Assembly: GCA_028715115.1 (NCBI GenBank)
Contig: JAQUSN010000002.1
Location: 68,944-132,943, forward strand
Length of the DNA: 64,000 bases
Source of the DNA: Patescibacteria group bacterium
GTDB lineage: Bacteria > Patescibacteriota > Patescibacteriia > UBA2591 > UBA4787
Direction of reading: 5' to 3'
The notes beneath the pieces are model-generated. The model was given only the letters and a program-made list of their open reading frames with translations. It had not been told where the DNA came from and did not search any database. The translations under genes and the position numbers were made by a program. This document shows, piece after piece, positions 1-64,000 of this stretch. Within the stretch, counting starts at the first letter, position 1; the number at the start of each line of letters is the position of its first letter.

Positions 1-196
1 TGGCCAAAATGTTATGGTCAATGGCACGGCCAATTCCGATGGTAGCGTTAGCGCTGCTTCAGTCCAAATTAGGCCAACTACATTTCAGACGCCAGGAGGG
101 GACAGCCCTGTTATGCCGTCACAATAATCAACTCAACCGTAAATTAGTTAAAATCAAAAAGACGTTCCCGAGCGAAACGTCTTTTTGCTAATAAGA

Positions 197-1786
197 TTAT
201 TTGACGTTTTTAATAAGATATGTTTGTCTTAGTTGATAGCCAATTCGGCGATAATAATTTCTCACGCCCACGCCGGAAATGACAGCGATTTTTTTATAAC
301 CGGCCTGCCTGGCTAATTTTTCCGCTTCCAGAATTAATTTTTTTCCTAAACCGATGTGTTGAGCAACTTTTTTCTTTTGGCCGATAGGCACCATTTCGCC
401 ATAAGTATGAAGCTCGCGAATAAGAGCTGCGCCGTTTAAGGCGGAAAACGGTGACCTAAACCGCTGGGGTAATCTTAGACGCAAAAAGGCGAGCAATTTA
501 TTTTTATTTTCAAATGATAGGAATATTTCCTGGCCGCCGCTGGCCGAGTAGGTGATTTTTTTTAGTTTAATGTTGCCGATTTTAAATTTTATATCTTTTA
601 TTTCTCGGCAGCGAAGGCAACGGCAAGATAGTCCTGATTTTTTCATTTCTTTTTGTATTACTTCGCGTAAATTAGAAATACGGCTGCCGCTTTCAATTTT
701 AGAAGAAGGGATGTCGCGAATAATGCGAGTTATTCTAACATATGGCGGAATGGTCGATTTTATTTGTGTTAATAGTTTTATTAATTGTTGATTTTGATAA
801 GGCCGATATTTTTTATTTTGCCATAGTTTATAAAGCGGAGAACCTTTAGTTACTACGCATGGATAGATTTTAAGCATATCAGGTTGAAAGTTTGGCAAAG
901 AAAATAATTTTTTAAACATAATCAAATCTTTCTTGACAGTAGCGCCGAACATGCCAGGCATGATATGGTAGCAGACTTTAAACCCAGTATCTTTTAATAA
1001 TTCAGTGGCTTTAATAGTTTCATTAATACTATGTCCGCGTTGATTTTGTTTTAGAATTTTATCGTCGATGTTTTGTACGCCCAATTCAACGCGCGTGCAG
1101 CCAAGCTCGCGCATTTTTTTTATTTCTTGGGCGTTGATATAGTCGGGCCGTGTTTCCAAGGTAATGCCAATTATTCGATGTTCTCCTTTTTCGTTTAGTT
1201 TTTGCGCTTGATTTAAATTTTTTGAAACCTTTCGATTGGCTCCATCAAAGCATCTTTTAATAAACCAAGTTTGATATTTAGTCGGTAGATATGACCAGGT
1301 TCCGCCGATCACGATTAATTCTATTTTATCGGTCGGGTGGCCGTTTTTTGCCAAAACTTCAATTCTTTTTTTAACTTGCCAAAAAGGATCGAAAGACAAT
1401 TTTTTTGCCCTTTCTACTGCGGGTTCGCCAGATAAATAACTTTTGGGGATTCCTTTCTCGGTGGGGCAGTATAAACAATGATGCGGGCAGGACAAGGATT
1501 GCTCCGTCCCGAACGGGCGGGGTGAAGTTAATACGGAAACAACGGCTACGCCGGAAAGCGAGCGGATCGGCCGTTTTTTTAATTTTTTTTCAAAGTAATA
1601 ATTTGGCGATAAATTTTCTTTTTCTTTTAATTCACGATAGATGCTTAAAATAGTTGTATTGTTCGGTGGTTGAATTTTAGTCTGGCTGATTAGTTTTTTC
1701 TTTAAATTTAAAAATTGCTCGCTATTTTTAATATTTTTTTGAGCGAGCTCGCTGACAAAATCATTAAGTTGGTTATTCTTGGTCAT
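197..1786 (-). CDS. ELP3-family radical SAM / GNAT acetyltransferase (tRNA wobble-uridine modification type)
   Basis: CxxxCxxC radical SAM motif (SCPHHCLYCP) in the N-terminal half. C-terminal GNAT-like segment (QHIGLGKKLILEAEKLARQAGYKKIAVISGVGVRNYYRRIGY). Length 529 aa fits Elp3-like proteins. Confidence 0.75.
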   Translation of the reverse strand: MTKNNQLNDFVSELAQKNIKNSEQFLNLKKKLISQTKIQPPNNTTILSIYRELKEKENLSPNYYFEKKLKKRPIRSLSGVAVVSVLTSPRPFGTEQSLSCPHHCLYCPTEKGIPKSYLSGEPAVERAKKLSFDPFWQVKKRIEVLAKNGHPTDKIELIVIGGTWSYLPTKYQTWFIKRCFDGANRKVSKNLNQAQKLNEKGEHRIIGITLETRPDYINAQEIKKMRELGCTRVELGVQNIDDKILKQNQRGHSINETIKATELLKDTGFKVCYHIMPGMFGATVKKDLIMFKKLFSLPNFQPDMLKIYPCVVTKGSPLYKLWQNKKYRPYQNQQLIKLLTQIKSTIPPYVRITRIIRDIPSSKIESGSRISNLREVIQKEMKKSGLSCRCLRCREIKDIKFKIGNIKLKKITYSASGGQEIFLSFENKNKLLAFLRLRLPQRFRSPFSALNGAALIRELHTYGEMVPIGQKKKVAQHIGLGKKLILEAEKLARQAGYKKIAVISGVGVRNYYRRIGYQLRQTYLIKNVK

Positions 1787-1862
1787 TTTTAAAGTATAGC
1801 GTTAATTTCGATTTTTTCAACCCCCACACCAAAATTTTTTGCGTGGGAGTGAAGATAACTAT

Positions 1863-1890
1863 TTGATTTTGTTTAATCTTACGCTATAAT
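1863..1890 (+). promoter_or_regulatory. sigma70-like promoter (TTGATT-16-TATAAT) ending about 8 nt before the ATG at 1899; leaderless-type
   Basis: -35 TTGATT at 1863..1868, 16-nt spacer, -10 TATAAT at 1885..1890, start codon at 1899. Confidence 0.4.
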
Positions 1891-1898
1891 AATGTAAT

Positions 1899-2654
1899 AT
1901 GAAACAAGCCAAGGCTGAACAAATTATTAAGGAGACCAAAGAAAACTATAATGCGTTGGCCCGCGACTTTTCTAATACTCGAGCTTTTCTCTGGAAAGAA
2001 TTTCAAGATTTATTAGTTTATATTAAGAATGGCGACAGGGTTTTAGATTTAGGCTGCGGCAATGGTCGATTGGCCGAACTTTTTAAAAATCGACCGGTTG
2101 AATATGTCGGTGTTGATAATTCAGAAGAATTGATATCTTTGGCTAAAAAAAATCAGCCGGTTAAAATGTTAAAAGAGCCAAAGTTCTTCGTAGCCGACGC
2201 TCTTAATCTGCCCTTTCGTCCATCGGATTTTAACGAAATTTTTTCCACGGCGGTGCTACATCATATTCCTTCTTACAAATTACGCTTAAAATTTTTACAG
2301 GATTGTTATAGTTATCTTAAACCGGGCGGATATCTACTTTTAACGGTTTGGAATTTTTATCAACCAAGATTATTAATGAAATATAAAATTTGGTCAATTA
2401 TTTTCGGTTTTCATAAAAGAGAATTTGACCGCGGCGACGTGGTTGTCCCTTGGAAAATGCCAATTGTCAGCAAGGGAGAAAAACTAAAATTTAAAATTTT
2501 TGAACGATATTATCATGCCTTTACCGAAGGTGAATTACAACGCCTGGTTTCAGCAGCCGGTTTCCAGGTAATTGACCATTATTATGTTTGTAAGGGCAAA
2601 AAGACAAATTGGATTAAGGGATTTAATTTAGTTTTAATTGCTCAAAAGCAATAA
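1899..2654 (+). CDS. class I SAM-dependent methyltransferase
   Basis: Motif I VLDLGCGNGRLAELF followed by an acidic motif II (VGVDNSEE). 251 aa. Confidence 0.7.
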   Translation: MKQAKAEQIIKETKENYNALARDFSNTRAFLWKEFQDLLVYIKNGDRVLDLGCGNGRLAELFKNRPVEYVGVDNSEELISLAKKNQPVKMLKEPKFFVADALNLPFRPSDFNEIFSTAVLHHIPSYKLRLKFLQDCYSYLKPGGYLLLTVWNFYQPRLLMKYKIWSIIFGFHKREFDRGDVVVPWKMPIVSKGEKLKFKIFERYYHAFTEGELQRLVSAAGFQVIDHYYVCKGKKTNWIKGFNLVLIAQKQ

Positions 2655-2665
2655 TATTTTTGGTT

Positions 2666-2735
2666 ATCCCGTAAAAGCCGACTGCTATCGGCTCACGGGA
2701 TACTCAAATTTGTAACGAAATTTACATCGTTACAA
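2666..2735 (+). promoter_or_regulatory. two adjacent perfect hairpins in the methyltransferase-murI intergenic region (possible terminator or attenuator, no T-run)
   Basis: TATCCCGT..(inner GCCGA/TCGGC stem)..ACGGGATA at 2666..2702, and TTGTAACG..CGTTACAA at 2710..2735. Confidence 0.3.
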
Positions 2736-2764
2736 AATAACTCGTAAATTTTGACAAATTTGGT

Positions 2765-3577
2765 ATGATTGGAATTTTTGACTCTGGAATTGGCGGTTTG
2801 ACCGTGGTTAAAAAATTTTTCGATTGGTTTGATAAAGATAATTTATCTTATCGACTTTTGTATTTTGGTGATACGGCCAGAACTCCGTACGGCAACCGAG
2901 GGGAGGAGGTTATAAAACAATACGCGCTTGAAGACGCAAAATTATTAATTGAACGCGGAGCAAAAATAATTGTCATTGCCTGCAATACTGTCTCGGCTAT
3001 AGCAACCGATTATTTAAAAAATAATTTATCAGTACCGGTTTTTGAAGTGGTTAGTCCGGCCGCACAAAAAGCAGTTGCCATTACTCGTCATAATCGCATT
3101 GGTATCTTGGGTACTCGCGCTACGATTAACTCGAAGATTTATGATCATTTAATTAAACAATATGCGGCTAAAGCACACAAAAAAATCGGCGTTTTCGAAA
3201 ATAGCGCCAGCTTGCTGGTGCCGCTAGTAGAAGAAGGCTGGCTTGATACACCTGAAACTAAAAGAATAATTAAAAAATATTTATCGCCATTAAAAGCGGC
3301 TCAAATCGACACTCTTATTTTGGCCTGTACGCATTATCCGTTTTTAATCAAAGAGATTGAGGCCAAATTAAATAAACAAGTAAAATTGGTTGATCCGGCT
3401 CTAGAAGTTGTTTTACAGGTAAAAGAATTTTTAAAAAATAATTCTGCGATAGAACAACAATTAAATCATAAAAGTAAGCATCAATTTTTAGTTTCCGACC
3501 TAACCAATCGCGTGCAAAATTTAGCAGCAAGATGGTTGGGAGAAAAAATTAAATTGGAAAAAGTTAATTTAAAATGA
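2765..3577 (+). CDS. murI: glutamate racemase
   Basis: IGIFDSGIGGLTV N-terminus. Both catalytic Cys motifs present (ACNT, ACTHYP). Confidence 0.9.
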   Translation: MIGIFDSGIGGLTVVKKFFDWFDKDNLSYRLLYFGDTARTPYGNRGEEVIKQYALEDAKLLIERGAKIIVIACNTVSAIATDYLKNNLSVPVFEVVSPAAQKAVAITRHNRIGILGTRATINSKIYDHLIKQYAAKAHKKIGVFENSASLLVPLVEEGWLDTPETKRIIKKYLSPLKAAQIDTLILACTHYPFLIKEIEAKLNKQVKLVDPALEVVLQVKEFLKNNSAIEQQLNHKSKHQFLVSDLTNRVQNLAARWLGEKIKLEKVNLK

Positions 3578-3972
3578 TTTTAAGTATTGATCACGGTACA
3601 AAATATATCGGATTAGCCATTGCGGACGAAAAAATTAGGATTGCTCATCCGCGAGGATTTTTGTTAAATAAAAATTATGAATATGTTTTGGCGGAAATAA
3701 AAAATATAATCACCGAACAAAAAATATCATTAATTGTGGTCGGACAACCCCTTGGCTTGTCTGGCCAGGCGACAGAGCAAACTAAATTGGCCAACAAATT
3801 CATTGAACAACTAAGGAACGATCTAAACTTGCCCGTTGATATTTTCAATGAAACCATGACCACTAAAATGGCTGGTCAGGTAGGCGGTAAAAAAGAGAAT
3901 AGCAGCGGACACGACGCAGCTGCGGCCATAATTTTACAAGATTATTTAGATAGGCTGGGAAACAAAAATTAA
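3574..3972 (+). CDS. ruvX: Holliday-junction resolvase-like / pre-16S rRNA nuclease YqgF
   Basis: ILSIDHGTKYIGLAIAD N-terminus. C-terminal SGHDAAAAIILQDYL motif. 132 aa. 4-nt overlap with murI. Confidence 0.85.
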   Translation: MILSIDHGTKYIGLAIADEKIRIAHPRGFLLNKNYEYVLAEIKNIITEQKISLIVVGQPLGLSGQATEQTKLANKFIEQLRNDLNLPVDIFNETMTTKMAGQVGGKKENSSGHDAAAAIILQDYLDRLGNKN

Positions 3973-3975
3973 TTT

Positions 3976-5118
3976 ATGTTAAATTATTTCGTTATTTTTT
4001 TGGTTAGTTTTTTGACCGGCATAATTTTTACCTGGTTGATTCGCCTTTTGGCAATTAAATTTAAGATTATTGATTGGCCCAAAGCTGACAGCCGCCATAT
4101 TCATCGAGAGGCTACTCCTCTTTTGGGAGGTTTGGCTGTTTTTTTAACCTTTTTCTTAGTTTTGTTCTCCGTTTATTTTAGCTCTGCTTGGCCGGTTAAA
4201 AAAATAGCTCTATTTCAGCCGCTTACCGCTAACATTCATTTAGTTACCCTAAAACAATTGATCGCCATTTTTTTGGCCAGTTGTTTGATAGTTATTGGCG
4301 GTTGGCTGGATGATAAATACCATTTTAAGCCGCGGAAGCAGATAGTTTGGCCGATTTTGGCTACACTCATAGTCATCATTGGTGGCGTAGGTATTAATTA
4401 TTTAAATAATCCGTTTGGTGAGGGTTATCTGTATTTAAATCACTGGCAAATAGAAATTTTTAAAATTAATGGCGTGCCATTTTATTTTACGCCCCTGGCT
4501 GATATTTTTACTTTTATTTGGTTGATGTTGGTTATGTATTCTACAAAGCTGCTTGACGGTTTAGATGGTTTAACGGCCGGTATGGGTCTGATTGGTTCGG
4601 CAGTAATCTTTTGTTTATCAATGCTAACCATTTTCTATCAGCCAGAAATTGCCGTAATGGCTCTAGTGCTTAGCGGAGCTTGTTTAGGATTTTTATTTTT
4701 TAATTTTTATCCAGCTAGAATATTTTTGGGCGAGGGAGGGAGTCTATTGGTCGGATTTCTTCTCGGAACCCTGGCCGTAATTTCAGGAGGAAAAATTGCT
4801 GTTACTTTTTTGGTCTTGGGCGTTCCAATTCTCGATCTGTTATGGGTAGTCGCTCGCAGAGTTTTCCAAGAAAAAAAATCGCCATTTTCAGGCGACCGCA
4901 AGCATCTTCATTTTAGATTACTTGATCTTGGTTTCTCGCATCGCGGTGCGGTAATTTTCATTTGGTTGATTTCTTTGATTTTTGGTCTAGCCTCTTTGTT
5001 TTTAAGAACTAAAGGAAAAATTTTCGTGTTGGTATTTTTTGTTATTTTCATGTCGCTTTTAGCTCTGGTTATAATTTTAAAAGAGAGACGCTTGAAGTTG
5101 AAAAATTATGAAAAATAA
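3976..5118 (+). CDS. glycosyltransferase family 4 polyprenyl-phosphate HexNAc-1-phosphate transferase (WecA/TagO-like)
   Basis: Polytopic membrane protein. DWPKADSRHIHREATPLLGGLAVF motif. KLLDGLDGLTAGMG motif typical of the MraY/WecA superfamily. Confidence 0.65.
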   Translation: MLNYFVIFLVSFLTGIIFTWLIRLLAIKFKIIDWPKADSRHIHREATPLLGGLAVFLTFFLVLFSVYFSSAWPVKKIALFQPLTANIHLVTLKQLIAIFLASCLIVIGGWLDDKYHFKPRKQIVWPILATLIVIIGGVGINYLNNPFGEGYLYLNHWQIEIFKINGVPFYFTPLADIFTFIWLMLVMYSTKLLDGLDGLTAGMGLIGSAVIFCLSMLTIFYQPEIAVMALVLSGACLGFLFFNFYPARIFLGEGGSLLVGFLLGTLAVISGGKIAVTFLVLGVPILDLLWVVARRVFQEKKSPFSGDRKHLHFRLLDLGFSHRGAVIFIWLISLIFGLASLFLRTKGKIFVLVFFVIFMSLLALVIILKERRLKLKNYEK

Positions 5119-5554
5119 ATGGCATTTAATAATTTTCTTACTAATCACTGCGATAATATTGTTTGTTTTTAATTTCGTCCTTTTTGATAAACAATTTACC
5201 AAGGTTACCATAAATCAGCAGGTGATTAAAGCGGAAACAGTTACCACGTCTTCCGAAATTATCAGGGGCTTATCCGGTCGCCAGTCGTTGGCTGATAACT
5301 CCGGAATGTTATTTGTTTTCCCCAAGGTAGATACTTATGACTTTTGGATGAAAGATATGAAATTTTCGATTGATATTATTTGGATCAACGATGGCCGAAT
5401 TATTGATATTTGGCAAAATGCGCCAATACCTCAAAATAGTCAGCCGGCCCGATATCATCCTCGCGATAAAGCGGGCTATGTTTTAGAGGTTGGGGCCGGA
5501 ACCGTTGAAAAAAATGGCTGGAAAATAGGCGATTTTGTTAAACTGGGTCTTTAG
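5108..5554 (+). CDS. DUF192 domain protein with N-terminal TM anchor
   Basis: Matches the DUF192 pattern: GMLFVF..FWMKDMKFSIDIIWI...YVLEVGAG..G.KIGD.V. Confidence 0.75.
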   Translation: MKNKWHLIIFLLITAIILFVFNFVLFDKQFTKVTINQQVIKAETVTTSSEIIRGLSGRQSLADNSGMLFVFPKVDTYDFWMKDMKFSIDIIWINDGRIIDIWQNAPIPQNSQPARYHPRDKAGYVLEVGAGTVEKNGWKIGDFVKLGL

Positions 5555-5597
5555 TTTTTCGCTTGCCAAATCCTTTAAAATACTTTAAAATTAATAT

Positions 5598-7163
5598 ATG
5601 TCGACTAATCCACAATCTAGCCACGAATGTCCAGACCACGAAAACGAGGTTATCTCTTTCGGTGAGGCTAATTATCGTAATATGCACCGCCGTTTTGGTA
5701 TTAAAACGCCGGATCGCCGGTCGCATATGTATTTGGTTGGTAAAACCGGAGTTGGTAAATCAACTTTATTAGAAAATACGATTTATCAAGACCTTCAGCT
5801 GGGACATGGCGTGGCCATAGTTGATCCGCATGGTGATTTGGCTGAAAAGGTTTTAGATTTTGTTCCAAGTTGGCGAATTAACGATGTTATTTATTTTAAT
5901 CCGGCTGACGTTGAATGGCCGATTGCTTTTAATATTTTAGAGAGCGTTGATTCGACACATCGACACTTCGTTGCCTCTGGTTTAATCGGCGTTTTTAAAA
6001 AAATCTGGGCTGATTCTTGGGGCCCGCGTTTAGAATATGTTTTGCGTAATGCCATCTTAGCGCTTTTAGAATATCCGGGCAGTACTTTGCTCGGCATTAT
6101 GCGGCTTTTAATCGACAAAGAATTTAGAAAAAAAGTCGTCGGCCGATTAACCGATCCAATAGTTAGATCTTTTTGGGTAGAAGAATATTCTAAGTATCCG
6201 GACAGATTTCAGGCGGAAGCCATCGCGCCGATTCAAAATAAAGTCGGGCAATTTTTATCCATGAACTTGATTCGCAATATCGTCGGCCAGGTAAAATCAA
6301 AAATCGATATTCGCGAAATCATGGATAAAAAGAAAATTCTCATTATGAATTTAGCTAAGGGCAGAATCGGTGAAGATGCATCGTCTTTAATGGGCGCGAT
6401 GATGATTACAAAATTACAAATGGCGGCCATGAGCCGGGTCGATATTGTCGAAAAGGACAGAAAAGATTTTTATCTCTACGTAGATGAATTTCAAAATTTT
6501 GCTACCGAATCATTCGCTAATATTTTATCCGAGGCGCGCAAATATCGTTTAAACCTAATTTTAGCCCATCAGTATATTGAGCAGCTAGACGAAAAGGTGA
6601 GCTCGGCTGTTTTTGGTAATGTGGGCACGTTGGTTTGTTTTCGTGTTGGCGCTGAAGATGCTGAATTTTTAGCCAAAGAGTTTACTCCTCAATTTGATGA
6701 AACCGATTTGGTCAACTTAGATAAGTTCGAGATTTATATTAAACTGATGATTGGCGGCATTACCTCAGAGCCTTTTTCAGCCAATACCTTACCGCCCTTA
6801 GGCAAGCCAGAGAATAATCATGATAAAATCATTCGGGTTTCACGAGAAAAATATGCCGAAAGCAAAAAGGTGGTCGAAGATAAAATCGTTCGTTGGACCG
6901 GCATGGAACCGCCCTCGACCGATCAGGCCAAATTCGAAGCCAAGTGCGAAGGTTGTGGCAATCCGGTTTTAATTCCTTTTATTCCCGACGGTGTTCGCCC
7001 GATTTTCTGTCGCAAATGTTTAAAAAAAATGAGAAAAGAAGATCAAGACAAGGTCGCAGCAGGTAAACAGCCAGATAACCTACCAACTGGTGAACTAAAG
7101 AATCAAACCGGATCTTTAGTACAATCAACTACCTCCGTACAATTAGAAAATAAACAAGAGTAA
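5598..7163 (+). CDS. VirD4/TraG/TraD-like coupling-protein-family ATPase (T4SS DNA-transfer domain) with C-terminal CxxC..CxxC zinc ribbon; soluble, no TM
   Basis: Walker A YLVGKTGVGKSTLL followed by IVDPHGDL. Walker B region FYLYVDEFQNF. LILAHQYIEQL motif typical of the TraG/TrwB/HerA-FtsK clade. Zn ribbon CEGCGN..CRKC at the C-terminus. Confidence 0.5.
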   Translation: MSTNPQSSHECPDHENEVISFGEANYRNMHRRFGIKTPDRRSHMYLVGKTGVGKSTLLENTIYQDLQLGHGVAIVDPHGDLAEKVLDFVPSWRINDVIYFNPADVEWPIAFNILESVDSTHRHFVASGLIGVFKKIWADSWGPRLEYVLRNAILALLEYPGSTLLGIMRLLIDKEFRKKVVGRLTDPIVRSFWVEEYSKYPDRFQAEAIAPIQNKVGQFLSMNLIRNIVGQVKSKIDIREIMDKKKILIMNLAKGRIGEDASSLMGAMMITKLQMAAMSRVDIVEKDRKDFYLYVDEFQNFATESFANILSEARKYRLNLILAHQYIEQLDEKVSSAVFGNVGTLVCFRVGAEDAEFLAKEFTPQFDETDLVNLDKFEIYIKLMIGGITSEPFSANTLPPLGKPENNHDKIIRVSREKYAESKKVVEDKIVRWTGMEPPSTDQAKFEAKCEGCGNPVLIPFIPDGVRPIFCRKCLKKMRKEDQDKVAAGKQPDNLPTGELKNQTGSLVQSTTSVQLENKQE

Positions 7164-7184
7164 TAATAAAAAATATAGATCTTT

Positions 7185-8234
7185 ATGGTAAAAAAGTACC
7201 TTATTATTTTTGTCGCTTTTTCCATAGGCCTGGTGGGCTTGATTGTTATTTATCATAAAGTAGGTTTAGTAGATATTTCTACTCAGTTACACAAATTGCA
7301 TCTATGGCAATTATTTTTAGTTTTAGGCACTTCGATTGCCATGATGACTTTAACGATTTGCCGTTGGGGATTGATTTTGATTGATCTGAATCAGAAAAAA
7401 ACCTCTTGGCTGACGATGATTAAGGCGCGGCTTGGAGAATTTGCCTTTAGTTATCTTACGCCGATTGCTTATTTTGGCGGTGAATGGATCAGAGCTTACG
7501 TGATGAATAAAGACAAAAACGTTCCGGTTAGCACCAGTTTGACTTCTATTTTTTTGGATAGAATCTCCGAATTCGTAGCCGCTTTCCTCTTTATTTTTTT
7601 TGGGGCGATAGTCATGGCTATTAGTAGAAGTTTTATTTGGGGAATTTTGATGCTGATTTTTTCGGGAATAATTTTCTCTGGGTTATATTTGGCTATTGTT
7701 TTAGTTGGTTTGGACAAAATTTTAATATTCTTGGTTAACTTTTTAAAACTAAATAAGATTCGTTATAGTTCTAAAAATGCCGGTCAAACGACCATAGGAG
7801 AAAGATTTATTTATTTGGGCGGTCAGGTTAACGATTACTTTAAAAAATCGCGCGCTAAATTTGTTTTCACTACCTTTCTTTCGTTTTTAACTCTTTTGGT
7901 TTGGCTTTGGCAAACCAAGTTGATAATTAATTTTTTGGGCATAGACTTGTCTTGGAGTAAAATATTCATCATTAAAATTTTTCTTGCTACCTCGATGTTT
8001 ATGCCGATTCCGGCAAACCTCGGCTCTTATGAAGGCGCGCACGTGTTGGTCTTTAATATTTTCGGCTTGCCCAGTGACTCGGCCTTGGCCTTAAGTGTCG
8101 TTAATCGAGCCCTGGATTTAGTCTGGATTACGGCTGGAATTTTTATGATCAGTCATTCCTTGACGCAAATTTTAGCCAAAATTCTCCAAGCCATTTCTAA
8201 TTTTAGCAATCGCAATGGGCAGTCAACAAGTTAG
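7185..8234 (+). CDS. polytopic membrane protein, UPF0104/flippase-like (LPG-synthase TM-region-like)
   Basis: 349 aa with about 8 hydrophobic helices. The call rests on hydropathy only; no catalytic motif seen. Confidence 0.3.
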   Translation: MVKKYLIIFVAFSIGLVGLIVIYHKVGLVDISTQLHKLHLWQLFLVLGTSIAMMTLTICRWGLILIDLNQKKTSWLTMIKARLGEFAFSYLTPIAYFGGEWIRAYVMNKDKNVPVSTSLTSIFLDRISEFVAAFLFIFFGAIVMAISRSFIWGILMLIFSGIIFSGLYLAIVLVGLDKILIFLVNFLKLNKIRYSSKNAGQTTIGERFIYLGGQVNDYFKKSRAKFVFTTFLSFLTLLVWLWQTKLIINFLGIDLSWSKIFIIKIFLATSMFMPIPANLGSYEGAHVLVFNIFGLPSDSALALSVVNRALDLVWITAGIFMISHSLTQILAKILQAISNFSNRNGQSTS

Positions 8235-10086
8235 ACAAAAATTTTTGGATTTTTTCAAAGAAAAGGGCCATGCCATTATACCTTCGGCTTCTTTAATTCC
8301 CGAAAATGACCCGACGGTTTTATTTACCACGGCCGGCATGCATCCACTAGTTCCGTTTTTATTAGGAGAAAAACATCCGGCCGGAAATAAATTGGCCGAT
8401 GTTCAAATCTGTCTTCGAACCGATGACATTGATGAAGTGGGGGATGAAGCCCATCATACGTTTTTTGAAATGTTAGGAAATTGGTCTCTGGGAAGCTATT
8501 GGAAAGACGATGCTATTAAATGGAGTTTTGAATTTTTAACCAGCAAGAAATGGCTAGGGCTTGAGAAAGAAAAAATAGGCATTACTATTTTCGCCGGCGA
8601 TAAAGATGCGCCGCTTGATGAAGAGACTAAAAAAATTTGGCTTTCTCTGGGCATTTCTGAAAATAAAATTAAACCGCTCCCCAAAAAAGATAATTGGTGG
8701 GGGCCGGCCGGGCAAACCGGGCCGTGCGGACCGGACACAGAAATGTTTTATTGGACCGGCGGAGCGCCGGTGCCGGAATTTGATCCTAAGGACAAGCGCT
8801 GGGTGGAAATTTGGAATGATGTATTCATGCAATATTTTAAAAACATGGATGGCGTTTATGAGTCATTAAAGCAAAAAAATGTTGATACTGGCATGGGTCT
8901 TGAACGCACCGTCGCAGTAATTAATGGTTTAGATGATAATTATAAAACAGATTTGTTTTGGCCGATTATAAAAAAGATAGAAGAATTGTCAGGGAAGAAA
9001 TATGAAGACAACAAAAGAATGTTTAGAATTATTGCCGATCATATCAAGGCTGCGACTTTTATCATTGGAGACAAAAACAGCGTTGAACCATCAAATCTCG
9101 GCCGCGGATATGTGGCTAGGCGATTGATTCGACGGGCTATCAGATGTGGCCGTCAATTAGGCATGAACTTTGTCTTTACCTTTAAAATCGCCGAAGAAGT
9201 AATTAAAATTTATCAAGATATCTATCCGGAATTAAGAAAAAACAAGGATTTAATTATTAATCAATTGGTCAAAGAAGAAGAAAAATTTGGGAAAACACTG
9301 GAGAAAGGAATACAAGAAATAAGAAAAATTAAGGATTGGCTTGGTCATAATTTTAAAAATAACTCCTCTTCAGAAGAGAAGATAAATATAGCTAAAGAGT
9401 TAGGCCTAAAATTATTTTTTATCTACCAAAGCTATGGTTTTCCTTTAGAGCTTTCTGTGGAAGAGCTTGACCTATGGGGGCCAAGGACGCCCCTTGGCGA
9501 TAGATTTACTAATGAAAAATATTGGCTTATTGACGAGGGCTCGAACATAGAAGAATATATTCGAATTGCATTTAATGAGGAGTTTAAACAACATCAAGAA
9601 CTCTCTCGGACCGCTTCGGCCGGAATGTTTAAGGGTGGTTTAGCCGATGGCGGGGAGAAATCAGCGCGATATCATACGGCCACGCACTTACTTTTGGCTG
9701 CTTTGCGGCAAGTTTTGGGTGATCATGTTTATCAACGTGGTAGCAATATTAATGCCGAGCGCTTGAGATTTGATTTTTCGCATCCGGAAAAGATGACCGA
9801 AGAACAGCTTAAAAAAATCGAGGAAATCATTAATCAAAAAATAGAAGAAAATATTCCAGTCGTTTGCCAAGAAATGTCCTTAGAAGAAGCGCGAAAGAAA
9901 AATATGATGGGAATTTTTGAAAATAAATACGGCGATAAAGTTAAAACTTATACCATCGCCGAATTTTCGCGGGAAATCTGTGGTGGACCACATGCCAGTT
10001 GCACTGGCGAACTAGGTCATTTTAAGATTATTAAAGAAGAATCTTCTGGCGCCGGTTTAAGACGCATTAAAGCTGTTTTAGAATAA
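8215..10086 (+). CDS. alaS: alanyl-tRNA synthetase, short form lacking the C-Ala domain
   Basis: N-terminus FLDFFKEKGHAIIPSASLIPENDPTVLFTTAGM..HHTFFEMLGNWS. WGPAGQTGPCGPDTE motif. Editing-domain HTATHLL and CGGPH motifs. Ends right after the editing domain. Confidence 0.9.
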   Translation: MGSQQVRQKFLDFFKEKGHAIIPSASLIPENDPTVLFTTAGMHPLVPFLLGEKHPAGNKLADVQICLRTDDIDEVGDEAHHTFFEMLGNWSLGSYWKDDAIKWSFEFLTSKKWLGLEKEKIGITIFAGDKDAPLDEETKKIWLSLGISENKIKPLPKKDNWWGPAGQTGPCGPDTEMFYWTGGAPVPEFDPKDKRWVEIWNDVFMQYFKNMDGVYESLKQKNVDTGMGLERTVAVINGLDDNYKTDLFWPIIKKIEELSGKKYEDNKRMFRIIADHIKAATFIIGDKNSVEPSNLGRGYVARRLIRRAIRCGRQLGMNFVFTFKIAEEVIKIYQDIYPELRKNKDLIINQLVKEEEKFGKTLEKGIQEIRKIKDWLGHNFKNNSSSEEKINIAKELGLKLFFIYQSYGFPLELSVEELDLWGPRTPLGDRFTNEKYWLIDEGSNIEEYIRIAFNEEFKQHQELSRTASAGMFKGGLADGGEKSARYHTATHLLLAALRQVLGDHVYQRGSNINAERLRFDFSHPEKMTEEQLKKIEEIINQKIEENIPVVCQEMSLEEARKKNMMGIFENKYGDKVKTYTIAEFSREICGGPHASCTGELGHFKIIKEESSGAGLRRIKAVLE

Positions 10087-10114
10087 AAATTTAATTAACA
10101 TAAGAAATAAAATT

Positions 10115-10702
10115 ATGGCTATTCCCAAACCACTTTTGACTTATTTGCAAAAGAGTAAAATTAATTTCGAACCGGTCACGCACAAAACAGTGTTCACGGC
10201 TTTTGATTTAGCGCGTACCTTACGTGTTGATTTTAAAGAAGTTGCTAAGACCCTGATTGTTAAAGGTGATAACAATTATTTTATCGTCGTTTTATCGGCC
10301 GCCCAGATGCTCGATTTTGGCGGATTGAAAAAATTATTAAATGCGAAAAAAATAGAAATTGCTCGCGAAAAAGTAATGGAAACGGTTTTTAAGATTCCTA
10401 TGGGCACGATTACGCCCTTCCCCGGATTTTATAAAACCAGCCAACTTTGCCTGGAAAAAGGATTATTAAAAATGAAAAAAATCGTGGTTGGCGGTGGTAG
10501 CTATAATGACGCGATTAAAATTAAACCCGCTGACTTAGTTAAATTAGAAAAGCCGATTGTCGGCACTTTTGGCGTTAAGGCAAAAATAAAATTACCCAAA
10601 CCCAGTAAACCAAAAGCGAAGAAGCCAGCCGCCAAAAAACCGGCCAAGAAAAATAAAAAAGTGGTCTTAAGAAAGAAAGCAGCGAAGAAAAGAAAATCAT
10701 AA
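10115..10702 (+). CDS. YbaK/ProX-like aminoacyl-tRNA deacylase domain protein with lysine-rich (histone-H1-like) C-terminal tail
   Basis: YbaK-like core (KTLIVKGDNNYFIVVLSAAQMLDFGGLKKLL...GTITPFP). Tail KPKAKKPAAKKPAKKNKKVVLRKKAAKKRKS. Confidence 0.6.
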   Translation: MAIPKPLLTYLQKSKINFEPVTHKTVFTAFDLARTLRVDFKEVAKTLIVKGDNNYFIVVLSAAQMLDFGGLKKLLNAKKIEIAREKVMETVFKIPMGTITPFPGFYKTSQLCLEKGLLKMKKIVVGGGSYNDAIKIKPADLVKLEKPIVGTFGVKAKIKLPKPSKPKAKKPAAKKPAKKNKKVVLRKKAAKKRKS

Positions 10703-10731
10703 AAATAAATAATAATTAATTCAATATTTTT

Positions 10732-11517
10732 ATGTTTAGACTTTTTGGCCGTAGCGACAAAGAACTTAAACTAGGTGACTATAAAAATATTTGGACAAAA
10801 TTTTGTTTTCTTGATGAGAGCGGGAGCCTTAATGATACCAATGCGCCATTCTTCAGTGTCGGTCTGATTAAATGTTCCCAACCATATTATTTGAATAGTT
10901 TACTTACCTATAAAAGAAATGAAAAAAATTTCCACGATGAATTGAAATTTAATAAGTTGTCTCGTAAAAATATTAATTTTGCTAAATTAGCTCTAGAATG
11001 TTTTTTAAACACGAAGAGTATTTGGTTTTATTCTTATCTGGTAGATAAAAAAGGGGTTTATTTTCTTCATGAATTTGATTCTAACCCATGGATTGCGTAT
11101 GAAGAGATATCAATTAAGTTAATTGAAGCAGCATTAGCTCCAAGCGAGATATTAATAGTTATTGCTGATCACGTAACTACTCCTCCGAATATTAAATATG
11201 AGGTTGATGTAAAGAAGAAAATTAATGAACAACATCAATGTTTGTCTGTGGCGGGAGTGTGTAGGATTGATTCAAGAGCCAACGACATGCTACAATTAGT
11301 TGATTTAATGATTGGTGCAATAAATTATGATTTAAAATTAAAGTCGAATTTAGTTAGTGGCGATAAGAATAAAATAGAGTTTCTTGAATATTTTAAAACT
11401 ATTTTAGGGATTAAAGATTTTGTATGTGGTTTTAAAAATAAACAGTTTAATATTTTTGTAGATAAAGACGTTAAAAAAAGACCTTTTGGTCAAAATGAAA
11501 AAGAGCCATCGTCCTAA
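10732..11517 (+). CDS. DUF3800-like protein
   Basis: N-terminal FLDESGS motif, the D-E-S-G signature of DUF3800. 261 aa. Weak call. Confidence 0.35.
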   Translation: MFRLFGRSDKELKLGDYKNIWTKFCFLDESGSLNDTNAPFFSVGLIKCSQPYYLNSLLTYKRNEKNFHDELKFNKLSRKNINFAKLALECFLNTKSIWFYSYLVDKKGVYFLHEFDSNPWIAYEEISIKLIEAALAPSEILIVIADHVTTPPNIKYEVDVKKKINEQHQCLSVAGVCRIDSRANDMLQLVDLMIGAINYDLKLKSNLVSGDKNKIEFLEYFKTILGIKDFVCGFKNKQFNIFVDKDVKKRPFGQNEKEPSS

Positions 11518-11601
11518 CGGTCGACGCCCTTTTTCGATATAAAGATATTATAATATATATATATTAAAAGTCAATTAATTTTTCTGTGGATAACTTAGTT
11601 T

Positions 11602-12309
11602 ATGGCTTATCAAGTTTCTTTAGACAAATTTTCCGGTCCGTTAGATTTGTTGTTACAACTAATCGAGAAAAACGAATTAGACATTATTGAATTATCGTTA
11701 GTTAATATTACTGATGAATTCGTTAAATACGTGGAAACGCTGGAAGAAATAAGACCTGAAGAGTTGGCTGATTTTTTAGTGATGTCGGCGCGGTTGCTTT
11801 TTTTAAAGTCTAACTTGCTTATGCCGGGACTATTGGACAAGGAAGAAGAGCCGGATAATTTAGTCAGTCAGTTAAAAATTTATCGCGAGTATTTCTTAGC
11901 CTCTAAAACAATTCAAAAAATATTAAATAAGAAAAATGTCGCCTTTAATCGCGATAAATTCCCGAGTGGCTTAGTTCAGCAAAGCTTTAGGCTAAAAACT
12001 AAAATTATGCCGGAGACATTAAAAAATTATTGCGAAAATGTTTTACAAGTCGTAGTTTCGCAAATTAAGTTAGCGCAAAAAACCTTGCGTAAAGTCATTT
12101 CTTTAAAAGAAAGAGTCGGTCAAATCATTAAATTATTATCCAGCCAAGCGGAATTAAAAGTCGGTTCGCTGTTTTCGAATAGGGCCGAAGCAGTGGTCAC
12201 GTTTTTGGCAATTTTAGAATTAATTAAAGAGCGCCACGCGGACGCCGATCAGCCAGGATTATTCGAAGAAATAACCGTTACTCGTTGCGATTTAAATTTA
12301 AATAATTAA
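11602..12309 (+). CDS. scpA: segregation and condensation protein A
   Basis: YQVSLDKFSGPLDLLLQLIEKNELDIIELSLVNITDEF N-terminus. Adjacent to scpB. Confidence 0.85.
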   Translation: MAYQVSLDKFSGPLDLLLQLIEKNELDIIELSLVNITDEFVKYVETLEEIRPEELADFLVMSARLLFLKSNLLMPGLLDKEEEPDNLVSQLKIYREYFLASKTIQKILNKKNVAFNRDKFPSGLVQQSFRLKTKIMPETLKNYCENVLQVVVSQIKLAQKTLRKVISLKERVGQIIKLLSSQAELKVGSLFSNRAEAVVTFLAILELIKERHADADQPGLFEEITVTRCDLNLNN

Positions 12310-12315
12310 ATTATT

Positions 12316-12891
12316 ATGCTCAAATCTGCTATCGAAAATTTACTCTACATTGCGACGCGGCCGTTATCTTTTAAAGAAATTGCCAAAATTGTCGATCAAA
12401 AGCTTGGTGACGTTGAAGTGGCAATTAAAGAATTAATAGATGAATATAATTTAAAAGACGGCGGAATTAAAATTGCCCAAAATGGCAATCAGGTGCAGAT
12501 GATTACCAATCCCAAACACACGGAAATGATACAAAAATTTTTAGGCGAAGAGGTGAGCGGCGAGTTAACGCCGGCTTCTATCGAGACCTTATCGATTGTC
12601 GCTTACCGCCAGCCGATTAGTCGCGAAGATCTAGAGCAAATTCGCGGCGTGAATTGTGCGATTATTTTACGCAATTTATTGATTCGCGGATTGGTAGAAG
12701 AAAACAAAGAAGCGGGAAAAGTTTTATATCGCTTAAGTTTGGATTTTATGAAACATTTAGGTGTGGCCGACGTAAAAGAATTGCCGGACTTTGAGCGATT
12801 AAACTCGATCAATATCGTGTCTACGTTGGAACCAATACAAAACGAGGTCAATATTGCGCCAGCTGTTGATGAATTTAATGGTTTAAAGTGA
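12316..12891 (+). CDS. scpB: segregation and condensation protein B
   Basis: Tandem winged-helix pattern (LSFKEIAKIV..; ASIETLSIVAYRQPISREDLEQIRGV). Directly follows scpA. Confidence 0.85.
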   Translation: MLKSAIENLLYIATRPLSFKEIAKIVDQKLGDVEVAIKELIDEYNLKDGGIKIAQNGNQVQMITNPKHTEMIQKFLGEEVSGELTPASIETLSIVAYRQPISREDLEQIRGVNCAIILRNLLIRGLVEENKEAGKVLYRLSLDFMKHLGVADVKELPDFERLNSINIVSTLEPIQNEVNIAPAVDEFNGLK

Positions 12892-12897
12892 TTTATT

Positions 12898-13743
12898 ATG
12901 AAGAAATTTAATATTAACGCTTTTATGCCCCTGATTAAAGTTTGGGGTCAATATAAATCGCCCTGGGTTCCAGAAGGCGAGGAATTAAAAATTTTTGAAA
13001 AGTTTTTACGAAAAGCCCTCAAACAGCATCGAGATAAGCGCGTTTTAATTTTAGGGTCTACTCCTCAATTAAGAGATTTGGCCCATAAACTTGGAGCCGA
13101 AGTAACCGTAGTTGACGTATCGCTCGAGATGATGATCGGGCTTTCATATTTAATGAAATATAAAAAATTAGCAAATCAAGAAATATGGGTAAGACAAAAC
13201 TGGCTTCAAGCGCCGCTAGAAAAGGGTTACTGGTCCATTGTTTTAGGAGACTGGGTTATTTGCAATATATCAAAGAAATTACAATCAACTTTTTCAGCTA
13301 AAATTAGCAGTTTGTTGACCTCAAAGGGATGTTTTATAACTAAAGCTTATTTTGTTTGGGACAAAAAAGTGACCGCCGATGAAGTAATTCAACGTTTTTT
13401 ATCTAAGAACAACCCGTCTTTTCGAAATTATCAAGATTATTTTACAGAATTATTTTATACTCAGGCTAATCCAAAAACCTGGAATCATTCGGTTAATGAT
13501 TTAAGGAGTGTATTAAGGCGTTTCGCTAAAAAATCTTCTAGTTTAAAAATTAAGGCGAAAATTTCTAAGCATTTAAAAATGTTAGATTATCTACTGGGCA
13601 GTGGCGATTTTGTCTGGGCCTGTCCCACAGAAAAAGCCGGAGAAAAAGTGTTCACCAAAAATTTTATTATAAAAAATAAACAATATTCCCGCGAACATCC
13701 ATTTGGCAAGTATAACCCGATTTATCTATTCCAAAAGAAATAA
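12898..13743 (+). CDS. hypothetical protein, possible Rossmann-fold methyltransferase-like
   Basis: RVLILGSTPQLRDLAHKLGAEVTVVDVS resembles a SAM-binding motif I. Otherwise unassigned. Confidence 0.25.
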   Translation: MKKFNINAFMPLIKVWGQYKSPWVPEGEELKIFEKFLRKALKQHRDKRVLILGSTPQLRDLAHKLGAEVTVVDVSLEMMIGLSYLMKYKKLANQEIWVRQNWLQAPLEKGYWSIVLGDWVICNISKKLQSTFSAKISSLLTSKGCFITKAYFVWDKKVTADEVIQRFLSKNNPSFRNYQDYFTELFYTQANPKTWNHSVNDLRSVLRRFAKKSSSLKIKAKISKHLKMLDYLLGSGDFVWACPTEKAGEKVFTKNFIIKNKQYSREHPFGKYNPIYLFQKK

Positions 13744-13745
13744 TT

Positions 13746-14411
13746 ATGCTATACATTATTGCCACGCCGATAGGAAATTTAAAAGACATTACTCTTCGCG
13801 CTTTAGAAGTTTTTAAAGAAGTTGACTATATTTTATGCGAAGACACTAGAGTGACACAAAAATTATTAGCTCATTATCAAATTAGTAAACCATTGATTTC
13901 ATATCATCAGCATTCACGATTGGCAAAAATAGATTATATTGTAAAATTATTAAAAGAAGGCAAGAATTTAGCCCTGGTTTCTGATGCCGGCACGCCGGGC
14001 ATTTCTGATCCGGGCAATCAACTTATCCAATTACTAATTACCAATTACAAATTACCAATTACCGTTATTCCTATTCCCGGACCGAGCGCGGCCATTGCCG
14101 CTTTGTCTATCTCTGGATTCTCGACTGACCGATTTATGTTTTTAGGTTTTCCGCCACACAAAAAGGGGAGGCAAAAATTTCTTAAAGAGGTTGGCGTTGC
14201 CAAAGAAACGGTGGTTTTTTACGAATCAACTCATCGGATTGAAAAACTTTTAAATGAATTAATGACAATGGACGATAAATTGAATATGGTTGTAGCTCGA
14301 GAGTTGACTAAAAAATTCGAAACTATTTATCGCGGCACGCCGAGCGAAATTTTAGAACAAATAAAAAACGACGACAAAAGAGGAGAGTTTGTGGTCGTTA
14401 TTGGTAAATAA
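13746..14411 (+). CDS. rsmI: 16S rRNA (cytidine1402-2'-O)-methyltransferase
   Basis: MLYIIATPIGNLKDITLRALEVFKEVDYILCEDTR, the tetrapyrrole-methylase-family RsmI N-terminus. Confidence 0.85.
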   Translation: MLYIIATPIGNLKDITLRALEVFKEVDYILCEDTRVTQKLLAHYQISKPLISYHQHSRLAKIDYIVKLLKEGKNLALVSDAGTPGISDPGNQLIQLLITNYKLPITVIPIPGPSAAIAALSISGFSTDRFMFLGFPPHKKGRQKFLKEVGVAKETVVFYESTHRIEKLLNELMTMDDKLNMVVARELTKKFETIYRGTPSEILEQIKNDDKRGEFVVVIGK

Positions 14412-14428
14412 ATTTTAATTTAAGACCA

Positions 14429-14860
14429 TTGTCTATGCCGATGAATCTTCCTTTAGAGATACAAAAAATCGTAGAGAACTTAGAATCAGTAAATGATAAG
14501 GAAGAATATTTAAAGAGAGTATATGCTATTTTAATAGATAAGTATCATGGTTCTCGTTTAAAATTTATAACACGCCTTTGGGAGTTATTTGATTCTAATA
14601 TAGATGGGTTGTGGAGAAAAAATGGTTTTATTTATTGCACGCAAACAAACCGTCTTCTTAAGGTTATTCTTGTTGCTAGTAAATTTTTTAATAAAGAGGA
14701 CATTAGGTTTAGATGGACGCTGACCTGGTATATTGTCCCGCATCAATATGCGGTGGTTAAAATTAATGATAATAAATATATAAATGTTGATATCTGGGCA
14801 AATATTTTTGGCATTGAATTCGGCGATTTTGCCCATGGTTTTCATCAATCTAGTAAATAA
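14429..14860 (+). CDS. hypothetical protein
   Basis: 143-aa ORF with an operon-like position. No recognisable motif. Confidence 0.3.
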   Translation: MSMPMNLPLEIQKIVENLESVNDKEEYLKRVYAILIDKYHGSRLKFITRLWELFDSNIDGLWRKNGFIYCTQTNRLLKVILVASKFFNKEDIRFRWTLTWYIVPHQYAVVKINDNKYINVDIWANIFGIEFGDFAHGFHQSSK

Positions 14861-14862
14861 TC

Positions 14863-16380
14863 ATGAACAAAAAATTTTACATTACTACTCCGATTTATTA
14901 CGCTAATGCTGATCCGCATATCGGCGGCGCTTATACTACCGTAGCGGCCGACGTTTTGGCGCGTTATCACCGCTCAAAAGGCGAAGAGGTTTTCTTTTTA
15001 ACTGGTACCGACGAACATGGAGCTAAAATTGCTGAAGCCGCGGCTAAAGAAAAAAAATCGCCCAAGGAGTTTAGTGACCAAATCGCCGCCAAATACCAAT
15101 TATTATGGGATGAGTTACAAATTTCTCATGATAATTTTATTCGCACCACCGATCCGCATCACGAAAAAGTCGTCGCCAGCATTGTTCAAGCGCTCCATGA
15201 CAAAGGATTCATCATCAAAGGAGCTTATTCTGGACTTTATTGTGTTGGTTGCGAACAATATTATACCGAAAAAGAATTGGTTGACGGCAAATGTCCGCTT
15301 CATCTTAAGGAACCAATTCAACTTTCTGAAGATTGTTATTTTTTCAAATTATCAGCCTTTCAAGAACCTCTACTGAAATTAATCGATAGCGGTGAATGGG
15401 TTATTGAACCGAAAGAACGGCGAAATGAAGTTATGGGATTTTTAAAAAGTGAAAAATTACAGGACCTTGCTGTTTCGCGCGCTAAAGCCAAAATGAACTG
15501 GGGCATTACCTTGCCCTGGGACGAGAGCCAAGTGCTTTATGTTTGGGTTGATGCGCTGCTTAATTATCTGACCGGTTTAAAATGGGATGGCAGTTTTAAA
15601 AGAATATCCAGATTTTGGCCGCCAGACGTGCAATTGATGGGCAAAGATATTCTAAGATTTCATGCCGTGATTTGGCCAGCTGTGCTTTTGGCGCTTGAGA
15701 TTGCTCTGCCCAAAAAATTATTCATCCACGGATATTTTACCATTAACGGTCAAAAGATGAGTAAGTCTTTGGGCAACGTCATCGATCCTTATCAATTGAC
15801 TAAAACTTTCGGATTTGATGCGGCCAGATATTTATTACTAAGTTTATTTCCTTTTGGCGCCGATGGCGACATTTCCATGGAAAAATTTTACGATAAATAT
15901 AATTCTAATTTATCGAGCGGTTTGGGTAATCTGGTTTCGCGAGTCATTACTTTAACAAAAAAATATCAAGGCCAATATCAATTTACCGAAAATAAGCAAT
16001 TTTCCGAAAAAATTGAGCAAGTTTGGCAAAAATATGATGAGGCTTTGAATAATTTAGCCTTTGAAGCGGCCATTAACCAGATTCATGATTTTGCTTCATT
16101 TTGCGATAAATACGTGGAAAGCCAAAAGCCCTGGGAACTTGCCAAAACCGATATTGACAAATTCAAAAAAACCATGTACAATCTAATAGAAGGACTGAGA
16201 CAGTTATCTTGGCTGGTAAAACCATTTATGCCTGAAATTAGCCAGAAAATAACCGAGGCGCTTAATTTAAAATTTGAAAATCAAGAAGACCTGGAAGCTG
16301 TTAAAGATTGGGGGCAGGTCAGAGTTTATCGGGTTGGTAATATAAAACCATTATTTCCGCGCTTAGAAAAGGTTAGTTAG
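14863..16380 (+). CDS. metG: methionyl-tRNA synthetase
   Basis: PIYYANADPHIGGAYTTVAADVLARY (HIGH motif). KMSKSLGN. Anticodon-binding helical C-terminus. Confidence 0.9.
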   Translation: MNKKFYITTPIYYANADPHIGGAYTTVAADVLARYHRSKGEEVFFLTGTDEHGAKIAEAAAKEKKSPKEFSDQIAAKYQLLWDELQISHDNFIRTTDPHHEKVVASIVQALHDKGFIIKGAYSGLYCVGCEQYYTEKELVDGKCPLHLKEPIQLSEDCYFFKLSAFQEPLLKLIDSGEWVIEPKERRNEVMGFLKSEKLQDLAVSRAKAKMNWGITLPWDESQVLYVWVDALLNYLTGLKWDGSFKRISRFWPPDVQLMGKDILRFHAVIWPAVLLALEIALPKKLFIHGYFTINGQKMSKSLGNVIDPYQLTKTFGFDAARYLLLSLFPFGADGDISMEKFYDKYNSNLSSGLGNLVSRVITLTKKYQGQYQFTENKQFSEKIEQVWQKYDEALNNLAFEAAINQIHDFASFCDKYVESQKPWELAKTDIDKFKKTMYNLIEGLRQLSWLVKPFMPEISQKITEALNLKFENQEDLEAVKDWGQVRVYRVGNIKPLFPRLEKVS

Positions 16381-16408
16381 CATAAATAATTAACTAAATT
16401 ATTATTTT

Positions 16409-18307
16409 ATGTCTGAACAAACACAACGACCAGAGGAAGAAAATCAGGCAACCGAATCGGCTAATGAAATACCGCAATTTAATATCGAAGCCACAATTGA
16501 CAGAGAGCCTGCCTTTGCGGATTTTTTAGCTAAATTCGAAGACAGCGAAGAATTAATCGAGCAAGGCGACAGTGAAAGGCTTGAACGCAGATATAAATTA
16601 TTTAAATCAAAAAAAGAAACAATTAGCGGAATTGCTTCTATGTTAAGCAAAGAAGTTTCCGCTGATTTAGGTTTAAGTTTAAGAGACAGAGATGTGGCTG
16701 CTTCTATAGAAAAAACATTTGATGAACTGCTTAGTCAGGGGCCAGAAGGATTGGAACGGGCCGAACAAATTGTTGTACAATATACGGAATATTGTCGTTT
16801 GCAATCAGATATTACCAGAGGAGAGCAAGCTTTAAGACAATTAGGTGGTGAAGAAAGAGCCGATCAAATAGTTGATCAAAAGGCTGAAATGGAGAAAAAA
16901 TTAAAAAAGAAAGAAGCCGGCCTGGATAAAGGATTTTTGTTTTTTGCTCCTTCGGCCAAAGAAAAAGCAAAGCGGCAGGTCGTTATAGATGAGTTAAGAA
17001 AGAAAATAGATGCAGCCGGAAGCATCGAAGCTTTGCGGGTTGCTAAGGCTGACATTGCGTCGGGCCTAGAGACTTTTAAAAGAACCATCATTGAAGACGT
17101 ACCTACTATTGGCCAAGGTATAGTGGAGATGGTCAGACAAAGAGTAGCCACAGAATTAGAAATTAGGCCGGACGACGAAACAACCGCTACTACCGCACTA
17201 GAAAAACAACAAAAATTTTTAGATAGAATCCGCACAATTAGAGATTCTTCCGATGCGCGTTTTACTCTAGTTAGTCAAATGCTTGGTCAGGAACAGGTTA
17301 AAATTGATAACATTTTCGGTATTGAGCGGCAGATAAGAGACAAACAACATGAAATAGACCTAAACAGGGAATCTTTGGAAGCATGGCAGAGATATTTGGA
17401 TGGGAAAAGAGAAGATCGCTCTAGGAAAGAAGATGATAAGAAATCGCTTGAAGCATCTTTGGCCACTCACAGGGAAGAACTTTCACAAATTGATGATCAG
17501 GAAAATGTGTGCATACAGAAGGAAAATAAATTAATAGCCGATGCTACTGATTTAAAAAAATTTATTGAGGTTCTCGAATTATTCCAAAGTAACAATGCGG
17601 AGCAGGCTGTTTCTTTATATGAAAGATTGAGCAAAGAACCAGGGGAATACTCTCTGTTGCGCGATATTCGCTTGGGAGCTAATAAAGATGAGTTAGTTTT
17701 GCATGGCGGAGCCGTTCTTACGAAAAACGATGTTGGGAATGTTATTGAAAGAAGCAAACAAAACTTAGAAAGTGTATTAGTAGGGCAACGGGAAAATACC
17801 GAAGCGCACACAAAACTTCTTGAAAAAAGAGAACAATTAAACAAGGTCATCGGCGAAGAAAGCGGACAAATCGACCTTCTTAATGGTGAAATTGAGATTA
17901 TTAACCAAGATATTGACGCAAGAGCTGAGCTACCAAGAAAAATAGGAGAAGAAATAGCAAAAAGTGAACGCGAATTAGAAGATTTAAAAATAGTTCGCCA
18001 AGAGACAATTAGCAGGGAGAAGCCGATTAATATAGATGATATCGAAACCAGATTAAATCGACAAATAGAAGATGCTGTAAAAAGAGAGATAGAGAAAGCC
18101 GTGATTGCAACCGTAAAGCTAAATACGCCAACATCATTAGAGAAAGCGTTATTTAAAATAATTAATCGATCAAAGGTTGGTTCGCTAGATACTGATCAGG
18201 CCAAAGAAATGCTGGGCGATGCTTTGAGGGCTTTATTAAAGGGCAATAAGGTCGAGAAATCTAAAAGAATTTTATTGACGATAATTATTAAAAAACATTT
18301 CTCTTAA
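16409..18307 (+). CDS. hypothetical acidic coiled-coil protein
   Basis: 632 aa, rich in E/K/R/Q/L heptad-like segments, no TM. Function not assignable from sequence. Confidence 0.4.
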   Translation: MSEQTQRPEEENQATESANEIPQFNIEATIDREPAFADFLAKFEDSEELIEQGDSERLERRYKLFKSKKETISGIASMLSKEVSADLGLSLRDRDVAASIEKTFDELLSQGPEGLERAEQIVVQYTEYCRLQSDITRGEQALRQLGGEERADQIVDQKAEMEKKLKKKEAGLDKGFLFFAPSAKEKAKRQVVIDELRKKIDAAGSIEALRVAKADIASGLETFKRTIIEDVPTIGQGIVEMVRQRVATELEIRPDDETTATTALEKQQKFLDRIRTIRDSSDARFTLVSQMLGQEQVKIDNIFGIERQIRDKQHEIDLNRESLEAWQRYLDGKREDRSRKEDDKKSLEASLATHREELSQIDDQENVCIQKENKLIADATDLKKFIEVLELFQSNNAEQAVSLYERLSKEPGEYSLLRDIRLGANKDELVLHGGAVLTKNDVGNVIERSKQNLESVLVGQRENTEAHTKLLEKREQLNKVIGEESGQIDLLNGEIEIINQDIDARAELPRKIGEEIAKSERELEDLKIVRQETISREKPINIDDIETRLNRQIEDAVKREIEKAVIATVKLNTPTSLEKALFKIINRSKVGSLDTDQAKEMLGDALRALLKGNKVEKSKRILLTIIIKKHFS

Positions 18308-18316
18308 TAAAATTTT

Positions 18317-18610
18317 ATGAGCAATATAAACGTTGAACAATTGGAAAAATTATTAGCCGAGGGCAAGCAGGAAGAGGTAAAAAATTTATTACAAGATTAT
18401 TTATCCCAAGACTTATCCGAAGCAGACAAGGGCTCGACTTATTTAAACTTAGCTTCAATTTATATGCAAGTAGTGAATAAATTTAATAAGCGATACTTGG
18501 ATAGTTTAAATAACGCCATTGAGGCCATTAAAGATATTAATCGAGAAGGTCAGGTAATTGATGATAAGGCGGCACTATCGATAGCGCGAGCAAAAATTAA
18601 AGCATCTTAA
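18317..18610 (+). CDS. hypothetical small protein
   Basis: 97-aa ORF tightly following the upstream gene. Confidence 0.3.
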   Translation: MSNINVEQLEKLLAEGKQEEVKNLLQDYLSQDLSEADKGSTYLNLASIYMQVVNKFNKRYLDSLNNAIEAIKDINREGQVIDDKAALSIARAKIKAS

Positions 18611-18633
18611 AAATTAATTTATGATGATTTTTT

Positions 18634-18683
18634 CCGCCAAACCTGCCTATCGGCAGGCAGAGGCGGACCAGCCTATGGCTGGG
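18634..18683. repeat. GC-rich nested palindromes (CCGCC..CCTGCC TATC GGCAGG..GGCGG, then CCAGCC TAT GGCTGG); related to the palindrome at 60660..60679
   Basis: Read directly from the sequence. It is a GC-rich island in an AT-rich intergenic region. Confidence 0.5.
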
Positions 18684-18707
18684 ATTTATAAATTTTGATT
18701 TATTGTT

Positions 18708-19217
18708 ATGATGATTTTTGACTTAGTACTCCTTCTAATTTTATTTGGGTTTGTTTGGTTTGGATTTTGGCTGGGATTGATTCATGTTATCGGTGGGATT
18801 TTGGGCGTGATTATCGCTTCGTTTTTGTCGACCCGATGGTATGATTTTGTCGCTCATAAATTATTATTTTTATTTGGCAACAATTTAAATCTGTCGCGTA
18901 TTATTTGTTTTATAGTTTTATTTATTGTTATCTGGCGCTTAGTCAGTTTATTATTTAATTTTTTGAATCGCGTTTTCAACTGGTTAACTTTTATTCCATT
19001 TTTAAAAACTATCAATCGCTTAGCCGGGGCTATCTTTGGGCTGCTTGAAGGCGCGCTAATTTTAGGAATAATTTTATTTTTCTTGTCCAAATTTCCGATT
19101 TGGGGACTGTCAAACATGATCAGCTCTTCTACTACCGCCCAATTTTTAATGAAAATCGCTAAAATTCTGTGGCCCTTATTGCCTCTGGGCCTAAAAAAAC
19201 TCCAAGAAATAAAATAA
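18708..19217 (+). CDS. CvpA-like small membrane protein
   Basis: 169 aa with four hydrophobic helices, which fits CvpA/colicin-V-production family topology. Topology-based call only. Confidence 0.35.
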   Translation: MMIFDLVLLLILFGFVWFGFWLGLIHVIGGILGVIIASFLSTRWYDFVAHKLLFLFGNNLNLSRIICFIVLFIVIWRLVSLLFNFLNRVFNWLTFIPFLKTINRLAGAIFGLLEGALILGIILFFLSKFPIWGLSNMISSSTTAQFLMKIAKILWPLLPLGLKKLQEIK

Positions 19218-19236
19218 AAGGTGGTGGATAATTTTC

Positions 19237-19264
19237 TTGACGTAAGGTGGTTTTTCTATATAAT
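19237..19264 (+). promoter_or_regulatory. sigma70-like promoter upstream of greA (TTGACG-16-TATAAT)
   Basis: -35 at 19237..19242, -10 at 19259..19264. Confidence 0.45.
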
Positions 19265-19313
19265 TAATTAATCGGTGTAAGGCCGATTTTGTTGTTATTT
19301 TAGGACAAATTTT

Positions 19314-19766
19314 ATGACTCATATTACTAAAAAAGAGCTGGAAAAGCTAAAAAAAGAGCTAGAAACGCGAACAACTAAAACAAGGCAAGAAATTGCCGAA
19401 ATGATGCGTACAGCCAAAGACCAGGGAGATTTAAGCGAAAATGCCGAATATTTTGAGGCGCGCGAAAATCAATGGGAGAATGACAACAGGATCAATGAGT
19501 TACAACAGATAATTAGTGAGGCTGAAATCGTTGAAGAAAGGCGAGGCGGCGGTAAGATTGATGTTGGTAGTACGGTTAAATTAAAATCGGCTTCCGGGAT
19601 CGTTGTTTTTACTATTGTCAGCCCAGAGGGAGTTGATCTGGATAAAAAAATGATTTCCTTTCAATCTCCTTTGGGCCAGGCCTTAATGGGTAAAAAAACT
19701 AGTGACGAAATAGAAATTACTGCGCCAAAAGGTAAAATAAAATACAAAATCATAGAAGTAAAATAA
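19314..19766 (+). CDS. greA: transcription elongation factor GreA
   Basis: N-terminal coiled-coil with DLSENAEYFEARENQ. C-terminal FKBP-like domain. 150 aa. Confidence 0.9.
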   Translation: MTHITKKELEKLKKELETRTTKTRQEIAEMMRTAKDQGDLSENAEYFEARENQWENDNRINELQQIISEAEIVEERRGGGKIDVGSTVKLKSASGIVVFTIVSPEGVDLDKKMISFQSPLGQALMGKKTSDEIEITAPKGKIKYKIIEVK

Positions 19767-19785
19767 ATAAAGTAAAATATTATAA

Positions 19786-19810
19786 AAACGGGCTGCTCGG
19801 CCCGTTTTTT
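19786..19810 (+). terminator. Rho-independent terminator after greA
   Basis: AAAACGGGCTGCTCGGCCCG stem-loop followed by TTTTTT. Confidence 0.7.
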
Positions 19811-19847
19811 AATTGACAATAAGCCAAATTTTTATAAAATAAATTAC

Positions 19848-21056
19848 ATGAAAATATGTTTTATAACCTTTGGCTGTAAATTGAATCAATCGGAAAGTTT
19901 TTCTTGGCAAGATAAATTGTCCGGAAAAAAGATACAAGTTGTTACCGAACAACAAAATCCTGATTTAATAATTGTCAACGCTTGTTCGGTGACGCTTAAG
20001 GCAGAGCGAGAATTACGTCAAAAAGTAAATCAATTAAAAAGAAAATTTCCCCGGGCAGAATTGATATTAACTGGCTGTTTTTTGTTTCCTCCAAAAATTG
20101 TTAGAGTCTTATCCAGAGATAAAATGGCTAGTTTTATTGATAAACTAGCGAAACAATATTTAACTACTGGCGAAAAGTATAAAAGTTTATGCCGGACCAG
20201 AACTTTTATAAAAATTCAAGATGGGTGTAATAATTTTTGCGCTTATTGCATTGTGCCATATTTGCGCGGGCGTATTTATAGCCGCTCAATTTCGGAAATT
20301 ATCAATGAAATAAGAAAGCGGGAAACGCAAGGCTGCCAGGAAATAGTTTTAGTTGGTACAGATTTGCAAAAATTCAAGGATAGAAACAATAATTTAATTG
20401 ATTTATTAAATAAAATCTTGTCAGAAACAAAAATTAATCGTATTCGCATCTCTTCGCTTTGGCCAACGGCGATAAAACAACGATTAATAAATTTAATGAA
20501 AAATAATTCTAGAATTTGTCCGCACTTACATTTATCAATGCAGTCAGGCAGCAATGAGATATTAAAAGTTATGGGTCGGCCTTATCAGGCTAGTCAAATT
20601 CTAAATTTAATTAAACAAGCAAAGAAAATAAAAAATCTATCTTTAACGGCAGATTTAATAGTCGGATTCCCCGGAGAAACTAAAAAAGATTTTTTAAAAA
20701 CCGTTAATTTTGTTAAAAAGGCCGGATTATTGAAAGTTCATGTCTTCAAGTATTCGCCCCGACCGGGTACTAAGGCCGCTAAAATGACAAATCAAGTTTT
20801 AGATGCCATCAAAACAGCCAGAAGCCAAGAATTGAAAGAGGTAAGCGACTTAATTTCTAAAAAATTTAAGAATAAGTACATTAGCAAAGTGATGCGGGTT
20901 TTATTTGAAGCTAAAAGGGATGGTTATTGGAGTGGTTTTACTGATAATTATCTGCGCGTTTATGTGCCCAGCCGAGTTCAATTAACCAATCAGTTTGTGG
21001 AGGTAAAGTTAACGAGCTTATTTAAAGATGGCTATCGCGCCAAAGTCGTAAAATAA
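19848..21056 (+). CDS. radical SAM methylthiotransferase, MtaB/RimO-like (MiaB family)
   Basis: N-terminal MTTase domain with conserved Cys (FGCKLNQSE). Radical SAM CNNFCAYCIVPYLRG. C-terminal TRAM-like domain. 402 aa. Confidence 0.7.
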   Translation: MKICFITFGCKLNQSESFSWQDKLSGKKIQVVTEQQNPDLIIVNACSVTLKAERELRQKVNQLKRKFPRAELILTGCFLFPPKIVRVLSRDKMASFIDKLAKQYLTTGEKYKSLCRTRTFIKIQDGCNNFCAYCIVPYLRGRIYSRSISEIINEIRKRETQGCQEIVLVGTDLQKFKDRNNNLIDLLNKILSETKINRIRISSLWPTAIKQRLINLMKNNSRICPHLHLSMQSGSNEILKVMGRPYQASQILNLIKQAKKIKNLSLTADLIVGFPGETKKDFLKTVNFVKKAGLLKVHVFKYSPRPGTKAAKMTNQVLDAIKTARSQELKEVSDLISKKFKNKYISKVMRVLFEAKRDGYWSGFTDNYLRVYVPSRVQLTNQFVEVKLTSLFKDGYRAKVVK

Positions 21057-21119
21057 TCCCCAAAATGCTTGTATTTTTATTTATTTGCTTTATAATATAA
21101 GTGATATAAATCATTTTTT

Positions 21120-21455
21120 ATGTGTATTTTTTGCCAAATCATTAATAAAGAAATTCCAAAAGATTTTATTTTTGCCGACGATCAGTTGGTGGCATTTAAT
21201 GATTTGCATCCATCTGCTCCAATTCACATTCTAATTGTGTCAAAAAAACATATTGACAGTATTGCTACTTTAAAAGAAGAAGACATAAATCTTATTGGAA
21301 ATATGATTTGGCGAGCCAAAGTTTTGGCCGAAGAAAAGGGGATTGCTAAGAGCGGTTATAAATTAATTTTCAATTGCGGCGAAGACGGCGGACAAATCAT
21401 ACAGCATATTCATCTTCATTTGCTTGGCGGCGAGAAGGTTAAATGTATAGTTTAA
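21120..21455 (+). CDS. HIT-family (histidine triad) nucleotide hydrolase
   Basis: HIHLHLLGG histidine triad motif. 111 aa. Confidence 0.85.
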   Translation: MCIFCQIINKEIPKDFIFADDQLVAFNDLHPSAPIHILIVSKKHIDSIATLKEEDINLIGNMIWRAKVLAEEKGIAKSGYKLIFNCGEDGGQIIQHIHLHLLGGEKVKCIV

Positions 21456-21485
21456 TTTAACAATTAATTTTTTAATTTTAATCTT

Positions 21486-21728
21486 ATGTCTTTCAAAAGA
21501 ACAATAAAAGCAGGATTTTTTGGCGCTTTAGCTGGAATTATTGCCGGACTTTTCTTGGCGAAAAAATCAGGCAAAGAATTAAAAGAAGATCTTAAGGTAA
21601 AGGGAGAAGAATTAAAAAGCAAGGCCGGTGAAATTGCCGAGACCATGGAAACTAAGGCCAAAGAAACCATCGAAGAAGTTAAAAAAGATCTTAGTGATGA
21701 ATCGCGAGACGATCGATTACAAAAATAA
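21486..21728 (+). CDS. YtxH-like small membrane-anchored protein
   Basis: N-terminal TM GFFGALAGIIAGLFLA followed by a charged helical segment. Confidence 0.4.
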   Translation: MSFKRTIKAGFFGALAGIIAGLFLAKKSGKELKEDLKVKGEELKSKAGEIAETMETKAKETIEEVKKDLSDESRDDRLQK

Positions 21729-21761
21729 TTGGCAATTATTTTAATTGGTTAAATCATTTTT

Positions 21762-21968
21762 ATGCCAAAGTTTATAGTCAAAGTGGACGAGGGTAAGTGT
21801 ATTGGCTGTGGGAGTTGCGTAGCCGTTTGTCCGGATAATTTTGAATTGAAAGAAAACGGCCGTTCCCACGCGCTCCAAGAAGAAGTAGATGATCTAGGCT
21901 GCAATCAAATAGCGGCCGAAAGTTGTCCGGTTCAGGCAATCACGGTTGAACCATCAAGCGCCTCGTAA
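21762..21968 (+). CDS. 4Fe-4S ferredoxin
   Basis: CIGCGSCVAVCP and ESCPVQAI cluster-binding motifs. 68 aa. Confidence 0.8.
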   Translation: MPKFIVKVDEGKCIGCGSCVAVCPDNFELKENGRSHALQEEVDDLGCNQIAAESCPVQAITVEPSSAS

Positions 21969-22030
21969 AAAATTTTTAAATTAATGTTTATTTTTAGAAA
22001 TAGTAATTTTTCTTTGGCATTTTTTAAATT

Positions 22031-23890
22031 ATGCAAATTAATAATTCAAAGATAAAACAAGCTCTTTTGTCCGGGAATGAAGCGGTGGTAAGAGGCGCCT
22101 TAGAAGCTGGCGTTAATTTTGCGACCACTTATCCTGGTACGCCGGCCTCGGAAATTGGCGATATTTTCGCTAAAATATCAAAAGAATCGAACTTTTATTT
22201 TGAATATAGTACTAACGAAAAGATTGCCCTAGAAGCTGCCTCTGGTGCAGCTTTTTCTGGTTTAAAATCAATTGTTTCGATGAAGCATTATGGTCTTAAC
22301 GTCGCTCTTGATAGTTTACTGCCGCTCATTTATTTAGAGTGTCCATTAGTAGTTGTTATTTCTGACGATCCGGGTTCGTGGAGTTCAATTCAATCAGAAC
22401 AAGACAGCCGTTGGTTTTCACGATTAGGCCATTTACCAACTCTTGAACCGGCTGATAGTCAAGAAGCGCTGGACATGACCAAGTTTGCTTTTGAATTTAC
22501 TCAAAAATATAAAATACCAATTTTGATCAGGCTAACTACCAGAGTTTGTCATTCCCGAAGTTTGGTAAAATGCAATTCCATTTCCATAGAAAACAAAATC
22601 GGCAAATATATAAAAAAAGAATTTAGCGTAGGCACGGCAGTTACGCTCGAGCGGCATAAAAATTTATTTCTTAAAACCAGGAAGCTGCAAGATGATTTTA
22701 ATAAAAATAATCAGTTTAATTTTATTAAAAACGGCCATGATAGAAAATTAGGAATTGTTACTTCAGGGGTTTCTTATTGTTACGTTAGGGAAATTTTAGA
22801 AAATTTAAATTTGGACTTACCGATACTTAAAATCGGATTTAGTTATCCGATTTTTAAAAATAAATATAAAGAATTTTTTGGCCAAGTTAATGAAATTTTG
22901 ATAGTAGAAGAATTAAATCCGGTTTTAGAAAGAGAGGCGCGTCGTTTGCTGCAAGAATTTGGCTTAACTAAAAAAGTTTATGGCAAAGATTTATTGCCTG
23001 GCGTTGGCGAATTAAAACCAGAATATGTTTTACAAGCCATTTCTAATATTTTAAAGTTGCCATTGCCGCAAGATTTATTAAATCAACAAAAAGAATTTGC
23101 TGAATTATCTATTGCGCCGCGTCCGCCAATTCTTTGCGCCGGCTGTCCGCACCGTTCAACTTTTTGGATGATCAAAAAGGCTGTTGGCGATCAGGCTGTT
23201 TTTGGCGGCGATATCGGTTGTTATTTAATCGGCGCTTTGCCGCCATTTAAATTAGCCGATTATATTGTTTCTATGGGCGCGGGCATGGGCATTTCCCATG
23301 GTGTGGCCAAGGCTACTGGGCAAAAACCCGTTATTTTCATTGGTGATAGCACCTTTTTCCACGCCGGCATTCCGAGCCTGATTAATATGGTTTATAACCA
23401 GTCAGATGTTTTGGTGGTGATTTTAGACAACAGAATCACGGCCATGACTGGTCATCAGCCTAATCCGGGCGTCGGTTTAACTGGTCAAGGAGAATCGACT
23501 AAGGCATTAAAAATAGAAGAAATAGTTAAGGCTTGCGAAGTTGATAATTTAGAAATCATCAATACTTTTAATATTAAAGAGTCGCTGGAAAAAATAAAAA
23601 AAGCTTACGCGGCTAAAGGAGTCTCCGTGGTTATCGCCAAGGGTGAATGCCGATTATTAACGGTCAGAAGATTAACGCAAAAAAATATCAATGTTCCAAA
23701 ATTCGACATTACCGGAGATAGTGACTTTTCAGAATTTAATAATTTTAAATGTCCAGCCATTCGTCGGAATGAAGGTGGTAAATATTATATTGATCAAAAT
23801 ACTTGTTGGGGTTGTGCGGTTTGCGGACAAATTTATCCCGGTAAAATTCACCCCACCACCAAATCAAAAAACCTTAAGATTTATTTTTAG
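22031..23890 (+). CDS. iorA: indolepyruvate:ferredoxin oxidoreductase alpha subunit
   Basis: TPP-enzyme motifs (GDIGCY, GDSTFFHAG). C-terminal Cys-rich 4Fe-4S region (CPAI..CWGCAVCGQ). 619 aa. Followed by the beta subunit. Confidence 0.8.
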   Translation: MQINNSKIKQALLSGNEAVVRGALEAGVNFATTYPGTPASEIGDIFAKISKESNFYFEYSTNEKIALEAASGAAFSGLKSIVSMKHYGLNVALDSLLPLIYLECPLVVVISDDPGSWSSIQSEQDSRWFSRLGHLPTLEPADSQEALDMTKFAFEFTQKYKIPILIRLTTRVCHSRSLVKCNSISIENKIGKYIKKEFSVGTAVTLERHKNLFLKTRKLQDDFNKNNQFNFIKNGHDRKLGIVTSGVSYCYVREILENLNLDLPILKIGFSYPIFKNKYKEFFGQVNEILIVEELNPVLEREARRLLQEFGLTKKVYGKDLLPGVGELKPEYVLQAISNILKLPLPQDLLNQQKEFAELSIAPRPPILCAGCPHRSTFWMIKKAVGDQAVFGGDIGCYLIGALPPFKLADYIVSMGAGMGISHGVAKATGQKPVIFIGDSTFFHAGIPSLINMVYNQSDVLVVILDNRITAMTGHQPNPGVGLTGQGESTKALKIEEIVKACEVDNLEIINTFNIKESLEKIKKAYAAKGVSVVIAKGECRLLTVRRLTQKNINVPKFDITGDSDFSEFNNFKCPAIRRNEGGKYYIDQNTCWGCAVCGQIYPGKIHPTTKSKNLKIYF

Positions 23891-23968
23891 ATTATCTAAA
23901 ATATTTATCCAAACACAAAATATGAATTAGAATCATATTTGGTGAGGGGGCTAAACCCAATTTAAATA

Positions 23969-24565
23969 ATGGAAAATCTTAACGATAAGAAATTTTTTAA
24001 CGTCATTATCTCTGGCTATGGCGGGCAGGGTGTTTTGACATTGGCAGAGATTTTAGCCAATGCGGCTCAATTAGCCGATTATGACGTTAAGCAGGCTGAG
24101 CTACATGGTTTGGCTCAGCGCGGCGGATCACTGGAATGTCATTTGCGGTTCGGTAAAAAAATTATTTCACCGCTAATAAGACAGGCTGACGCAGATATTA
24201 TTATTGGTTTAGAATTATTAGAAACATTGCGTGCCTGTTATTATGCTAATAAAAATAAAACGATAATTTTAACTAATAATAAATATTTTAATCCCGATCC
24301 TTGCGCAAAAGACAACGGTGAGAGTGAAAAAATAAAAAAAGAAATAGAAAAATTTTCATGTGTGTTGCACTCAATTCCCGCCGATAAAATTTTAAAAGAA
24401 AATAATTTGAGTTTATCATTGATTAACACTTTTATGTTGGGCTTTTTAGTTAAGGAGAATGCCTTACCGATAAAAAAAGAATTGATTTGGCGAGCAATTA
24501 GCGAAAAGATAAAGCCGGAATTCTTGGATAAAAACGAAAAAGTATTTAATTTAGCTCAACAATAA
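23969..24565 (+). CDS. iorB: indolepyruvate oxidoreductase beta subunit
   Basis: IISGYGGQGVLT pyruvate-flavodoxin/ferredoxin oxidoreductase gamma-type domain. Confidence 0.7.
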   Translation: MENLNDKKFFNVIISGYGGQGVLTLAEILANAAQLADYDVKQAELHGLAQRGGSLECHLRFGKKIISPLIRQADADIIIGLELLETLRACYYANKNKTIILTNNKYFNPDPCAKDNGESEKIKKEIEKFSCVLHSIPADKILKENNLSLSLINTFMLGFLVKENALPIKKELIWRAISEKIKPEFLDKNEKVFNLAQQ

Positions 24566-24566
24566 C

Positions 24567-25442
24567 TTGATGTCATTATTATCGGATACAAAAAATTATT
24601 GTTCAGCCTATAGCTTAAAGCCGCGGCGGGAAAGAGGGCAGAATTTTTTAATAAACCCTTTGATTTATAGGCAAATTATTGAAGCGGCTGATATTCAAAG
24701 AGATGATACAGTTTTAGAGATTGGCCCAGGTTTGGGTTATTTGACGGAGCTATTAGCCGAACGGTCAGGAAGGGTGGTTGCCGTAGAAATTGATAAAAAT
24801 TTACTGACCATTTTAAGACAAAAATTTACTTACAGTAAAAACATAGAATTAGTCGGCGATGATGCGCTGAAAATTAATTTAGAAAAATTAAAATTAAAAA
24901 ATTATAAATTAGTTGCCAACTTACCGTATAATATTACCGGCGCAATCTTAAGAAAGTTTTTAGATAGCGACAGGAAACCAAAATCATTAATTCTGATGTT
25001 GCAGAAAGAAGTGGCGCAAAGAATTATCAGCTTACCGCCGAAAGAAAATTTATTATCGCTCATGGTGCAATTCTATGGACGGCCTAAAATAGTAAAAATA
25101 GTTTCAAAAAATAATTTTTGGCCCAAACCAAAAATTGACAGCGCTATTATTAAAATTACTACTACAAATCAAGAATCAAATACCCTGGTCCGTCCCGTTT
25201 GCTGGACGAACGGGTCTAGGACGAATAGACAAATTGACAAAAAGAAATTTTTTAGTTTATTACGAGCGGGATTTTGTTCGCCGAGAAAATATTTAATTAG
25301 TAATTTAATAAAACAAGAAATTTTTTCTCGCACCGACGGAGAAAGTGTCTGGCGAGAGTTAAAATTTAATCCCAAGGTTAGAGCTCAGGAATTATCTTTG
25401 GAACAATGGGAAAAATTATTTAAGCTCTCATTGCTTTTATGA
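24567..25442 (+). CDS. rsmA: 16S rRNA (adenine1518/1519-N6)-dimethyltransferase
   Basis: GQNFLINP, LEIGPGLGYLTELL, NLPYNIT motifs. Confidence 0.85.
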   Translation: MMSLLSDTKNYCSAYSLKPRRERGQNFLINPLIYRQIIEAADIQRDDTVLEIGPGLGYLTELLAERSGRVVAVEIDKNLLTILRQKFTYSKNIELVGDDALKINLEKLKLKNYKLVANLPYNITGAILRKFLDSDRKPKSLILMLQKEVAQRIISLPPKENLLSLMVQFYGRPKIVKIVSKNNFWPKPKIDSAIIKITTTNQESNTLVRPVCWTNGSRTNRQIDKKKFFSLLRAGFCSPRKYLISNLIKQEIFSRTDGESVWRELKFNPKVRAQELSLEQWEKLFKLSLLL

Positions 25443-26200
25443 ATAAAAAATCGGCTAAAACAAATTTTTTATTAATCGGTCTAATTGGTTTGACCCTAAT
25501 TTTTATTGTTGGCAGTTATTTTGAATTTAAAAGCTTAATCAGAGGACCATTTGAAAAAAACAAGACAAAACAAGCGAGCGTAGACGTTGAAAATTTATTG
25601 ATTCAAGCGCAAACTACCGACACGGATAGTGACGGTTTAACCGATTTTCAAGAACAATATGTTTATAAAACCTCGGCTTATTTAGCCGATTCTGATAGCG
25701 ACGGATATTTTGATGCTGATGAAATTTTGGCCACAAGTAATCCTTTAGATCCGCAATCAACACCTTTAAACAAACAAAGTTCGAAGACAAATCTAGAGCA
25801 AACGTTTCAAAATTTACAACAAAATCAAGAATTAAATCAGCCAGACATGTCACCACAAGAAATCCGAGATTTGCTAATAAATAAAGGGGGTTTAAGCCAA
25901 GACGTTGTGGATAAACTGGATGACAAAACGTTAATTCAGCTTTATAATGAGACTAAGGCGGAAACTGGTATAAATCCAAAATCCGCCGAGCAAAATCAAC
26001 AAGATCAATCCCAACAATCGACGACTTCATTGGCCGGCGCTAGTTTATCTGCTGACCAAATTACCGCTTTACAAGCTTTAACTCCCCAGGAGATTAGGCA
26101 ATTATTAATTTCCGGAGGCATGAACGCCGATGAATTAAATAAAATCGACGATCAAGCTCTTCAAATAATTTTTTTACAAACACTAAGCGAGCAGAAATAG
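25439..26200 (+). CDS. secreted or membrane-anchored protein with thrombospondin-type-3-like Ca-binding motifs and an internal duplication
   Basis: N-terminal TM. DTDSDGLTDFQE and DSDSDGYFDADE motifs. Duplicated segments PQEIRDLLINKGGLSQDVVDKLDDKTLIQLYN and PQEIRQLLISGGMNADELNKIDDQALQIIFL. Confidence 0.5.
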   Translation: MNKKSAKTNFLLIGLIGLTLIFIVGSYFEFKSLIRGPFEKNKTKQASVDVENLLIQAQTTDTDSDGLTDFQEQYVYKTSAYLADSDSDGYFDADEILATSNPLDPQSTPLNKQSSKTNLEQTFQNLQQNQELNQPDMSPQEIRDLLINKGGLSQDVVDKLDDKTLIQLYNETKAETGINPKSAEQNQQDQSQQSTTSLAGASLSADQITALQALTPQEIRQLLISGGMNADELNKIDDQALQIIFLQTLSEQK

Positions 26201-26277
26201 AAATATCATTAGAGGCTGGTAATTAGAAATTAATTGATTTGTATATTTGTCCTAGATTTGTAAATTCGTAGTAGATT

Positions 26278-29200
26278 ATGCAACTTAAAAAGAATTTTCA
26301 ATTTAAAATAATTACCGGAGCAGTTTTACTGACCATATTTTGTTCAATATTCACTCCGGTTTTGTTTTATCCTCAAGTTGCCAAGGCTCAATGGGTGGTG
26401 ACAAATCCGCATGATTTTGTGAAAGACATTTTAGAAAAAATCGGCGAAGCGTTAAAAACTGCCGGCTATGTTGCTTATCGAAATTCTTTGAATTTAGTTT
26501 TAGGTCAGATGGCGCAACAAAGCGCTGAGTACTTAGCTACTGGTACTCCGGGGCAGAAGCCGATGTTTTTAAGCAGCTCTAAGTATTGGCTTGATCTTGG
26601 CGATAGCGTATTAGGAGATTTCATCGATACTACGGCCAAGTCGGGCGGTTTCCTTAATCAGAGCTTGTGTGACCCGATTGACCCGACCATTCGTTTTCAA
26701 ATGCTAGTTTCTCTTGATCCAAAATATCAAAAAATGACCTGGAATTCTGAAGCCCGCTGTTCTTTGTCACAAATAGCCGAACGAGCCAGAGAAATGGGAA
26801 AACAAAAATTAATTGATTTTGATGTTAATCTTACCGAAGGCCCGGTCGGCGGTTATAAATCAGATTTAGGGACTATAATTTTAGGCGATGGTCAGTTATC
26901 GCCCACTCAAAAAAAATTACTCTATGGCACCGTTGATAATAAAGGCAATTTTACTTATAAAGGAGTTATTGGCAATTTAATCGACATTCAAGATGAATTC
27001 AGCGCGTTTATTAAAGCAGAAGTTAATAACCAAGTTACCCCGGGCGCAGATATAATTAAAATGACCATAGAGCGGCTTAGTTCCAAGCTAGACGCTGATA
27101 TTTTACATGAGAGTGGGCCAACGGGAGCAAAATGGTGGCACAATTATGCCGTAACTTGTTTAGGCTATGATAAAAAAGAAAATTATTGCAGCGATGTTAA
27201 TTGCGTAACCTATTTTTGTGACACCACTCAGAGCGGTTGTTCTAATAATTTTGAACAGTGTACGCTCCGAACCCAAAGAGTTAATGATTACGCAAAAAAA
27301 ATCATTGACTGGGCTATGAGTTTAAAACAGATGATGAACGAGATTAATCCTGATGATTTTCAGCCTCCCGCTGCAGCCAGTCTTGAGGATTTAAGCAAAA
27401 TGTTTAATCCGGAAGGCAGTTCCGTTGGAGTCGCTTTGAGTTTAAACAGTAGTTTATTTGATAAACAGACTACCGCAGTAGAAAATTCTAAATTTTGGCA
27501 ATTGCTTCAAGGAAGAATTAACGACGTGACTAGCGCTATCTCCGGTTTAACAAAAACTCCATCAACCTTGGTCAGTGAAACTGCTCGCCAGTCGGTCGTC
27601 GAAGGAACGGCCAGTATTAAAACTGTGACTGGCGTAGCGCTAGCTGACGCGGTTGGCGTTTTTACTAACACCTTGATCAATAAAATGATCAAGAACGTAA
27701 TTTACGGCACCGGTCTTAATCCAGAGCTTAACCCAGATCTTAGTAATAATTTGACTGGCGGTGGTTTTTCTGCGCCAGGGCAGAAAGAAGCCAGGGCGAT
27801 GTTCTCAGATTTATCGACCGTTGTTTTAAAAAGGGGAGACAAATTAGATATTTTATCTGAGTTAAGCGCTTGTCCGACAGATAGTAAATATGCCTTGCCG
27901 AATAATTGCACCATTGATTCCGGATTGGTTCGCGCCGCCGAAGCATCAATGACGATTAAGGATGCCATTGATCAGGGATTTTTGCATGGCGATTGGGTAG
28001 TTGGCGGATATAACGTTAAAGATACGAATCGAGATTATGCAACTCGCTATAGCTTGAATAACATCAAAAAAATGCGTCGCAACAGAATCATGCCAGTAGG
28101 TTTAGAAATTGCCGCGCAGAAAATTAATCGAGGCGAATTAGAAGACGCGAAAATAACTCTGTCGCGAATAGTTAATGAATTTAACAAGGTTAATGATAGC
28201 GGAAATTGTGACGGCGGCACTGCTTCGCCGTTTTGTCATCTAGTTGATCCCAATTGGGTCGTTAAGGCTCCGGAAATGAAATGTAAAACAGTTGCTTATT
28301 CAGCTATACCAATGGCCAACAGTAACCAGCGCCAAGAGATTTGTATTGATATGCAAGATTGCATCCACGAAAACGATCGGGGAGAATGTGATACCTATGC
28401 TTACTGTACAAAAGAAAAAAACATTTGGCGGATGGGTGGAGATATTTGTGAATCCCAAAATGCCACCTGCCAAACTTATACCCGCGTTAGAGATGGCCAA
28501 CAATTTTCTTATTTAAATAATACCTTAGACTTTAGCGGTTGCGATCAAAATAATGCTGGTTGCAAATGGTATTGCGATCGTTTTACTAAAGGCCTAGCGG
28601 CCAACGGTGAAAATACTTGGGCTTGTAAAGAGCCGGGAATTTCTTTGAGAAAAGTCGGTACACAGTGGACCGATGATAGCGATCCGTCAAATCATCTTTT
28701 CTTTAATAACAAGGTTTCGCTCTGCAGCTCTACGGCTGAAGGTTGTTCTCAGTTTATTCGTTTAAGTAATAATTCGGGTGTAAATATTTTAGCTAATGGC
28801 AGCTTTGAAATTTATCCAAGCACACAAACTTTTCCTGCCACCACCGTTGACGGCTGGATGGCTAAAACAAATAGCGGCACCTTACATAGTCAATTTATAA
28901 ACGATGGTGGTTTAGCTCGAACCGGAAATATTGTAGCCGGTATTGATTCGGCTCGCGACGATTGGGGCGGAGTGAAACTAGCGGTCGGATCAAACTTAGC
29001 AAGCTTTTTAGTCGACAATAATTCATATTTGATTTCGATTTGGGTCAACAACAAAGACCTTAACCGATCGCACAACATTCATCTTTTTGTTAGCACTAAC
29101 AGCGGTTGGAAGAGTTTATATAATAAAATCATTCCTAGAAATTCTGGTTGGCAAAGATTGATTTATCCTTTTGTTTATCGCGTTGGCGATGGTTATAATT

Positions 29201-32200
29201 TTAATAATTTAAGCTGGGAGGTTGCAAACGACACTGGCGCTCAGGGCCTTGTTTATTTTGACGATCTTCAATTGGAACCAGGCACGAGCGTTTCTTCTTA
29301 TAAAGATTATGGCGCTGTAAATCAAAGTTATTTTAAAAAAGCGCCAGACTTCATGAAGTGTTATAATCGTTATAGCGACGGCACCCTTAATACTTCTGAC
29401 GACGATTTGAATTGTTCAAATTATGTTTTGGCTTGCAAAAAAAATGAAGCTGGCTGTGAAATGTATCGGCCGATTAATGGAGATCCGTCTTTACCAGCCG
29501 TGGCTCGTGACGCTGATCGTTGTCCGGCAGAATGTTCTGGTTATCAAATTTTTAAGGAATCGGCGACTAACTTCTCAAGCGGCGTCTTAGCGGTTAATTT
29601 AATTCCTTCAACTGCCCGAACTTGTGTGGCCAATGAAACAGGCTGTGAAGAGTTTACCAATTTAGATCAGTTTTCGCAGGGCGGCGAGGGTAAGGAATAT
29701 TACAATTCAATTCGACCCTGTCGCAAGCCAGATGATGGTTGTTCATATTTTTACACTTGGGTTGGATCTGACACCAGTGGTTATCAATTAAAGCGTTATT
29801 ATTTGCAGAAGAGAGGTGTTATTAAACAAGGAGAAGCAGGTTTAGGCCCGGATGAATTTTTATCAGACTTTGATGCATTAAAATTATGGGGTGAGTGCAA
29901 TAGTGAAGATGATATTTTTTCTAATCCACGCTGCAAACAATTCTTTGATAATAGTGGCAACAGTTATTTGCGACTTTATGAAAATACAATTTCTTGCTCC
30001 AACGATTGCCATCCACTCCGAAAAACAACAGCTGTAACGCAAGAATTTTGTCAGACCACTACGCAGTCGGGAGTGACCATTCCTGGCATGAGTTATAGCA
30101 ACGGCATTTGTACTTATATGGCCATTCCTTCCGAGGGTACGACTTGCAATAGAGTTAATGTTGGTTGTCGTGAATATAAGGGCAACGCTGCGGAAAATAT
30201 TCGGCAAATTTTCTTAGAAGATTTTGAAAGCGGTGTTGGCGATTGGAAGGTGGCGCCGCAAAACGCTCTTATTCGCTCCAGCACAGACTCTATTTATGCC
30301 GGCGGTCATTCGGCGCAGGTTATAAATTCGAATAAAGTTGCAACAACTATTTCAAAAGACGTATCTAATGAGATTACTGTGGGCAAAGAATATCAATTGT
30401 CTTTATGGGTTAAGGGCATCACCGGCGATATTTCTTTTGGCATTACTGGTAATCAGGTTTCGTCTCCGATAAATGTGGGAGATGTAAATGATTGGCGATT
30501 GATAACCTTCAGCCCTTATTATATTTCTACATTGCCAACAGGAACTATTGAAATAGCAATTCAGGCAACACCCAACTTAAGATCTGATGTGGCACCCGTT
30601 ACTTACAGTTTTGTCATTGATAATATTTTACTTAAAGAAGCGCAGAGCAGTCTTTATTTGATAAAAGATTCTTGGACTACGCCGCAAGTTTGCGACAAAA
30701 ACGAACAGGGTCAAAATATGCCAGGGTTTATGATCGGTTGCGCGGCCTATAAAGATACCGAGAACGCCGATAATTATTTTAAAACATTTAGTTATTTGTG
30801 TTCGGAAAAATCAGTCGGCTGCGAGGCCATGATCGAAACCCATAATTCTTCAAATCCTTTTGCCCAGAGCTTTAATGATGATAAGTATACGGTTCCGGCC
30901 GACAGTATTGAATATTTAATTAATGATGGCAAAAAAACTTGCGCGGCCGCAGACAAGGGGTGTGAACGTTTTGGTTTGCCAAGTTTGTCGGCATCTAATC
31001 AGGGCGGACAAATTACTTATAAAGTTACTGGCTGGACTGATAAATATTTAAAAAACGACCCAGATCTTTACACACAAAAACCGATTTTATGTTCTGATAA
31101 TGGTATGGCTTGCGAAGAATTTATGGCTAAAGGATCTAATACGTCGGTTTATTTTAAAGATCCGGGCGATAAGGCTTGTGAATACAAGGCTAAAATTTCC
31201 GAAACAGATGAATATGGCTGGTATAAACAGGGTACCAATGAACCGTGTTATTCAGATTCGCCGGTTAATGGATTCTATAAAATAAAAAAGACAACCGACA
31301 ACAACTATCTGGGCTTTGCCGGACTTTGTCCGAGCAGTCAATCTAGTTGTACGAAATTTACCGATCCCCTAGATAACAAATCTTATTATTATTTAAATAA
31401 CAGCAAATTAGATAAATCTTCTTGCCAAGGTGTTAGCCAAAAAGAAGGGTGTATTTTAATTAACGATACCAATCAATCAGCTAAGACTTATAGCAGCAAG
31501 GCTACTTATAATAAAAGCAAAGATAAGCAATATGCGGCCGTTGGACCGATTAATTGCGAAGTTCAAGCTGATTGTTCTAATCCCGAAAACTTAGAAACAG
31601 ATTTTTGTAAATATTGTAAAATTTGCGTTAACGGCACCAATACGGGCGGTTCTTGTTTAAATGATGGTGGTTGTCCGGGTGGATTTTGTCAGCAAATACT
31701 TAATAATGATTCTAACACAATCGTAAAGGTTCAGCGCGATAGGACTTGTGGCGAATGGTTAAGCTGTGCTGGTGGGCAGATGGTTTGGGATAAGTCGGCT
31801 AATGAATATAAAAATCAATGTACCAGTCTAATTCGTTGTCAGGGTTTGGTCGGTTCGGGCGATGAGGAGCGCTGTAGTAATTTTATTCTTGATACGCCGC
31901 AACAATTAACAGAATCTCTTTATAAGAGTCGAAATGTTTCTTGGGCTGATATGGATTATTCGGGTTATTCTTTGTACGAATTTTATCCAGTTGATACTTT
32001 AACTCCTTATAATTATGGTACGTCGGATCAACCTGACTATAAGTTAACCTATAAGGACAACATTCAAGATCATGGTGTTAATAATTTAACCTGTTCATCA
32101 ACGCAATCATGTCCGACAGGAATGGATTGTCAGACCGGACATTGTGTCATTCCTAAAACTTGCCAGGCCTATCCAGAACAAGATTCGCCATTTATTTCAG

Positions 32201-34293
32201 CCAATCAGATCGGTGATTATTATTCAAAAGTTAATTTCTGTGAAGATGCCAACGGAGATGGTTGCCAATGTTTTTATCAAAAAGCAGAATATGGTAATAA
32301 GTTAGCTACTAAATATTTTAATCTAGATACCGACTTAACCGCTAAAAAGGTCTGTACTCAGGGTGATCCTGGTATGTTGGGGAAATTATGCGATAATCTT
32401 GATAAATGTGGGCCAGACCCGGAAGATGGACAGCCAGATGTGCGCCGTTGTGAAGAACCATCTAATATTATTAAAAATTACGGTCAAAGAGACTTTTGCT
32501 TGGAGCCTGATTTAACTAAATTAGACAAGGTTAATGCATGTTTAACCTGGTGGCCGGCTAATGGCAGTATTGGTGATTCGGACATTAATAATATGTTCCA
32601 AAGCGCGGGTTATTTCCCGAGTACAAGCCGACAATGGTATTGTGTGGGGAATACGACTACACCGTCTTCTTTAAGTGGCGTTGGTTTTTTCCCAGATCAA
32701 CAAGACGCCGTAAATACTTGCGGGCATGGTTATATTAACAGAAATCCATATTATTATTCACGAAACCCGGATCAATACAAAGGATTTAAGCTAACTTCAG
32801 GAAGCTATACATGGACGTGGCCCGTTACAAATAATCAAAGTTTTGGCAGTCAAGCTTTCACCTATTGGCACACCGGCATACAAAATATTACTTTAGGAAT
32901 GATAAGCGGTGTTTCAGCAACTGTTTGCGGTGATTTTGGTGGTACAAATACTAAATGCGGCGCTTGCGGCGATATTGGTGGTGGTTCTGGGGGAGTCAAA
33001 CCTCTTACTTGGGATAGCGTAAGTAATTGTTTCGTTTATCAACAAGCTGCTAGACCTCAAGACAGTACTCCATCGGGAGCTACGCCAGAAGAGTTTATTT
33101 TTAAGGTTTGTTTTAATGGTAGTTCGGTTGATTCTAGATTAATTAAGGCAGAATTAAATTTGAATAATGCTGGTAATACTTTTGGCGATGCCCTTTGGGG
33201 ATTGATTGAAGATGTAGGGTTTGATTTTAAAAGCGGATGTTCAACCATTGCCAGAATAGCAAGTAATGGCGATACCAAAGCCTATACCAATAAGATAAAT
33301 AGCATGGATGAAAATAAAAATTATACCGGACAAGGGGTAGACAATAAAACAGACGTTAATCAATGTAAGCCTTGGGGCGCAGTAAACTATAATTCGGATA
33401 AAACTAATTTTATTAATACTAATACTGCCGGCACTTGCTGGATGCAACAGGTAGCAAGTGATTCGATTTATTCTAACCGCGATGTTCTAGAGAATAATTT
33501 ATTTGCTAAAAGTTTCGAGATATATACTTATGACAGAAATACTTTTAGCTATGTATCTTCTTCGGGAGATGATCGGACGGATATTAATTCTAATTCTACT
33601 AAGGCGCCGAAAGTTGCCGCGGTTTGTTTTAATCAGCAAAATGGCTCTTCGTCAATTTGTCGCGATGGCAACAACAACCCCATTGCCGGTTTAACAATTG
33701 GTAATACTTATAATCTGAATATTGTTCGAGAACAAGCTTATTATGCGGCGATAAAATTTTATGCTTGGGCTGACGCAAATCAAATGCCAGTTCGCGAAAT
33801 AGCTATAGATTGGACCGGTGGGAGTAGGCCCTCTATCTTTGACAACAACAGCATTATTGCTAAAAATCATAAAGATGCTTGTCCAACAAAATGTATGCGA
33901 GATGGTTTTTGTAGGGACAAAAATAATAATAAAGTTAGTTGTGATAGTATTGATGCGATAGTTTGCAATAATATTAATGATTGTCCTGCTGGTGGTGTGG
34001 GGCAAGGGCCTGCGACTTGCGAAATAACTAATTTTGGAGATTCATATGATGCTTGCGCGACTCAATTTTGGCAGTTTAATCATCTTTATATTTGTACCAA
34101 AGATAGTGATTATTATGATCCGCAACGAGGGGCCTGCATTTTTAAGCCCAGGGTTTTCGTAAGAGACAATTGGGGTTGGTGTAGTGGTGGAGTTTATGTC
34201 GGGAACACTCCTTGTACTAGTACTCCTGGAATATCTTTTGCCAAAGAAATAATAATTTATCCACCTAGCACTAGCGGTCAGCAACAAGAGTAA
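26278..34293 (+). CDS. giant (2671 aa) secreted Cys-rich surface protein with two CBM-like beta-sandwich modules; putative adhesin of the downstream T4SS-like system
   Basis: Single uninterrupted ORF with an N-terminal signal/TM. Recurrent G-C-E/R-x-F/Y Cys-rich repeats. Two galactose-binding-like modules (about 28800..29280 and 30210..30650). Stop is 3 nt before the VirB6-like gene. Confidence 0.6.
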   Translation: MQLKKNFQFKIITGAVLLTIFCSIFTPVLFYPQVAKAQWVVTNPHDFVKDILEKIGEALKTAGYVAYRNSLNLVLGQMAQQSAEYLATGTPGQKPMFLSSSKYWLDLGDSVLGDFIDTTAKSGGFLNQSLCDPIDPTIRFQMLVSLDPKYQKMTWNSEARCSLSQIAERAREMGKQKLIDFDVNLTEGPVGGYKSDLGTIILGDGQLSPTQKKLLYGTVDNKGNFTYKGVIGNLIDIQDEFSAFIKAEVNNQVTPGADIIKMTIERLSSKLDADILHESGPTGAKWWHNYAVTCLGYDKKENYCSDVNCVTYFCDTTQSGCSNNFEQCTLRTQRVNDYAKKIIDWAMSLKQMMNEINPDDFQPPAAASLEDLSKMFNPEGSSVGVALSLNSSLFDKQTTAVENSKFWQLLQGRINDVTSAISGLTKTPSTLVSETARQSVVEGTASIKTVTGVALADAVGVFTNTLINKMIKNVIYGTGLNPELNPDLSNNLTGGGFSAPGQKEARAMFSDLSTVVLKRGDKLDILSELSACPTDSKYALPNNCTIDSGLVRAAEASMTIKDAIDQGFLHGDWVVGGYNVKDTNRDYATRYSLNNIKKMRRNRIMPVGLEIAAQKINRGELEDAKITLSRIVNEFNKVNDSGNCDGGTASPFCHLVDPNWVVKAPEMKCKTVAYSAIPMANSNQRQEICIDMQDCIHENDRGECDTYAYCTKEKNIWRMGGDICESQNATCQTYTRVRDGQQFSYLNNTLDFSGCDQNNAGCKWYCDRFTKGLAANGENTWACKEPGISLRKVGTQWTDDSDPSNHLFFNNKVSLCSSTAEGCSQFIRLSNNSGVNILANGSFEIYPSTQTFPATTVDGWMAKTNSGTLHSQFINDGGLARTGNIVAGIDSARDDWGGVKLAVGSNLASFLVDNNSYLISIWVNNKDLNRSHNIHLFVSTNSGWKSLYNKIIPRNSGWQRLIYPFVYRVGDGYNFNNLSWEVANDTGAQGLVYFDDLQLEPGTSVSSYKDYGAVNQSYFKKAPDFMKCYNRYSDGTLNTSDDDLNCSNYVLACKKNEAGCEMYRPINGDPSLPAVARDADRCPAECSGYQIFKESATNFSSGVLAVNLIPSTARTCVANETGCEEFTNLDQFSQGGEGKEYYNSIRPCRKPDDGCSYFYTWVGSDTSGYQLKRYYLQKRGVIKQGEAGLGPDEFLSDFDALKLWGECNSEDDIFSNPRCKQFFDNSGNSYLRLYENTISCSNDCHPLRKTTAVTQEFCQTTTQSGVTIPGMSYSNGICTYMAIPSEGTTCNRVNVGCREYKGNAAENIRQIFLEDFESGVGDWKVAPQNALIRSSTDSIYAGGHSAQVINSNKVATTISKDVSNEITVGKEYQLSLWVKGITGDISFGITGNQVSSPINVGDVNDWRLITFSPYYISTLPTGTIEIAIQATPNLRSDVAPVTYSFVIDNILLKEAQSSLYLIKDSWTTPQVCDKNEQGQNMPGFMIGCAAYKDTENADNYFKTFSYLCSEKSVGCEAMIETHNSSNPFAQSFNDDKYTVPADSIEYLINDGKKTCAAADKGCERFGLPSLSASNQGGQITYKVTGWTDKYLKNDPDLYTQKPILCSDNGMACEEFMAKGSNTSVYFKDPGDKACEYKAKISETDEYGWYKQGTNEPCYSDSPVNGFYKIKKTTDNNYLGFAGLCPSSQSSCTKFTDPLDNKSYYYLNNSKLDKSSCQGVSQKEGCILINDTNQSAKTYSSKATYNKSKDKQYAAVGPINCEVQADCSNPENLETDFCKYCKICVNGTNTGGSCLNDGGCPGGFCQQILNNDSNTIVKVQRDRTCGEWLSCAGGQMVWDKSANEYKNQCTSLIRCQGLVGSGDEERCSNFILDTPQQLTESLYKSRNVSWADMDYSGYSLYEFYPVDTLTPYNYGTSDQPDYKLTYKDNIQDHGVNNLTCSSTQSCPTGMDCQTGHCVIPKTCQAYPEQDSPFISANQIGDYYSKVNFCEDANGDGCQCFYQKAEYGNKLATKYFNLDTDLTAKKVCTQGDPGMLGKLCDNLDKCGPDPEDGQPDVRRCEEPSNIIKNYGQRDFCLEPDLTKLDKVNACLTWWPANGSIGDSDINNMFQSAGYFPSTSRQWYCVGNTTTPSSLSGVGFFPDQQDAVNTCGHGYINRNPYYYSRNPDQYKGFKLTSGSYTWTWPVTNNQSFGSQAFTYWHTGIQNITLGMISGVSATVCGDFGGTNTKCGACGDIGGGSGGVKPLTWDSVSNCFVYQQAARPQDSTPSGATPEEFIFKVCFNGSSVDSRLIKAELNLNNAGNTFGDALWGLIEDVGFDFKSGCSTIARIASNGDTKAYTNKINSMDENKNYTGQGVDNKTDVNQCKPWGAVNYNSDKTNFINTNTAGTCWMQQVASDSIYSNRDVLENNLFAKSFEIYTYDRNTFSYVSSSGDDRTDINSNSTKAPKVAAVCFNQQNGSSSICRDGNNNPIAGLTIGNTYNLNIVREQAYYAAIKFYAWADANQMPVREIAIDWTGGSRPSIFDNNSIIAKNHKDACPTKCMRDGFCRDKNNNKVSCDSIDAIVCNNINDCPAGGVGQGPATCEITNFGDSYDACATQFWQFNHLYICTKDSDYYDPQRGACIFKPRVFVRDNWGWCSGGVYVGNTPCTSTPGISFAKEIIIYPPSTSGQQQE

Positions 34294-34296
34294 ATT

Positions 34297-37155
34297 ATGA
34301 AGTTTAACTGGATAAAAAAAATCAACTTCCGCAAAGGGCTGATAATTTTATTAGTTGCCGTTTTTGTTTTGTCCATTTTACCTCGCGTCATTAATGCAGC
34401 CGACTCCGCCGAGCCAGCCGATCAATCTTCAGTTAATAGTATAGAACATCTTTCTCTAACCGTTAGCGGATTGATAACTAGCGCAGTGGTAGCGGCAATT
34501 GGTAAATTAATGGTCGTGGTTATTCGAGTTTTGGTCAGCTTGGCTCAGTATAATGATTTTCTGAAGTCGCCAGTAGTTGATATAGGCTGGAGACTGATTC
34601 GTGATCTTTGCAACATGCTATTTATAGTAATTCTTTTGGTAATTGCTTTTGCGACAGTATTACAGAGAGAACAATATTCTTATAAAAGAATGTTGGGCGC
34701 GCTGGTTCTGGCGGCGGTGTTGGTTAATTTTTCGAAATTAATCTGCGGAGTTATTATTGATTTTTCGCAAGTAGTCATGTTGACCTTTGTCAACGCGATA
34801 AAAGACGCGGCCGAAGGCAACTTTGCCGAATTGATTGGTATTAAGCAGCTTCTTTCCATGACGGCAGATCCTAGTAAACCTTTGACTATAAATTCTTTTG
34901 AATTATCAGTTACTTATTTATTGGCTTTAATTTTTTCTATTGTCGGTTTAGTTATCTTTATTGTTGTTACGGTAATAGTTCTTTTAAGAATAATTATACT
35001 TTGGTTTTTGGTCATGCTTTCACCGGTTGCTTTTATCGCCACAATTTTGCCGCGAACTAATGCTTATGCAAGTCGATGGTGGGATAAGTTTACCAATCAA
35101 GTAATCGTGGGCCCGGTTTTAATGATTTTTATTTGGTTATCGCTATCTATTGTTCAACAAAGTATGAATGACGGAGGTATGTTAAACCATTTAAAGATGG
35201 GAAGTTCTTTACAAAAAACTACTGATTTATTAGGAAATGCCGTGGGCGTGAATAATAATGCAATAGCAGCGGGCGTGGCCGATATTGGTCAGGCGCCTAA
35301 TGTTTTAGGATTTATGGTCGGTATTGCTTTGTTGGTTGGATCGGTGGCTATGGCTCAAGAATTGTCTGCCGCTGGATCTGGTATGGCCATGAACGCGGTT
35401 AATAAAATGAAACAAATCGGCGCCGGCGCTGCGGCTATGCCAGGTAGGTTGGGCGGCAAGGCCTTAAAAGCCGTAGGTCAAAGCGCCGTGGAACGATTTG
35501 AGGCAAAAACGGGTATACCTATTCAACCTAAACACTACAGAGCTGCTTGGGAGAATCGTAAAAGAATAGTACGCGGTCAAAGAGCCGCTCAAATGATGGA
35601 GAAAATGGAGGGGCATCGATTCCTTCGTCCGCCAACGGAATTCGTTAATAATATGTTTTCTACAAAAGGATGGAAAGCTGGCGTTCAGAGAATGTTTGGA
35701 GTTGATGTAGTTAAAAGAAATCAAGCTGCTGAGCTTAATAGACAGCTTGAAGAGCAAAGAGCTAAAATAAACGGAAGATTTACCAGCGATGAAATCGCTA
35801 AGAGCATTACTCAATTAGGAGGCGAGACAGGAGAAGAAGGAGAAATAGGCATGTTAGCAAGAGAACTAGAAGTCTATAAGAGTAAGTTAACCGAAGAAGA
35901 CCGAACTAAATTAGCAAAGGGAGAAAAAATAGAGGAGAAAAAACAGGCTAAAATTGATCAATTGACAGATTTAATTGATTTAAAACGAGCCCGACTGGAG
36001 GAGTTTGAAAACTATAATAGCCAAGCATGGAGAGAACAAAAAGCAAAAGAAGCTGGGGAAGCCGGGGCACAACTTGAGGGAAAAAGAGCAGAACTAAAAG
36101 CCGCAGAAGCCGAGGAAAACCCAGATCAAGCAGATCAAGAAAAAATTAAACAATTAAGAAGAGAAATCGATACATTAGAAGCCCATAAACAGCAGCTTGA
36201 CTTAGAGGCAAATATTATTATAACTCCGGAGCAAAAAGAGCAGGTTTCGGCCGAATTAGCGAAAATAGGTAAGAAATTTGGCGTTAAGATTGACGAGGCA
36301 GACGAAAAGAATCTCCAAAAACAATTAAGAGATTTATCAACGAAAAGAGATAAATTGCGCGTTGAAGGAGAGGTTATTATGCCTACCAGCATGCCATATG
36401 AAGATCAGGCCACGATAAACGCCGCTATATCTCAAGAATCGAAAAATTTACAAGGCATAGAGGATGCTGATGAGTTAGTTACTTTATATCAGGTAGCCAA
36501 AGATAAAAAAGATTTAATTAAAATGAGAGCTATTATTTTGAAATTGACCGAAAATAGAGACTTAAATGAATTACTGGATAAATTGGGGCATGAACAAAAT
36601 TATAAGGGACTTCAAGAATTAATCGAAGAAGATTTTGTTAAGCATATTGGCGGTTCGGCACAAGCGCATTATTCTTTTGGAAACGACGTTACGATGTTGA
36701 ATAAACATGAGGCGGCCTTTGAATTTAGTGGCGCCTATATAAGGGGTACTAATGGAAAATTAAGGACTACTACCGACAAGGAACACAGAAACTTTGTTTT
36801 AATAGAATCAGGTAAGCGAGACAGAGAAACCTTGTTTCGTAAAGATTGGTGGGGGTGGTTAATAGGCAAGCGAGTTGATCCGAATACTGGCAAACGAGTC
36901 CCGATTTGGACTCAAACGATTGAGCAGATCGTTAGAAGGGATTTAGGTATGTTAAAAACAGAGATAGATAAGTCTAGGCTTAATTCCGAGTTAGAATCAT
37001 GTTTCTCCCATCCAGAATTTATAGCTCATTTTCAGGATTTGCAGCAACGGTTTGTTGAAGAGGGCAGAAAGGGCGCAGTTGAACAGATAAAGGGAGTTAT
37101 TAAACACTTGCAGATGAAACAAGGCCAATATTGGCCGACTATAGAAGAAAAATAA
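34297..37155 (+). CDS. VirB6/TrbL/PrgH-like polytopic membrane protein with long charged coiled-coil C-terminal domain
   Basis: Signal peptide (..RVINA/ADS). At least 6 TM helices in the first about 330 aa. About 600-aa E/K-rich C-terminal extension. Position immediately upstream of VirB3/VirB4-like genes. Confidence 0.5.
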   Translation: MKFNWIKKINFRKGLIILLVAVFVLSILPRVINAADSAEPADQSSVNSIEHLSLTVSGLITSAVVAAIGKLMVVVIRVLVSLAQYNDFLKSPVVDIGWRLIRDLCNMLFIVILLVIAFATVLQREQYSYKRMLGALVLAAVLVNFSKLICGVIIDFSQVVMLTFVNAIKDAAEGNFAELIGIKQLLSMTADPSKPLTINSFELSVTYLLALIFSIVGLVIFIVVTVIVLLRIIILWFLVMLSPVAFIATILPRTNAYASRWWDKFTNQVIVGPVLMIFIWLSLSIVQQSMNDGGMLNHLKMGSSLQKTTDLLGNAVGVNNNAIAAGVADIGQAPNVLGFMVGIALLVGSVAMAQELSAAGSGMAMNAVNKMKQIGAGAAAMPGRLGGKALKAVGQSAVERFEAKTGIPIQPKHYRAAWENRKRIVRGQRAAQMMEKMEGHRFLRPPTEFVNNMFSTKGWKAGVQRMFGVDVVKRNQAAELNRQLEEQRAKINGRFTSDEIAKSITQLGGETGEEGEIGMLARELEVYKSKLTEEDRTKLAKGEKIEEKKQAKIDQLTDLIDLKRARLEEFENYNSQAWREQKAKEAGEAGAQLEGKRAELKAAEAEENPDQADQEKIKQLRREIDTLEAHKQQLDLEANIIITPEQKEQVSAELAKIGKKFGVKIDEADEKNLQKQLRDLSTKRDKLRVEGEVIMPTSMPYEDQATINAAISQESKNLQGIEDADELVTLYQVAKDKKDLIKMRAIILKLTENRDLNELLDKLGHEQNYKGLQELIEEDFVKHIGGSAQAHYSFGNDVTMLNKHEAAFEFSGAYIRGTNGKLRTTTDKEHRNFVLIESGKRDRETLFRKDWWGWLIGKRVDPNTGKRVPIWTQTIEQIVRRDLGMLKTEIDKSRLNSELESCFSHPEFIAHFQDLQQRFVEEGRKGAVEQIKGVIKHLQMKQGQYWPTIEEK

Positions 37156-37175
37156 TTTCGTATTTTATATAAATC

Positions 37176-39293
37176 ATGGCCTCCGAATTAATTAATTCTG
37201 AAAAATTAAATCAGCTGAAAAGGGAACTTTTTTTAGATGAAGGTTTTTATAATGGTTTAATTAAAAAATACCGTCAGAATCAAAAATTATTAGAAGATTT
37301 TTTGAAACAAAATCCTAGTTTAAGCAATATTGATCCCAGATTTTTTCAGGAAGTTCAGGATATGCTATTAATGTTAAAATGGTATTCATTTAATTATTTA
37401 ACCGACCAAGAAATCATAGAGATGTTTAGGAATCATGTTAGTGTCGTTCTAAATGATGATACTTTCCCGATTGAAGAAGCGCTGAAAATAGCTTTCTTGG
37501 GTATGTCGATATTAAACGATCGCGACGTTCTAAAGAAGCAAATTAAGGAAGCTTTATTGCAGAATAAGGAAAAAATAACCAGTCAATTAATTAAATTAAA
37601 AGATTCCAGCGTTGAGGGAACGATTGGCAATTGGTTACAGTTATATAATTCGGTTGTTGGGGTTGAGCTGGTTGATAGTTTAAAATTAGCAGAATTTTTT
37701 GTTAAAAATAAAAATTTTACGGCCCTAATGGATTTAGAGGCCGGAAAAATTAAAAAACTATTAGCTCTTTATGAAAAACTAAAATTATCATCCTTAACCC
37801 CTGAGGGCCTAGAAGAGGAAGAATTAGAAGAGGCCGGAGAAGGTCGTGTAATTTTAATGACCGGAACCGGCGCTAAAGAAGTTTATGATATCGAGGGAGA
37901 CAAAAAAGAAGGACTCGTAAAAGAAGAGCTATTAACGCCAGAAACAAAAGCAGCTATAGCCGTTGCCTCGCCGTCAACAATAAAGGAAAATTTAGTGGTT
38001 ACACCTATAGTTAATCAAGCTAAAGAGTTCGTTAAAGATTTGGAAAATATGAATTTGCCAAATTCATCCGAATTTACAAATAATGTTATCTCGACAAAAA
38101 CAGAACCTGATTTTGAAAAAATAATTCAAAATATCGTTGGACAGGCCGGCCTGTCTTTTACCGACGAGAATCTAAAGACCAGGTTTATTGGTCTCATTAC
38201 TTCTTATTTAAAAGGCGTACGAAAAGAATTAGACTTACGCGACGCTTTAATGCGCGGTGAAAAAGTGGGCGGTATGGGTTATGATCAACAAAAAATTACG
38301 GCAATTATGAATATTTTAGCCGGTAGCCGGATCGAAGAAAAAGAAAGCATGCAAAAAGAAACTACCAAACCAGCCCTAGCCGAAGGATTAACTTCGCCGA
38401 TAGAAATTATTAATCCAGTAACGCCTGATTTATCTAGAGAGCCAGGCAAATTATTAGAAGAAGGAGAAGACGCTTTATTAACTGGATCGACGCAAAAGAC
38501 ATCAGACAATATAGAAGTGCAACAAGAAAAATTTTCTTCAGGTTCGCTTGCGCCCGTTGTTGATGATAGTAAAATACCGGAAAACGTTTCTTCGTCTTTT
38601 GAAAATATAGTAACATCCGAAGAAGAGCCGATTAAACAGCCTCCGGCAGAAGATTTTTTGGCAAAATTTGACTTGTCGTCGGCATTTGGTTCTGATAAAA
38701 CCGAAGAAGCCGATCAGGGAATAAAATCACAAGAAGCAAGCGATATGAACATTGATGCTTCGATTGAAGATTTGAATTCCCAACTAGCTGCTAATAATGT
38801 TTTACCGACAGAAGAGGCTAAGCCAACAGAACTTGTCGAGCCCGCGTCTATTTCGGAACCAGAGCAGAAAATTGTCGAGCCCTCAGATGGTGCTATTAAA
38901 AATATCTATCGTGCTCCGGAGCCGGAAGAAGCGCCTCAGCCGCCCATAGAAGAGGTCAGGGTAACCCCAAGAGCCTATGGCCCGGTTGACGAGCTTAGAA
39001 GTCTAACCTTAGAAGATTGGCGACGTTGGGGAGGTGTGGGTGAAGCAGTAAAACTTATTTTAGATAAAATTAATTTATTAGCAGAAGAATCTTTGACTAA
39101 AAAATCTGAAGGCATCGCCGCCTGGAAAGGCTCAGAAATAAACAAAATGTATTTGGATATAGGTACCGAGGCAATTAATAATGGATTGTCGGTTGAGCAA
39201 GCTATTGAAAAAAGGAAAAGTGCTAATTTACCGACTTTAACCATTGACGAATTTAATGCTATTTCGGAAATAAATCAAAAACTACGTTTTTAA
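37176..39293 (+). CDS. hypothetical acidic protein (T4SS-cluster accessory)
   Basis: 705 aa, no TM, with an E/P/S-rich low-complexity central region. Sits within the operon. Confidence 0.4.
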   Translation: MASELINSEKLNQLKRELFLDEGFYNGLIKKYRQNQKLLEDFLKQNPSLSNIDPRFFQEVQDMLLMLKWYSFNYLTDQEIIEMFRNHVSVVLNDDTFPIEEALKIAFLGMSILNDRDVLKKQIKEALLQNKEKITSQLIKLKDSSVEGTIGNWLQLYNSVVGVELVDSLKLAEFFVKNKNFTALMDLEAGKIKKLLALYEKLKLSSLTPEGLEEEELEEAGEGRVILMTGTGAKEVYDIEGDKKEGLVKEELLTPETKAAIAVASPSTIKENLVVTPIVNQAKEFVKDLENMNLPNSSEFTNNVISTKTEPDFEKIIQNIVGQAGLSFTDENLKTRFIGLITSYLKGVRKELDLRDALMRGEKVGGMGYDQQKITAIMNILAGSRIEEKESMQKETTKPALAEGLTSPIEIINPVTPDLSREPGKLLEEGEDALLTGSTQKTSDNIEVQQEKFSSGSLAPVVDDSKIPENVSSSFENIVTSEEEPIKQPPAEDFLAKFDLSSAFGSDKTEEADQGIKSQEASDMNIDASIEDLNSQLAANNVLPTEEAKPTELVEPASISEPEQKIVEPSDGAIKNIYRAPEPEEAPQPPIEEVRVTPRAYGPVDELRSLTLEDWRRWGGVGEAVKLILDKINLLAEESLTKKSEGIAAWKGSEINKMYLDIGTEAINNGLSVEQAIEKRKSANLPTLTIDEFNAISEINQKLRF

Positions 39294-39368
39294 CCCTACC
39301 ACTAAACTACTAAAACTGGCGTAAAATTCAGGAGAATAGGGTATTTTAATTCGTAATTTGTAGTAGTA

Positions 39369-39788
39369 ATGCAGTTTATTGTTCCTCAATTTATCGACAT
39401 TGAACCTAAAATTATCGGGCCGGTTACGCCACGGCAGTTTATTATTTTAATTATTACCGGTGCGTTTATTTTTGTCGCTTATAAATTATCTGATTTTTCT
39501 TTATTTATTATCGAAGCGGTAGCTTTATTAGGCCTAGGAGGGACTCTAGCTTTTTTGAAAATAAACGGCCAACCGGTTCACTATTTTTTATTAAACTTAA
39601 CCCAGACTTTTAAACGACCAATGTTAAGAATTTGGAGAAAAGATTTTATTATGGCAAAAGAATTAGCGGTTAAAGAAAAAGTAAAGATAGCGCCGGTAGC
39701 TATTCCGCGTAAAACGCTTTCTAATGCCCGGCTTTCAAATTTATCAATTTTAGTTGATACGGGCGGAATGTATCATGAGGAGGTTTGA
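39369..39788 (+). CDS. VirB3/PrgI-like small two-TM T4SS protein
   Basis: 139 aa. Two TM helices around PRQFIILIITGAFIFVAYKL and FIIEAVALLGLGGTLAFL. Directly precedes the VirB4 N-domain, as PrgI precedes PrgJ. Confidence 0.45.
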   Translation: MQFIVPQFIDIEPKIIGPVTPRQFIILIITGAFIFVAYKLSDFSLFIIEAVALLGLGGTLAFLKINGQPVHYFLLNLTQTFKRPMLRIWRKDFIMAKELAVKEKVKIAPVAIPRKTLSNARLSNLSILVDTGGMYHEEV

Positions 39789-39799
39789 TTTAAATTTTT

Positions 39800-40468
39800 A
39801 TGAGTAAAACTGCAGCCATTTCATCAACACAAAAATATTTAGACATCTCCGAGGTGCGAAGTGATTGTATTATTTTAAAAGACGGAACCATGCGAGCCGT
39901 GCTTTTGGTTTCTTCAATCAACTTTTCCTTAAAGTCAGAGGACGAGCAAAAGGCGACCGTTTCGGCTTATGTTCAATTTTTAAATACCTTGGAGCACCCC
40001 TTACAAATAATAATCCAGTCTCGTCGCCTGAATATCGAGAATTATTTAGTTGACCTAAATACCCGCCAAAAAGAGCAAACCAACAATTTATTAAAAGCTC
40101 AAATGGCCGAATATATTGATTTTATAAAAGAATTAGTCGATTTGGGAGAAATAATGACCAAGAAATTTTATGTTGTCGTGCCCTACAGTCCTATGGGTGA
40201 TAAAAAATTAAAATTTTTCTCCCGCCTATCGAGCGCTTTTACGGCCGGATCAGCTATTAGACTGAAGCGCGAGCGATTTGAGGCCTATCGAGAGCAATTA
40301 TTTAGAAGAGTTGATAATGTTAGTTCGGCGTTGTCGAGCATGGGGTTAAGAGTCGTGCCACTTGATACTCAAAGTTTAATTGAATTATTATATAATAGTT
40401 ACAATCCGGTCGAATCGGCAGTTCAAAAATTAGCCGAAATAAATAAGCTTAACATCGAAACGATTTAA
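39800..40468 (+). CDS. VirB4/TraE/PrgJ N-terminal domain, separate ORF ending in an in-frame TAA
   Basis: LDISEVRSDCIILKDGTMRAVLLVSSINFSLKSEDEQKATVSAYVQFLNTLEHPLQIIIQSRRLNIENYL matches the CagE/TrbE/VirB4 N-terminal pattern. Same reading frame as the next ORF. Confidence 0.55.
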   Translation: MSKTAAISSTQKYLDISEVRSDCIILKDGTMRAVLLVSSINFSLKSEDEQKATVSAYVQFLNTLEHPLQIIIQSRRLNIENYLVDLNTRQKEQTNNLLKAQMAEYIDFIKELVDLGEIMTKKFYVVVPYSPMGDKKLKFFSRLSSAFTAGSAIRLKRERFEAYREQLFRRVDNVSSALSSMGLRVVPLDTQSLIELLYNSYNPVESAVQKLAEINKLNIETI

Positions 40469-40471
40469 TTT

Positions 40472-42442
40472 ATGGCTATTCGTCCATCAGCTATTAATCG
40501 CGCCACTGCAATGCCAGAGAAGAAACCGACTCCTCAACAAAAGGAGCAGGTTAAAATTGTTCAAGAAAAGCAAATAAAAAATCTTTTAGATTCGGAAGAG
40601 GCATATTTAAAGGGACTAATGTCGGTTCGCGACTTGATTGCGCCGGCCGCGCTTAAGGTTAATCCTTCCTTTTTGCAATTAGGAGATAAATATATTAGAA
40701 CGCTTTTCGTGACCGCTTATCCTCGTTATATTTCTGTAGGTTGGTTTGCGCCAGTAATAAATTTTAATGCTTCTCTTGATGTGGCCATGTTTTTCTATCC
40801 GGTTAATTCGGGTGTGGTTTTGAAACAACTGCAAAAGAGAGTGGGCAATATTGAAGCGGAATTATCAGCTGAGCGTGATAAAGGGATGCCTCGAGATCCG
40901 ATTAAAGAGACCGCTTTACAAGATATTGAGAAGCTTCGCGACGACCTAACGACGGGAGTAGAACATTATTTTCAATTTGCTCTTTATGTAACCATGTATG
41001 CGAATTCATTGAAAGACCTTGATTCAATGACGGAAAAAATAGAAGCGCTATTCGGTTCAAAATTGATTTACACCAGACAAGTATTTTACCAAGCCGAACA
41101 AGGATTTAATTCGACCTTGCCTTTAGCTAGCGACGAGCTGATGGTGACCTTTAACATGAGTTCTTCTCCCTGTGCCTCATCTTTTCCTTTTATCTCCGCT
41201 GACGTTACTTCAGATACCGGGATTTTATATGGTATTAACAGGCACAACAATGGCCTGATTATCTTTGATAGATTTAGTATGCAGAATGCTAATATGAATG
41301 TTTTTGCTACTAGTGGCGCTGGCAAAAGCTACGCTATTAAGCTCGAGGTTTTGCGCTCAATGATGTTTGGCACCGATGTAATTATTATTGACCCAGAAAG
41401 AGAATATAAATATTTATCAGATGCCGTAGGAGGAACATATGTGAATATTTCTTTATCTTCGGATAGCAAAATTAATCCTTTTGATTTGCCCAGGGCTACT
41501 TCGGCCGATATGACTGCAGCTGACATAATTCGTTCGGCAGTTATTACTATTAAAGGATTGTTAAGAATTATGATTGGCAAGACCGACGAAAGAGGAACAA
41601 AGCAGTTTTCGCCGGAAGAGGATTCAATTATTGATCGCGCTCTACTTGAGACTTATGCTAAAAGAGATATTACGCCATCTGCTGACTTAAGCCAAATTAC
41701 TGAAATGCCGACCATGTCTGATTTGCAAAATATTTTAGAGGGCATGGAGGGCGGGGCCCAGTTGTCAGAAAGGCTGAAAAAGTATACCGAAGGCACCTTT
41801 GCCGGACTATTAAATAATCCGACCAACGTTAAAGTTAATAATCAATTAATAGTTTTTTCGGTTCGCGACTTAGAAGATGAGCTTCGGCCGATAGCTATTT
41901 ATACTATTGTCAATTATATTTGGAACATCGTCCGTTCTGAACTTAAAAAAAGAATTCTCGTCATTGATGAGGCTTGGTGGTTAATGCAGCAAGAGGATTC
42001 GGCAAAATTTATTTATGCTTTAGTCAAACGTTGCCGAAAATATTATCTAGGTGTGACTACGATCACTCAAGACGTTAACGATTTTTTGGTTTCTCCTTAT
42101 GGCAAAGCTATTGTAAATAACTCGGCGCTGCAACTTTTATTAAAACAAGCTCCGGCGGCGATTGATTTAGTGGCGCAAACATTCATGTTAACCGAAGGAG
42201 AAAAATATTTACTATTAGAGTGCGGGGTAGGTGAAGGGATTTTTTTCGCTGGCGCCAAACACGCAGCCATTAAGATTATTGCTTCGTACTCCGAAGATCA
42301 ATTAATTACTTCTGATCCGCGGCAAATCTTAGAAATCGAACAGGCCAAAAGGGAGTTTTCTCAAAAAGAGGCTGGCGATGCCGTGGTTGATCAGGGCGGG
42401 CAAAAAGAATTTGTTAAGGGTGTTGGTGATTTAGAAATTTAA
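40472..42442 (+). CDS. VirB4/TraE/PrgJ-family T4SS ATPase, C-terminal ATPase domain
   Basis: Walker A ATSGAGKSY. IIDPEREYKYL..GGTYVNISL...INPFDL. Walker B RILVIDEAWW. This is the canonical VirB4 motif series. Confidence 0.85.
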   Translation: MAIRPSAINRATAMPEKKPTPQQKEQVKIVQEKQIKNLLDSEEAYLKGLMSVRDLIAPAALKVNPSFLQLGDKYIRTLFVTAYPRYISVGWFAPVINFNASLDVAMFFYPVNSGVVLKQLQKRVGNIEAELSAERDKGMPRDPIKETALQDIEKLRDDLTTGVEHYFQFALYVTMYANSLKDLDSMTEKIEALFGSKLIYTRQVFYQAEQGFNSTLPLASDELMVTFNMSSSPCASSFPFISADVTSDTGILYGINRHNNGLIIFDRFSMQNANMNVFATSGAGKSYAIKLEVLRSMMFGTDVIIIDPEREYKYLSDAVGGTYVNISLSSDSKINPFDLPRATSADMTAADIIRSAVITIKGLLRIMIGKTDERGTKQFSPEEDSIIDRALLETYAKRDITPSADLSQITEMPTMSDLQNILEGMEGGAQLSERLKKYTEGTFAGLLNNPTNVKVNNQLIVFSVRDLEDELRPIAIYTIVNYIWNIVRSELKKRILVIDEAWWLMQQEDSAKFIYALVKRCRKYYLGVTTITQDVNDFLVSPYGKAIVNNSALQLLLKQAPAAIDLVAQTFMLTEGEKYLLLECGVGEGIFFAGAKHAAIKIIASYSEDQLITSDPRQILEIEQAKREFSQKEAGDAVVDQGGQKEFVKGVGDLEI

Positions 42443-42456
42443 TATAAAATTATTTT

Positions 42457-43020
42457 ATGAAAAAAGTAATCATCATTATTATCATTATACTTATAATCGG
42501 CGTTATTTTTTATTATTTAAATTGGCGCGGCAAAAACACCGCAAATCCTTTAATCCCAAGTAACAACCAGACCCAAATTAATGAACAGAACAATGATTTT
42601 ACGAATGAGGGCCAAACTGACAATACGCCCGTAGACCCAACTGCTAAATTAGAAAACGATTTAACCGTGATGGCTCGCGCTTTTATTGAACAATACGGCT
42701 CATGGTCAAACCAATCTACCTTTTCCAATTTTACAGACCTTTATCCTTATATGACTAGCTCATTAATGGCGCAAACTCAAAACCTAGTTAACCAGAAAAT
42801 AGCCGAAAAAAAATTATCCTTGAGTTATTATGGCATTACTACCAAAATATTATCTTTAGAATTGAAAAATTTGGCCGAGCCGACTGGCGAATTTTTTGCC
42901 AATATCCAACAACAAGAAACAAAAGGCGACACTACTACGGTTTTATACAAAACAGTAAAATTGGTTTTATTAAAAGAAGGGTCTCAATGGAAGGTCAATG
43001 ACATCATTTTTAATCCATAA
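42457..43020 (+). CDS. N-terminally anchored secreted protein, possible VirB8/PrgL/TcpC-like (NTF2-like) T4SS component
   Basis: One N-terminal TM, then a domain of about 140 aa ending ..EGSQWKVNDIIFNP. Size and position after VirB4 fit PrgL-like proteins. No diagnostic motif. Confidence 0.3.
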   Translation: MKKVIIIIIIILIIGVIFYYLNWRGKNTANPLIPSNNQTQINEQNNDFTNEGQTDNTPVDPTAKLENDLTVMARAFIEQYGSWSNQSTFSNFTDLYPYMTSSLMAQTQNLVNQKIAEKKLSLSYYGITTKILSLELKNLAEPTGEFFANIQQQETKGDTTTVLYKTVKLVLLKEGSQWKVNDIIFNP

Positions 43021-43031
43021 TTTTATTAATT

Positions 43032-43985
43032 ATGGGTGACTTTGTTGATCCAAAAATAAGAGAGGAAATAGAACGAAAGGATGCTTCGGATGCTGAAAAA
43101 TATAATCTTGACACTTCTGATCCTGACTATCTAGCTGCTCAAAAGCGCGGCAGAGGAGAAGATGAAGAATTTGAAGAATCAATTAGGCAAATAAAAGAGC
43201 AACGCCAAGCCAGGGAATTAAAACAACAAAGACTTAAAGAAGCTTCTAGTCGAAAAGCAGCAATAAATCGACAAGTGCAAACTCCCGAAATGCAACAGAC
43301 ATATCGGGACTTCAAAGATCATAAAGGTTACTCTGATTTTAGTGAAGAAAGAGCCAGGGCCAGAGACAATAAAGAATATATGAATAAGGCCCGTGCATTA
43401 TCTAACGTTGCCGTTGACGCAGCGGCAACAAGCATAAAGCGAGGCGATATTAAAGGAGCCATCACTGCTGGCCTAAAGGCTGCCGGAGAGATGGGAGGTC
43501 AAATAGCAACTGCCAAAATTTTGCAGTTCATGTGGGAAAATTTTTATTATGTGTTGCCAATATTTTATATAGATTTTCATTTTATAATGCGGTATATTGC
43601 TGGCTCTAAGTTGTTTTGTCGCCTAGGACAGGAATGGCTTATGAAAGGCAGTGGTAAGGCTGCTTCTGGAGCGCAAAAAGCATCAACAGCCGAACAAGGG
43701 TTAGAGGCGGCAAAATCTTCTACAACGGGAGCACAAGCGACTGCAGGACAAACAAGCGGAGATTTAAACAAGCTAGCTGATCAAATCGCCGAAGCCCCTA
43801 ATAAATTTTTGGAAATTATCGAAATCGCTGCTTTAATGGTTTGTAATTTGATAATTGGCGCTGCAATTTATTTAATCCTGATATATATTTTTATCATGAC
43901 TCATCCTTGCCAGTCAGCGGCTATTGTTACTCATTCCGAGGGCATTTTGAAGGCCTTTAAAAGTATTGGTATTAATTGTAAATAA
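43032..43985 (+). CDS. hypothetical protein, charged N-terminus and hydrophobic C-terminal segments (T4SS-cluster accessory)
   Basis: 317 aa. C-terminal TM-like IIEIAALMVCNLIIGAAIYLILIYIFIM. Overlaps the next ORF. Confidence 0.35.
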   Translation: MGDFVDPKIREEIERKDASDAEKYNLDTSDPDYLAAQKRGRGEDEEFEESIRQIKEQRQARELKQQRLKEASSRKAAINRQVQTPEMQQTYRDFKDHKGYSDFSEERARARDNKEYMNKARALSNVAVDAAATSIKRGDIKGAITAGLKAAGEMGGQIATAKILQFMWENFYYVLPIFYIDFHFIMRYIAGSKLFCRLGQEWLMKGSGKAASGAQKASTAEQGLEAAKSSTTGAQATAGQTSGDLNKLADQIAEAPNKFLEIIEIAALMVCNLIIGAAIYLILIYIFIMTHPCQSAAIVTHSEGILKAFKSIGINCK

Positions 43986-45207
43986 TTGTATGTTAATTAA
44001 TAAAAACATTCTCGGCATATTTATCTTTATTCTTTTATTGTTTGTTTTTTTAATTGGCGGCGCTCATATTATTAAGGCGCAAACTACTTTCACCCCCTCG
44101 GTCGGGATAGGAGATAGTAATTTTCAAGCTGGTTCGGGCGTAGAAATTACAGGACTATCAATAGCTGATTATATTATTGCCGTTTATAAATGGTCAATTA
44201 GGGTTATCGCGATTTTAGCCGTTATTGTTATCATGGTGGCTGGCTTTCGTTGGGTTAGCGCTGCCGGAAATGCATCAGTAATCGGCCAAGCGAAGAATCA
44301 GATGATCGATGCATTTATCGGATTAATTTTAGTGATTGGCGCTAATTTATTGTTATATTTTATTAATCCGGCCTTGGTGAGGTTTAACGATCTTTCAATA
44401 ACGCACATAAAGAAGGTTAGTTTGGATAATTATGATTTTCCGATAGAGCAAGCCATTATGCCTAATATCTGGGACGAAAGCGAAAAACAGCCAAATATTA
44501 AGGCTAGCGCCTGTGGAATACAGGCCGTGGATCAGGAAGATGGGAGAACTTATCTTGGGGTCAAATGTTCGTCGGCCGGAGTGCCGGGTGCTTCCATTAG
44601 GAAGCCTTGTGTTTTACAATTTAGTTTAACATCACAGGACTATCAAGATGATATTAATAAAAAAGCAGATATAGCCGAATATTTGGCAGATATTTATTAT
44701 CTTGGCAAAGATTCTGGTTATAACGTAGAGTCTGGTTGTATTAGTAGGGGGTCGGTATTTAAATACATGATCCCGATTTACGGATTAATTGAGGCAGCGA
44801 CTACGACGTATGGGAAGGTAAGTTTGCCCTTCAGAGATGATCCAACCGTAATGTACGATTTTGCTCTTGATCCATCAACTAATTGCGGCGTTAAAAAAGG
44901 AGAAGGAGATATTATAAAAAATAAGATTGGGATGAAAGTTGGGATAAAATGTCCTAATTCGAATTCAACGTGTGTCTTTGCTCTGGTTAATGTTACTGAT
45001 GATAAAATAAATAAGACTGCCGTTAAATTTTATAGTTTTTGTAAACCAGATAGCGGAATGCCTATGTGTGAACCAAGTGAGAGAAGAGTAAATTGTGAAA
45101 GATATACTAATTGTAAAGTATCAGGATGCACAAATGAGATAGACGCATCCGGAAAATCAATTTGTTGCCAGCAGGCAGTTGATAGGGCGGTTTTGAGGAA
45201 TTTTTAG
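43966..45207 (+). CDS. pilin-like (VirB2/TrbC-type two-TM hairpin) module fused to Cys-rich extracellular domain; paralog of the N-terminal module of the 46510 protein
   Basis: Module YIIAVYKWSIRVIAILAVIVIMVAGFRWVSAAGNASVIGQAKNQMIDAFIGLILVIGANLLLYFINP (about 44160..44390). A likelier start is the ATG at 43990, just after the upstream stop. Confidence 0.5.
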   Translation: MVLIVNNCMLINKNILGIFIFILLLFVFLIGGAHIIKAQTTFTPSVGIGDSNFQAGSGVEITGLSIADYIIAVYKWSIRVIAILAVIVIMVAGFRWVSAAGNASVIGQAKNQMIDAFIGLILVIGANLLLYFINPALVRFNDLSITHIKKVSLDNYDFPIEQAIMPNIWDESEKQPNIKASACGIQAVDQEDGRTYLGVKCSSAGVPGASIRKPCVLQFSLTSQDYQDDINKKADIAEYLADIYYLGKDSGYNVESGCISRGSVFKYMIPIYGLIEAATTTYGKVSLPFRDDPTVMYDFALDPSTNCGVKKGEGDIIKNKIGMKVGIKCPNSNSTCVFALVNVTDDKINKTAVKFYSFCKPDSGMPMCEPSERRVNCERYTNCKVSGCTNEIDASGKSICCQQAVDRAVLRNF

Positions 45208-45225
45208 TCGTCAAATTTTTATATC

Positions 45226-46506
45226 ATGAATAAAAGAATACTATTGATAGTTTTGTTTTTTGTGGCGGTTATAGCCATAGCTTTGGTTTTGTATTTTTTT
45301 ATTTTTAGGACCAATATTTCCGCGCCGCCGATTAATGAGGCGCAAAACTTAATCAACGAGCAAACCGGCAAATTGCCAGTAAGTCGTGAACAATGGGAGG
45401 GCATGACTATAAATGAGCGGGCTAGCGCCAATTTACCTTTATACGAATGGCAGGAAGCGGCGCCTGCTCAATCTTCAGAAGCACAGCCGGTAGTTTTGCA
45501 AGTCTCTGAGATAGCCAACGGCGGTAAAACCATTATTAATCCTGTTTCCAATGATTCGGCGCAAAGTGCCACATTGTCTTTCGATGGACAAAATAGCTTA
45601 TTCTATAACTCAACTGATGGTAAATTCTATCAGGTAGATAAGAACGGCATTAAAACGTCTTTAAGCAATCAAGTTTTTCATAATGTCAGTAATGTTAATT
45701 GGGCGCCAAATAAGGACAGAGCGATTATCGAATATCCCGATGGCTTTAAAATAATGTATGATTTTAAAAATCAGAAACAATACACCCTGCCGAACAATTG
45801 GGAAGACTTTTCTTGGGATTCTCGCGGGAATCAAATTGTTTTCAAGGCTACTTCGCAATATTCACAAAATAATTGGTTAGCCGTAGCTAATTCCGATGGA
45901 ACCGGGGCGAGGGCCATAGAAAATATGGGTGATAACGGCGATAAGGTTACCGTCTCCTGGTCGCCCAATAATCAAGTCGTTGCTTTTTCGGCTACTGGTC
46001 AAGCGCAATCAGCTTGGCAGCAAGAGGTTTTATTAATCGGCCAAAATGGAGAAAATTTTAAATCTTTGATTATCGATGGCCGTGGTTTTGAAACTCAATG
46101 GAATCCGCGAGGCGATAGCATAGCTTATAGTGTTTATAGTGCCGACAGCGGCTATAAACCAACATTATATTTAGTAAAAGCGCAGGGAGATGAAATCGGT
46201 AACGATAAAATTAACACAGGCCTTAACACCTGGTCTCATAAATGCGCTTATAATTCTAGCGGCAGTTATCTTTTTTGCGCCGTTCCTAAAAGTTTACCAG
46301 AGGGGTCGGGGATGATGAGCGAGTTAGCTACTAATCTGCAAGATAATTTTTATAAAATTAACGCCATTACCGGCGAAAAGACATTTTTAGCCGAAGGAGC
46401 AATGGGTGGTTATGATGTTTCCCAGCTATTTATTTCGGGAGACGATGGTACGTTATATTTTATTGATAAAAATTCAGGAATATTAAGATACATAAAATTA
46501 AGATAG
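45226..46506 (+). CDS. TolB-like beta-propeller protein with N-terminal TM anchor
   Basis: Repeating blade motifs WAPNKDRAI, FSWDSRGNQIVF, VSWSPNNQVVAF, TQWNPRGDSIAY. Confidence 0.5.
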   Translation: MNKRILLIVLFFVAVIAIALVLYFFIFRTNISAPPINEAQNLINEQTGKLPVSREQWEGMTINERASANLPLYEWQEAAPAQSSEAQPVVLQVSEIANGGKTIINPVSNDSAQSATLSFDGQNSLFYNSTDGKFYQVDKNGIKTSLSNQVFHNVSNVNWAPNKDRAIIEYPDGFKIMYDFKNQKQYTLPNNWEDFSWDSRGNQIVFKATSQYSQNNWLAVANSDGTGARAIENMGDNGDKVTVSWSPNNQVVAFSATGQAQSAWQQEVLLIGQNGENFKSLIIDGRGFETQWNPRGDSIAYSVYSADSGYKPTLYLVKAQGDEIGNDKINTGLNTWSHKCAYNSSGSYLFCAVPKSLPEGSGMMSELATNLQDNFYKINAITGEKTFLAEGAMGGYDVSQLFISGDDGTLYFIDKNSGILRYIKLR

Positions 46507-46509
46507 ATT

Positions 46510-47823
46510 GTGATCAATTTTTTCTTAAAAAATAGATTTTTTAGAACTTCCAAGCTCGGTTATCTCTTGGTGGTTTTTGTCTTAATGGGTTTTTTGTTTT
46601 TTTTATTTCAAAACGTGCTGGCTATTAGCTGTTGCTATGGTTCTAATATCGAGCCAAGGTGCAAAGATATTACTACTGGATTTTGTCCACTGCCATATAC
46701 CATGCAGGCGAAAGATACTACTTGCGCTAATTGTACTGATTGTTTTTGCCAGGGCAGCTTCGCGCCAGCCGATGCTACTGATCCTGTGCCAACAAAAAAT
46801 ACAGAACAAAAAACTCCAGATATTATCCCTACTCTTCAAGTTCAAATTCCCGGTTTTTCTGGATTTTCCAAAGATATCCAAGTTTGTTTAGAGGAGGGCA
46901 AGACTTTAGACGAGTGTCAAAAGGGCAAAACAGGCTATTCAATTCCATGGATAGGGGAATATTTAATCGCTGTTTATAAATGGGCGGTTAGAGCTATCGC
47001 TATTTTGGCCGTGATAATTATTATGTGGGGCGGGTTGCAGTGGATATTAGCTCGTGGCAATTCCTCGGCCATTACGGAAGCTAAATCAAAAATAAGTTCA
47101 GCTTTGATCGGCATAGTAATTATCGTTGGTATGAATGTTTTTTTGTCGGCTATTAACCCCAATTTAACAATCTTAAAACCTATTACCCTGGGCAAGATTG
47201 AACCAATAATTATCACTCCATTAGATTCAGACAAAGAAGAGGGCGGTATTAGTGGTCCTAATGCCGGTACCAGCATAGATATGGGGGGCAATTGTTTTCC
47301 TGTTAGTGCGGATAGCATCAAACAAACCCAATGGAATTTTGGTAATAGCCGTAGTAGCGGCAAACGTTGTCATGCTGGCATTGATATTTTAACCAATTGG
47401 CGGTCGGGTAATGATAGTGTAGTGGCTATAGGGGACGGTCGCGTTTTGGCTGTTTACGGTTTTTATACTTGTAGTACCGAAACCGGTAAGGGTGGACACG
47501 TTAGTGCAATTTTTATTGATCACAAAAAATTAAATTATACAGTTTTATATGGTGAAGTAGATGATGATAGTATTCTGGTAAAAAATGGAGATGAAGTGAG
47601 GGCTGGTCAACTTTTAGGCCAAGCAAGCCGTTGTGGGATGTTACACCTTGAAATGTATGAAGCCGGTGCCAGAGGAAATAAAACATGGTATCCTCCAAAT
47701 GGACAAAGAGTTGAGAATCAACCTAATTATTGCCAACAAAATTTTTTAAATACAAAGCCGTCAACATTATTGGACCCAACGGCCACTTTAAAATATTTAG
47801 ATGGCAAAAGATGTAGTATTTAA
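46510..47823 (+). CDS. pilin-like module fused to M23 (LytM-type) peptidase domain; putative cell-wall hydrolase of the T4SS-like system
   Basis: N-terminal TM plus a Cys-rich segment. Module YLIAVYKWAVRAIAILAVIIIMWGGLQWILARGNSSAITEAKSKISSALIGIVIIVGMNVFLSAINP. M23 core HAGIDI ... GGHVSAIFIDH ... GMLHLEMYE (HxxxD present; second motif reads HLE rather than HxH). Confidence 0.55.
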   Translation: MINFFLKNRFFRTSKLGYLLVVFVLMGFLFFLFQNVLAISCCYGSNIEPRCKDITTGFCPLPYTMQAKDTTCANCTDCFCQGSFAPADATDPVPTKNTEQKTPDIIPTLQVQIPGFSGFSKDIQVCLEEGKTLDECQKGKTGYSIPWIGEYLIAVYKWAVRAIAILAVIIIMWGGLQWILARGNSSAITEAKSKISSALIGIVIIVGMNVFLSAINPNLTILKPITLGKIEPIIITPLDSDKEEGGISGPNAGTSIDMGGNCFPVSADSIKQTQWNFGNSRSSGKRCHAGIDILTNWRSGNDSVVAIGDGRVLAVYGFYTCSTETGKGGHVSAIFIDHKKLNYTVLYGEVDDDSILVKNGDEVRAGQLLGQASRCGMLHLEMYEAGARGNKTWYPPNGQRVENQPNYCQQNFLNTKPSTLLDPTATLKYLDGKRCSI

Positions 47824-49174
47824 AATTATGGCCTCTAATAAATTAAAAATAATATTTAATTGTTCGAAGTGCGACGCTCAATTTCCTAAATGGTTTGGTC
47901 AGTGTCCGGAGTGTGGTTCGTGGGGAACATTGCAAGAGATGGTTGAAAAACAAACGAGAGCTAAAAGTTTAAACGTCTCAGCTGGCGATGTTATTGATTT
48001 CGAAGAAGTGAAAGGCAGGGAGTTTCCTCGTACCAAAACTGGGCTAGAAGAATTAGATCGTGTTTTAGGTGGTGGCATAGTGCCGGGCTCCTTGATTTTA
48101 CTGGGCGGTGAGCCTGGTATTGGTAAATCGACTCTAGTTCTGCAATTAGCCGCTAAATTAGCTAATAATTCAATTTTATATATTTCTGGAGAAGAGTCGG
48201 CCGAACAAATTAAGATGCGATTGGATCGTCTTAAGTTGCCGACGACGAATTTAAAATTTTTAGGCGAAACCGATATAGAAGTAATTTGCGCTACTATCGA
48301 AAAAGTAAAACCATCTTTGGCGATCATAGATTCAATTCAAACAATTTGGTTTTCTAATCTTCCTTCTGAGGCTGGCAACGTTAACCAAATTAAGGCTTGC
48401 ACGGCAAAATTATTGGAAACTGCCAAAAAAAATAATGTACCTACGGTTATTATTGGTCACGTTACTAAAGAAGGGTTTGTCGCTGGACCAAAAACGCTAG
48501 AACATCTAGTTGATACAGTTCTTTATCTTGAAGGAGACCAATTTCACAACTTTAGACTATTACGCGCGGTAAAAAATCGTTTTGGCGCAACCAATGAAGT
48601 GGGTGTTTTTGATATGCGCGAAGGGGGATTAATAGAAGTTAAAAATCCTTCGGAAATATTTTTAGCTTCGCGAGACAAAGATTTGCCCGGAGTAGTAGTC
48701 GGCGCTATTGTTGAAGGTACGAGATCTTTTTTGGTTGAAGTTCAGGCCCTGGTAACTCAAACGCATTTTGGCTATCCCCAGCGCCGATCTATCGGCTTTG
48801 ACAATAATCGGTTGCAATTAATTACTGCTATTTTATCGCGCCGTTGCGGGATAAATTTAGGTAATTATGATGTTCATATTAATATTGCTGGCGGCATTGA
48901 TATCCGCGAGCCAGCCGTAGACCTACCGGTTTGTTTGTCGATTATTTCGGCTTTTAAAAATAAACCATTTGACCCGAAGATAGCGGCGTGTGGCGAGGTA
49001 GGCTTAGGAGCAGAAGTGCGACCAATAAATAGTATTGAAAAAAGAATCAAAGAAGCGGAGAGATTGGGTTTTAATAAAATATTAGTACCCAGGTCAGATC
49101 TTAAATCAATTAATCGTAAAATAGAGATAATTCAAATTAAAAATTTAAATGACGCAATGAAGTTATGGCTGTAA
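47801..49174 (+). CDS. radA: DNA repair protein RadA (Sms)
   Basis: Zn finger CSKCDAQFPKWFGQCPECGSWGT. Walker A GGEPGIGKSTL. KNRFG motif. Lon-protease-like C-terminal domain. Confidence 0.9.
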   Translation: MAKDVVFKIMASNKLKIIFNCSKCDAQFPKWFGQCPECGSWGTLQEMVEKQTRAKSLNVSAGDVIDFEEVKGREFPRTKTGLEELDRVLGGGIVPGSLILLGGEPGIGKSTLVLQLAAKLANNSILYISGEESAEQIKMRLDRLKLPTTNLKFLGETDIEVICATIEKVKPSLAIIDSIQTIWFSNLPSEAGNVNQIKACTAKLLETAKKNNVPTVIIGHVTKEGFVAGPKTLEHLVDTVLYLEGDQFHNFRLLRAVKNRFGATNEVGVFDMREGGLIEVKNPSEIFLASRDKDLPGVVVGAIVEGTRSFLVEVQALVTQTHFGYPQRRSIGFDNNRLQLITAILSRRCGINLGNYDVHINIAGGIDIREPAVDLPVCLSIISAFKNKPFDPKIAACGEVGLGAEVRPINSIEKRIKEAERLGFNKILVPRSDLKSINRKIEIIQIKNLNDAMKLWL

Positions 49175-49965
49175 GGAACAAAAAAACATTAAGCATAATT
49201 TTAATTATTGTTTTTCTATTTTTTTTACTCAAAATAGGAGCCTTTAATTTTATAGCTGATTGGTTTAATCCTTCCCTTAGAGCAGCAACTAATGGAGGCG
49301 TAAAAACAGGTTCTTTCTTAAATAATTTAGAAAAAAATAATTTATTATCTGAATTGGACAATCTTAAGAATCAAAACACTGAGCTGCAAAAAGAGGTTGT
49401 TTCTTTGCGCGCCGAATTGGTTCAGTTTGATTTATTATCACGGCAAGTTGGGTTTATTGATCAACAAAAATATCATTATGTTCTGTCCAATGTTATCGGT
49501 CAAAACACAGAAGTCGGTATTAATTATTATATAGTCGACAGGGGAAGAGACGATAGAATCAGAGAGGGCGCAGCGGTTATTGTTAATGACGGATATTTGG
49601 TGGGCAAAATTGCCAAGGTCGATAAAAATTATGCTTATTTTTTACCGATTTACGATAATCATTTTTTAACCAGTGTTGATTTTTTAACCAAAGATCCCAA
49701 GGCCGGAGTAATTTCCGGTTTAGCCAAGGGCAAGCATGGCTTGAATATGCAAATAGACTTTGTGCCTTTGGATAAGAATATTAATAATGGTGACTATATT
49801 ATCACCTCTGGCGTAGAAAAAGATATACCGCGAGGATTGATCGTCGGGCAGGTTGAAACGGTAGAAAGAAAGAATGAATCCGCATTTCAAAACATAATAA
49901 CCAAACCCCTTGTTTCCCTGGGAGATTTAAGAATAGTGAGTATAGAGGTTAACGATAATTTATAA
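49165..49965 (+). CDS. mreC: rod shape-determining protein MreC
   Basis: N-terminal TM. Coiled-coil LKNQNTELQKEVVSLRAEL. Beta-barrel domain with G..V...G.LVG.I..V. Followed by mreD-like and PBP2. Confidence 0.65.
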   Translation: MAVRNKKTLSIILIIVFLFFLLKIGAFNFIADWFNPSLRAATNGGVKTGSFLNNLEKNNLLSELDNLKNQNTELQKEVVSLRAELVQFDLLSRQVGFIDQQKYHYVLSNVIGQNTEVGINYYIVDRGRDDRIREGAAVIVNDGYLVGKIAKVDKNYAYFLPIYDNHFLTSVDFLTKDPKAGVISGLAKGKHGLNMQIDFVPLDKNINNGDYIITSGVEKDIPRGLIVGQVETVERKNESAFQNIITKPLVSLGDLRIVSIEVNDNL

Positions 49966-49969
49966 TCAT

Positions 49970-50470
49970 ATGAGATACTTTTTATTTGACCTTTTATTGA
50001 TTTTTTTTATTTTTGCCCAAATAAGCTTTATGCCTCATTTAGGAGTTTTGAGATATTTAAATCTGCCACTTTGTTTTTTAATGGTTTATTTTTTTTGCCG
50101 TAGAAAATTTTTACTAATTTATTTTTTATTAACTGCTATTGTTTTAGATCTATATTCCATTTTTCCACGAGGAATATATTTTGTTATTTTCATTTTAATA
50201 TTTTTACTGCTTAATTGGCTTCAAAAACGCTTTATCGACATTTCGTCAGGCATGAACCTGTTGATTACTATTACGGTCCTATTTGCCTATCAGCTATTTC
50301 TTACCTTTTTGGTTATATTGATTCATTATTTTAGAATATTTTCTTGGCCAGTTATTTTCGATAGGATATATTTTAGAGAAATAATTTTATTTATTTTATT
50401 AAATACGGTTTTAATTTTTATAGTTAATCAATTATGTTCGATCCTTTTAAAGTCGAAACGATTGACTTGA
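49970..50470 (+). CDS. mreD: MreD-like membrane protein
   Basis: 166 aa with 5 hydrophobic helices. Position between mreC and mrdA. Confidence 0.45.
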   Translation: MRYFLFDLLLIFFIFAQISFMPHLGVLRYLNLPLCFLMVYFFCRRKFLLIYFLLTAIVLDLYSIFPRGIYFVIFILIFLLLNWLQKRFIDISSGMNLLITITVLFAYQLFLTFLVILIHYFRIFSWPVIFDRIYFREIILFILLNTVLIFIVNQLCSILLKSKRLT

Positions 50471-52347
50471 GAGCAAGAGAATCGCACATGCACAGTGGTT
50501 CTCGACGCACTTGGGCAGGTGAGGATGGTATTTTTAATGTTGCTGGCGGAGAGCTTCTGATATCACCCGTTAATTCTAAGAAAATCATTGTTTTATATAT
50601 TTTTATAGGCCTTATTTTTTGTTTATTTCTGGGCCGAATTTTTTATTGGCAAGTTTTAGAGGGTAGTCATCGCTCGCTAATTTCTCGCGGTCAGAGCTCA
50701 AGAGTTGAGGTTTTAAAATCCAAACGGGGTTTATTTTATGATCGTAATTTAAATCCATTAGTAAAAAATGCGCCAATTTTTTCTTTGAATGTCGTTCCGG
50801 CAAAATTTGATCGCAAAAATAGCAATGAAACAATTAGTGCTATAGAGCAATTTTTATCTGAAGATCAAAAAAAAGAACTACAAGACAATCTTTCGCAGCT
50901 GCCTATTTATGCTAATGAGTCCATCTTACTTTTAAAGGAGCTAAACTACGATCAAGCCATTTTAATCCAAACGATTTTATCTTCTAATAAGGGAATAGAT
51001 GTTGAATTGCAAGACCAGCGGGTTTATGCTGATTCTTTGGCGTTTTCTCATGTTTTAGGTTACGTAGGAAAGGTTTCTAGAGATGAACTAGCGCAACACC
51101 GTGATTATTTATTTAATGATCTGATAGGCAAGAGCGGTCTAGAAAGTTATTATGAAAGTTACTTAAGAGGGCAATATGGCCAGCAGCGTATTGATATTTT
51201 ACCAACTGGCGAAGAAGAAATATCTTATAATAAACCAGCGATAAATGGAGATAATTTAGTTTTATCAATCGATGGCGATTTACAAAAAAAGTTATTTGAA
51301 TCCTTGGCTGCGCATATTAGAGCTAATGGTAATCGAGGCGGTTCTGCCGTAGCCTTGAATCCAAATACCGGAGAGGTTTTGGCGTTAGTATCTTATCCTT
51401 CATTTAATAGCACCTCTTTGGGTAAAGGGATAAGCATTAACGAATATAATAATATATATCAAAATTCTCATAAGCCATTGTTTTTTAGGACCATTACTGG
51501 CGAATATCCTTCTGGTTCTGTGATTAAGCCGGTTGTTGCCATTGGGGCCCTGGAAGAAAAGATTATTACGCCAATAACAACAGTACTTAGCACCGGAGGA
51601 ATTAGTTTGGGGGGTTGGTTTTTCCCCGACTGGAAGGCCGGTGGACATGGTATATCCAACGTCACTAAGGCCTTAGCTGAATCTGTAAATACTTTTTTCT
51701 ATTACGTTGGCGGTGGTTATAATAATTTCAAAGGTTTGGGGGTAGACGGACTAGATTTTTGGATGAAAAGGTTCGGTTTGGGCAATTTAACCGGCATTGA
51801 CGTAGCCGGTGAGAAATCCGGTTTTGTACCGACTCAACGATGGAAAGAAGAACAGCGTAACGAGCCATGGTATCCGGGCGACACTTATCATTTATCAATT
51901 GGCCAGGGAGACTTGCTGGTAACGCCACTTCAGGTTGCTAATTATACGGCTGCTATTGCCAATGATGGCACTTTATACAAACCATACCTCTTAAAAGAAA
52001 TTATTGATGATGGCAATAAAACTATTTTAAAGATATCACCTAAAATTTTAGCCAATAGGTTAGCTAGTCATGAAAATTTAAGCGTGGTTCGTGATGGCAT
52101 GCGTGCGGCAGTTACCGAAGGAAGCGCCCGCAGTTTATCGACTTTGCCAATTGAGGTGGCGGCTAAAACCGGCACGGCGCAAAATGAAGCCGGTGCTCCT
52201 CATGCCTGGTTTACTTGTTTTGCGCCATATCAAAATCCGCAGATTGTCATAACTGTTTTAGTTGAGAATGGTGTAGAGGGCGGTACGGCCGCGGCGCCAG
52301 TTGCCAAAGATGTTTTGAATTGGTGGGCGGAAAATAGAAATAAATAA
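50434..52347 (+). CDS. mrdA: penicillin-binding protein 2 (peptidoglycan D,D-transpeptidase)
   Basis: N-terminal TM. Dimerisation domain. Transpeptidase motifs SGSVIKP (SxxK), SxN region, KTGTAQ (KTG). Confidence 0.8.
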   Translation: MFDPFKVETIDLRARESHMHSGSRRTWAGEDGIFNVAGGELLISPVNSKKIIVLYIFIGLIFCLFLGRIFYWQVLEGSHRSLISRGQSSRVEVLKSKRGLFYDRNLNPLVKNAPIFSLNVVPAKFDRKNSNETISAIEQFLSEDQKKELQDNLSQLPIYANESILLLKELNYDQAILIQTILSSNKGIDVELQDQRVYADSLAFSHVLGYVGKVSRDELAQHRDYLFNDLIGKSGLESYYESYLRGQYGQQRIDILPTGEEEISYNKPAINGDNLVLSIDGDLQKKLFESLAAHIRANGNRGGSAVALNPNTGEVLALVSYPSFNSTSLGKGISINEYNNIYQNSHKPLFFRTITGEYPSGSVIKPVVAIGALEEKIITPITTVLSTGGISLGGWFFPDWKAGGHGISNVTKALAESVNTFFYYVGGGYNNFKGLGVDGLDFWMKRFGLGNLTGIDVAGEKSGFVPTQRWKEEQRNEPWYPGDTYHLSIGQGDLLVTPLQVANYTAAIANDGTLYKPYLLKEIIDDGNKTILKISPKILANRLASHENLSVVRDGMRAAVTEGSARSLSTLPIEVAAKTGTAQNEAGAPHAWFTCFAPYQNPQIVITVLVENGVEGGTAAAPVAKDVLNWWAENRNK

Positions 52348-52496
52348 ATCGAGTTATCCACAAAGGCTAAAACATGATTTAATAAATTTTTCACTCTTGA
52401 AAGCCGCGATTTTCTTAAACAATAGGACACAAAATTTTATAAATGCAAAATAATTAAATTTTAACGAAAAAGCCGCCAATTTTTGATTTTTGGGGC

Positions 52497-54632
52497 TTGT
52501 TTTTTATCAATTTTTATAGTATACTTATCATATCTATGAAGAAGCAAATAACTAAAAAAATCAATGAAATCAAAGAAAGTAAGCCGACCGGCGATTTAGT
52601 CAAAGACAAAGACAAGAAAGCGGCCAGCCAGGAATATAGCGCTAGCCAAATTACGGTTCTTGACGGATTGGAGCCGGTTAGGAGGCGGCCGGCCATGTAC
52701 ATTGGTTCGGTTGGGCCAGACGGTTTACATCATTTGATTTGGGAAGTTGTTGATAATTCAATCGATGAAGCGATCGGAGGATTTTGTAATAAAATTATTA
52801 TTGAATTATTACCGGATAATTTAATCAGAGTTACTGATAATGGTCGAGGTATTCCTGTTGATATGCACAAGCAAGTCGGTAAATCTGCTCTTGAAGTTGT
52901 TTTAACTAAATTGCATGCCGGCGGTAAATTTAGCCATGATGCTTATAAAGTTTCTGGCGGTTTGCATGGCGTTGGCGTGTCAGTGGTAAACGCCTTGTCA
53001 ATTTATTTAAAAGCAGAGGTTCGCCGCGACGGTGGTTTATGGATGCAAGAATATAAAAAGGGTCAGCCCGTATCAAAAGCTAAACAAGTCGGGAAATCAT
53101 CAGAAAGGGGTACGACCATCACCTTCCAGGCTGATCCGGAAATTTTCCCTAAAATAGAATATAATTGGAATACTATTTTAAATCATTTACGCCAGCAGGC
53201 TTATCTAACTAAGGGCGTAAGAATAATTGTTGTTGATTCTCGCAAGGCCAGTGACATTACTAAACATCAATTTTATTTCGAGGGAGGCATTATTGCTTAT
53301 GTGCAGCATTTGAATCGTACAAATAAAATTAGAAATCAAAATATTTTTTATGTGAACAAAGAATCCGAGGGTATAATAGTTGAAACCGCCTTTCAATATA
53401 TCGACGACTTTATAGAAACGGCTTATAGTTTCGCTAATAATATTTATACGCCCGAAGGCGGAACGCATATATTGGGTTTTCGTACGGCCTTGACCCGCAT
53501 TTTAAATACTTATGGCCGCGCTCATAATTTATTAAAAGAGAAAGACGATAATTTAACCGGTGAAGATACGCGTGAAGGCCTAACAGCCGTGGTCAGCATT
53601 AAGATCCGTGATCCGCAATTCGAAGGTCAAACCAAGGCCAAACTTGGCAATACTGAAGCTAGGCCAGTGGTAGAAACGGTGGTTGGCGAAGCTTTAACCA
53701 CGTTTTTAGAGGAACATCCCCGCGACGCCGAAGATATGATTGCTAAATGTGTTTTGGCAGCTCGGGCCCGGCAAGCGGCTAAAAGCGCTCGCGATGCAGT
53801 ACTGCGCAAAAGCGCTCTAGAAGGGTTTACCTTGCCCGGGAAATTAGCTGATTGTTCTTCTCGCGAGGCTGAAAAATGCGAATTATTTATTGTTGAGGGT
53901 GATTCGGCCGGTGGCAGCTGTAAAATGGGTCGCGATCGTCAGTTTCAGGCTATTTTGCCGCTGAGAGGTAAGGTTTTAAACGTCGAGCGGGCCCGTTTAG
54001 ATAAAATTTTAGCTAATCAAGAATTAAAATCACTAATTATTGCCTTGGGCACTAATATCGGCGAGCAGTTTGATATAACAAAGTTGCGTTATCATAAAAT
54101 TATTATTATGTCTGATGCTGACGTCGATGGTATGCATATCAGAACTTTACTTTTGACTTTTTTCTATCGTTATATGCCGCAGCTTATTGAAAATAATTAT
54201 TTATATATTGCTCAGCCGCCGTTATATAGAATTAATTATAATCGTGAAATAAAATATTTTTATTCTGACGAAGAAAAAGATAATTTTTTGGAAAGCGTTC
54301 CTAGTCATAAAAAATCAGTTGCAGCCACAAAAAAGATTGCCAAGGGTTTCGTTGTGCAGAAAATAGGCGAAACTACTCAGCCAGAGCAAGAAGAAAAGAA
54401 AGAAGTTGAGGCCGGCGTAAATATCCAGCGCTATAAAGGTTTGGGCGAGATGAATCCTGAAGAATTATTTACCACCACCATGGATTATAATAAAAGAACC
54501 CTAAAACAGGTGGCAATTGACGATATTTCTTTGGCTGACGAGGTTTTTGACATATTAATGGGCAAGGAGGTTGAGCCTCGCAAAAAGTTCATCCAAACTC
54601 ATGCCAAGACCGTCCAAAACCTTGACATTTAA
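52497..54632 (+). CDS. gyrB: DNA gyrase subunit B (type IIA topoisomerase ATPase subunit; ParE not excluded)
   Basis: GHKL ATPase motifs (LHHLIWEVVDNSIDE, GLHGVGVSVVNALS). Toprim EGDSAGGS. C-terminal QRYKGLGEMNPEEL. The true start may be the internal Met at 52536 (MKKQITKK). Confidence 0.8.
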   Translation: MFFINFYSILIISMKKQITKKINEIKESKPTGDLVKDKDKKAASQEYSASQITVLDGLEPVRRRPAMYIGSVGPDGLHHLIWEVVDNSIDEAIGGFCNKIIIELLPDNLIRVTDNGRGIPVDMHKQVGKSALEVVLTKLHAGGKFSHDAYKVSGGLHGVGVSVVNALSIYLKAEVRRDGGLWMQEYKKGQPVSKAKQVGKSSERGTTITFQADPEIFPKIEYNWNTILNHLRQQAYLTKGVRIIVVDSRKASDITKHQFYFEGGIIAYVQHLNRTNKIRNQNIFYVNKESEGIIVETAFQYIDDFIETAYSFANNIYTPEGGTHILGFRTALTRILNTYGRAHNLLKEKDDNLTGEDTREGLTAVVSIKIRDPQFEGQTKAKLGNTEARPVVETVVGEALTTFLEEHPRDAEDMIAKCVLAARARQAAKSARDAVLRKSALEGFTLPGKLADCSSREAEKCELFIVEGDSAGGSCKMGRDRQFQAILPLRGKVLNVERARLDKILANQELKSLIIALGTNIGEQFDITKLRYHKIIIMSDADVDGMHIRTLLLTFFYRYMPQLIENNYLYIAQPPLYRINYNREIKYFYSDEEKDNFLESVPSHKKSVAATKKIAKGFVVQKIGETTQPEQEEKKEVEAGVNIQRYKGLGEMNPEELFTTTMDYNKRTLKQVAIDDISLADEVFDILMGKEVEPRKKFIQTHAKTVQNLDI

Positions 54633-54695
54633 AATAGGTGTTTTATAATATTTAAACAACCCTGCGGGGGTTCTTTTAAAATAGTTTACTTCATT

Positions 54696-54878
54696 ATGAT
54701 CAATAAACTTGTGGAATACATAAAAAATTCCCGACTAGAATTACAAAAAGTAGTTTGGCCAACTCGCAAAGTATTAATCAAGCATACTTTGTCCGTGATT
54801 GCTTTTAGTTTGGTTATGGCTTTCTTCTTGGGAATTATTGATTTCGGCTTAACTAGAGTTGTTCAATTATTAATTTAA
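54696..54878 (+). CDS. secE: preprotein translocase subunit SecE
   Basis: ELQKVVWPTRKVLIKHTLSVIAFSLVMAFFLGIIDFG single-TM SecE pattern. Precedes nusG. Confidence 0.8.
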   Translation: MINKLVEYIKNSRLELQKVVWPTRKVLIKHTLSVIAFSLVMAFFLGIIDFGLTRVVQLLI

Positions 54879-54891
54879 TCGAATATAAATT

Positions 54892-55434
54892 ATGGCTAAA
54901 CAGGTAGAACAAGGTAAAAGATGGTATGCGATTCATACCTATTCCGGCTATGAAGAGAACGTGATAGAAAGTCTTAAACAGAGAATTGCCTCTATGGGAA
55001 TGCAGGACAAAATTTTTAACGTTTTGATTCCTACTGAAAAAAGAATTAAGATAAAGGGCGGGAAAAGGAAAATTATTACTGAAAAAATGTTTTCAGGCTA
55101 TGTTTTAGTCGAGATGATTGTAACTGACGATTCTTGGTATGTAGTTAGAAATACTCCGAACGTGACAGGTTTTATTGGTACCGGCACCATTCCTACGCCA
55201 TTGTCGGAAGAAGAAATTAAAGTTATTCAAAAAAGAATGGGCATTGAAGAGCCAAAATATAAAATTGACATTAAAGTCGGAGACTTAGTTAAAATCACCG
55301 ATGGCCCATTTAAAAACTTCGAAGGCAAGGTGGCTGAAACTGACGAAGAAAGAGGCAAGGTTAAAGTGTTGATTTCCGTTTTTAGTCGAGAAACGCCCGC
55401 CGAATTGGACTTTTTACAAGTCAAAAAAATATAA
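54892..55434 (+). CDS. nusG: transcription termination/antitermination factor NusG
   Basis: [19 protein letters not shown] domain. C-terminal KOW ([18 protein letters not shown]). Confidence 0.9.
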
Positions 55435-55451
55435 TACATAAAAATAATAAT

Positions 55452-55880
55452 ATGGCAGTTAAAAAAATTAAAACAGTCATTAAACTTCAAATTCCGGCTT
55501 CTCAGGCTACGCCAGCTCCGCCAGTTGGTCCGGCTTTGGGCCAGCATGGTTTAAATATTGCAGAATTTTGTAAAAAGTTTAATGATCAAACTAAAGATAA
55601 AGCCGGCAATACTGTTCCGGTCGAAATCACCGTTTATGAAGACAGAAGCTATACTTTTATTTTAAAAACTCCGCCTACTCCAGAGTTGATTAAAAAGGCA
55701 ATTGGCATTGAAAAGGGTTCAGGTAAATCTTTGCGGGAAAAGGCCGGCAAAATAACGCGCAAACAAATTGCCGATATTGCTAAAATAAAAATGCCAGATC
55801 TGAACGCCAATAGCTTGGAAGCAGCCATGAGAACGGTTGAGGGTACAGCTAAACAAATGGGAGTTCAAGTGATTGATTAA
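55452..55880 (+). CDS. rplK: 50S ribosomal protein L11
   Basis: [26 protein letters not shown]. Confidence 0.95.
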
Positions 55881-55902
55881 TCAATAATTTATATTTTAAT
55901 AT

Positions 55903-56583
55903 ATGGCACGAGGTAAAAAATATCAAGAAATTAAAGCAAAGGTTAACATTAACAAAGCCTATACATTAGACGAGGTGATTGATTTTATTAAAAATAATCA
56001 CGTTGCCAAATTTGATGAAAGTATTGAACTTCACATAAAATTAGGCATTGATCCGACCAAAACAGAACAGAACGTTCATGGTTCGGTAGTTTTGCCGAGC
56101 GGTTCTTTAAAGAAAAAAAGAATTGCTGTTTTTGCTACTCCGGCTAAAATAGAAGAAGCCAAAAGCGCTGGTGCCGATATTGTCGGCGGGCAAGAATTAA
56201 TTGAACAGATTAAGGCGAGCGGTAAATGCGATTTTGACGTGGCCATAGCTGAGCCGGCAATTATGAAAGATTTAGCCCAAGTTGCTAAGGTGCTGGGACC
56301 AAAAGGCTTAATGCCGACCCCAAAAACCGAGGCTATCACGACTGATTTTAAGAAAACTATTGCCGAATTAAGCGGCGGTAAAACGAACTTTAAGAGCGAT
56401 GCTAGCGGAATTGTGCATCAGGCTGTGGCTAGAATCTCTTGGCCAACTGATAAAATAAAAGCAAATATTGTTAAACTTTTTGAGGCCGTTAAGAAATCGA
56501 AACCATCAACCTCCAAGGGTATTTTTATTCAGGGTGTTACAATTGCTTCGACTATGGGCCCAGGATTAAAGGTTCAACTATAA
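55903..56583 (+). CDS. rplA: 50S ribosomal protein L1
   Basis: Canonical secE-nusG-rplK-rplA order. L1 fold motifs (GKKYQE.. ; ..VLGPKGLMP..). Confidence 0.9.
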   Translation: MARGKKYQEIKAKVNINKAYTLDEVIDFIKNNHVAKFDESIELHIKLGIDPTKTEQNVHGSVVLPSGSLKKKRIAVFATPAKIEEAKSAGADIVGGQELIEQIKASGKCDFDVAIAEPAIMKDLAQVAKVLGPKGLMPTPKTEAITTDFKKTIAELSGGKTNFKSDASGIVHQAVARISWPTDKIKANIVKLFEAVKKSKPSTSKGIFIQGVTIASTMGPGLKVQL

Positions 56584-56604
56584 TTGAATAATTTATATAG
56601 AAAA

Positions 56605-56640
56605 AGAGGGCAACTCAATCGAGTTGACCTCTTTTATGTT
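56605..56640 (+). terminator. probable Rho-independent terminator after rplA
   Basis: Imperfect hairpin GAGGGCAACTC AATC GAGTTGACCTC followed by TTTTATGTTT. Confidence 0.45.
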
Positions 56641-56678
56641 TAGGATTATAATATAATAAACATCGTCTTTGATTATTT

Positions 56679-58055
56679 ATGAAAAAAGCAGAACTTTTTT
56701 TCACGGCCATTTTGTTGCCGATTGATTATTTGATGGTAGTTAGTGCCGGTCTTTTGGCATATTTTTTGCGTTTTAATGCCCTGGCCCAACTTAGACCGAT
56801 AATTTTTGAGTTGCCATTTTGGCATTATTTAGGAATTATTTTGCTGGTCGCCCTGTTTTCTATAATAGTTTTCGCTTTTAATGGATTATATCGAATAGGT
56901 CGTCAACGGTTTAGTCGAGAGCTGGCTAAAATATTTTTCGGCGTAACAACCGCCGTTATGTTGATAGTTTTATTTGTTTTTTTTCAGCGAACCCTTTTTT
57001 CTTCAAGGTTTATCGTTTTAATGGGCTGGTTGTTAGCGATAATTTTGGTTGCCTTGGGTAGATTTTTTATCCATCTGGCCCGGCTTAACATCTATAAATT
57101 AGGCAGAGGGTTAGAGCCGACAGTTATAGTGGGCGATGGCCCATTCGCTCGCGATATTTTAGACCAATTAATTAAAGAAAGAGGGTTTGGTTATCGAATT
57201 ATTGACAACTCAAAGTCAGTTGACGAATTTATTACGCGTTGGCAAGATCGAGCTCAAGAAATTAGGGTGGTTATTTTGGGGGACGTGACAACCACCAATC
57301 AAGAAATTTATCGTTTGGTTAATTTTTGTAATGAACATCAAATAGTTTTTAAATACGTGGTTGATTCTTATGGCGCTCTTTTAACTAACATAAAGAGTGA
57401 AACCATTGCCGGCGTGCCGGTTATAGAAATAAAGAGAACCGCTCTTGATGGTTGGGGCAGAATTATAAAAAGATTTTTCGATATAATTATTTCCTTCTTG
57501 GCTTTAATAATTTTATCTCCTTTATTTTTAATAATAGCTGTTATTATAAAATTAGATTCGCCGGGGCCAATTTTTGTTAAGCTTAAAAGAGTCGGCTGTC
57601 GCAATCAATGTTTTCCGGTCTACAAGTTTCGTTCTATGGTTATTGGGGCCGAGAAGATGAAGGAAGACCTTATGTCATACAATGAACGAGGGGATGGCCC
57701 ATTATTTAAAATGCAAAATGATCCGCGCGTAACCCGTTTTGGCAAATTCATTAGAAAAACCAGTCTTGATGAATTGCCCCAGCTATACAATGTTTTAATT
57801 GGGCAAATGAGCCTGGTTGGCCCGCGGCCCCATGAACCCCAGGAAGTAGAAAGGTACAAAAGCAATCATAAGCAACTCTTGACGATTAAACCTGGTATTA
57901 CCGGTTTGGCACAAATCAGCGGTCGCTCTAATCTCACCTTTGATGATGAAGCAAATTTGGATATTTATTATATTGAAAACTGGTCATTGGGTTATGATGG
58001 ACAAATTTTAATAAAAACCCTACCGGTTGTTTTAAGTAAAAAAAACGTAGCTTAA
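56679..58055 (+). CDS. polyprenyl-phosphate sugar phosphotransferase (WbaP/bacterial sugar transferase family)
   Basis: N-terminal 4-5 TM. C-terminal catalytic domain with GPRPH and [12 protein letters not shown] motifs. Confidence 0.8.
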
Positions 58056-58059
58056 TACT

Positions 58060-59550
58060 ATGGAATTAGAACCAATTATTGGCCTGGAAATTCATTTACA
58101 ACTTAAAACCAAAAGCAAAATGTTTTGCGACTGCCAGAATGAGTGGCTTGACGCTAGTCCAAATGTTAATATTTGCCCGATTTGCTTTGGTCACCCCGGC
58201 GTCTTGCCGGTAATTAACCGTGGCGCCGTAGAAATGGCCCTTAATTTAGGATTAGCATTAGAGGGCGACGTTGCCCAGTATTCTAAATTTGATAGAAAAA
58301 ATTATTTCTATCCAGATTTGCCTAAGGGATATCAAATTAGCCAATATGCGATTCCGATTGTCAAAAAAGCCAAATTAAAATTAAACGAAGACAGAACGAT
58401 TAGAATAAACAGAATTCATCTTGAAGAAGATACGGCAAAATTAATTCATACCCCTGATTATAAATGGAGCCTGTTGGATTACAATCGAGCCGGAATTCCA
58501 CTGTTGGAAGTAGTGACCGAACCTGACTTTAAATCTCCAGAAGAGGCGAAATTATTTTTACGTGAATTACAGCTCCTGGCCCGCTATTTAAACATTTCCT
58601 GGGCTGACATGGAAAAAGGCCAAATGCGCTGTGATACCAACATATCGTTGCGACCTAAGGGAGATAAGAAACTTTATCCTAAAGCTGAGATAAAGAATCT
58701 AAATTCTTTCCGCGCCGTGGAGGAATCTTTAAGGTATGAGATTAAAAGGCAATCAAAACTATGGGAAGCCGGCAATCCGCCCAGTGGCGATGTGACCTTT
58801 GGTTGGGATGAAAAGAAAAAAATAACCATTGAACAGCGAACCAAAGAAGGAGAAATGGATTATCGCTATTTTCCTGAGCCTGACTTGCCGCCGCTTTTAC
58901 TAACAGCATTTAATCTAAATGCCATTAAAAAGGATCTGACCGAATTGCCGATGGCTAAGAGGGGAAGATTTATGAAGTCTTTTGGTTTTAGCGAGATTGA
59001 AGCGAGGATATTGACCGATGATATAATCTTAGCTCATTTTACCGAAAAAACGCTTAGCGAATTAAAAGCTTGGCTAATTTCGATTGAAGAAGTCGAAGGT
59101 AGTGAGCAAAAAATATGGGAAAAACATAAAGAAAAGTTCGTGAAATTAGTTGGTAGTTGGTTGATTAATCGTTTAATGCATTTAATGGATAAATATAAAA
59201 CCGCTTCTTTTGAGCTTAAAATTACGCCGGAGAATTTTGCCGAATTTATAATTTTATTATATAAAGGCAATGTTTCGAGTACCTTGGGACAGCAAATTTT
59301 AGAAAAAATGTTTTTAGAAGGGCTAGATGCCGACGAAGCCATTAAAAGGGGATCAATGAACCAGATTGACGATCAAAAACAGCTCGAAAAAATAATTGAT
59401 AAAATTATCAAGAATAATCCCAAGGTTGTCGCTGATTATAAAAAAGGTAAAACCAATGCCATTGCTTTTCTAGTCGGCTTAATTATGAGAGAGACCAAGG
59501 GTCGTGCTAAAGTTGAATTGGTTAAAGAAATACTAGAAGAAAAATTATAA
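58060..59550 (+). CDS. gatB: Asp-tRNA(Asn)/Glu-tRNA(Gln) amidotransferase subunit B
   Basis: MELEPIIGLEIHLQLKTKSKMFCDC N-terminus. GatB/YqeY C-terminal domain. Confidence 0.9.
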   Translation: MELEPIIGLEIHLQLKTKSKMFCDCQNEWLDASPNVNICPICFGHPGVLPVINRGAVEMALNLGLALEGDVAQYSKFDRKNYFYPDLPKGYQISQYAIPIVKKAKLKLNEDRTIRINRIHLEEDTAKLIHTPDYKWSLLDYNRAGIPLLEVVTEPDFKSPEEAKLFLRELQLLARYLNISWADMEKGQMRCDTNISLRPKGDKKLYPKAEIKNLNSFRAVEESLRYEIKRQSKLWEAGNPPSGDVTFGWDEKKKITIEQRTKEGEMDYRYFPEPDLPPLLLTAFNLNAIKKDLTELPMAKRGRFMKSFGFSEIEARILTDDIILAHFTEKTLSELKAWLISIEEVEGSEQKIWEKHKEKFVKLVGSWLINRLMHLMDKYKTASFELKITPENFAEFIILLYKGNVSSTLGQQILEKMFLEGLDADEAIKRGSMNQIDDQKQLEKIIDKIIKNNPKVVADYKKGKTNAIAFLVGLIMRETKGRAKVELVKEILEEKL

Positions 59551-59562
59551 ATTAATATTATA

Positions 59563-59598
59563 AAAAAAGACCGGTTAATTTACTGGTCTTTTTTGTTT
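59563..59598. terminator. bidirectional Rho-independent terminator between gatB (+) and miaA (-)
   Basis: AAAAAAAGACCGG TTAATTTA CTGGTCTTTTTTGTTTT, with A-run and T-run on both sides of the hairpin. Confidence 0.65.
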
Positions 59599-59603
59599 TA
59601 GAA

Positions 59604-60614
59604 TTAATTTTTTAAGAATTTTTTAATTAATTTTTTAGCTTTTTCCGTACTTTCATAATTTAACCATTTAACGGTTTTGTCTCTTTTGAACCAGGATAAT
59701 TGACGTTTAGCATAATGACGAGTTTCGGTTTTGATTAGTTCGACAGCCTGTTCAAGCGTTAATTTATTATTTAAATATAAGTTAATTTGCCGGTAACCGA
59801 TGCCGGTCATTGACGGAAGCAGGGGAGAGTATTTATTATTCAGTTTTTTAACTTCATTGATCAGCCCGTTTTTTATCATTTGCTCGACGCGGTCGTTGAT
59901 ACGCTGATAGAGTTTTTGGCGTGGCAACTTAAGCCCAATTTGTAAAATATCAAAAGATGATTTTTTATTATTCCTTGTTTCTGAAAATGGCTGACCAGTT
60001 TTAAGGCAAACCTCGAGGGCGCGGATAATTCGGCGCGGATTTTTCGGATCAATGAAGTCTTTAGCTCCGGGGTCAAGCTTGATTAATTTTTTATATAAAT
60101 AAGTTAAACCGTATTTTTTTATGTCCTTTTCTATTTTTTTTCTTAATTTTAGATCGGCCGCTATAGGCGGGATATTTAAATCATTAATAATTGAGGATAC
60201 GTATAAACCAGTGCCGCCTACTAAAAATGGAATCTTGCCGCGCGATTGAACGTTTCTAATAATTTTAAGCGCCATATCTTTAAAGTCAGCTACGCTGAAG
60301 CCTTCATTTGGCTTTTTTATATCAATTAAATAATGAGGCACTTGCTGAATTATGAATATTGGTTTTTTGTCAATTCTGTTCAAAAAATCTGATTTTTTGT
60401 TTACAGAATTGAGCGCCCCGATCCGCCGGCTGGCAAAGAGGGGTAACCTTATTGTGGGCTTGGCAGTGCCAATATCCATACCCTTATAAACAGTGCGGCT
60501 ATCAGCGCAAATGATTTCCCCTTTGAATTTTTTAGCTAATTTAATAGCAAAATCGGTCTTTCCCGAGCCGGTCGGGCCGATGATGACTATTAATTTATTG
60601 TTTAGAGTAGACAT
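59604..60614 (-). CDS. miaA: tRNA dimethylallyltransferase
   Basis: P-loop IVIIGPTGSGKTDFAIKLAKKF. ICADSRTVYKGMDIGTAKP. Confidence 0.9.
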   Translation of the reverse strand: MSTLNNKLIVIIGPTGSGKTDFAIKLAKKFKGEIICADSRTVYKGMDIGTAKPTIRLPLFASRRIGALNSVNKKSDFLNRIDKKPIFIIQQVPHYLIDIKKPNEGFSVADFKDMALKIIRNVQSRGKIPFLVGGTGLYVSSIINDLNIPPIAADLKLRKKIEKDIKKYGLTYLYKKLIKLDPGAKDFIDPKNPRRIIRALEVCLKTGQPFSETRNNKKSSFDILQIGLKLPRQKLYQRINDRVEQMIKNGLINEVKKLNNKYSPLLPSMTGIGYRQINLYLNNKLTLEQAVELIKTETRHYAKRQLSWFKRDKTVKWLNYESTEKAKKLIKKFLKN

Positions 60615-60659
60615 AATTTAAGAATGTTTTATAATAGAAGGAGAATGCCTCCATTGTTG

Positions 60660-60679
60660 CCTGCCTGCCGGCAGGCAGG
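60660..60679. repeat. perfect 20-nt GC-rich palindrome CCTGCCTGCC|GGCAGGCAGG; same core as the palindrome at 18634..18683
   Basis: Read directly. Followed by a second imperfect GC-rich hairpin (GCCAGCG CTC GCTTGGC). Confidence 0.5.
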
Positions 60680-60725
60680 CCAGCCAGCGCTCGCTTGGCA
60701 ATAATAAGGGTATAATCATATAAAT

Positions 60726-61499
60726 ATGAATGTTCAAGCTTTAAAAGAATTTTTCCTTTCTTTAGATCCGCAAAATATTGTTTTATTTACTTTGATAACC
60801 GCGTTATTATGTTTAGCGTGGATTTTTTTGTGCTTGCGCTTGGATCGCGAATCTCCAGAGCCAAAAGAACAAATCGTGAGAATATTTTTCTGGGGAGGCC
60901 TGATGGTTTTTCCGGCCCTGTTTATTGCCGGACCGATTACCGTTTTTATAAATAAGTTCACTTTTCTGAGTTCTTTAGCTCAAATTTTAATCCTTTCTTT
61001 TTTAGTTGACGGACTAATCGAAGAATTTATTAAGTTTAGCATCATTTCGGAGAAGGTTTATCGAAAGCCGTTTTTTGACGAGCCGCGCGATGGTTTAATT
61101 TATGGTATGATTCTTGGCATCGGGTTTTCCTTTTTAGAAAGTTTTTTCTACAGCTTAACCCTAGTGGGCGAGCAGCACGCGTTTTTAATTATTCTAATGA
61201 GGGGATTAATGACAACTTTCATGCATCTTTTGGCTGGTGGGATTATTGGTTATCATTTTGGTCTGGCAAAATTTGCGCATTTTTATCGTCATAAGCTGGC
61301 GACAAAGGGCTATCAAAGAATGCTGGTTTGGCGTGGTTTAATTTTGGCCATCTGCTTCCATGCCTTATATAATTTAGTCATTCGTTTCAATTATGTTTGG
61401 CTGATGATTCCTTTGGCAGTGTTATTAATCGGAGTTTATATTTCGATTATTTTGGGCTTAAGAAAAACTCAGACCTTATTCAAGTCGAACGCCCTCTAA
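60726..61499 (+). CDS. PrsW-family intramembrane metalloprotease-like protein
   Basis: Polytopic membrane protein with EExxK (LIEEFIKFS), FxxxH-like (TFMHLL) and HxxxN (FHALYN) motifs. Confidence 0.5.
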   Translation: MNVQALKEFFLSLDPQNIVLFTLITALLCLAWIFLCLRLDRESPEPKEQIVRIFFWGGLMVFPALFIAGPITVFINKFTFLSSLAQILILSFLVDGLIEEFIKFSIISEKVYRKPFFDEPRDGLIYGMILGIGFSFLESFFYSLTLVGEQHAFLIILMRGLMTTFMHLLAGGIIGYHFGLAKFAHFYRHKLATKGYQRMLVWRGLILAICFHALYNLVIRFNYVWLMIPLAVLLIGVYISIILGLRKTQTLFKSNAL

Positions 61500-62729
61500 A
61501 CAGAAATCAGCTGCTTTGATAATTTTAACTTTTATAATATCGCCGATTTTTATATTCGGTGATTTTTTAATTTTTACGGTTTTAAAGGTTTTGGTTTTGC
61601 CGTAGAAGTAACCTTTATCATGGTTATTAATCAATACTTCAACTATTTTTTTCAAGTAATTTTTATTATTTTTTAAGGCTGATTTTTTTAAGATTTCATT
61701 TAGAATTTTCCATCGGCGAGATTTTTCTGCCGCCGGCACATTATCTTCCAGCTTCGCGGCTGCAGTGCCGGGCCGAGGCGAATATTCGGCGAGATATGCC
61801 ATATCAAAATTAATCTGTTTCATCAGTTTTGCCGTATTATTGAATTGTGCCTTGGTTTCTTTGGGAAAGCCAACGATAATATCTGTAGAAATAGCAATGT
61901 CGGGCATAGCTTTTCTTATTTTTTTGATCAAATTTTTATAATGTACGGATGTATAATGGCGATTCATAGCTTTTAAAACCTTATTGTCGCCAGCCTGAAC
62001 TGGCAAATGCATGTATTGGCAGATTTTTTTGCCGTTAGCCATTATTTTTATTAATTCATCGGATAGATCTTTCGGGTGGGAGGTAACGAAATTAAGCCAA
62101 AAATTTCCAGGCAAATCATTAATAGTTTTTAATAATTTCGGAAAATTATAATTCTCGGAATAATAGCTGTTAACATTCTGGCCCAAAAGCGTTGTTTCTT
62201 TATAACCGCTGTTGATTAGTGACTTCACTTCATTAATAATTTCTTTGGCCGGCCGTGAGATTTCCGGGCCTCGAGCATATGGTACAACACAATATGTGCA
62301 ATAATTGTTGCAACCGGTTGAAATCGGCACGTAGGCCTGGAATTTAGATTGGTATTTGGGGGTAACAGAAAAATAGTCGGATGAGATAGGCCTCTCTTTT
62401 TTCAGTAATTTAGGTAGTTTATTCAGGTTTTTGATATCAAAAATTAAATCAAACGATTGACTTAATTTTTTTTGGTCTGATTTTAAGACACAACCGGTCA
62501 ATAGAGTGACGATTTTCTTGTTCTTTTTAAGTTTATTCCAAATTTTTATTTTTCCGTAAATACGGTCAACGGCACTCTGTCGGACCGAGCAGGCGACAAC
62601 AGCAATTAAGTCAGCCGATTTTTCGTTATCAGTTTTTTGATAACCCAAGCCTTCCAGAATCGCGGCTAAGCGTTCGGCATCTGACTTGTTCATCTGACAC
62701 CCAAATGCAATAATGTGATAATATTTCAT
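61476..62729 (-). CDS. miaB: tRNA-2-methylthio-N6-dimethylallyladenosine synthase (MiaB)
   Basis: MTTase N-domain (IIAFGCQMNKSDAE). Radical SAM STGCNNYCTYCVVPYARG. C-terminal TRAM domain. Adjacent to miaA. Confidence 0.8.
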   Translation of the reverse strand: MKYYHIIAFGCQMNKSDAERLAAILEGLGYQKTDNEKSADLIAVVACSVRQSAVDRIYGKIKIWNKLKKNKKIVTLLTGCVLKSDQKKLSQSFDLIFDIKNLNKLPKLLKKERPISSDYFSVTPKYQSKFQAYVPISTGCNNYCTYCVVPYARGPEISRPAKEIINEVKSLINSGYKETTLLGQNVNSYYSENYNFPKLLKTINDLPGNFWLNFVTSHPKDLSDELIKIMANGKKICQYMHLPVQAGDNKVLKAMNRHYTSVHYKNLIKKIRKAMPDIAISTDIIVGFPKETKAQFNNTAKLMKQINFDMAYLAEYSPRPGTAAAKLEDNVPAAEKSRRWKILNEILKKSALKNNKNYLKKIVEVLINNHDKGYFYGKTKTFKTVKIKKSPNIKIGDIIKVKIIKAADFCLEGVRLE

Positions 62730-62740
62730 AAATAATTTTA

Positions 62741-62830
62741 CTTGCCCCGTGAATTTTACGAAGTAAAATTTTTACGGGGTTCATTCTTGCCCCGTTGTTT
62801 GACGAAGTCAAGTGTTGCGGGGTGGCAGCC
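62741..62830. repeat. tandem related stem-loops / direct repeat (CTTGCCCCGT..ACGAAGT twice) in the region upstream of miaB
   Basis: Unit 1 is 62741..62764. Unit 2 is 62786..62808. Each CCCCGT pairs with a downstream ACGGGG/GCGGGG. Confidence 0.4.
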
Positions 62831-63040
62831 AAATGTGATTATATGGTATTTCATGGTTTGTATATTTTAGCAAAAAATACATAAAAATCAATCCCTTACC
62901 TAGAAATTTTAGCCAGACCCCTTTGATTGATTTTAACGATTCTTTAAGTTAATTAAATTAGCGAATAGATTTTGTTTAAAAAAATTACGTTTATTAAGGG
63001 TCTGTCTAAAAATCAATCAAAATTTTTAGGTGAGGGACTA

Positions 63041-63069
63041 TTGACTTTTTGTCAAAAATATGCTAGAAT
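63041..63069 (+). promoter_or_regulatory. near-consensus sigma70 promoter TTGACT-17-TAGAAT upstream of the GC-rich cassette
   Basis: -35 at 63041..63046. Spacer 17 nt. -10 at 63064..63069. Confidence 0.5.
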
Positions 63070-63123
63070 AGTAACATAAGAATTAAGGAGGATAAATATA
63101 GTTCTTTAAAATACTTGCGAAAT

Positions 63124-63267
63124 TGGTGGTCATAGCCAGAAGATTCTAATCTCCGCCTCCGCCGGCTGGTGGATAACTGATTAATGTTTTCTGGCTATGA
63201 CTGCCACGCTTCCGCGATATGCGTGAGAAGAAGAGGGTAGTCCTCTAGTACAACCGAGGAGGTTGTT
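63124..63267 (+). promoter_or_regulatory. GC-rich structured leader with long inverted repeat (GTCATAGCCAGAA .. TTCTGGCTATGAC) and strong SD GAGGAGG before the ATG at 63268
   Basis: 13-bp perfect inverted repeat with an about 50-nt intervening loop that contains CCGCCTCCGCCGGCTGGTGG. SD at 63256..63262. Confidence 0.4.
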
Positions 63268-63786
63268 ATGTCAAAAATAGCGCTCTGCGATGCTCGTGGA
63301 CCGCTAAAACAGCTTTTTGATTGTCTCGCCGGAGACAACGGAAGCGATTGGCTGGACGAGCTAAAGAAGATGCTCCGCAAGGACGGCATCATCGACCTCG
63401 ATGCTGACCCATTCCTGCCCAACGGCTGGCAAGTGGAGCAGCACATCAAGGGCGGCTCCTTCAAGTGTGACCCCAACCAAGTGGAGCTCTATCTGGCCAA
63501 CGGCCAGAAGGGCGGCAAGGTCATTCGTGGCCACGAACTCCGCAAGGAGCTTGAAGGCAAGTCGGTTTTCAATGCCAACCTGCTTGATTGGCTGTTGGCC
63601 CATCCTCAGTTCATTCCGGACAGCTGGAAGGGCAAGGCAGTCTTCTTTTGGGGGACCGTCTATCGTAACGCCAATGGCGATCTGTGCGTGCGCTGCCTCT
63701 ATTGGAGTGGCAGCGGGTGGAGCTGGAACTACAACTGGCTTGACTACAGCTTCTACGACAACAATCCGGCGCTGCTTCGCAAGTAA
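63268..63786 (+). CDS. hypothetical 172-aa protein encoded by an anomalously GC-rich (~55-60%) gene with foreign codon usage
   Basis: ORF with strong SD. Uses CTC/GGC/AAG-type codons, unlike the rest of the window. No recognisable motif (W/G/N-rich C-terminus WSGSGWSWNYNWLDYSFYDNN). Confidence 0.45.
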   Translation: MSKIALCDARGPLKQLFDCLAGDNGSDWLDELKKMLRKDGIIDLDADPFLPNGWQVEQHIKGGSFKCDPNQVELYLANGQKGGKVIRGHELRKELEGKSVFNANLLDWLLAHPQFIPDSWKGKAVFFWGTVYRNANGDLCVRCLYWSGSGWSWNYNWLDYSFYDNNPALLRK

Positions 63787-63878
63787 CTCTCGGGACCTGG
63801 GATCCTTGTTCCTTTGGTCCGCCGTCCGCCAACTGGCGGAGGCGGATTGGACCCTTGGAATTTTGGTCTTTGGTTCTA

Positions 63879-63913
63879 GCCCTGCGCGCTTTCGCGCAGG
63901 GCCTTTTCTTTTT
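63879..63913 (+). terminator. Rho-independent terminator after the GC-rich ORF
   Basis: GCCCTGCGCG CTTTC GCGCAGGGC stem-loop followed by CTTTTCTTTTT. Confidence 0.7.
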
Positions 63914-64000
63914 AATTATTTCTAGTAAAATAATATTTGGCGGTAGGTGAATACGCAGGCGGTCAAGGCTTCTTGCTACCGAGGCCAGTGTTTATGCAAC

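Follow-up and report, generated by a model that had tools for sequence, protein, structure and literature searches.

Does a coupling-protein-like ATPase gene that lies among envelope and tRNA synthetase genes serve the type IV secretion genes encoded 33 kb downstream, or does its product belong to another machine? The question is raised by a gene at positions 5598..7163 of a 64-kb stretch of patescibacterial DNA (the whole of which is here termed the window). An original prediction described the product as an orphan ATPase of the VirD4/TraG/TrwB type and offered two readings, either the coupling protein of the system downstream, encoded apart from it, or a HerA-like translocase unrelated to secretion. 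The analysis favors another answer: the gene probably encodes the soluble motor of a coupling-protein-type translocase that has two parts and is conserved across Patescibacteria. The features of the gene and its protein are as follows.

5563..5591, + strand: promoter-like site TTGCCA-17-TAAAAT (10/12 matches), in the 43-nucleotide gap 5' of the start codon (consensus scan only)
5598..7163, + strand: gene for a soluble coupling-protein-like (VirD4/TrwB-type) ATPase of 521 amino acids (aa) with a C-terminal zinc domain (open reading frame, Pfam/NCBIfam, model, Foldseek)
5739..5765, + strand: Walker A motif (P-loop) GKTGVGKST, residues 48-56 (motif; alignment of 58 homologues)
5952..6284, + strand: all-alpha insertion, residues ~119-229, with seven helices between core strands (secondary structure of the model)
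6471..6500, + strand: Walker B motif YLYVDEFQNF, residues 292-301 (motif; alignment)
6555..6575, + strand: LILAHQY motif, residues 320-326, inside the TraG-D_C match (motif; alignment)
6930..7034, + strand: treble-clef CxxC-x17-CxxC zinc domain, residues 445-479, on a flexible linker (PF23477, TIGR04272, model)
7077..7160, + strand: disordered C-terminal tail, residues 494-521 (pLDDT <50)

The open reading frame begins with ATG and has more than 8000 homologues, the closest of which is 84% identical, so the gene is real; the identical protein is also encoded on three public contigs. The P-loop, Walker B and LILAHQY motifs are all present, as predicted. In the alignment of 58 homologues, G48, K49, T50, G51, G53 and K54 are invariant, as are L293 to F301 and H324, Q325 and Y326; the catalytic residues show no variation, and the window protein keeps every invariant column. 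As judged from the sequence and model, the nucleotide-binding domain is RecA-like and catalytically intact. The predicted lack of N-terminal transmembrane helices was borne out: no such helix is predicted anywhere in the protein (the top 19-residue Kyte-Doolittle mean is 1.37, against the usual threshold of ~1.6), and the N-terminus extends only ~40 residues ahead of the P-loop. At the other end, the C-terminal tails of homologues differ in both length and sequence. The promoter-like site is weak evidence, since the scanned region contains 27 such sites against 20 expected by chance.

The ATPase family is of the VirD4/TrwB coupling-protein kind, not of the HerA or FtsK kind, because of its profile matches and a confident structural model (pLDDT 84.6) that includes the all-alpha insertion. 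Three Pfam coupling-protein profiles score above their cut-offs, namely, TrwB_AAD_bind (PF10412, 40.1 bits against 20.5, residues 40-352), T4SS-DNA_transf (PF02534, 28.0 bits against 20.1) and TraG-D_C (PF12696, 28.6 bits against 22, residues 292-358). The comparison proposed with the original prediction set T4SS-DNA_transf and TrwB_AAD_bind against HerA/DUF87 profiles, and DUF87 falls under its cut-off (19.7 bits against 23.2), as does FtsK_SpoIIIE (PF01580, E = 0.096, 12.5 bits against 24). A missing all-alpha domain had been named as grounds for giving up the coupling-protein assignment; in the model, the insertion at ~119-229 occupies the site of that domain. Sequence matches in the PDB are to TrwB and DotL only, and the best Foldseek match of the model is TrwB (E = 5.7e-11, TM-score 0.61-0.66 on the target, with alignments of ~410-440 columns to TrwB chains of 412-427 residues), followed by DotL and Cagbeta. 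The N-terminus of the model forms only a short two-strand beta-hairpin, with no space for a HerA-type N-terminal barrel. Named conjugation families do not include the protein: the equivalog level of NCBIfam is not reached (SXT_TraD, 58 bits against 366, with other TraD models further below their cut-offs), and the ATPase is not a member of the CD1115 VirD4-like family (NF045973, 40.8 bits against 250). The VirB4/CagE profile TIGR00929 reaches only 18.4 bits against a cut-off of 643.

On these profile scores and the fold ranking, assignment to HerA or FtsK was rejected. A role as a replacement for FtsK was also rejected, since Southlakia has a separate true and essential FtsK. It is very improbable that the protein is a HerA-like or defense-associated ATPase that plays no part in membrane translocation, such as one like mad8 of MADS or a member of a HerA-effector pair. 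PADLOC does return a match to mad8 (E = 1.6e-19, 68.6 bits) and to HerA models (E = 1.7e-7), Foldseek matches include HerA structures (4d2i, E = 3e-10), and a weak DUF87 match exists, but the latter is under the Pfam cut-off and the HerA TM-scores are lower than those of TrwB. Moreover, the neighborhood contains no nuclease, methyltransferase, Sir2 or other defense partner, the partner of the family (DUF8128) is membrane anchored, and high conservation with a near-universal, order-keeping distribution is the opposite of what defense genes display. The mad8 match is outweighed by this context and conservation; the MADS preprint gives no domain description for mad8. The HerA-like reading therefore named the wrong family, although the nonsecretion job that it implied may be right.

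Throughout its relatives, the ATPase is normally part of a two-gene or fused module with DUF8128 (PF26449), a membrane protein of ~500 aa. Of 80 species genomes, 68 have the DUF8128 gene directly upstream of the ATPase gene, the stop codon of the one often overlapping the start codon of the other, and three of the loci compared (L003, L005 and L006) have this arrangement. A reverse search that started from DUF8128 found the ATPase adjoining in 49 of 72 informative metagenome loci. Fusions of the two proteins account for 56-60 of 150 cluster representatives, and a single profile, phrog_5156, spans both. The membrane helix missing from the window protein is supplied in relatives by DUF8128, whether separate or fused. 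The term orphan is correct locally but not for the family.

In the model of DUF8128 (pLDDT 80.8), alpha/beta domains accompany a long helix at the N-terminus; the prediction is of a membrane helix and then a cytoplasmic domain with a fold like that of the VirB4 N-terminal domain. All 14 fold matches at E <=0.005 are to full-length R388 VirB4 (13 of them at E <0.001), with no match to the structure of the VirB4 C-terminal domain (4ag5) or to other P-loop ATPases. The similarity is one of fold only: DUF8128 has no sequence or profile similarity to the window VirB4, to the TrsD-like protein encoded beside it or to any PDB sequence. Our search of the literature found no paper on DUF8128.

The C-terminal zinc domain had been predicted as a CxxC..CxxC ribbon; the motif is present (C450-x2-C453-x17-C471-x2-C474), but the fold class is that of a treble-clef CxxC-x17-CxxC domain, as matched by zf_Tbcl_2 (PF23477, 38.0 bits against 27, residues 445-479) and TIGR04272 (38.8 bits against 36). 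Model pLDDT is ~88-92 within the domain and <50 in the linker (residues 438-442). The domain is carried by 118 of the 120 closest homologues and, among the 150 cluster representatives, is missing from the fused DUF8128-ATPase forms. Small proteins of M. mazei with domains of the CxxC-x17-CxxC type bind zinc (PMC12704099). A candidate role as a dock for the conserved PPxNLP tail at the C-terminus of DUF8128 was rejected, as the two features are uncorrelated (Fisher p = 0.15). The DNLP in the tail of the window ATPase is not conserved (2 of 118 tails).

The module sits in a conserved string of genes comprising SecA, SecDF, a sigma-like gene, DUF8128 and the ATPase, followed by MnmA and AlaRS. 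In the window, the ATPase gene has envelope and tRNA synthetase (AlaRS) genes as neighbors, as the original prediction stated, but tblastn and HMM searches of the 64 kb, including those at relaxed thresholds, detected neither DUF8128 nor the sigma-like gene. This missing adjacency is common to the window and two other loci (L004 and L007). In the tree, the ATPases that have no DUF8128 next to them fall into three clades, the window lineage being one, and these are nested among ATPases with that neighbor; separation in the window lineage, where the ATPase gene moved into a cluster of envelope and AlaRS genes, is derived. One clade of unlinked DUF8128 proteins mirrors, in its tree position, one clade of unlinked ATPases, and the DUF8128 of the window organism is probably encoded elsewhere in its genome. 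No shared genes were found that tie the unlinked DUF8128 loci to the window genome. As an alternative for this lineage, the DUF8128 partner may have been lost.

Conservation of the ATPase is high: the core shows 60-77% identity over 84 loci, the median for AlaRS from those loci being 50%, and the window protein is 59-84% identical to its 120 best matches. GC content is uniform across the window, and the open reading frames scanned there, which included all those of >=300 aa, yielded no relaxase or integrase. We infer that the ATPase module is an inherited core function and is neither operon linked to a type IV secretion system nor an obligatory part of one.

The secretion genes of the window are as follows.

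39369..39788, + strand: PrgI/VirB3-like gene, context only (PF12666, 23.6 bits, under the cut-off of 27)
39800..40468, + strand: TrsD-like gene, like the N-terminal part of VirB4, context only (NF041427 TrsD, E = 3.2e-9; N-terminal parts of VirB4 models)
40472..42442, + strand: VirB4 ATPase of the CD1110 family, 33 kb downstream, context only (NF045971, 338 bits against 325; P-loop_TraG, E = 3.5e-28)
43966..47823, + strand: type IV secretion pilin-domain genes at 43966-45207 and 46510-47823, with one unannotated gene between them, context only (PF18895, 25.6 and 26.8 bits)

The second pilin-domain gene (46510-47823) also encodes an M23 peptidase domain (PF01551). The distance of about 20 kb originally given holds for the start of the long operon that ends in these genes (26278), whereas VirB4 itself starts 33 kb downstream, at 40472.

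If the ATPase were a true but detached coupling protein, it would dock on the inner-membrane complex of VirB4, TrsD and PrgI encoded there and deliver substrates to it. This is the first of the two readings in the original prediction, and we regard it as unlikely, although several observations agree with it. The protein has the fold and profile matches of a coupling protein. Among NCBIfam models, its top full-length match is to the CD1115 VirD4-like family, and the family of the window VirB4, CD1110, has a similar name. We take both families to come from one type of conjugative element. A fused homologue in Bacillus phage G adjoins VirB6-like and VirB4-like genes, and DUF8128, being like the VirB4 N-terminal domain, could dock where VirB4 docks. 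The secretion cluster of the window does not itself encode a coupling protein, as is also reported for that of Southlakia (PMC10633639).

Distance from virB4 is compatible with coupling, as detached coupling-protein genes are common (PMC12102498). Of 3,035 patescibacterial genomes, 2,918 have coupling-protein homologues and 2,417 have VirB4 (PMC12102498); at least 501 genomes thus have a homologue with no VirB4 detected, which may in part reflect incomplete metagenome-assembled genomes. ATPase and VirB4 are present together in the window genome, and such copresence is common, but the family's partner is DUF8128, a VirB4 homologue was found in the 6- to 10-kb flanks of none of 160 related loci, and only 148 of 5,713 coupling-protein homologues are near virB4 (PMC12102498). 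Relaxases are almost missing from the phylum (PMC12102498), and the ATPase is more conserved than AlaRS and set among housekeeping genes. In Southlakia, SEML1_0293 is a fused form of 921 aa encoded directly downstream of a sigma-like gene, matching the gene order of the family, and by gene order and annotation it is likely the orthologue of the window ATPase. Southlakia needs its secretion genes but can do without SEML1_0293, whereas another paralogue there, SEML1_0142, is essential (PMC10633639). The possibility that patescibacterial coupling-protein homologues were exapted has already been raised by Quinonero-Coronel et al. 2025 (PMC12102498), the main text of which does not mention the zinc domain.

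For the two-part translocase that we favor, the most likely function of the ATPase is as motor of a membrane-tethered hexameric ring, with DNA probably the substrate. DUF8128 would tether the ring to the membrane, making up for the transmembrane domain that the ATPase lacks. The substrate, in all likelihood DNA or DNA complexed with protein, would be bound by the all-alpha and zinc domains, and ATP hydrolysis would drive it into a membrane conduit, candidates for which are ComEC, the secretion system acting facultatively or another channel. DNA is considered the most likely substrate purely by homology, and coupling proteins also move proteins. The neighbors of the fused phage homologues were counted toward DNA: the homologue in Bacillus phage G (gp156), parts of which match DUF8128 at E = 4.6e-18 and the ATPase at E = 1.2e-53, adjoins the VirB6-like and VirB4-like genes noted above, and those of SPO1-like phages ("VirD4 component-like," phrog_5156) adjoin a Replic_Relax protein (SP8).

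ComFA is a cytoplasmic DNA-uptake motor with a zinc-binding motif. The ATPase could act in its place, pulling DNA through ComEC, with the zinc domain as the counterpart of that motif. Southlakia is naturally transformable and has ComEC, a ComF-family protein and DprA annotated but no ComFA; ComEC, DprA and SEML1_0293 are all nonessential, and DprA is five genes from SEML1_0293. ComEC also adjoins DUF8128 in two loci, though in different orders (downstream in L123 and upstream in L102). Two such cases in 166 loci are barely above the ~0.4 expected by chance (a rough estimate), competence genes are not among the recurrent neighbors of the ATPase family, and the fused DUF8128-ATPase forms have no zinc domain, making a substitute for ComFA quite improbable. 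More broadly, and only tentatively, DUF8128 and the ATPase with its zinc domain may form a near-universal housekeeping membrane translocase that is independent of type IV secretion, perhaps a DNA-uptake motor or a transporter of other nucleic acids or proteins, and may represent a deep-branching lineage in which an N-terminal domain of the VirB4 type is joined with a motor of the VirD4 type.

Patescibacteria account for much of the diversity of bacteria, and in the one patescibacterial species tested, the type IV secretion system is essential and has no recognized coupling protein. The coupling-protein homologue of the phylum emerges as half of a two-part or fused machine, the other half of which resembles the VirB4 N-terminal domain; this machine exceeds an aminoacyl-tRNA synthetase in conservation and is unlinked to secretion genes. 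The published question of whether the homologue was put to other use becomes testable in transformable Saccharibacteria. DUF8128 gains its first functional context, and the module may bear on the divergence of the VirB4 and VirD4 ATPases.

Compared with type IV coupling proteins (TrwB of R388, VirD4, DotL and Cagbeta), the window ATPase shares the RecA-like domain, Walker A and B motifs, all-alpha insertion and TraG-D_C region, but it is only ~15% identical to them, lacks their N-terminal transmembrane domain and has the CxxC-x17-CxxC zinc domain in addition. Unlike theirs, its family is unlinked to virB4 or relaxase genes, vertically inherited and very highly conserved, with DUF8128 as partner or fused N-terminal domain. 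The sole conjugation model that covers most of the protein is that of the CD1115 family (NF045973; residues 37-356 against profile positions 20-363 of 442). The homologues of Quinonero-Coronel et al. 2025 (PMC12102498) are, like the window ATPase, far from virB4. Relative to the fused SEML1_0293, the window protein is a split form with a zinc domain that has lost its adjacency to DUF8128. Phage G gp156 and the SPO1-like proteins have the same architecture of a DUF8128-like N-terminus fused to the ATPase, but they are only 24-27% identical and are without the zinc domain. HerA and FtsK translocases are of the same ATPase superfamily, with the same hexameric ring pump expected, and differ in their profiles (DUF87 and FtsK_SpoIIIE), in the HerA barrel absent from our model and in the NurA partner, which the window ATPase does not have. 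Coupling-protein profiles fit the ATPase far better than those of VirB4, yet DUF8128 and the ATPase together repeat the VirB4 layout of membrane anchor, VirB4-N-terminal-like domain and ATPase, and a comparable split occurs in the secretion cluster of the window, where the TrsD-like gene is followed by VirB4.

The ATPase gene (5598-7163, +) encodes 521 amino acids (aa), with these motifs:

ATPase residues 48-56: P-loop, GKTGVGKST
ATPase residues 292-301: Walker B motif, YLYVDEFQNF
ATPase residues 320-326: LILAHQY motif
ATPase C-terminal part: zinc cysteines, C450-x2-C453-x17-C471-x2-C474

The maximum 19-residue hydropathy mean is 1.37, and a transmembrane helix is therefore not predicted; together with the ORF and motif positions, this bears out the original prediction of an ATPase with these motifs, a zinc ribbon and no transmembrane helices. 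The local G+C content (0.38) is that of the remainder of the window. Same-strand genes form a row with short gaps (RuvX, a family-4 glycosyltransferase, DUF192, the ATPase, LPG_synthase_TM, AlaRS and a YbaK-type editing protein), and the remaining scanned ORFs have housekeeping roles (MetRS, MiaB, KsgA, ScpA, MreC, PBP2, GyrB, RadA, GatB and MiaA). No relaxase or integrase occurs among the scanned ORFs, which include every ORF of at least 300 aa. A DUF3800 gene (10732-11517) lies shortly 3' of the AlaRS and YbaK genes, and 197-1786 (-) encodes an Elp3-like protein with radical SAM, Radical_SAM_C and GNAT acetyltransferase domains, a tRNA-modification enzyme uncommon among bacteria.

Profile scores of the ATPase
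Pfam TrwB_AAD_bind: 40.1 bits, cut-off 20.5, passes
Pfam T4SS-DNA_transf: 28.0 bits, cut-off 20.1, passes
Pfam TraG-D_C: 28.6 bits, cut-off 22, passes
Pfam zf_Tbcl_2: 38.0 bits, cut-off 27, passes
Pfam DUF87: 19.7 bits, cut-off 23.2, fails
Pfam FtsK_SpoIIIE: 12.5 bits, E = 0.096, fails
NCBIfam TraD models: 19-58 bits, cut-offs 366-648, far under
NCBIfam CD1115: 40.8 bits, cut-off 250, far under
NCBIfam TIGR04272: 38.8 bits, cut-off 36

The only PDB sequence matches are TrwB and DotL. In an AlphaFold2 model built from 58 sequences (pLDDT 84.6, pTM 0.78), a RecA-like core has a predicted seven-helix insertion at residues 119-229, the zinc module (446-487) hangs on a flexible linker, and the tail is disordered. 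TrwB is the top Foldseek match (E = 5.7e-11; TM-score on the target 0.61-0.66; approximately 410-440 aligned columns), followed by DotL and Cagbeta, with HerA and the VirB4 C-terminal domain lower. Sequence and model show that the ATPase is intact and has the coupling-protein fold and a zinc module. Setting coupling-protein against HerA profiles, as had been proposed, assigns the protein to the coupling-protein kind, all-alpha domain included, and not to HerA. The HerA-like identity that the original prediction offered as its alternative did not hold up: HerA is among the structural matches, but at a lower rank, and DUF87 is under its cut-off, such that a defence or HerA-like ATPase is very improbable.

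More than 8000 homologues were found, the best 120 being 59-84% identical to the ATPase and belonging to Patescibacteria groups, Komeilibacteria and Uhrbacteria among them. An exhaustive search recovered 24,130 cluster representatives at E <=0.001 and 7,028 at <=1e-30. At 84 related loci, identity to the window protein over the ATPase core is 60-77%, with a median of 67%; the median identity of AlaRS, at 16 of those loci, is 50%. By these comparisons, the ATPase family belongs to the Patescibacteria core and is conserved very strongly. Many related contigs (L007-L086) bear the titles "uncultured Gammaproteobacteria," "Bdellovibrionales" or "Planctomycetota." Judged by their genes, they look patescibacterial, and the titles are probably placeholder or mis-binned labels.

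The ATPase has a conserved membrane-anchored partner, either adjacent or fused. At three distant loci, a DUF8128 (PF26449) protein of about 500 aa is encoded immediately 5' of the ATPase gene, and ahead of DUF8128 lies a gene for a protein of about 370 aa with Sigma70_r4 and HARE-HTH domains. Scanning species-representative genomes for the ATPase gave at least 600 matching stretches, and in 68 of the 80 loci kept, DUF8128 is immediately upstream, often overlapping the ATPase start; with DUF8128 as the starting point in metagenomes, the ATPase adjoins in 49 of 72 informative loci. Fusions of 750-1130 aa account for 56-60 of the best 150 representatives and constitute a "Rosetta stone" gene-fusion link between the two proteins. 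The zinc domain is present in 0 of 56 fused forms. In two related loci (L056:12132-12488 and L074:11940-12272), a small ORF directly 3' of a zinc-less ATPase contains two CxxC-x17-CxxC copies, and the zinc domain can therefore come as a separate protein.

Among informative loci, 44 of 61 from genomes and 41 of 63 from metagenomes have, directly 5' of DUF8128, a gene for such a sigma-like protein, of about 350-380 aa, with Sigma70_r4 followed by HARE-HTH/RNA-polymerase-delta-like domains (e.g., L005:3126-4232); locus L005 and 85 others (~70%) have it at this 5' position. Its likely counterpart in Southlakia is SEML1_0294, annotated "RpoS" and essential (PMC10633639). Near the first ATPase, some loci encode a second, more divergent paralogue (L030:11200-13695, L064:147-2717, L045:11857-13350 and L059:8259-9704). 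Such second paralogues, DUF8128-fused or tandem ATPases in some genomes, fit the approximately two homologues per genome in the literature and the second, more divergent Southlakia paralogue SEML1_0142, which is essential (PMC10633639).

In a neighbor-joining tree, ATPases without adjacent DUF8128 form three clades nested among the adjacent ones:

Clade 1 (window, L004 and L007): order RuvX, glycosyltransferase, (DUF192), ATPase, LPG_synthase_TM, AlaRS
Clade 2: ATPase adjoins NrdR, NrdD and NrdG genes
Clade 3: ATPase adjoins a HIT-family gene

On this tree, the unlinked state in the window's lineage is derived. Unlinked DUF8128 genes lie either beside DnaG or in a row that runs sigma-like gene, DUF8128, GT1, DUF4012, and the position of one such clade in the DUF8128 tree mirrors that of the NrdDG clade in the ATPase tree, which suggests that after unlinking the partner is retained at another place in the genome.

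The window also encodes a type IV secretion cluster:

26278-39293, same strand: genes for 2671, 952 and 705 aa proteins, immediately 5' of the secretion genes
39.4-47.8 kb: PrgI-like gene, TrsD-like gene, VirB4 and pilin genes, 32-33 kb from the ATPase
39800-42442: split VirB4, a 222 aa TrsD-like protein, 4 nt, then a 656 aa VirB4
46510-47823: one protein with a type IV secretion pilin domain and an M23 peptidase domain

The 656 aa VirB4 reaches the CD1110 equivalog cut-off, and the TrsD-like protein matches N-terminal parts of VirB4 models. The 2671 aa protein carries a CBM_4_9 carbohydrate-binding domain, and the 952 and 705 aa proteins have no match in Pfam or NCBIfam; all three may serve the secretion operon as surface or adhesin components. 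The pilin/M23 protein may be a pilin-tethered cell-wall hydrolase.

The fold of the ATPase and this cluster would suit a coupling protein dedicated to the secretion system, but we consider that role rather unlikely. VirB4 homologues are absent from the 6-10 kb flanks of all 160 related loci. The recurrent neighbors are SecA, SecDF, the sigma-like gene, MnmA and AlaRS. Quinonero-Coronel et al. reported 5,713 VirD4-like homologues in 2,918 of 3,035 genomes, with VirB4 in 2,417; only 148 of the 5,713 lie near virB4, and exaptation was raised as a possibility (PMC12102498). In Southlakia epibionticum ML1, the secretion genes are essential, as is FtsK; SEML1_0293, a 921 aa fused form directly 3' of the 349 aa "RpoS" and hence in the gene order of the ATPase family, is non-essential (PMC10633639). 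The ATPase is instead probably a core two-part translocase and not an obligatory secretion component. At two loci (L123:1539-5410 and L102:709-3555), ComEC is the immediate neighbor of DUF8128, with the order of the two genes reversed between the loci; this is too rare for significance yet fits a link to DNA uptake. Southlakia ComEC and DprA are non-essential, and ComFA is not annotated (PMC10633639). A DNA-uptake motor is improbable.

Relatives of both proteins occur in phages. The 824-position profile phrog_5156 matches the ATPase (E = 2.8e-66) and DUF8128 (E = 7.9e-16), and gp156 of Bacillus phage G (825 aa) fuses a DUF8128-like domain to a coupling-protein-like ATPase. Its 5' neighbors are gp153 (TrbL/VirB6-like), gp154 and gp155 (VirB4-like) (L167, JN638751.1 87772-93336), and gp153-gp156 of this jumbo phage form a small secretion-like module. 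SPO1-like phage SP8 encodes a 906 aa fused homologue, then an overlapping Replic_Relax protein (L168, MW001214.1 98949-104459); beside these, SPO1-like phages encode an Alp7A-like actin, an arrangement resembling a plasmid-style DNA-handling module. These contexts give the architecture an ancestral tie with modules for type IV secretion and DNA processing and are the main reason for favoring DNA as the substrate.

As a two-part translocase, a hexameric ATPase ring would be tethered at the membrane by DUF8128, its all-alpha and zinc domains would bind DNA or a DNA-protein complex, and ATP hydrolysis would drive translocation toward a channel. Detached coupling-protein homologues in Patescibacteria are already published, and the proteins are routinely annotated; in our literature search, no description turned up of DUF8128 as partner and fusion domain, of its VirB4-like fold, of the zinc module, of the degree of conservation or of the phage relatives.

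The DUF8128 model (pLDDT 80.8) has a long hydrophobic N-terminal helix (18-57), alpha/beta domains (60-403) and a disordered tail. In the DUF8128 protein P0274 and its homologues (e.g., L005:4282-5844), the protein ends, after a disordered linker, in a conserved short motif, (A/P)PxNLP and then I, F or V (102 of 120 sequences), and this motif is not correlated with the ATPase zinc domain. All 14 Foldseek PDB matches at E <=0.005 are full-length TrwK/VirB4 chains of R388 (13 below 0.001; best, 1.5e-5), with low TM-scores of 0.28-0.38; the next match has E = 0.1. The VirB4 C-terminal domain (4ag5) and other P-loop ATPases are absent from the matches, and the region matched is therefore probably the N-terminal domain of VirB4; no similarity was found at the sequence level. 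From this likeness, the pair comprises a membrane anchor, a VirB4-N-terminal-like domain and an ATPase, and its division into DUF8128 and ATPase parallels that of the window's TrsD-like protein and VirB4. The layout is like that of VirB4, but the motor of the pair is of the VirD4 type.

Follow-up and report, generated by a model that had tools for sequence, protein, structure and literature searches.

T4SS gene clusters have already been described in Patescibacteria. The cluster of S. epibionticum (SEML1_0006-0019) lacks a relaxase, and Tn-seq identified it as essential for epibiotic growth (Wang 2023; PMC10633639). A survey of Patescibacteria counted 2474 virB4 genes, reported the same components and found that linkage to KsgA is general and that radA, comF and recG are common neighbors of T4SS loci in the class ABY1 (Quinonero-Coronel 2025; PMC12102498). 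Uptake from the host has been proposed in reviews and in a 2026 preprint. The experimental evidence for Patescibacteria T4SSs comes entirely from Saccharimonadia, a different class with small pilins.

Here we analyzed a stretch of 64,000 nucleotides of Patescibacteria DNA (the window), which carries a T4SS-like locus. The system is a known one, published for Patescibacteria including its rsmA/radA linkage, and our analysis adds detail on several unannotated parts. Very probably, the locus is a Patescibacteria T4SS that was derived from monoderm conjugation machinery (MPF-FATA) and re-used beyond conjugation. This outcome supports the overall reading of a preliminary description of the same DNA, every testable element of which held or was sharpened, and database names support the CPR host that it had proposed. 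Patescibacteria T4SSs and the window have in common a monoderm-type VirB4, TrsD and PrgI/VirB3, and next to virB4 both have genes for VirB2-like pilin domains and for wall hydrolases; the extended VirB6 of the published systems has a putative counterpart in the window. In both, there is no recognizable relaxase, the T4CP homologue is distant and the genes are chromosomal, among housekeeping genes. The window shares the KsgA (rsmA) linkage and, as in ABY1, that to radA. S. epibionticum has six small pilins of about 126-138 aa, whereas in the window the hairpin lies inside Cys-rich proteins of 405-437 aa, one of them with a hydrolase. Moreover, the window lineage keeps a propeller, a giant CBM protein and a 253-aa anchor protein, none of which is named in the published descriptions of Patescibacteria T4SSs that were consulted.

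The run of plus-strand ORFs reported for positions 26278-47823 is present as a tiling path (Table 1). It consists of eleven genes and not of twelve, as had been stated; the list given in the preliminary description also totals eleven. The same DNA is found on four public contigs, for which independent gene calls yield the identical eleven products. Within the locus, the intergenic gaps are 3, 20, 75, 11, 3, 14, 11, 18 and 3 nt, and there is a single overlap of 20 nt, which turns into a 4-nt gap if the ATG at 43990 is taken, the start used by the public calls and the one that gives the 405-aa form. The tight spacing was thus correctly described, but it does not carry the conclusion of one transcription unit, since such packing is the norm in the window: 47 of its 50 genes lie on the plus strand and the median gap is 11 nt within the locus vs 21.5 nt elsewhere. 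Upstream, the packing continues unbroken through POR, rsmA and the 253-aa ORF (4-nt overlap with rsmA), and downstream through radA, mreC, mreD and PBP2. Because genes of the same strand are tightly packed on both flanks, spacing alone does not delimit a transcription unit. Consensus scans for promoters and terminators gave matches at chance level only. The flanks are of housekeeping type (rsmA, radA, mreCD, PBP2, gyrB), with rsmA upstream and radA downstream.

Table 1. Features of the T4SS-like locus, its neighbors and the distant VirD4-like gene (positions counted from the first nucleotide of the window)
Feature	Position	Strand	Length (aa)	Remarks
Acidic anchor protein	25439..26200	+	253	Outside 26278-47823; between rsmA and giant gene
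Giant secreted Cys-rich protein	26278..34293	+	2671	CBM_4_9
Extended VirB6-like	34297..37155	+	952	Polytopic membrane domain, charged C-terminal extension
Acidic protein	37176..39293	+	705	No TM segment, no family match
PrgI/VirB3-like small membrane protein	39369..39788	+	139	Pfam PrgI
TrsD/TraC-like, N-terminal VirB4 part (split VirB4)	39800..40468	+	222	NCBIfam profiles, PF26593
VirB4 ATPase, Gram-positive (MPF-FATA, CD1110) type	40472..42442	+	656	NCBIfam conju_CD1110
VirB8-like bitopic protein	42457..43020	+	187	TM helix, disordered linker, NTF2-like domain
Fast-evolving protein	43032..43985	+	317	Charged N-half, hydrophobic segments
VirB2-like hairpin and Cys-rich ectodomain	43990..45207	+	405	Pfam T4SS_pilin; alternative TTG start 43966
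Membrane-anchored beta-propeller	45226..46506	+	426	Predicted structure, apparently seven blades
VirB2-like hairpin and M23 peptidase domain	46510..47823	+	437	Pfam T4SS_pilin, Peptidase_M23
radA	47801..49174	+		RadA-typical Pfam domain set
Soluble VirD4/TrwB-like ATPase, C-terminal zinc ribbon	5598..7163	+		Distant from cluster

The VirB4 ATPase scored 338 bits with the NCBIfam profile conju_CD1110 (profile positions 175-729 of 752), which is above the curated cutoff of 325 and bears out the earlier VirB4 call. It also matched Pfam P-loop_TraG (E 3.5e-28) and contains Walker A (ATSGAGKS) and Walker B (ILVIDE) motifs. The N-terminal profile positions absent from this protein are supplied by the preceding 222-aa ORF, as its previous assignment to a VirB4 N-domain implied. 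This ORF matched positions 2-105 of the CD1110 VirB4 profile, 102-233 of VirB4_plasma and 25-151 of TrsD (NCBIfam, all below the curated cutoffs) and carries a precomputed PF26593 TraC-like match. The PrgI/VirB3-like product itself reached 23.6 bits with Pfam PrgI (E 7.6e-5, cutoff 27), but the family was matched by 16 of 16 orthologues (best E 3.6e-10), six of which also matched TcpE, and at family level the VirB3/PrgI call is confirmed. For the VirB6-like product, the Pfam TrbL/VirB6 match (E 0.003) remained under the gathering score and a comparison with PDB sequences gave no match. Two of nine orthologues matched TrbL (best E 5.6e-5), and the protein has at least six TM-like segments, with a membrane domain at aa ~1-350 and a charged C-terminal extension of ~600 aa. 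The polytopic N-terminal domain and these orthologues lend weak support to the VirB6 call. Its gene is located upstream of PrgI, which corresponds to the prgH-prgI order.

A putative VirB8-like protein had been proposed for the product starting at 42457, and its predicted structure confirms this. It has the bitopic architecture that marks the VirB8 family, with a TM helix at the N-terminus and an NTF2-like domain outside the cytoplasm, and the predicted fold matches PrgL, TraM, TraH and TcpC of MPF-FATA systems (pCF10, pIP501 Tra and related). Sequence profiles did not place it in the VirB8/PrgL families; only one of 20 orthologues weakly matched VirB8 (E 0.0026), and a profile search against PDB sequences returned nothing. 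Judged from the structural model and the genomic context, the protein is related to VirB8 at the level of the fold.

MPF-FATA systems are among the closest known ones. The pCF10 Prg/Pcf system of E. faecalis has the gene order of the window (VirB6-like, VirB3-like, VirB4, hydrolase, VirB8-like), the VirB4 cutoff that is reached is that of CD1110 (C. difficile CTn2), the PrgI family is shared, and a TrsD-like protein is present as in pGO1 Trs. Unlike pCF10 and other MPF-FATA systems, the window contains no recognizable relaxase, no oriT-processing genes, no membrane-anchored adjacent T4CP and no PrgB-type adhesin. VirB2-like hairpins are present in the window but absent from Gram-positive systems (PMC12102498), and in the window a hairpin protein carries the hydrolase, whereas pCF10 employs a PrgK-type SLT+CHAP protein.

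Both pilin-like hairpin proteins and the M23 domain of the preliminary description were recovered with Pfam. The 405-aa protein, which has a signal-like segment, two TM segments, 15 Cys and a Cys-rich C-terminal ectodomain of ~280 aa, matched T4SS_pilin at aa 72-133 (E 1.3e-5, 25.6 bits vs a cutoff of 26.6). This Pfam family was matched by 24 of 26 members of the hairpin family. In the 437-aa protein, T4SS_pilin was matched at aa 150-215 (26.8 bits, cutoff 26.6) and Peptidase_M23 at aa 288-386 (33.3 bits, cutoff 28.7). M23 peptidases carry HxxxD and HxH as zinc and catalytic motifs. Here, H288-xxx-D292 is present, but the second motif reads M377-L-H379 and so lacks the first of its two His. 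Instead of M23, the orthologues in this position have SLT (6), NlpC/P60 (1) or 3D (1) domains, and in eight of ten individually scanned proteins the hairpin is fused to SLT, NlpC/P60 or 3D. Such exchange of wall-hydrolase modules in the last hairpin protein is possibly new, and the protein is a candidate functional analogue of VirB1/PrgK.

For the product starting at 45226, a structural model was obtained with a pLDDT of 91.8 and about 28 strands, and the propeller in it is apparently seven-bladed. TolB consists of a periplasmic N-terminal alpha/beta domain and a six-bladed propeller that binds Pal. The previous term TolB-like is therefore correct as to the propeller but not as to TolB, and the protein is better described as a generic propeller. 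As a conserved component it is possibly new.

The giant protein has an N-terminal hydrophobic segment and 109 Cys, and Pfam located CBM_4_9 at aa 1311-1394. At aa 903-1008, a match to a spike-fibre-like domain (E 5e-6) stayed below the curated cutoff, and BLAST found no internal repeats. The family comprises 1297 cluster representatives, mainly of 2400-3300 aa, in which many cysteines are invariant, and 9 of 12 members carried CBM_4_9. The protein is a candidate adhesin or host-surface binder. The 253-aa protein encoded upstream of it has a TM-like segment (aa 10-28), a pI of 4.3, two DxDxDG-type motifs and a duplicated helical repeat, and gave no match in Pfam. In giant-anchored metagenome loci with room, the gene immediately before the giant gene encodes a homologue in 64 of 65 cases and rsmA is found in 56 of 62; in locus L023, a homologue adjoins the T4SS core. 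The 253-aa protein is probably an extra member of the cluster. As syntenic components, this anchor protein and the giant protein (>1000 clusters, usually with CBM) are possibly new.

The gene order of the locus recurs on dozens of Patescibacteria contigs, where rsmA, small anchor, giant, VirB6, PrgI, TrsD and VirB4 are followed by VirB8-like, hairpin, propeller, hairpin-hydrolase and radA. In VirB4-anchored synteny, TrsD was found in 29/29, PrgI in 28/28, the VirB8-like gene in 25/30 and the propeller in 18/22 loci. Such conservation indicates that the locus is ancient and chromosomal and not an ICE, and on this evidence it is chromosomal and vertically inherited, unlike MPF-FATA conjugative elements. 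A decaying mobile element that has lost relaxase and integrase would share its gene order and VirB4 family with Gram-positive conjugative elements, and both the slightly raised GC content (0.38-0.40 vs 0.34-0.36 immediately upstream) and the VirD4-like ATPase elsewhere in the window would suit it. This scenario is largely refuted and highly improbable: dozens of divergent genomes have the genes in this position between rsmA and radA, every ORF is uninterrupted and strongly conserved, the VirB4 of the window shares 64-77% identity with VirB4 on 32 Patescibacteria genome contigs, and plasmid VirB4s are at most 35% identical. A scan for relaxase and integrase Pfam families, which covered almost every non-nested window ORF of 100 aa or more and which a very divergent relaxase could escape, found none, and the window yielded no tRNA, no Rfam match and no meaningful att-like flanking direct repeats. 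The VirD4-like ATPase, located 19 kb upstream, matched TrwB_AAD_bind, TraG-D_C and zf_Tbcl_2 in Pfam and the VirD4-like profile CD1115 in NCBIfam (E 1.3e-10, below cutoff); it has a Walker A motif and no TM segment, and its link to the cluster is conjectural. Thus, the window's sole T4CP-like gene encodes a soluble, distant protein, and neither a relaxase nor a membrane-anchored coupling protein nor an integrase with att sites was found in the window. The earlier statements that no coupling protein is adjacent and that this is not a conventional conjugative element stand.

Most likely, the machine moves macromolecules at the site where the bacterium touches a host cell. Its membrane core consists of the putative extended VirB6, PrgI/VirB3, VirB4 split into a TrsD-like part and the ATPase, and the bitopic VirB8-like scaffold; the extracellular set comprises the two VirB2-like hairpin proteins, the membrane-anchored propeller, the giant CBM protein and the DxDxDG anchor protein. 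VirB4 would power assembly and transport via the VirB6/VirB3/VirB8 channel, the hydrolase-hairpin protein would open peptidoglycan like VirB1/PrgK, the hairpin proteins may build or anchor an extracellular conduit, and the giant protein may hold the host cell surface. As to the direction of transport, we slightly favor uptake of host nucleic acids over export of effectors. A specific version of our main explanation, in which an inward T4SS imports host nucleic acids and RadA processes the incoming single-stranded DNA, is tentative and in this full form unlikely. There is an overlap of 23 nt between radA and the last T4SS gene, and in 11 of 15 loci with room radA comes after the cluster, which would fit a role in DNA processing by analogy with the import machines H. 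pylori ComB and archaeal Ced. These are uptake machines with VirB4-family ATPases, and a weak local similarity links the VirB4 of the window to CedB and CedD, the import ATPases of Ced, but ComB is a diderm VirB2-B10 system with ComEC and the non-ATPase components of Ced are unrelated. Reviews list the T4SS as a candidate route of nucleotide uptake, and acquisition of host RNA and tubular structures at the interface have been seen in a cultivated relative. However, the upstream linkage to rsmA, for which a functional reason is not plausible, is equally conserved, so that the radA linkage may be frozen synteny; mreC, mreD and PBP2 follow radA equally tightly. In S. epibionticum, competence is ComEC-dependent and dispensable while the T4SS is essential, and none of the products of the locus was recognized as DNA-binding.

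Alternatively, the T4SS may deliver proteins (toxins, hydrolases, manipulators) into or onto the host bacterium, with the giant protein as substrate or adhesin, a possibility to which we assign a limited likelihood. It accords with the wall-hydrolase modules of cluster proteins and with the lack of a relaxase and an adjacent coupling protein, a situation shared with S. epibionticum, for which protein export or an alternative role was suggested (PMC10633639); speculation on effector delivery also appears in a perspective paper. On the other hand, the analysis identified neither effector-like genes nor secretion signals, and the sole T4CP-like protein is a soluble one encoded 19 kb away. In addition, Sec-type hydrophobic segments at the N-termini of the giant and hairpin proteins make the T4SS unnecessary for their export. 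A further question is the extent of the machine. It is doubtful that it is confined to PrgI, TrsD, VirB4, the VirB8-like protein, the hairpins and the propeller, and that the giant protein, the 253-aa anchor and possibly VirB6 are conserved neighbors with an independent surface function. Conserved synteny of rsmA shows that linkage need not mean function, which weakens the inclusion of the giant protein as well as the radA argument. Furthermore, VirB6 was not upstream of the core in 9/17 VirB4-anchored loci with room, PrgI or TrsD followed downstream in only 9/19 giant-anchored loci with room, and the slot upstream of VirB6 varies, with different Cys-rich proteins per genome. Against such a division, VirB6 follows the giant gene in 27 of 39 loci with room (3-nt gap in the window), and S. 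epibionticum requires, besides its T4SS, large surface proteins that bear glycan-binding domains (PMC10633639). Monoderm T4SSs normally need an adhesin like PrgB, and none has otherwise been detected in Patescibacteria (PMC12102498).

Two products have no recognizable family. The 705-aa protein (pI 4.6) gave no match in Pfam, NCBIfam or among PDB sequences. It contains a conserved N-domain (aa ~40-220) and a C-domain (aa ~590-705), which are two separate genes in five loci (L004, L007, L011, L012, L016), and in 26 of 28 loci PrgI is immediately preceded by the C-domain. The 317-aa protein matched no Pfam or NCBIfam family. In L005 and L027, weak homologues are encoded at the corresponding place; in L063, L091 and L101, homologues separate the giant gene from VirB6.

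We found that the preliminary description of a T4SS-like locus rests on a real observation and that its interpretation is supported; the locus is one more representative of a known system and not a new one. Eleven consecutive plus-strand ORFs (26278-47823) encode products of 2671, 952, 705, 139, 222, 656, 187, 317, 413/405, 426 and 437 aa. On four public contigs that carry this DNA the gene calls are exactly concordant, with the ninth ORF starting at the ATG at 43990. The gaps of 3-75 nt reported earlier for this tract were confirmed, but the count of twelve ORFs has to be reduced to eleven.

Features of the T4SS-like locus and further ORFs named in the text (window positions, all on the plus strand)
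Feature	Position	Characteristics
VirD4/TrwB-like ATPase	5598-7163	soluble
281-aa ORF	12898-13743	no Pfam match at E 1e-4
632-aa ORF	16409-18307	no Pfam match at E 1e-4
253-aa anchor protein	25439-26200	acidic, N-terminal anchor, two DxDxDG-type motifs, duplicated ~35-aa helical repeat
Giant protein	26278-34293	N-terminal hydrophobic segment, 109 cysteines, CBM_4_9 module, spike-fibre-like domain
VirB6-like (putative)	34297-37155	polytopic N-terminal domain, long charged tail
705-aa protein	37176-39293	acidic
PrgI/VirB3	39369-39788	slightly under Pfam PrgI cutoff
TrsD-like protein	39800-40468	CD1110 VirB4 profile positions 2-105
VirB4	40472-42442	NCBIfam CD1110 VirB4 family, 338 bits (curated cutoff 325)
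VirB8-like (putative)	42457-43020	
317-aa ORF	43032-43985	
Hairpin protein 1	43990-45207	VirB2-like T4SS_pilin hairpin, Cys-rich ectodomain
Propeller	45226-46506	
Hairpin protein 2 (hairpin-hydrolase)	46510-47823	VirB2-like T4SS_pilin hairpin, M23 domain

The alignment of VirB4 spans positions 175-729 of the 752 in the CD1110 profile, and the protein carries Walker A (ATSGAGKS) and Walker B (ILVIDE) motifs. The TrsD-like protein also matches TrsD and a second VirB4 profile (positions 102-233), and it has a precomputed TraC-like match. The two proteins together tile VirB4, in agreement with the earlier reading as VirB4 N-domain plus ATPase. The PrgI match was found in all 16 orthologues tested (best E 3.6e-10). 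For the putative VirB6, the sequence weakly suggests this identity, and a profile search of the family against PDB found nothing. The gene directly after virB4 appears to encode a VirB8 equivalent, which is supported by predicted structure and was resolved in this way only: the profile search of the family against PDB sequences gave just TM-helix noise, and a per-member Pfam scan yielded weak VirB8 matches in 1/20 members. No family was assigned to the 705-aa and 317-aa proteins, and the profile search of the 705-aa family against PDB sequences gave nothing significant. The N- and C-domains of the 705-aa protein are two genes in five homologous loci (L004, L007, L011, L012, L016); the one-gene form may be either a fusion in the window copy or the ancestor of a split in the relatives. 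In loci L063, L091 and L101, the giant gene and VirB6 are separated by a homologue of the 317-aa ORF, which differs from the place of this ORF after the VirB8-like gene in the window.

The 426-aa product was previously called a TolB-like propeller. Its predicted structure (pLDDT 91.8) is TM-anchored with 28 strands and its best matches are seven-bladed propellers; the propeller fold holds, but a relation to TolB is not demonstrable. A profile search of this family against PDB sequences gave nothing significant. The gene between propeller and radA has a constant architecture (signal-like segment, Cys-rich stretch, hairpin, hydrolase) and a catalytic module that differs among genomes: six loci have SLT, NlpC/P60 and 3D occur in one locus each, and the window has M23. 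Because a search of the M23 domain against PDB sequences returned only a spurious designed-ankyrin match, its catalytic residues were assessed by eye. The domain (aa 288-379) retains HxxxD (H288, D292), but M377-L-H379 replaces the usual HxH and Y347-G-E the usual Y-x-H, and with these altered motifs its catalytic competence is uncertain.

When the first 1200 aa of the giant protein were used as query, 1297 cluster representatives were obtained, mostly of 2400-3300 aa. The family has many invariant cysteines, and 9/12 members contain CBM_4_9; single members in the family alignment carry additional HINT/intein, PA14 or dockerin domains beside it. Nothing was found for the giant protein in PDB sequences, and self-BLAST did not reveal internal repeats. 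A weak DUF4141 match (E 0.006) had suggested a VirB5-like N-terminus, an idea that was set aside because conservation within the family is lowest over the N-terminal ~360 aa. The 253-aa ORF probably belongs to the cluster, since it was found directly upstream of the giant gene, between this gene and rsmA, in 64 of the 65 related loci long enough to show it.

VirB4 matched 32 genome contigs at 64-77% identity, and the VirB4-bearing contigs with an informative title are Patescibacteria/CPR, including Kerfeld-, Uhr-, Komeili- and Nomurabacteria. Neighbour counts were restricted to loci on contigs long enough to show the neighbour in question. Here, VirB4 was accompanied by the TrsD-like protein in 29/29 loci, PrgI in 28/28, the C-domain of the 705-aa protein in 26/28, the VirB8-like protein in 25/30, the propeller and the hairpin proteins in 18/22 each, radA in 11/15 and VirB6 in 8/17. 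In a second set, 79 metagenome loci with the giant gene as anchor, rsmA was located upstream of the 253-aa gene in 56/62 loci and VirB6 downstream of the giant gene in 27/39; in several of these loci the gene order is complete between rsmA and the hairpin genes. The chromosomal position of the locus is ancient and fixed. The slot immediately upstream of VirB6 is variable and the giant protein is replaced there in some genomes, by Cys-rich M23 proteins in two (L018 2149-4137, L024 2076-4010) and by a hairpin protein in another (L007 903-1898).

A conventional conjugative element had been argued against from the outset, and our data agree: no relaxase or integrase families were detected in the scanned window ORFs of at least 100 aa, tRNA and Rfam scans of the window were negative, a direct-repeat search for att sites gave only AT-rich chance matches, and no plasmid VirB4 exceeded 35% identity, the nearest ones all being from monoderm hosts. 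The gene for the VirD4/TrwB-like ATPase lies 19 kb upstream of the cluster and is surrounded by housekeeping genes; the protein has a Walker A motif (GKTGVGKS) and no TM helix, and it carries a CxxC-x17-CxxC zinc ribbon at its C-terminus. A survey of 2474 virB4 genes of Patescibacteria describes T4CPs encoded at a distance and a lack of relaxases; it also reports a relationship to MPF-FATA, the parts TrsD, PrgI, VirB6, VirB2-like arrays and M23/LysM-bearing hydrolases, scarcity of VirB8 (mostly class ABY1) and KsgA (rsmA) as a linked gene, joined in ABY1 by comF, recG and radA (Quinonero-Coronel et al. 2025, PMC12102498). The T4SS of S. epibionticum, the only species tested, is unusual and Gram-positive-like, has a pilin array and no relaxase and is essential for epibiotic growth (Wang et al. 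2023, PMC10633639). Its pilins are small (126-138 aa), whereas the hairpin proteins of our locus comprise 405-437 aa. The giant protein, the propeller and the hairpin-hydrolase fusions are unmentioned in the published T4SS descriptions consulted, although supplementary tables or other papers may cover them; the gain from this locus is useful annotation of previously unassigned components.

The function of the T4SS in Patescibacteria is unknown, as a 2025 review and a 2024 perspective emphasise; for a cultivated relative, a 2026 preprint reports a link with acquisition of host RNA and with possible T4SS pili. The parts of the locus are as observed, and from them we infer how they would work jointly. 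The membrane translocon would consist of VirB4 and its TrsD-like partner together with PrgI, VirB6 and the VirB8-like scaffold, and the hairpin-hydrolase protein would be the VirB1/PrgK equivalent. For the hairpin proteins and the propeller we envisage a role in building or anchoring an extracellular structure, and the giant carbohydrate-binding protein would bind the host surface together with the small anchor protein. The overlap and linkage with radA favour nucleic-acid uptake, but the linkage with rsmA, equally conserved yet functionally unrelated, warns against inferring function from synteny here. We consider it rather improbable that the locus is a hairpin-anchor display module on a T4SS core of Gram-positive type through which host nucleic acids are imported, RadA acting on the incoming strands. 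In such a machine, the VirB2-like pilins of this large Patescibacteria lineage would be membrane-embedded hairpin anchors rather than simple pilus subunits, displaying Cys-rich ectodomains and interchangeable wall-hydrolase modules; hairpins, propeller, giant protein and the putatively Ca-binding anchor protein would constitute a lineage-specific extracellular attachment/penetration module.

The Patescibacteria T4SS is a leading candidate for resource acquisition from hosts by these very abundant, biosynthetically crippled bacteria. The structurally supported VirB8 equivalent, the conserved propeller and the hairpin-hydrolase fusions with swapped catalytic modules offer leads that can be tested in the non-Saccharimonadia, which make up most of the phylum, and so do two proteins linked to VirB6, the widespread giant one with carbohydrate binding and the small anchor protein. 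These are candidate host-contact parts unannotated in published surveys.

Spacing had suggested a single transcription unit. The ORFs are real, but their spacing neither proves nor delimits one operon, since tight same-strand packing is the rule throughout the window. The median intergenic gap of window genes is 11 nt within the locus versus 21.5 nt outside, and the packing extends upstream to the 253-aa ORF and rsmA and downstream to radA (23-nt overlap), mreC, mreD and PBP2. Promoter and terminator consensus scans gave counts at the level of shuffled controls and are thus uninformative on operon boundaries. The 281-aa and 632-aa ORFs lie among housekeeping genes. GC skew is positive in all 2-kb bins of the window, and this, together with 47 of 50 genes on the plus strand, is consistent with the window being part of a single replichore in a very compact genome.

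What the first reader, a model, noticed from the sequence alone, without database searches (positions are those of the whole stretch)
40460..40480. VirB4 split into N-domain and ATPase-domain ORFs by a single in-frame TAA
The 39800..40468 ORF (VirB4 N-terminal domain) and the 40472..42442 ORF (VirB4 ATPase domain) are in the same reading frame. Only one stop codon (TAA at 40466..40468) and one Phe codon separate them before the ATG. Together they total about 880 aa, which is the normal VirB4 length. Three explanations are possible: a genuine two-polypeptide VirB4 (domain fission), stop-codon readthrough or recoding, or a sequencing/assembly error or recent pseudogenising mutation in an essential T4SS ATPase.
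Basis: seen in the sequence. Interest (0 to 1): 0.7.

Follow-up and report, generated by a model that had tools for sequence, protein, structure and literature searches.

The report
Ordinary two-gene TrsD plus VirB4 arrangement
The apparent "stop codon inside VirB4" is the normal boundary between two separate, conserved genes (a small TrsD-like protein and the VirB4 ATPase) of the chromosomal type IV secretion system of Patescibacteria; this arrangement is already published, and the shared reading frame is a coincidence.

Summary
ORF1 (39800..40468, 222 aa) ends in TAA. One TTT codon follows, then ORF2 (40472..42442, 656 aa) starts in the same frame.

This is not a broken gene.
- In 78 of 80 related species, the ORF1 and ORF2 homologues are separate genes. 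The gaps range from -47 to 511 nt, and only 28% share a frame (chance is 33%).
- All 240 closest protein homologues are standalone: ORF1 homologues are 200-237 aa and ORF2 homologues are 611-671 aa.
- The junction DNA is identical in four independent assemblies.
- Three other gene junctions in the window have the same 3-nt in-frame geometry, and one has the identical TAATTTATG.
- Almost no gene in this genome has a Shine-Dalgarno, so its absence here means nothing.

ORF1 is a TrsD/TraC-like protein homologous to the first ~200 residues of single-chain VirB4. ORF2 keeps ~245 N-domain residues plus the ATPase domain, so the break lies inside the N-terminal domain.

The same split occurs on Bacillota and haloarchaeal plasmids, and a rare natural fusion (898 aa) exists. 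Quinonero-Coronel et al. 2025 already describe TrsD next to VirB4 as the most abundant T4SS component in Patescibacteria.

Verdict: genuine two-polypeptide arrangement, already known, low interest.

The parts
39800..40468 (+). TrsD/TraC-like gene (222 aa). It is a free-standing homologue of the first ~200 residues of single-chain VirB4 and has no TM-like segment.
40466..40471 (+). Gene boundary: TAA stop of the TrsD-like gene plus a 3-nt spacer (TTT) before the VirB4 ATG.
   Evidence: Sequence read. The identical TAATTTATG junction occurs between unrelated genes at 3972/3976. In 78 related loci the stop is TAA in 59, TAG in 11 and TGA in 8, with gaps of -47 to 511 nt.
40472..42442 (+). VirB4-type T4SS ATPase gene (656 aa). 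It holds the rest of the N-terminal domain (~1-245) plus the C-terminal ATPase domain (245-613).
   Evidence: NCBIfam CD1110-family VirB4 scores 338 bits against a cutoff of 325, aligning to model positions 175-729 of 752. Pfam P-loop_TraG at 3.5e-28. PDB 4AG5 VirB4 CTD at 2.4e-45 over residues 245-613. The 120 closest homologues are all 611-671 aa.
41312..41329 (+). Walker A motif (SGAGKS, ORF2 residues 281-286).
   Evidence: sequence
41954..41971 (+). Walker B motif (ILVIDE, ORF2 residues 495-500).
   Evidence: sequence
39369..39788 (+). PrgI-like (VirB3 analogue) small membrane protein gene, immediately upstream.
   Evidence: Pfam PrgI at E 7.6e-5, 23.6 bits, which is below the cutoff of 27. 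It has hydrophobic segments. The same PrgI-like gene precedes the natural fusion P0248.
34297..37155 (+). VirB6/TrbL-like polytopic membrane protein gene (952 aa).
   Evidence: Pfam TrbL at E 0.0029, below cutoff. The match is weak.
43966..45207 (+). Gene with a T4SS pilin (VirB2-like) domain.
   Evidence: Pfam T4SS_pilin at E 1.3e-5, 25.6 bits against a cutoff of 26.6.
46510..47823 (+). Gene with a T4SS pilin domain plus a Peptidase_M23 domain. It is the last gene of the cluster.
   Evidence: Pfam T4SS_pilin 26.8 bits (cutoff 26.6) and Peptidase_M23 33.3 bits.

Best explanation
These are two separate, co-transcribed genes of a chromosomal Patescibacteria type IV secretion system. One encodes a TrsD/TraC-like protein, which corresponds to the N-proximal ~200 residues of a single-chain VirB4. 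The other encodes the VirB4 ATPase proper. Each is translated as its own polypeptide.

The VirB4 ATG at 40472 is a conserved start. It is most likely used either by ribosomes terminating 3 nt upstream (translational coupling) or by the SD-independent initiation on A/T-rich leaders that is the rule in this genome. This step is inferred.

The TrsD-like protein probably binds the remaining N-terminal region of VirB4 in trans, completing the VirB4 N-terminal domain. That domain would dock the ATPase hexamer onto the PrgI/VirB3-like and VirB6-like membrane components. This step is also inferred. It rests on homology, the conserved gene order, the natural fusion, and the R388 structures, in which the VirB4 N-terminal domain contacts VirB3 and VirB8.

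The shared reading frame in this genome is a one-in-three coincidence.
For: Shown:
- ORF1 has 3924 homologues. The best 120, down to 56% identity, are all 200-237 aa.
- The 120 closest ORF2 homologues are all 611-671 aa.
- Of 150 representatives of 50%-identity clusters, 149 are standalone.
- In 80 loci from different GTDB species, 78 have a stop after the ORF1 homologue and an ORF2 homologue downstream. Gaps run from -47 to 511 nt, the same frame occurs in 22 of 78, a gap of exactly 3 occurs in 5, and the ORF2 N-terminus is conserved as MAI.PS / MFNP.
- The junction DNA is identical in GCA_028686935.1 and in Logan assemblies of SRR22315507, SRR22315508 and SRR22315509.
- ORF1 and ORF2 map collinearly, without overlap, onto single-chain VirB4 models. 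On CD1110 they cover 2-105 then 175-729. On VirB4_plasma they cover 102-233 then 265-892.
- The ORF1 model matches only TrwK/VirB4 in the PDB.
- The same split occurs on Pontibacillus, B. thuringiensis, Clostridium and Haladaptatus plasmids. There the ATPase partner starts at the same model position, 172-188.
- A natural fusion, P0248 (898 aa), joins both parts through a ~95-aa P/A-rich linker. It was found in three independent runs and aligns end to end with the 894-position VirB4_plasma model.
- Almost none of the 47 + strand genes examined in the window has an SD, and three other junctions have the same geometry.

Literature: PMC12102498 describes TrsD as a remote homologue of the VirB4 N-terminal portion. 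It counts 2,272 homologues in Patescibacteria, 1,664 of them next to virB4, and reports the gene as essential in Ca. S. epibionticum ML1. VirB4 N-terminal domain contacts with VirB3 and VirB8 are described in PMC12857230.
Against: - No direct evidence exists for the protein products or for a physical TrsD-VirB4 complex.
- The attempt to model the natural fusion gave a low-confidence model (pLDDT 56), so docking could not be assessed.
- TrsD homologues are not always next to VirB4. L026 is one example, and the paper reports the same for Gracilibacteria. An independent role is therefore possible.
- The ORF1 score for the curated TrsD model is far below its cutoff (36.9 against 200 bits).
- The structural similarity to TrwK is distant (TM 0.42, 14-17% identity).
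Confidence: 0.88

Rival explanations
1. Stop-codon readthrough or recoding at TAA 40466-40468 produces a full-length ~880-aa VirB4, either as the main product or as a functional minor one.
For: The two ORFs are in frame and separated by one sense codon. A natural fused relative shows that a single chain is viable.
Against: - In relatives the two genes share a frame in only 22 of 78 cases. They are separated by up to 511 nt or overlap, so no conserved readthrough mechanism can exist.
- TAA followed by T is, from general knowledge of bacterial termination, an efficient stop context.
- The 121 nt around the stop fold no better than shuffles (z = -0.66).
- The same TAATTTATG junction separates unrelated genes at 3972/3976.
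- The ORF2 start methionine and N-terminus are conserved.
Confidence: 0.02
2. A sequencing or assembly error, or a recent nonsense mutation, has pseudogenised a formerly single VirB4 gene.
For: Only the in-frame geometry and the combined length of about 880 aa.
Against: - The sequence is identical across the junction in four independent assemblies from different runs.
- Both ORFs end and start exactly where hundreds of diverged homologues do.
- All three stop codons occur at this boundary among relatives.
- The only fused relative joins the parts through a long low-complexity linker that is absent here.
Confidence: 0.01
3. The TrsD-like protein is a real separate protein but does not act as the missing VirB4 N-terminal module. 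Instead it has an independent role, for example as an assembly factor, regulator or substrate adaptor of the T4SS.
For: - Some TrsD homologues are not adjacent to virB4: L026 and Gracilibacteria.
- About a third of representatives carry long P/A/Q/T-rich tails with no counterpart in VirB4.
- The literature assigns no function to TrsD.
Against: - ORF1 and ORF2 map collinearly and without overlap onto single-chain VirB4 models.
- A natural fusion exists.
- Adjacency is conserved in 78 of 80 species.
- The only structural match is TrwK/VirB4.
Confidence: 0.09

Closest known systems
TrsD + VirB4 of the Patescibacteria chromosomal T4SS (Quinonero-Coronel et al. 2025, Microb Genom, PMC12102498; essential in Ca. 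Southlakia epibionticum ML1)
   Same: The same phylum: the identical proteins are annotated 'Patescibacteria group bacterium'. The same gene pair sits next to PrgI/VirB3-like, VirB6-like and VirB2-like pilin genes. The cluster is chromosomal, lies among housekeeping genes, and has no relaxase in the window.
   Different: Nothing of substance. This is one more member. The in-frame 3-nt junction is an individual accident, shared by 5 of 78 relatives.
TrsD/TrsE of Staphylococcus plasmid pGO1 (= TraD/TraE of pSK41), the MPF-FATA subclass prototype
   Same: A small ~200-aa protein encoded directly upstream of a ~650-aa VirB4-type ATPase. ORF1 hits the NCBIfam TrsD/TraD model at E 3e-9.
   Different: The score is far below the family cutoff (36.9 against 200 bits). 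Here the system is chromosomal, lacks a relaxase, and is thought to have been co-opted for epibiotic growth rather than conjugation. The pGO1 locus itself was not examined here.
Single-chain VirB4 (TrwK of R388, PDB 7O41/8RTB; CD1110-family and Mbov_0397-family VirB4)
   Same: ORF1 plus ORF2 together cover the full-length models collinearly. The ORF1 fold matches TrwK. The ORF2 C-terminal domain matches 4AG5 and TrwK.
   Different: There are two polypeptides instead of one. The break falls inside the N-terminal domain, at about model position 172-207, and not at the NTD/CTD boundary.
Split pairs on Bacillota and haloarchaeal plasmids (Pontibacillus NZ_CP062975, B. thuringiensis pLM3, C. beijerinckii NZ_CP107023, Haladaptatus NZ_CP119792)
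   Same: A small ORF1-like gene (237-337 aa) is immediately followed by a 621-666-aa VirB4-like ATPase. In the two pairs scanned (Pontibacillus and Haladaptatus), the ATPase starts at the same model position.
   Different: The genes overlap by 4-26 nt or are 2 nt apart, so they are in different frames. They are plasmid-borne, and identity to ORF1 is 23-32%.

Membership tests
VirB4 T4SS ATPase (ORF2) | Score at or above the curated cutoff of a VirB4 family model | tested here: met
   NF045971 CD1110-family VirB4: 338 bits against a cutoff of 325, E 1e-100.
VirB4 T4SS ATPase (ORF2) | Walker A and Walker B NTPase motifs in a C-terminal domain similar to a solved VirB4 CTD | tested here: met
   SGAGKS at 281-286 and ILVIDE at 495-500. 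PDB 4AG5 at 2.4e-45 over residues 245-613.
VirB4 T4SS ATPase (ORF2) | Encoded within a cluster of other T4SS components | tested here: met
   PrgI-like, TrbL/VirB6-like and two T4SS_pilin genes lie nearby. Most of these hits are at or just below Pfam cutoffs.
VirB4 T4SS ATPase (ORF2) | Complete N-terminal domain on the same chain | tested here: not met
   ORF2 aligns from position 175 of the CD1110 model, 207 of VirB4_CagE and 265 of VirB4_plasma. The first part of each model is matched by ORF1 instead.
TrsD/TraD-like (TraC-like, PF26593) protein (ORF1) | Significant match to the family model | tested here: inconclusive
   NF041427 gives E 3.2e-9, but 36.9 bits is below the cutoff of 200. A precomputed PF26593 TraC-like hit is listed for the identical protein, but the local Pfam scan returned nothing.
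TrsD/TraD-like (TraC-like, PF26593) protein (ORF1) | Free-standing ~200-aa protein homologous to the N-terminal portion of VirB4 | tested here: met
TrsD/TraD-like (TraC-like, PF26593) protein (ORF1) | Gene immediately upstream of virB4 | tested here: met
   True in the window and in 78 of 80 related species.
Programmed stop-codon readthrough / recoding site | In-frame relation of the two ORFs conserved among relatives | tested here: not met
   22 of 78 are in frame, against a chance level of 33%. Gaps range from -47 to 511 nt.
Programmed stop-codon readthrough / recoding site | Stimulatory RNA structure or leaky stop context | tested here: not met
   Fold z-score of -0.66 for 40440-40560. The stop is TAA followed by T.
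Programmed stop-codon readthrough / recoding site | Detectable fused protein product | not testable with these tools
   Needs proteomics or ribosome profiling.
Pseudogene / assembly artefact | Stop absent in independent data or in close relatives | tested here: not met
   The junction is identical in four independent assemblies, and every relative examined has a stop there.

The most novel reading that the evidence does not exclude
Two novel readings remain open.
1. Because the two genes happen to be in frame here, rare readthrough of the TAA could give a trace of single-chain VirB4. The natural fusion P0248 shows that such a chain is tolerated.
2. More broadly, the detached TrsD module, often extended by disordered P/A-rich tails, might be a regulated, exchangeable adaptor that controls when the VirB4 motor engages the membrane channel in epibiotic Patescibacteria.

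Neither reading is excluded, and neither has positive evidence.
Probability: 0.08. Interest if true: 0.4.

Novelty: already known. Interest (0 to 1): 0.08.

Why it matters
It matters mainly for annotation. A short in-frame gap between a TrsD/TraC-like gene and virB4 should not be flagged as a pseudogene, a frameshift or a recoding event in Patescibacteria or other monoderm T4SS loci. The lack of an SD is uninformative in SD-poor genomes.

The biological question that remains open is what the detached VirB4 N-terminal module does, and why it is kept separate across Patescibacteria, Bacillota and Archaea. That question is already posed in the literature and is not specific to this locus.

Tried and rejected
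- Sequence searches of ORF1 against PDB chains, both as a single sequence and as a profile, found nothing meaningful. Only fold comparison found TrwK.
- A 'virtual fusion' of ORF1+ORF2 could not be modelled.
- Modelling the natural fusion P0248 instead gave mean pLDDT 56, with the N-terminal part mostly below 50. It was therefore not used for any inference, and no fold search was run on it.
- The afdb50 fold library was unavailable.
- The main text of Guglielmini 2014 does not mention TrsD by name. The statement about homology to the VirB4 N-terminus is taken from PMC12102498, which cites it.
- The pELF plasmid paper uses TraD for a VirD4-like protein and is irrelevant here.
- L026 looked like an exception without ORFs downstream. 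It has no N runs and no Rfam hit, but it does have a long unrelated ORF running off the locus.
- dN/dS was not attempted. The closest relative for which DNA was fetched is only 73% identical in protein (L001), so synonymous sites would be saturated.
Full report
**1. Observation**

The sequence reads ...GAA ACG ATT TAA TTT ATG GCT ATT.... ORF1 runs 39800..40468 (222 aa) and ORF2 runs 40472..42442 (656 aa). Both are in the same frame, separated by TAA plus one TTT codon.

**2. What the two ORFs are**

ORF2 is a VirB4-type ATPase.
- It scores 338 bits on the NCBIfam CD1110-family VirB4 model, above the curated cutoff of 325.
- It hits Pfam P-loop_TraG.
- Residues 245-613 match the solved VirB4 C-terminal domain 4AG5 at 2.4e-45.
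- It has Walker A (SGAGKS, 281-286) and Walker B (ILVIDE, 495-500) motifs.

ORF2 residues ~24-245 align to the middle of full-length VirB4 models, from position 175 of CD1110, 207 of VirB4_CagE and 265 of VirB4_plasma. ORF2 is therefore more than 'the ATPase domain'.

ORF1 is a TrsD/TraC-like protein.
- It hits the NCBIfam TrsD/TraD model (E 3e-9, below its cutoff).
- It also hits the N-terminal parts of two single-chain VirB4 models: VirB4_plasma positions 102-233 and CD1110 positions 2-105.
- The identical database protein carries a precomputed PF26593 'TraC-like' hit. My local Pfam scan did not reproduce it.
- The 14 best Foldseek hits are all TrwK chains, and nothing else scores below E 0.5.

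The pair thus maps collinearly and without overlap onto one VirB4. The break lies inside the N-terminal domain, about 170-200 residues into a canonical VirB4.

**3. Is the split real and conserved?**

- ORF1 has 3924 homologues at E <= 1e-3. The best 120 (56-100% identity) are all 200-237 aa.
- The best 120 ORF2 homologues (68-100% identity) are all 611-671 aa.
- A profile search of 1.84 billion cluster representatives returned 150 best hits. Of these, 149 are standalone (132-443 aa), and about a third carry P/A/Q/T-rich low-complexity tails.
- I fetched 80 loci from different GTDB species and analysed the junctions. In 78 of them a stop follows the ORF1 homologue and an ORF2 homologue lies downstream.
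- In those 78, the stop is TAA in 59, TAG in 11 and TGA in 8. The distance to the ORF2 start ranges from -47 to 511 nt.
- The two genes share a frame in 22 of 78 cases (28%, chance 33%), and the gap is exactly 3 nt in 5 cases.
- The ORF2 N-terminus is conserved as a start (MAI.PS..., MFNP...).
- Of the two remaining loci, one ends 116 nt after the stop. The other (L026) has an unrelated long ORF downstream.

**4. Error or pseudogene?**

The exact 222-aa protein is encoded on 8 contigs. The four loci I retrieved are one NCBI MAG (GCA_028686935.1) and Logan assemblies of three separate runs (SRR22315507, SRR22315508, SRR22315509). All four are base-for-base identical to the window across the junction. 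An assembly artefact is therefore excluded as far as assemblies can show.

**5. Readthrough or recoding?**

- The frame relation is random among relatives.
- The stop is TAA followed by T.
- The 121 nt around the stop fold no better than shuffled sequence (z = -0.66).
- Within this window the same design recurs between unrelated genes. 3-nt in-frame gaps occur at 3972/3976 (the identical TAATTTATG), 34293/34297 and 46506/46510, and 14 of 46 consecutive gene pairs are in frame.
- Almost none of the 47 + strand genes examined has an SD. Start codons sit in A/T-rich leaders. The missing SD before 40472 is therefore the norm and not a clue.

**6. Wider distribution**

The same pair occurs well outside Patescibacteria. 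In each case a small ORF1-like gene is directly followed by a ~620-666-aa VirB4-like ATPase.
- Pontibacillus plasmid: 274 + 621 aa, 11-nt overlap.
- B. thuringiensis pLM3: 237 + 645 aa, 26-nt overlap.
- Clostridium beijerinckii plasmid: 335 + 658 aa.
- Haloarchaeal Haladaptatus plasmid: 337 + 666 aa, 4-nt overlap.

In the Pontibacillus and Haladaptatus pairs, which were scanned, the ATPase partners begin at CD1110-model positions 172 and 188; window ORF2 begins at 175.

A natural fusion also exists. P0248 (898 aa) has a TrsD-like part at 13-223 (37% identical to ORF1), a ~95-aa P/A-rich linker, and a VirB4 part at 320-890 (48% identical to ORF2). It aligns as one stretch to positions 92-893 of the 894-position VirB4_plasma model. 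It is found in three independent runs, preceded by a PrgI-like gene. This 'Rosetta stone' fusion supports a functional unit of the two proteins.

**7. Context**

The pair lies in a + strand cluster that contains:
- a 2671-aa protein;
- a VirB6/TrbL-like protein;
- a PrgI/VirB3-like membrane protein directly upstream;
- two genes with a T4SS pilin domain, one of them fused to an M23 peptidase.

Housekeeping genes flank the cluster: KsgA and POR subunits upstream, and RadA, MreC, PBP2, GyrB, NusG, L11 and L1 downstream. The cluster is therefore chromosomal, and no relaxase was seen in the window.

**8. Comparison with the literature**

Quinonero-Coronel et al. 2025 (PMC12102498) describe exactly this arrangement.
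- They found 2,272 homologues, 1,664 of them associated with VirB4.
- TrsD is otherwise known from the pGO1 subclass of MPF-FATA.
- It has no assigned function.
- It is listed as essential in Ca. Southlakia epibionticum ML1.

The R388 structures show the VirB4 N-terminal domain contacting VirB3 and VirB8 (review PMC12857230). That is the basis for my inference that the TrsD-like protein completes this domain in trans and helps dock the ATPase on the PrgI-like and VirB6-like membrane proteins. This docking step is inferred and not shown. My attempt to model it through the natural fusion gave a low-confidence model (pLDDT 56), which I did not use.

**9. Verdict**

- The 'genuine two-polypeptide VirB4' reading is correct, with the boundary placed inside the N-terminal domain.
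- Readthrough and error or pseudogene are rejected.
- The in-frame geometry is a coincidence.
- The arrangement is already known and widespread, so interest is low.

Noticed in passing
window 1899-61499 (all + strand gene starts): Almost none of the 47 + strand genes examined has a Shine-Dalgarno motif. Starts sit in A/T-rich leaders such as ttaatttATG. Four junctions are 3-nt in-frame gaps (3972/3976, 34293/34297, 40468/40472, 46506/46510).
   Followed up: partly
window 39777-39783: The only strong SD-like sequence found (GAGGAGG, duplex -11 kcal/mol) lies inside the 3' end of the PrgI-like gene, 16 nt before the ORF1 ATG. That spacing is too long for a classic SD. It may be coding sequence only.
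   Followed up: no
window 26278-34293: A giant 2671-aa ORF heads the T4SS cluster. Its only Pfam hit is a CBM_4_9 carbohydrate-binding domain at residues 1311-1394. It is joined to the VirB6-like gene by a 3-nt in-frame gap and may be a surface or adhesin protein.
   Followed up: no
window 46510-47823 and 43966-45207: Two proteins of more than 400 aa contain a T4SS pilin (VirB2-like) domain. One of them also carries a Peptidase_M23 domain, an unusual pilin-hydrolase combination.
   Followed up: no
window 37176-39293, 42457-43020, 43032-43985, 45226-46506: Four genes inside the T4SS cluster have no significant family match in Pfam. The first three were also scanned against NCBIfam. The only hit anywhere is a weak CD3337/EF1877 hit for 42457-43020.
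   Followed up: partly
L087 3001-5697 (also L088, L089): A natural single-chain fusion of the TrsD-like and VirB4 parts (P0248, 898 aa), with a ~95-aa Pro/Ala-rich linker. It is present in three independent sequencing runs and is the only fused form among 150 cluster representatives.
   Followed up: partly
L026 4001-8660: In single-cell genome AM-312-K06 the TrsD homologue is followed by a long unrelated ORF (frame +2, only 4 stops in 1331 codons) that runs off the locus. No VirB4 lies within 4 kb.
   Followed up: partly
proteins P0122-P0269: About a third of the TrsD-like cluster representatives carry C-terminal tails of 50-220 aa rich in Pro, Ala, Gln and Thr. This is the same kind of sequence that forms the linker in the fused form.
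   Followed up: partly
L090 2644-5654 (Haladaptatus plasmid NZ_CP119792): The same TrsD-like + VirB4-like gene pair occurs on a haloarchaeal plasmid, so the split spans Bacteria and Archaea.
   Followed up: partly
window 39800-40465: The local Pfam-A hmmscan returned no family for ORF1. The protein database nevertheless lists a precomputed PF26593 (TraC-like) hit for the identical sequence. The model may be missing from the local copy.
   Followed up: no
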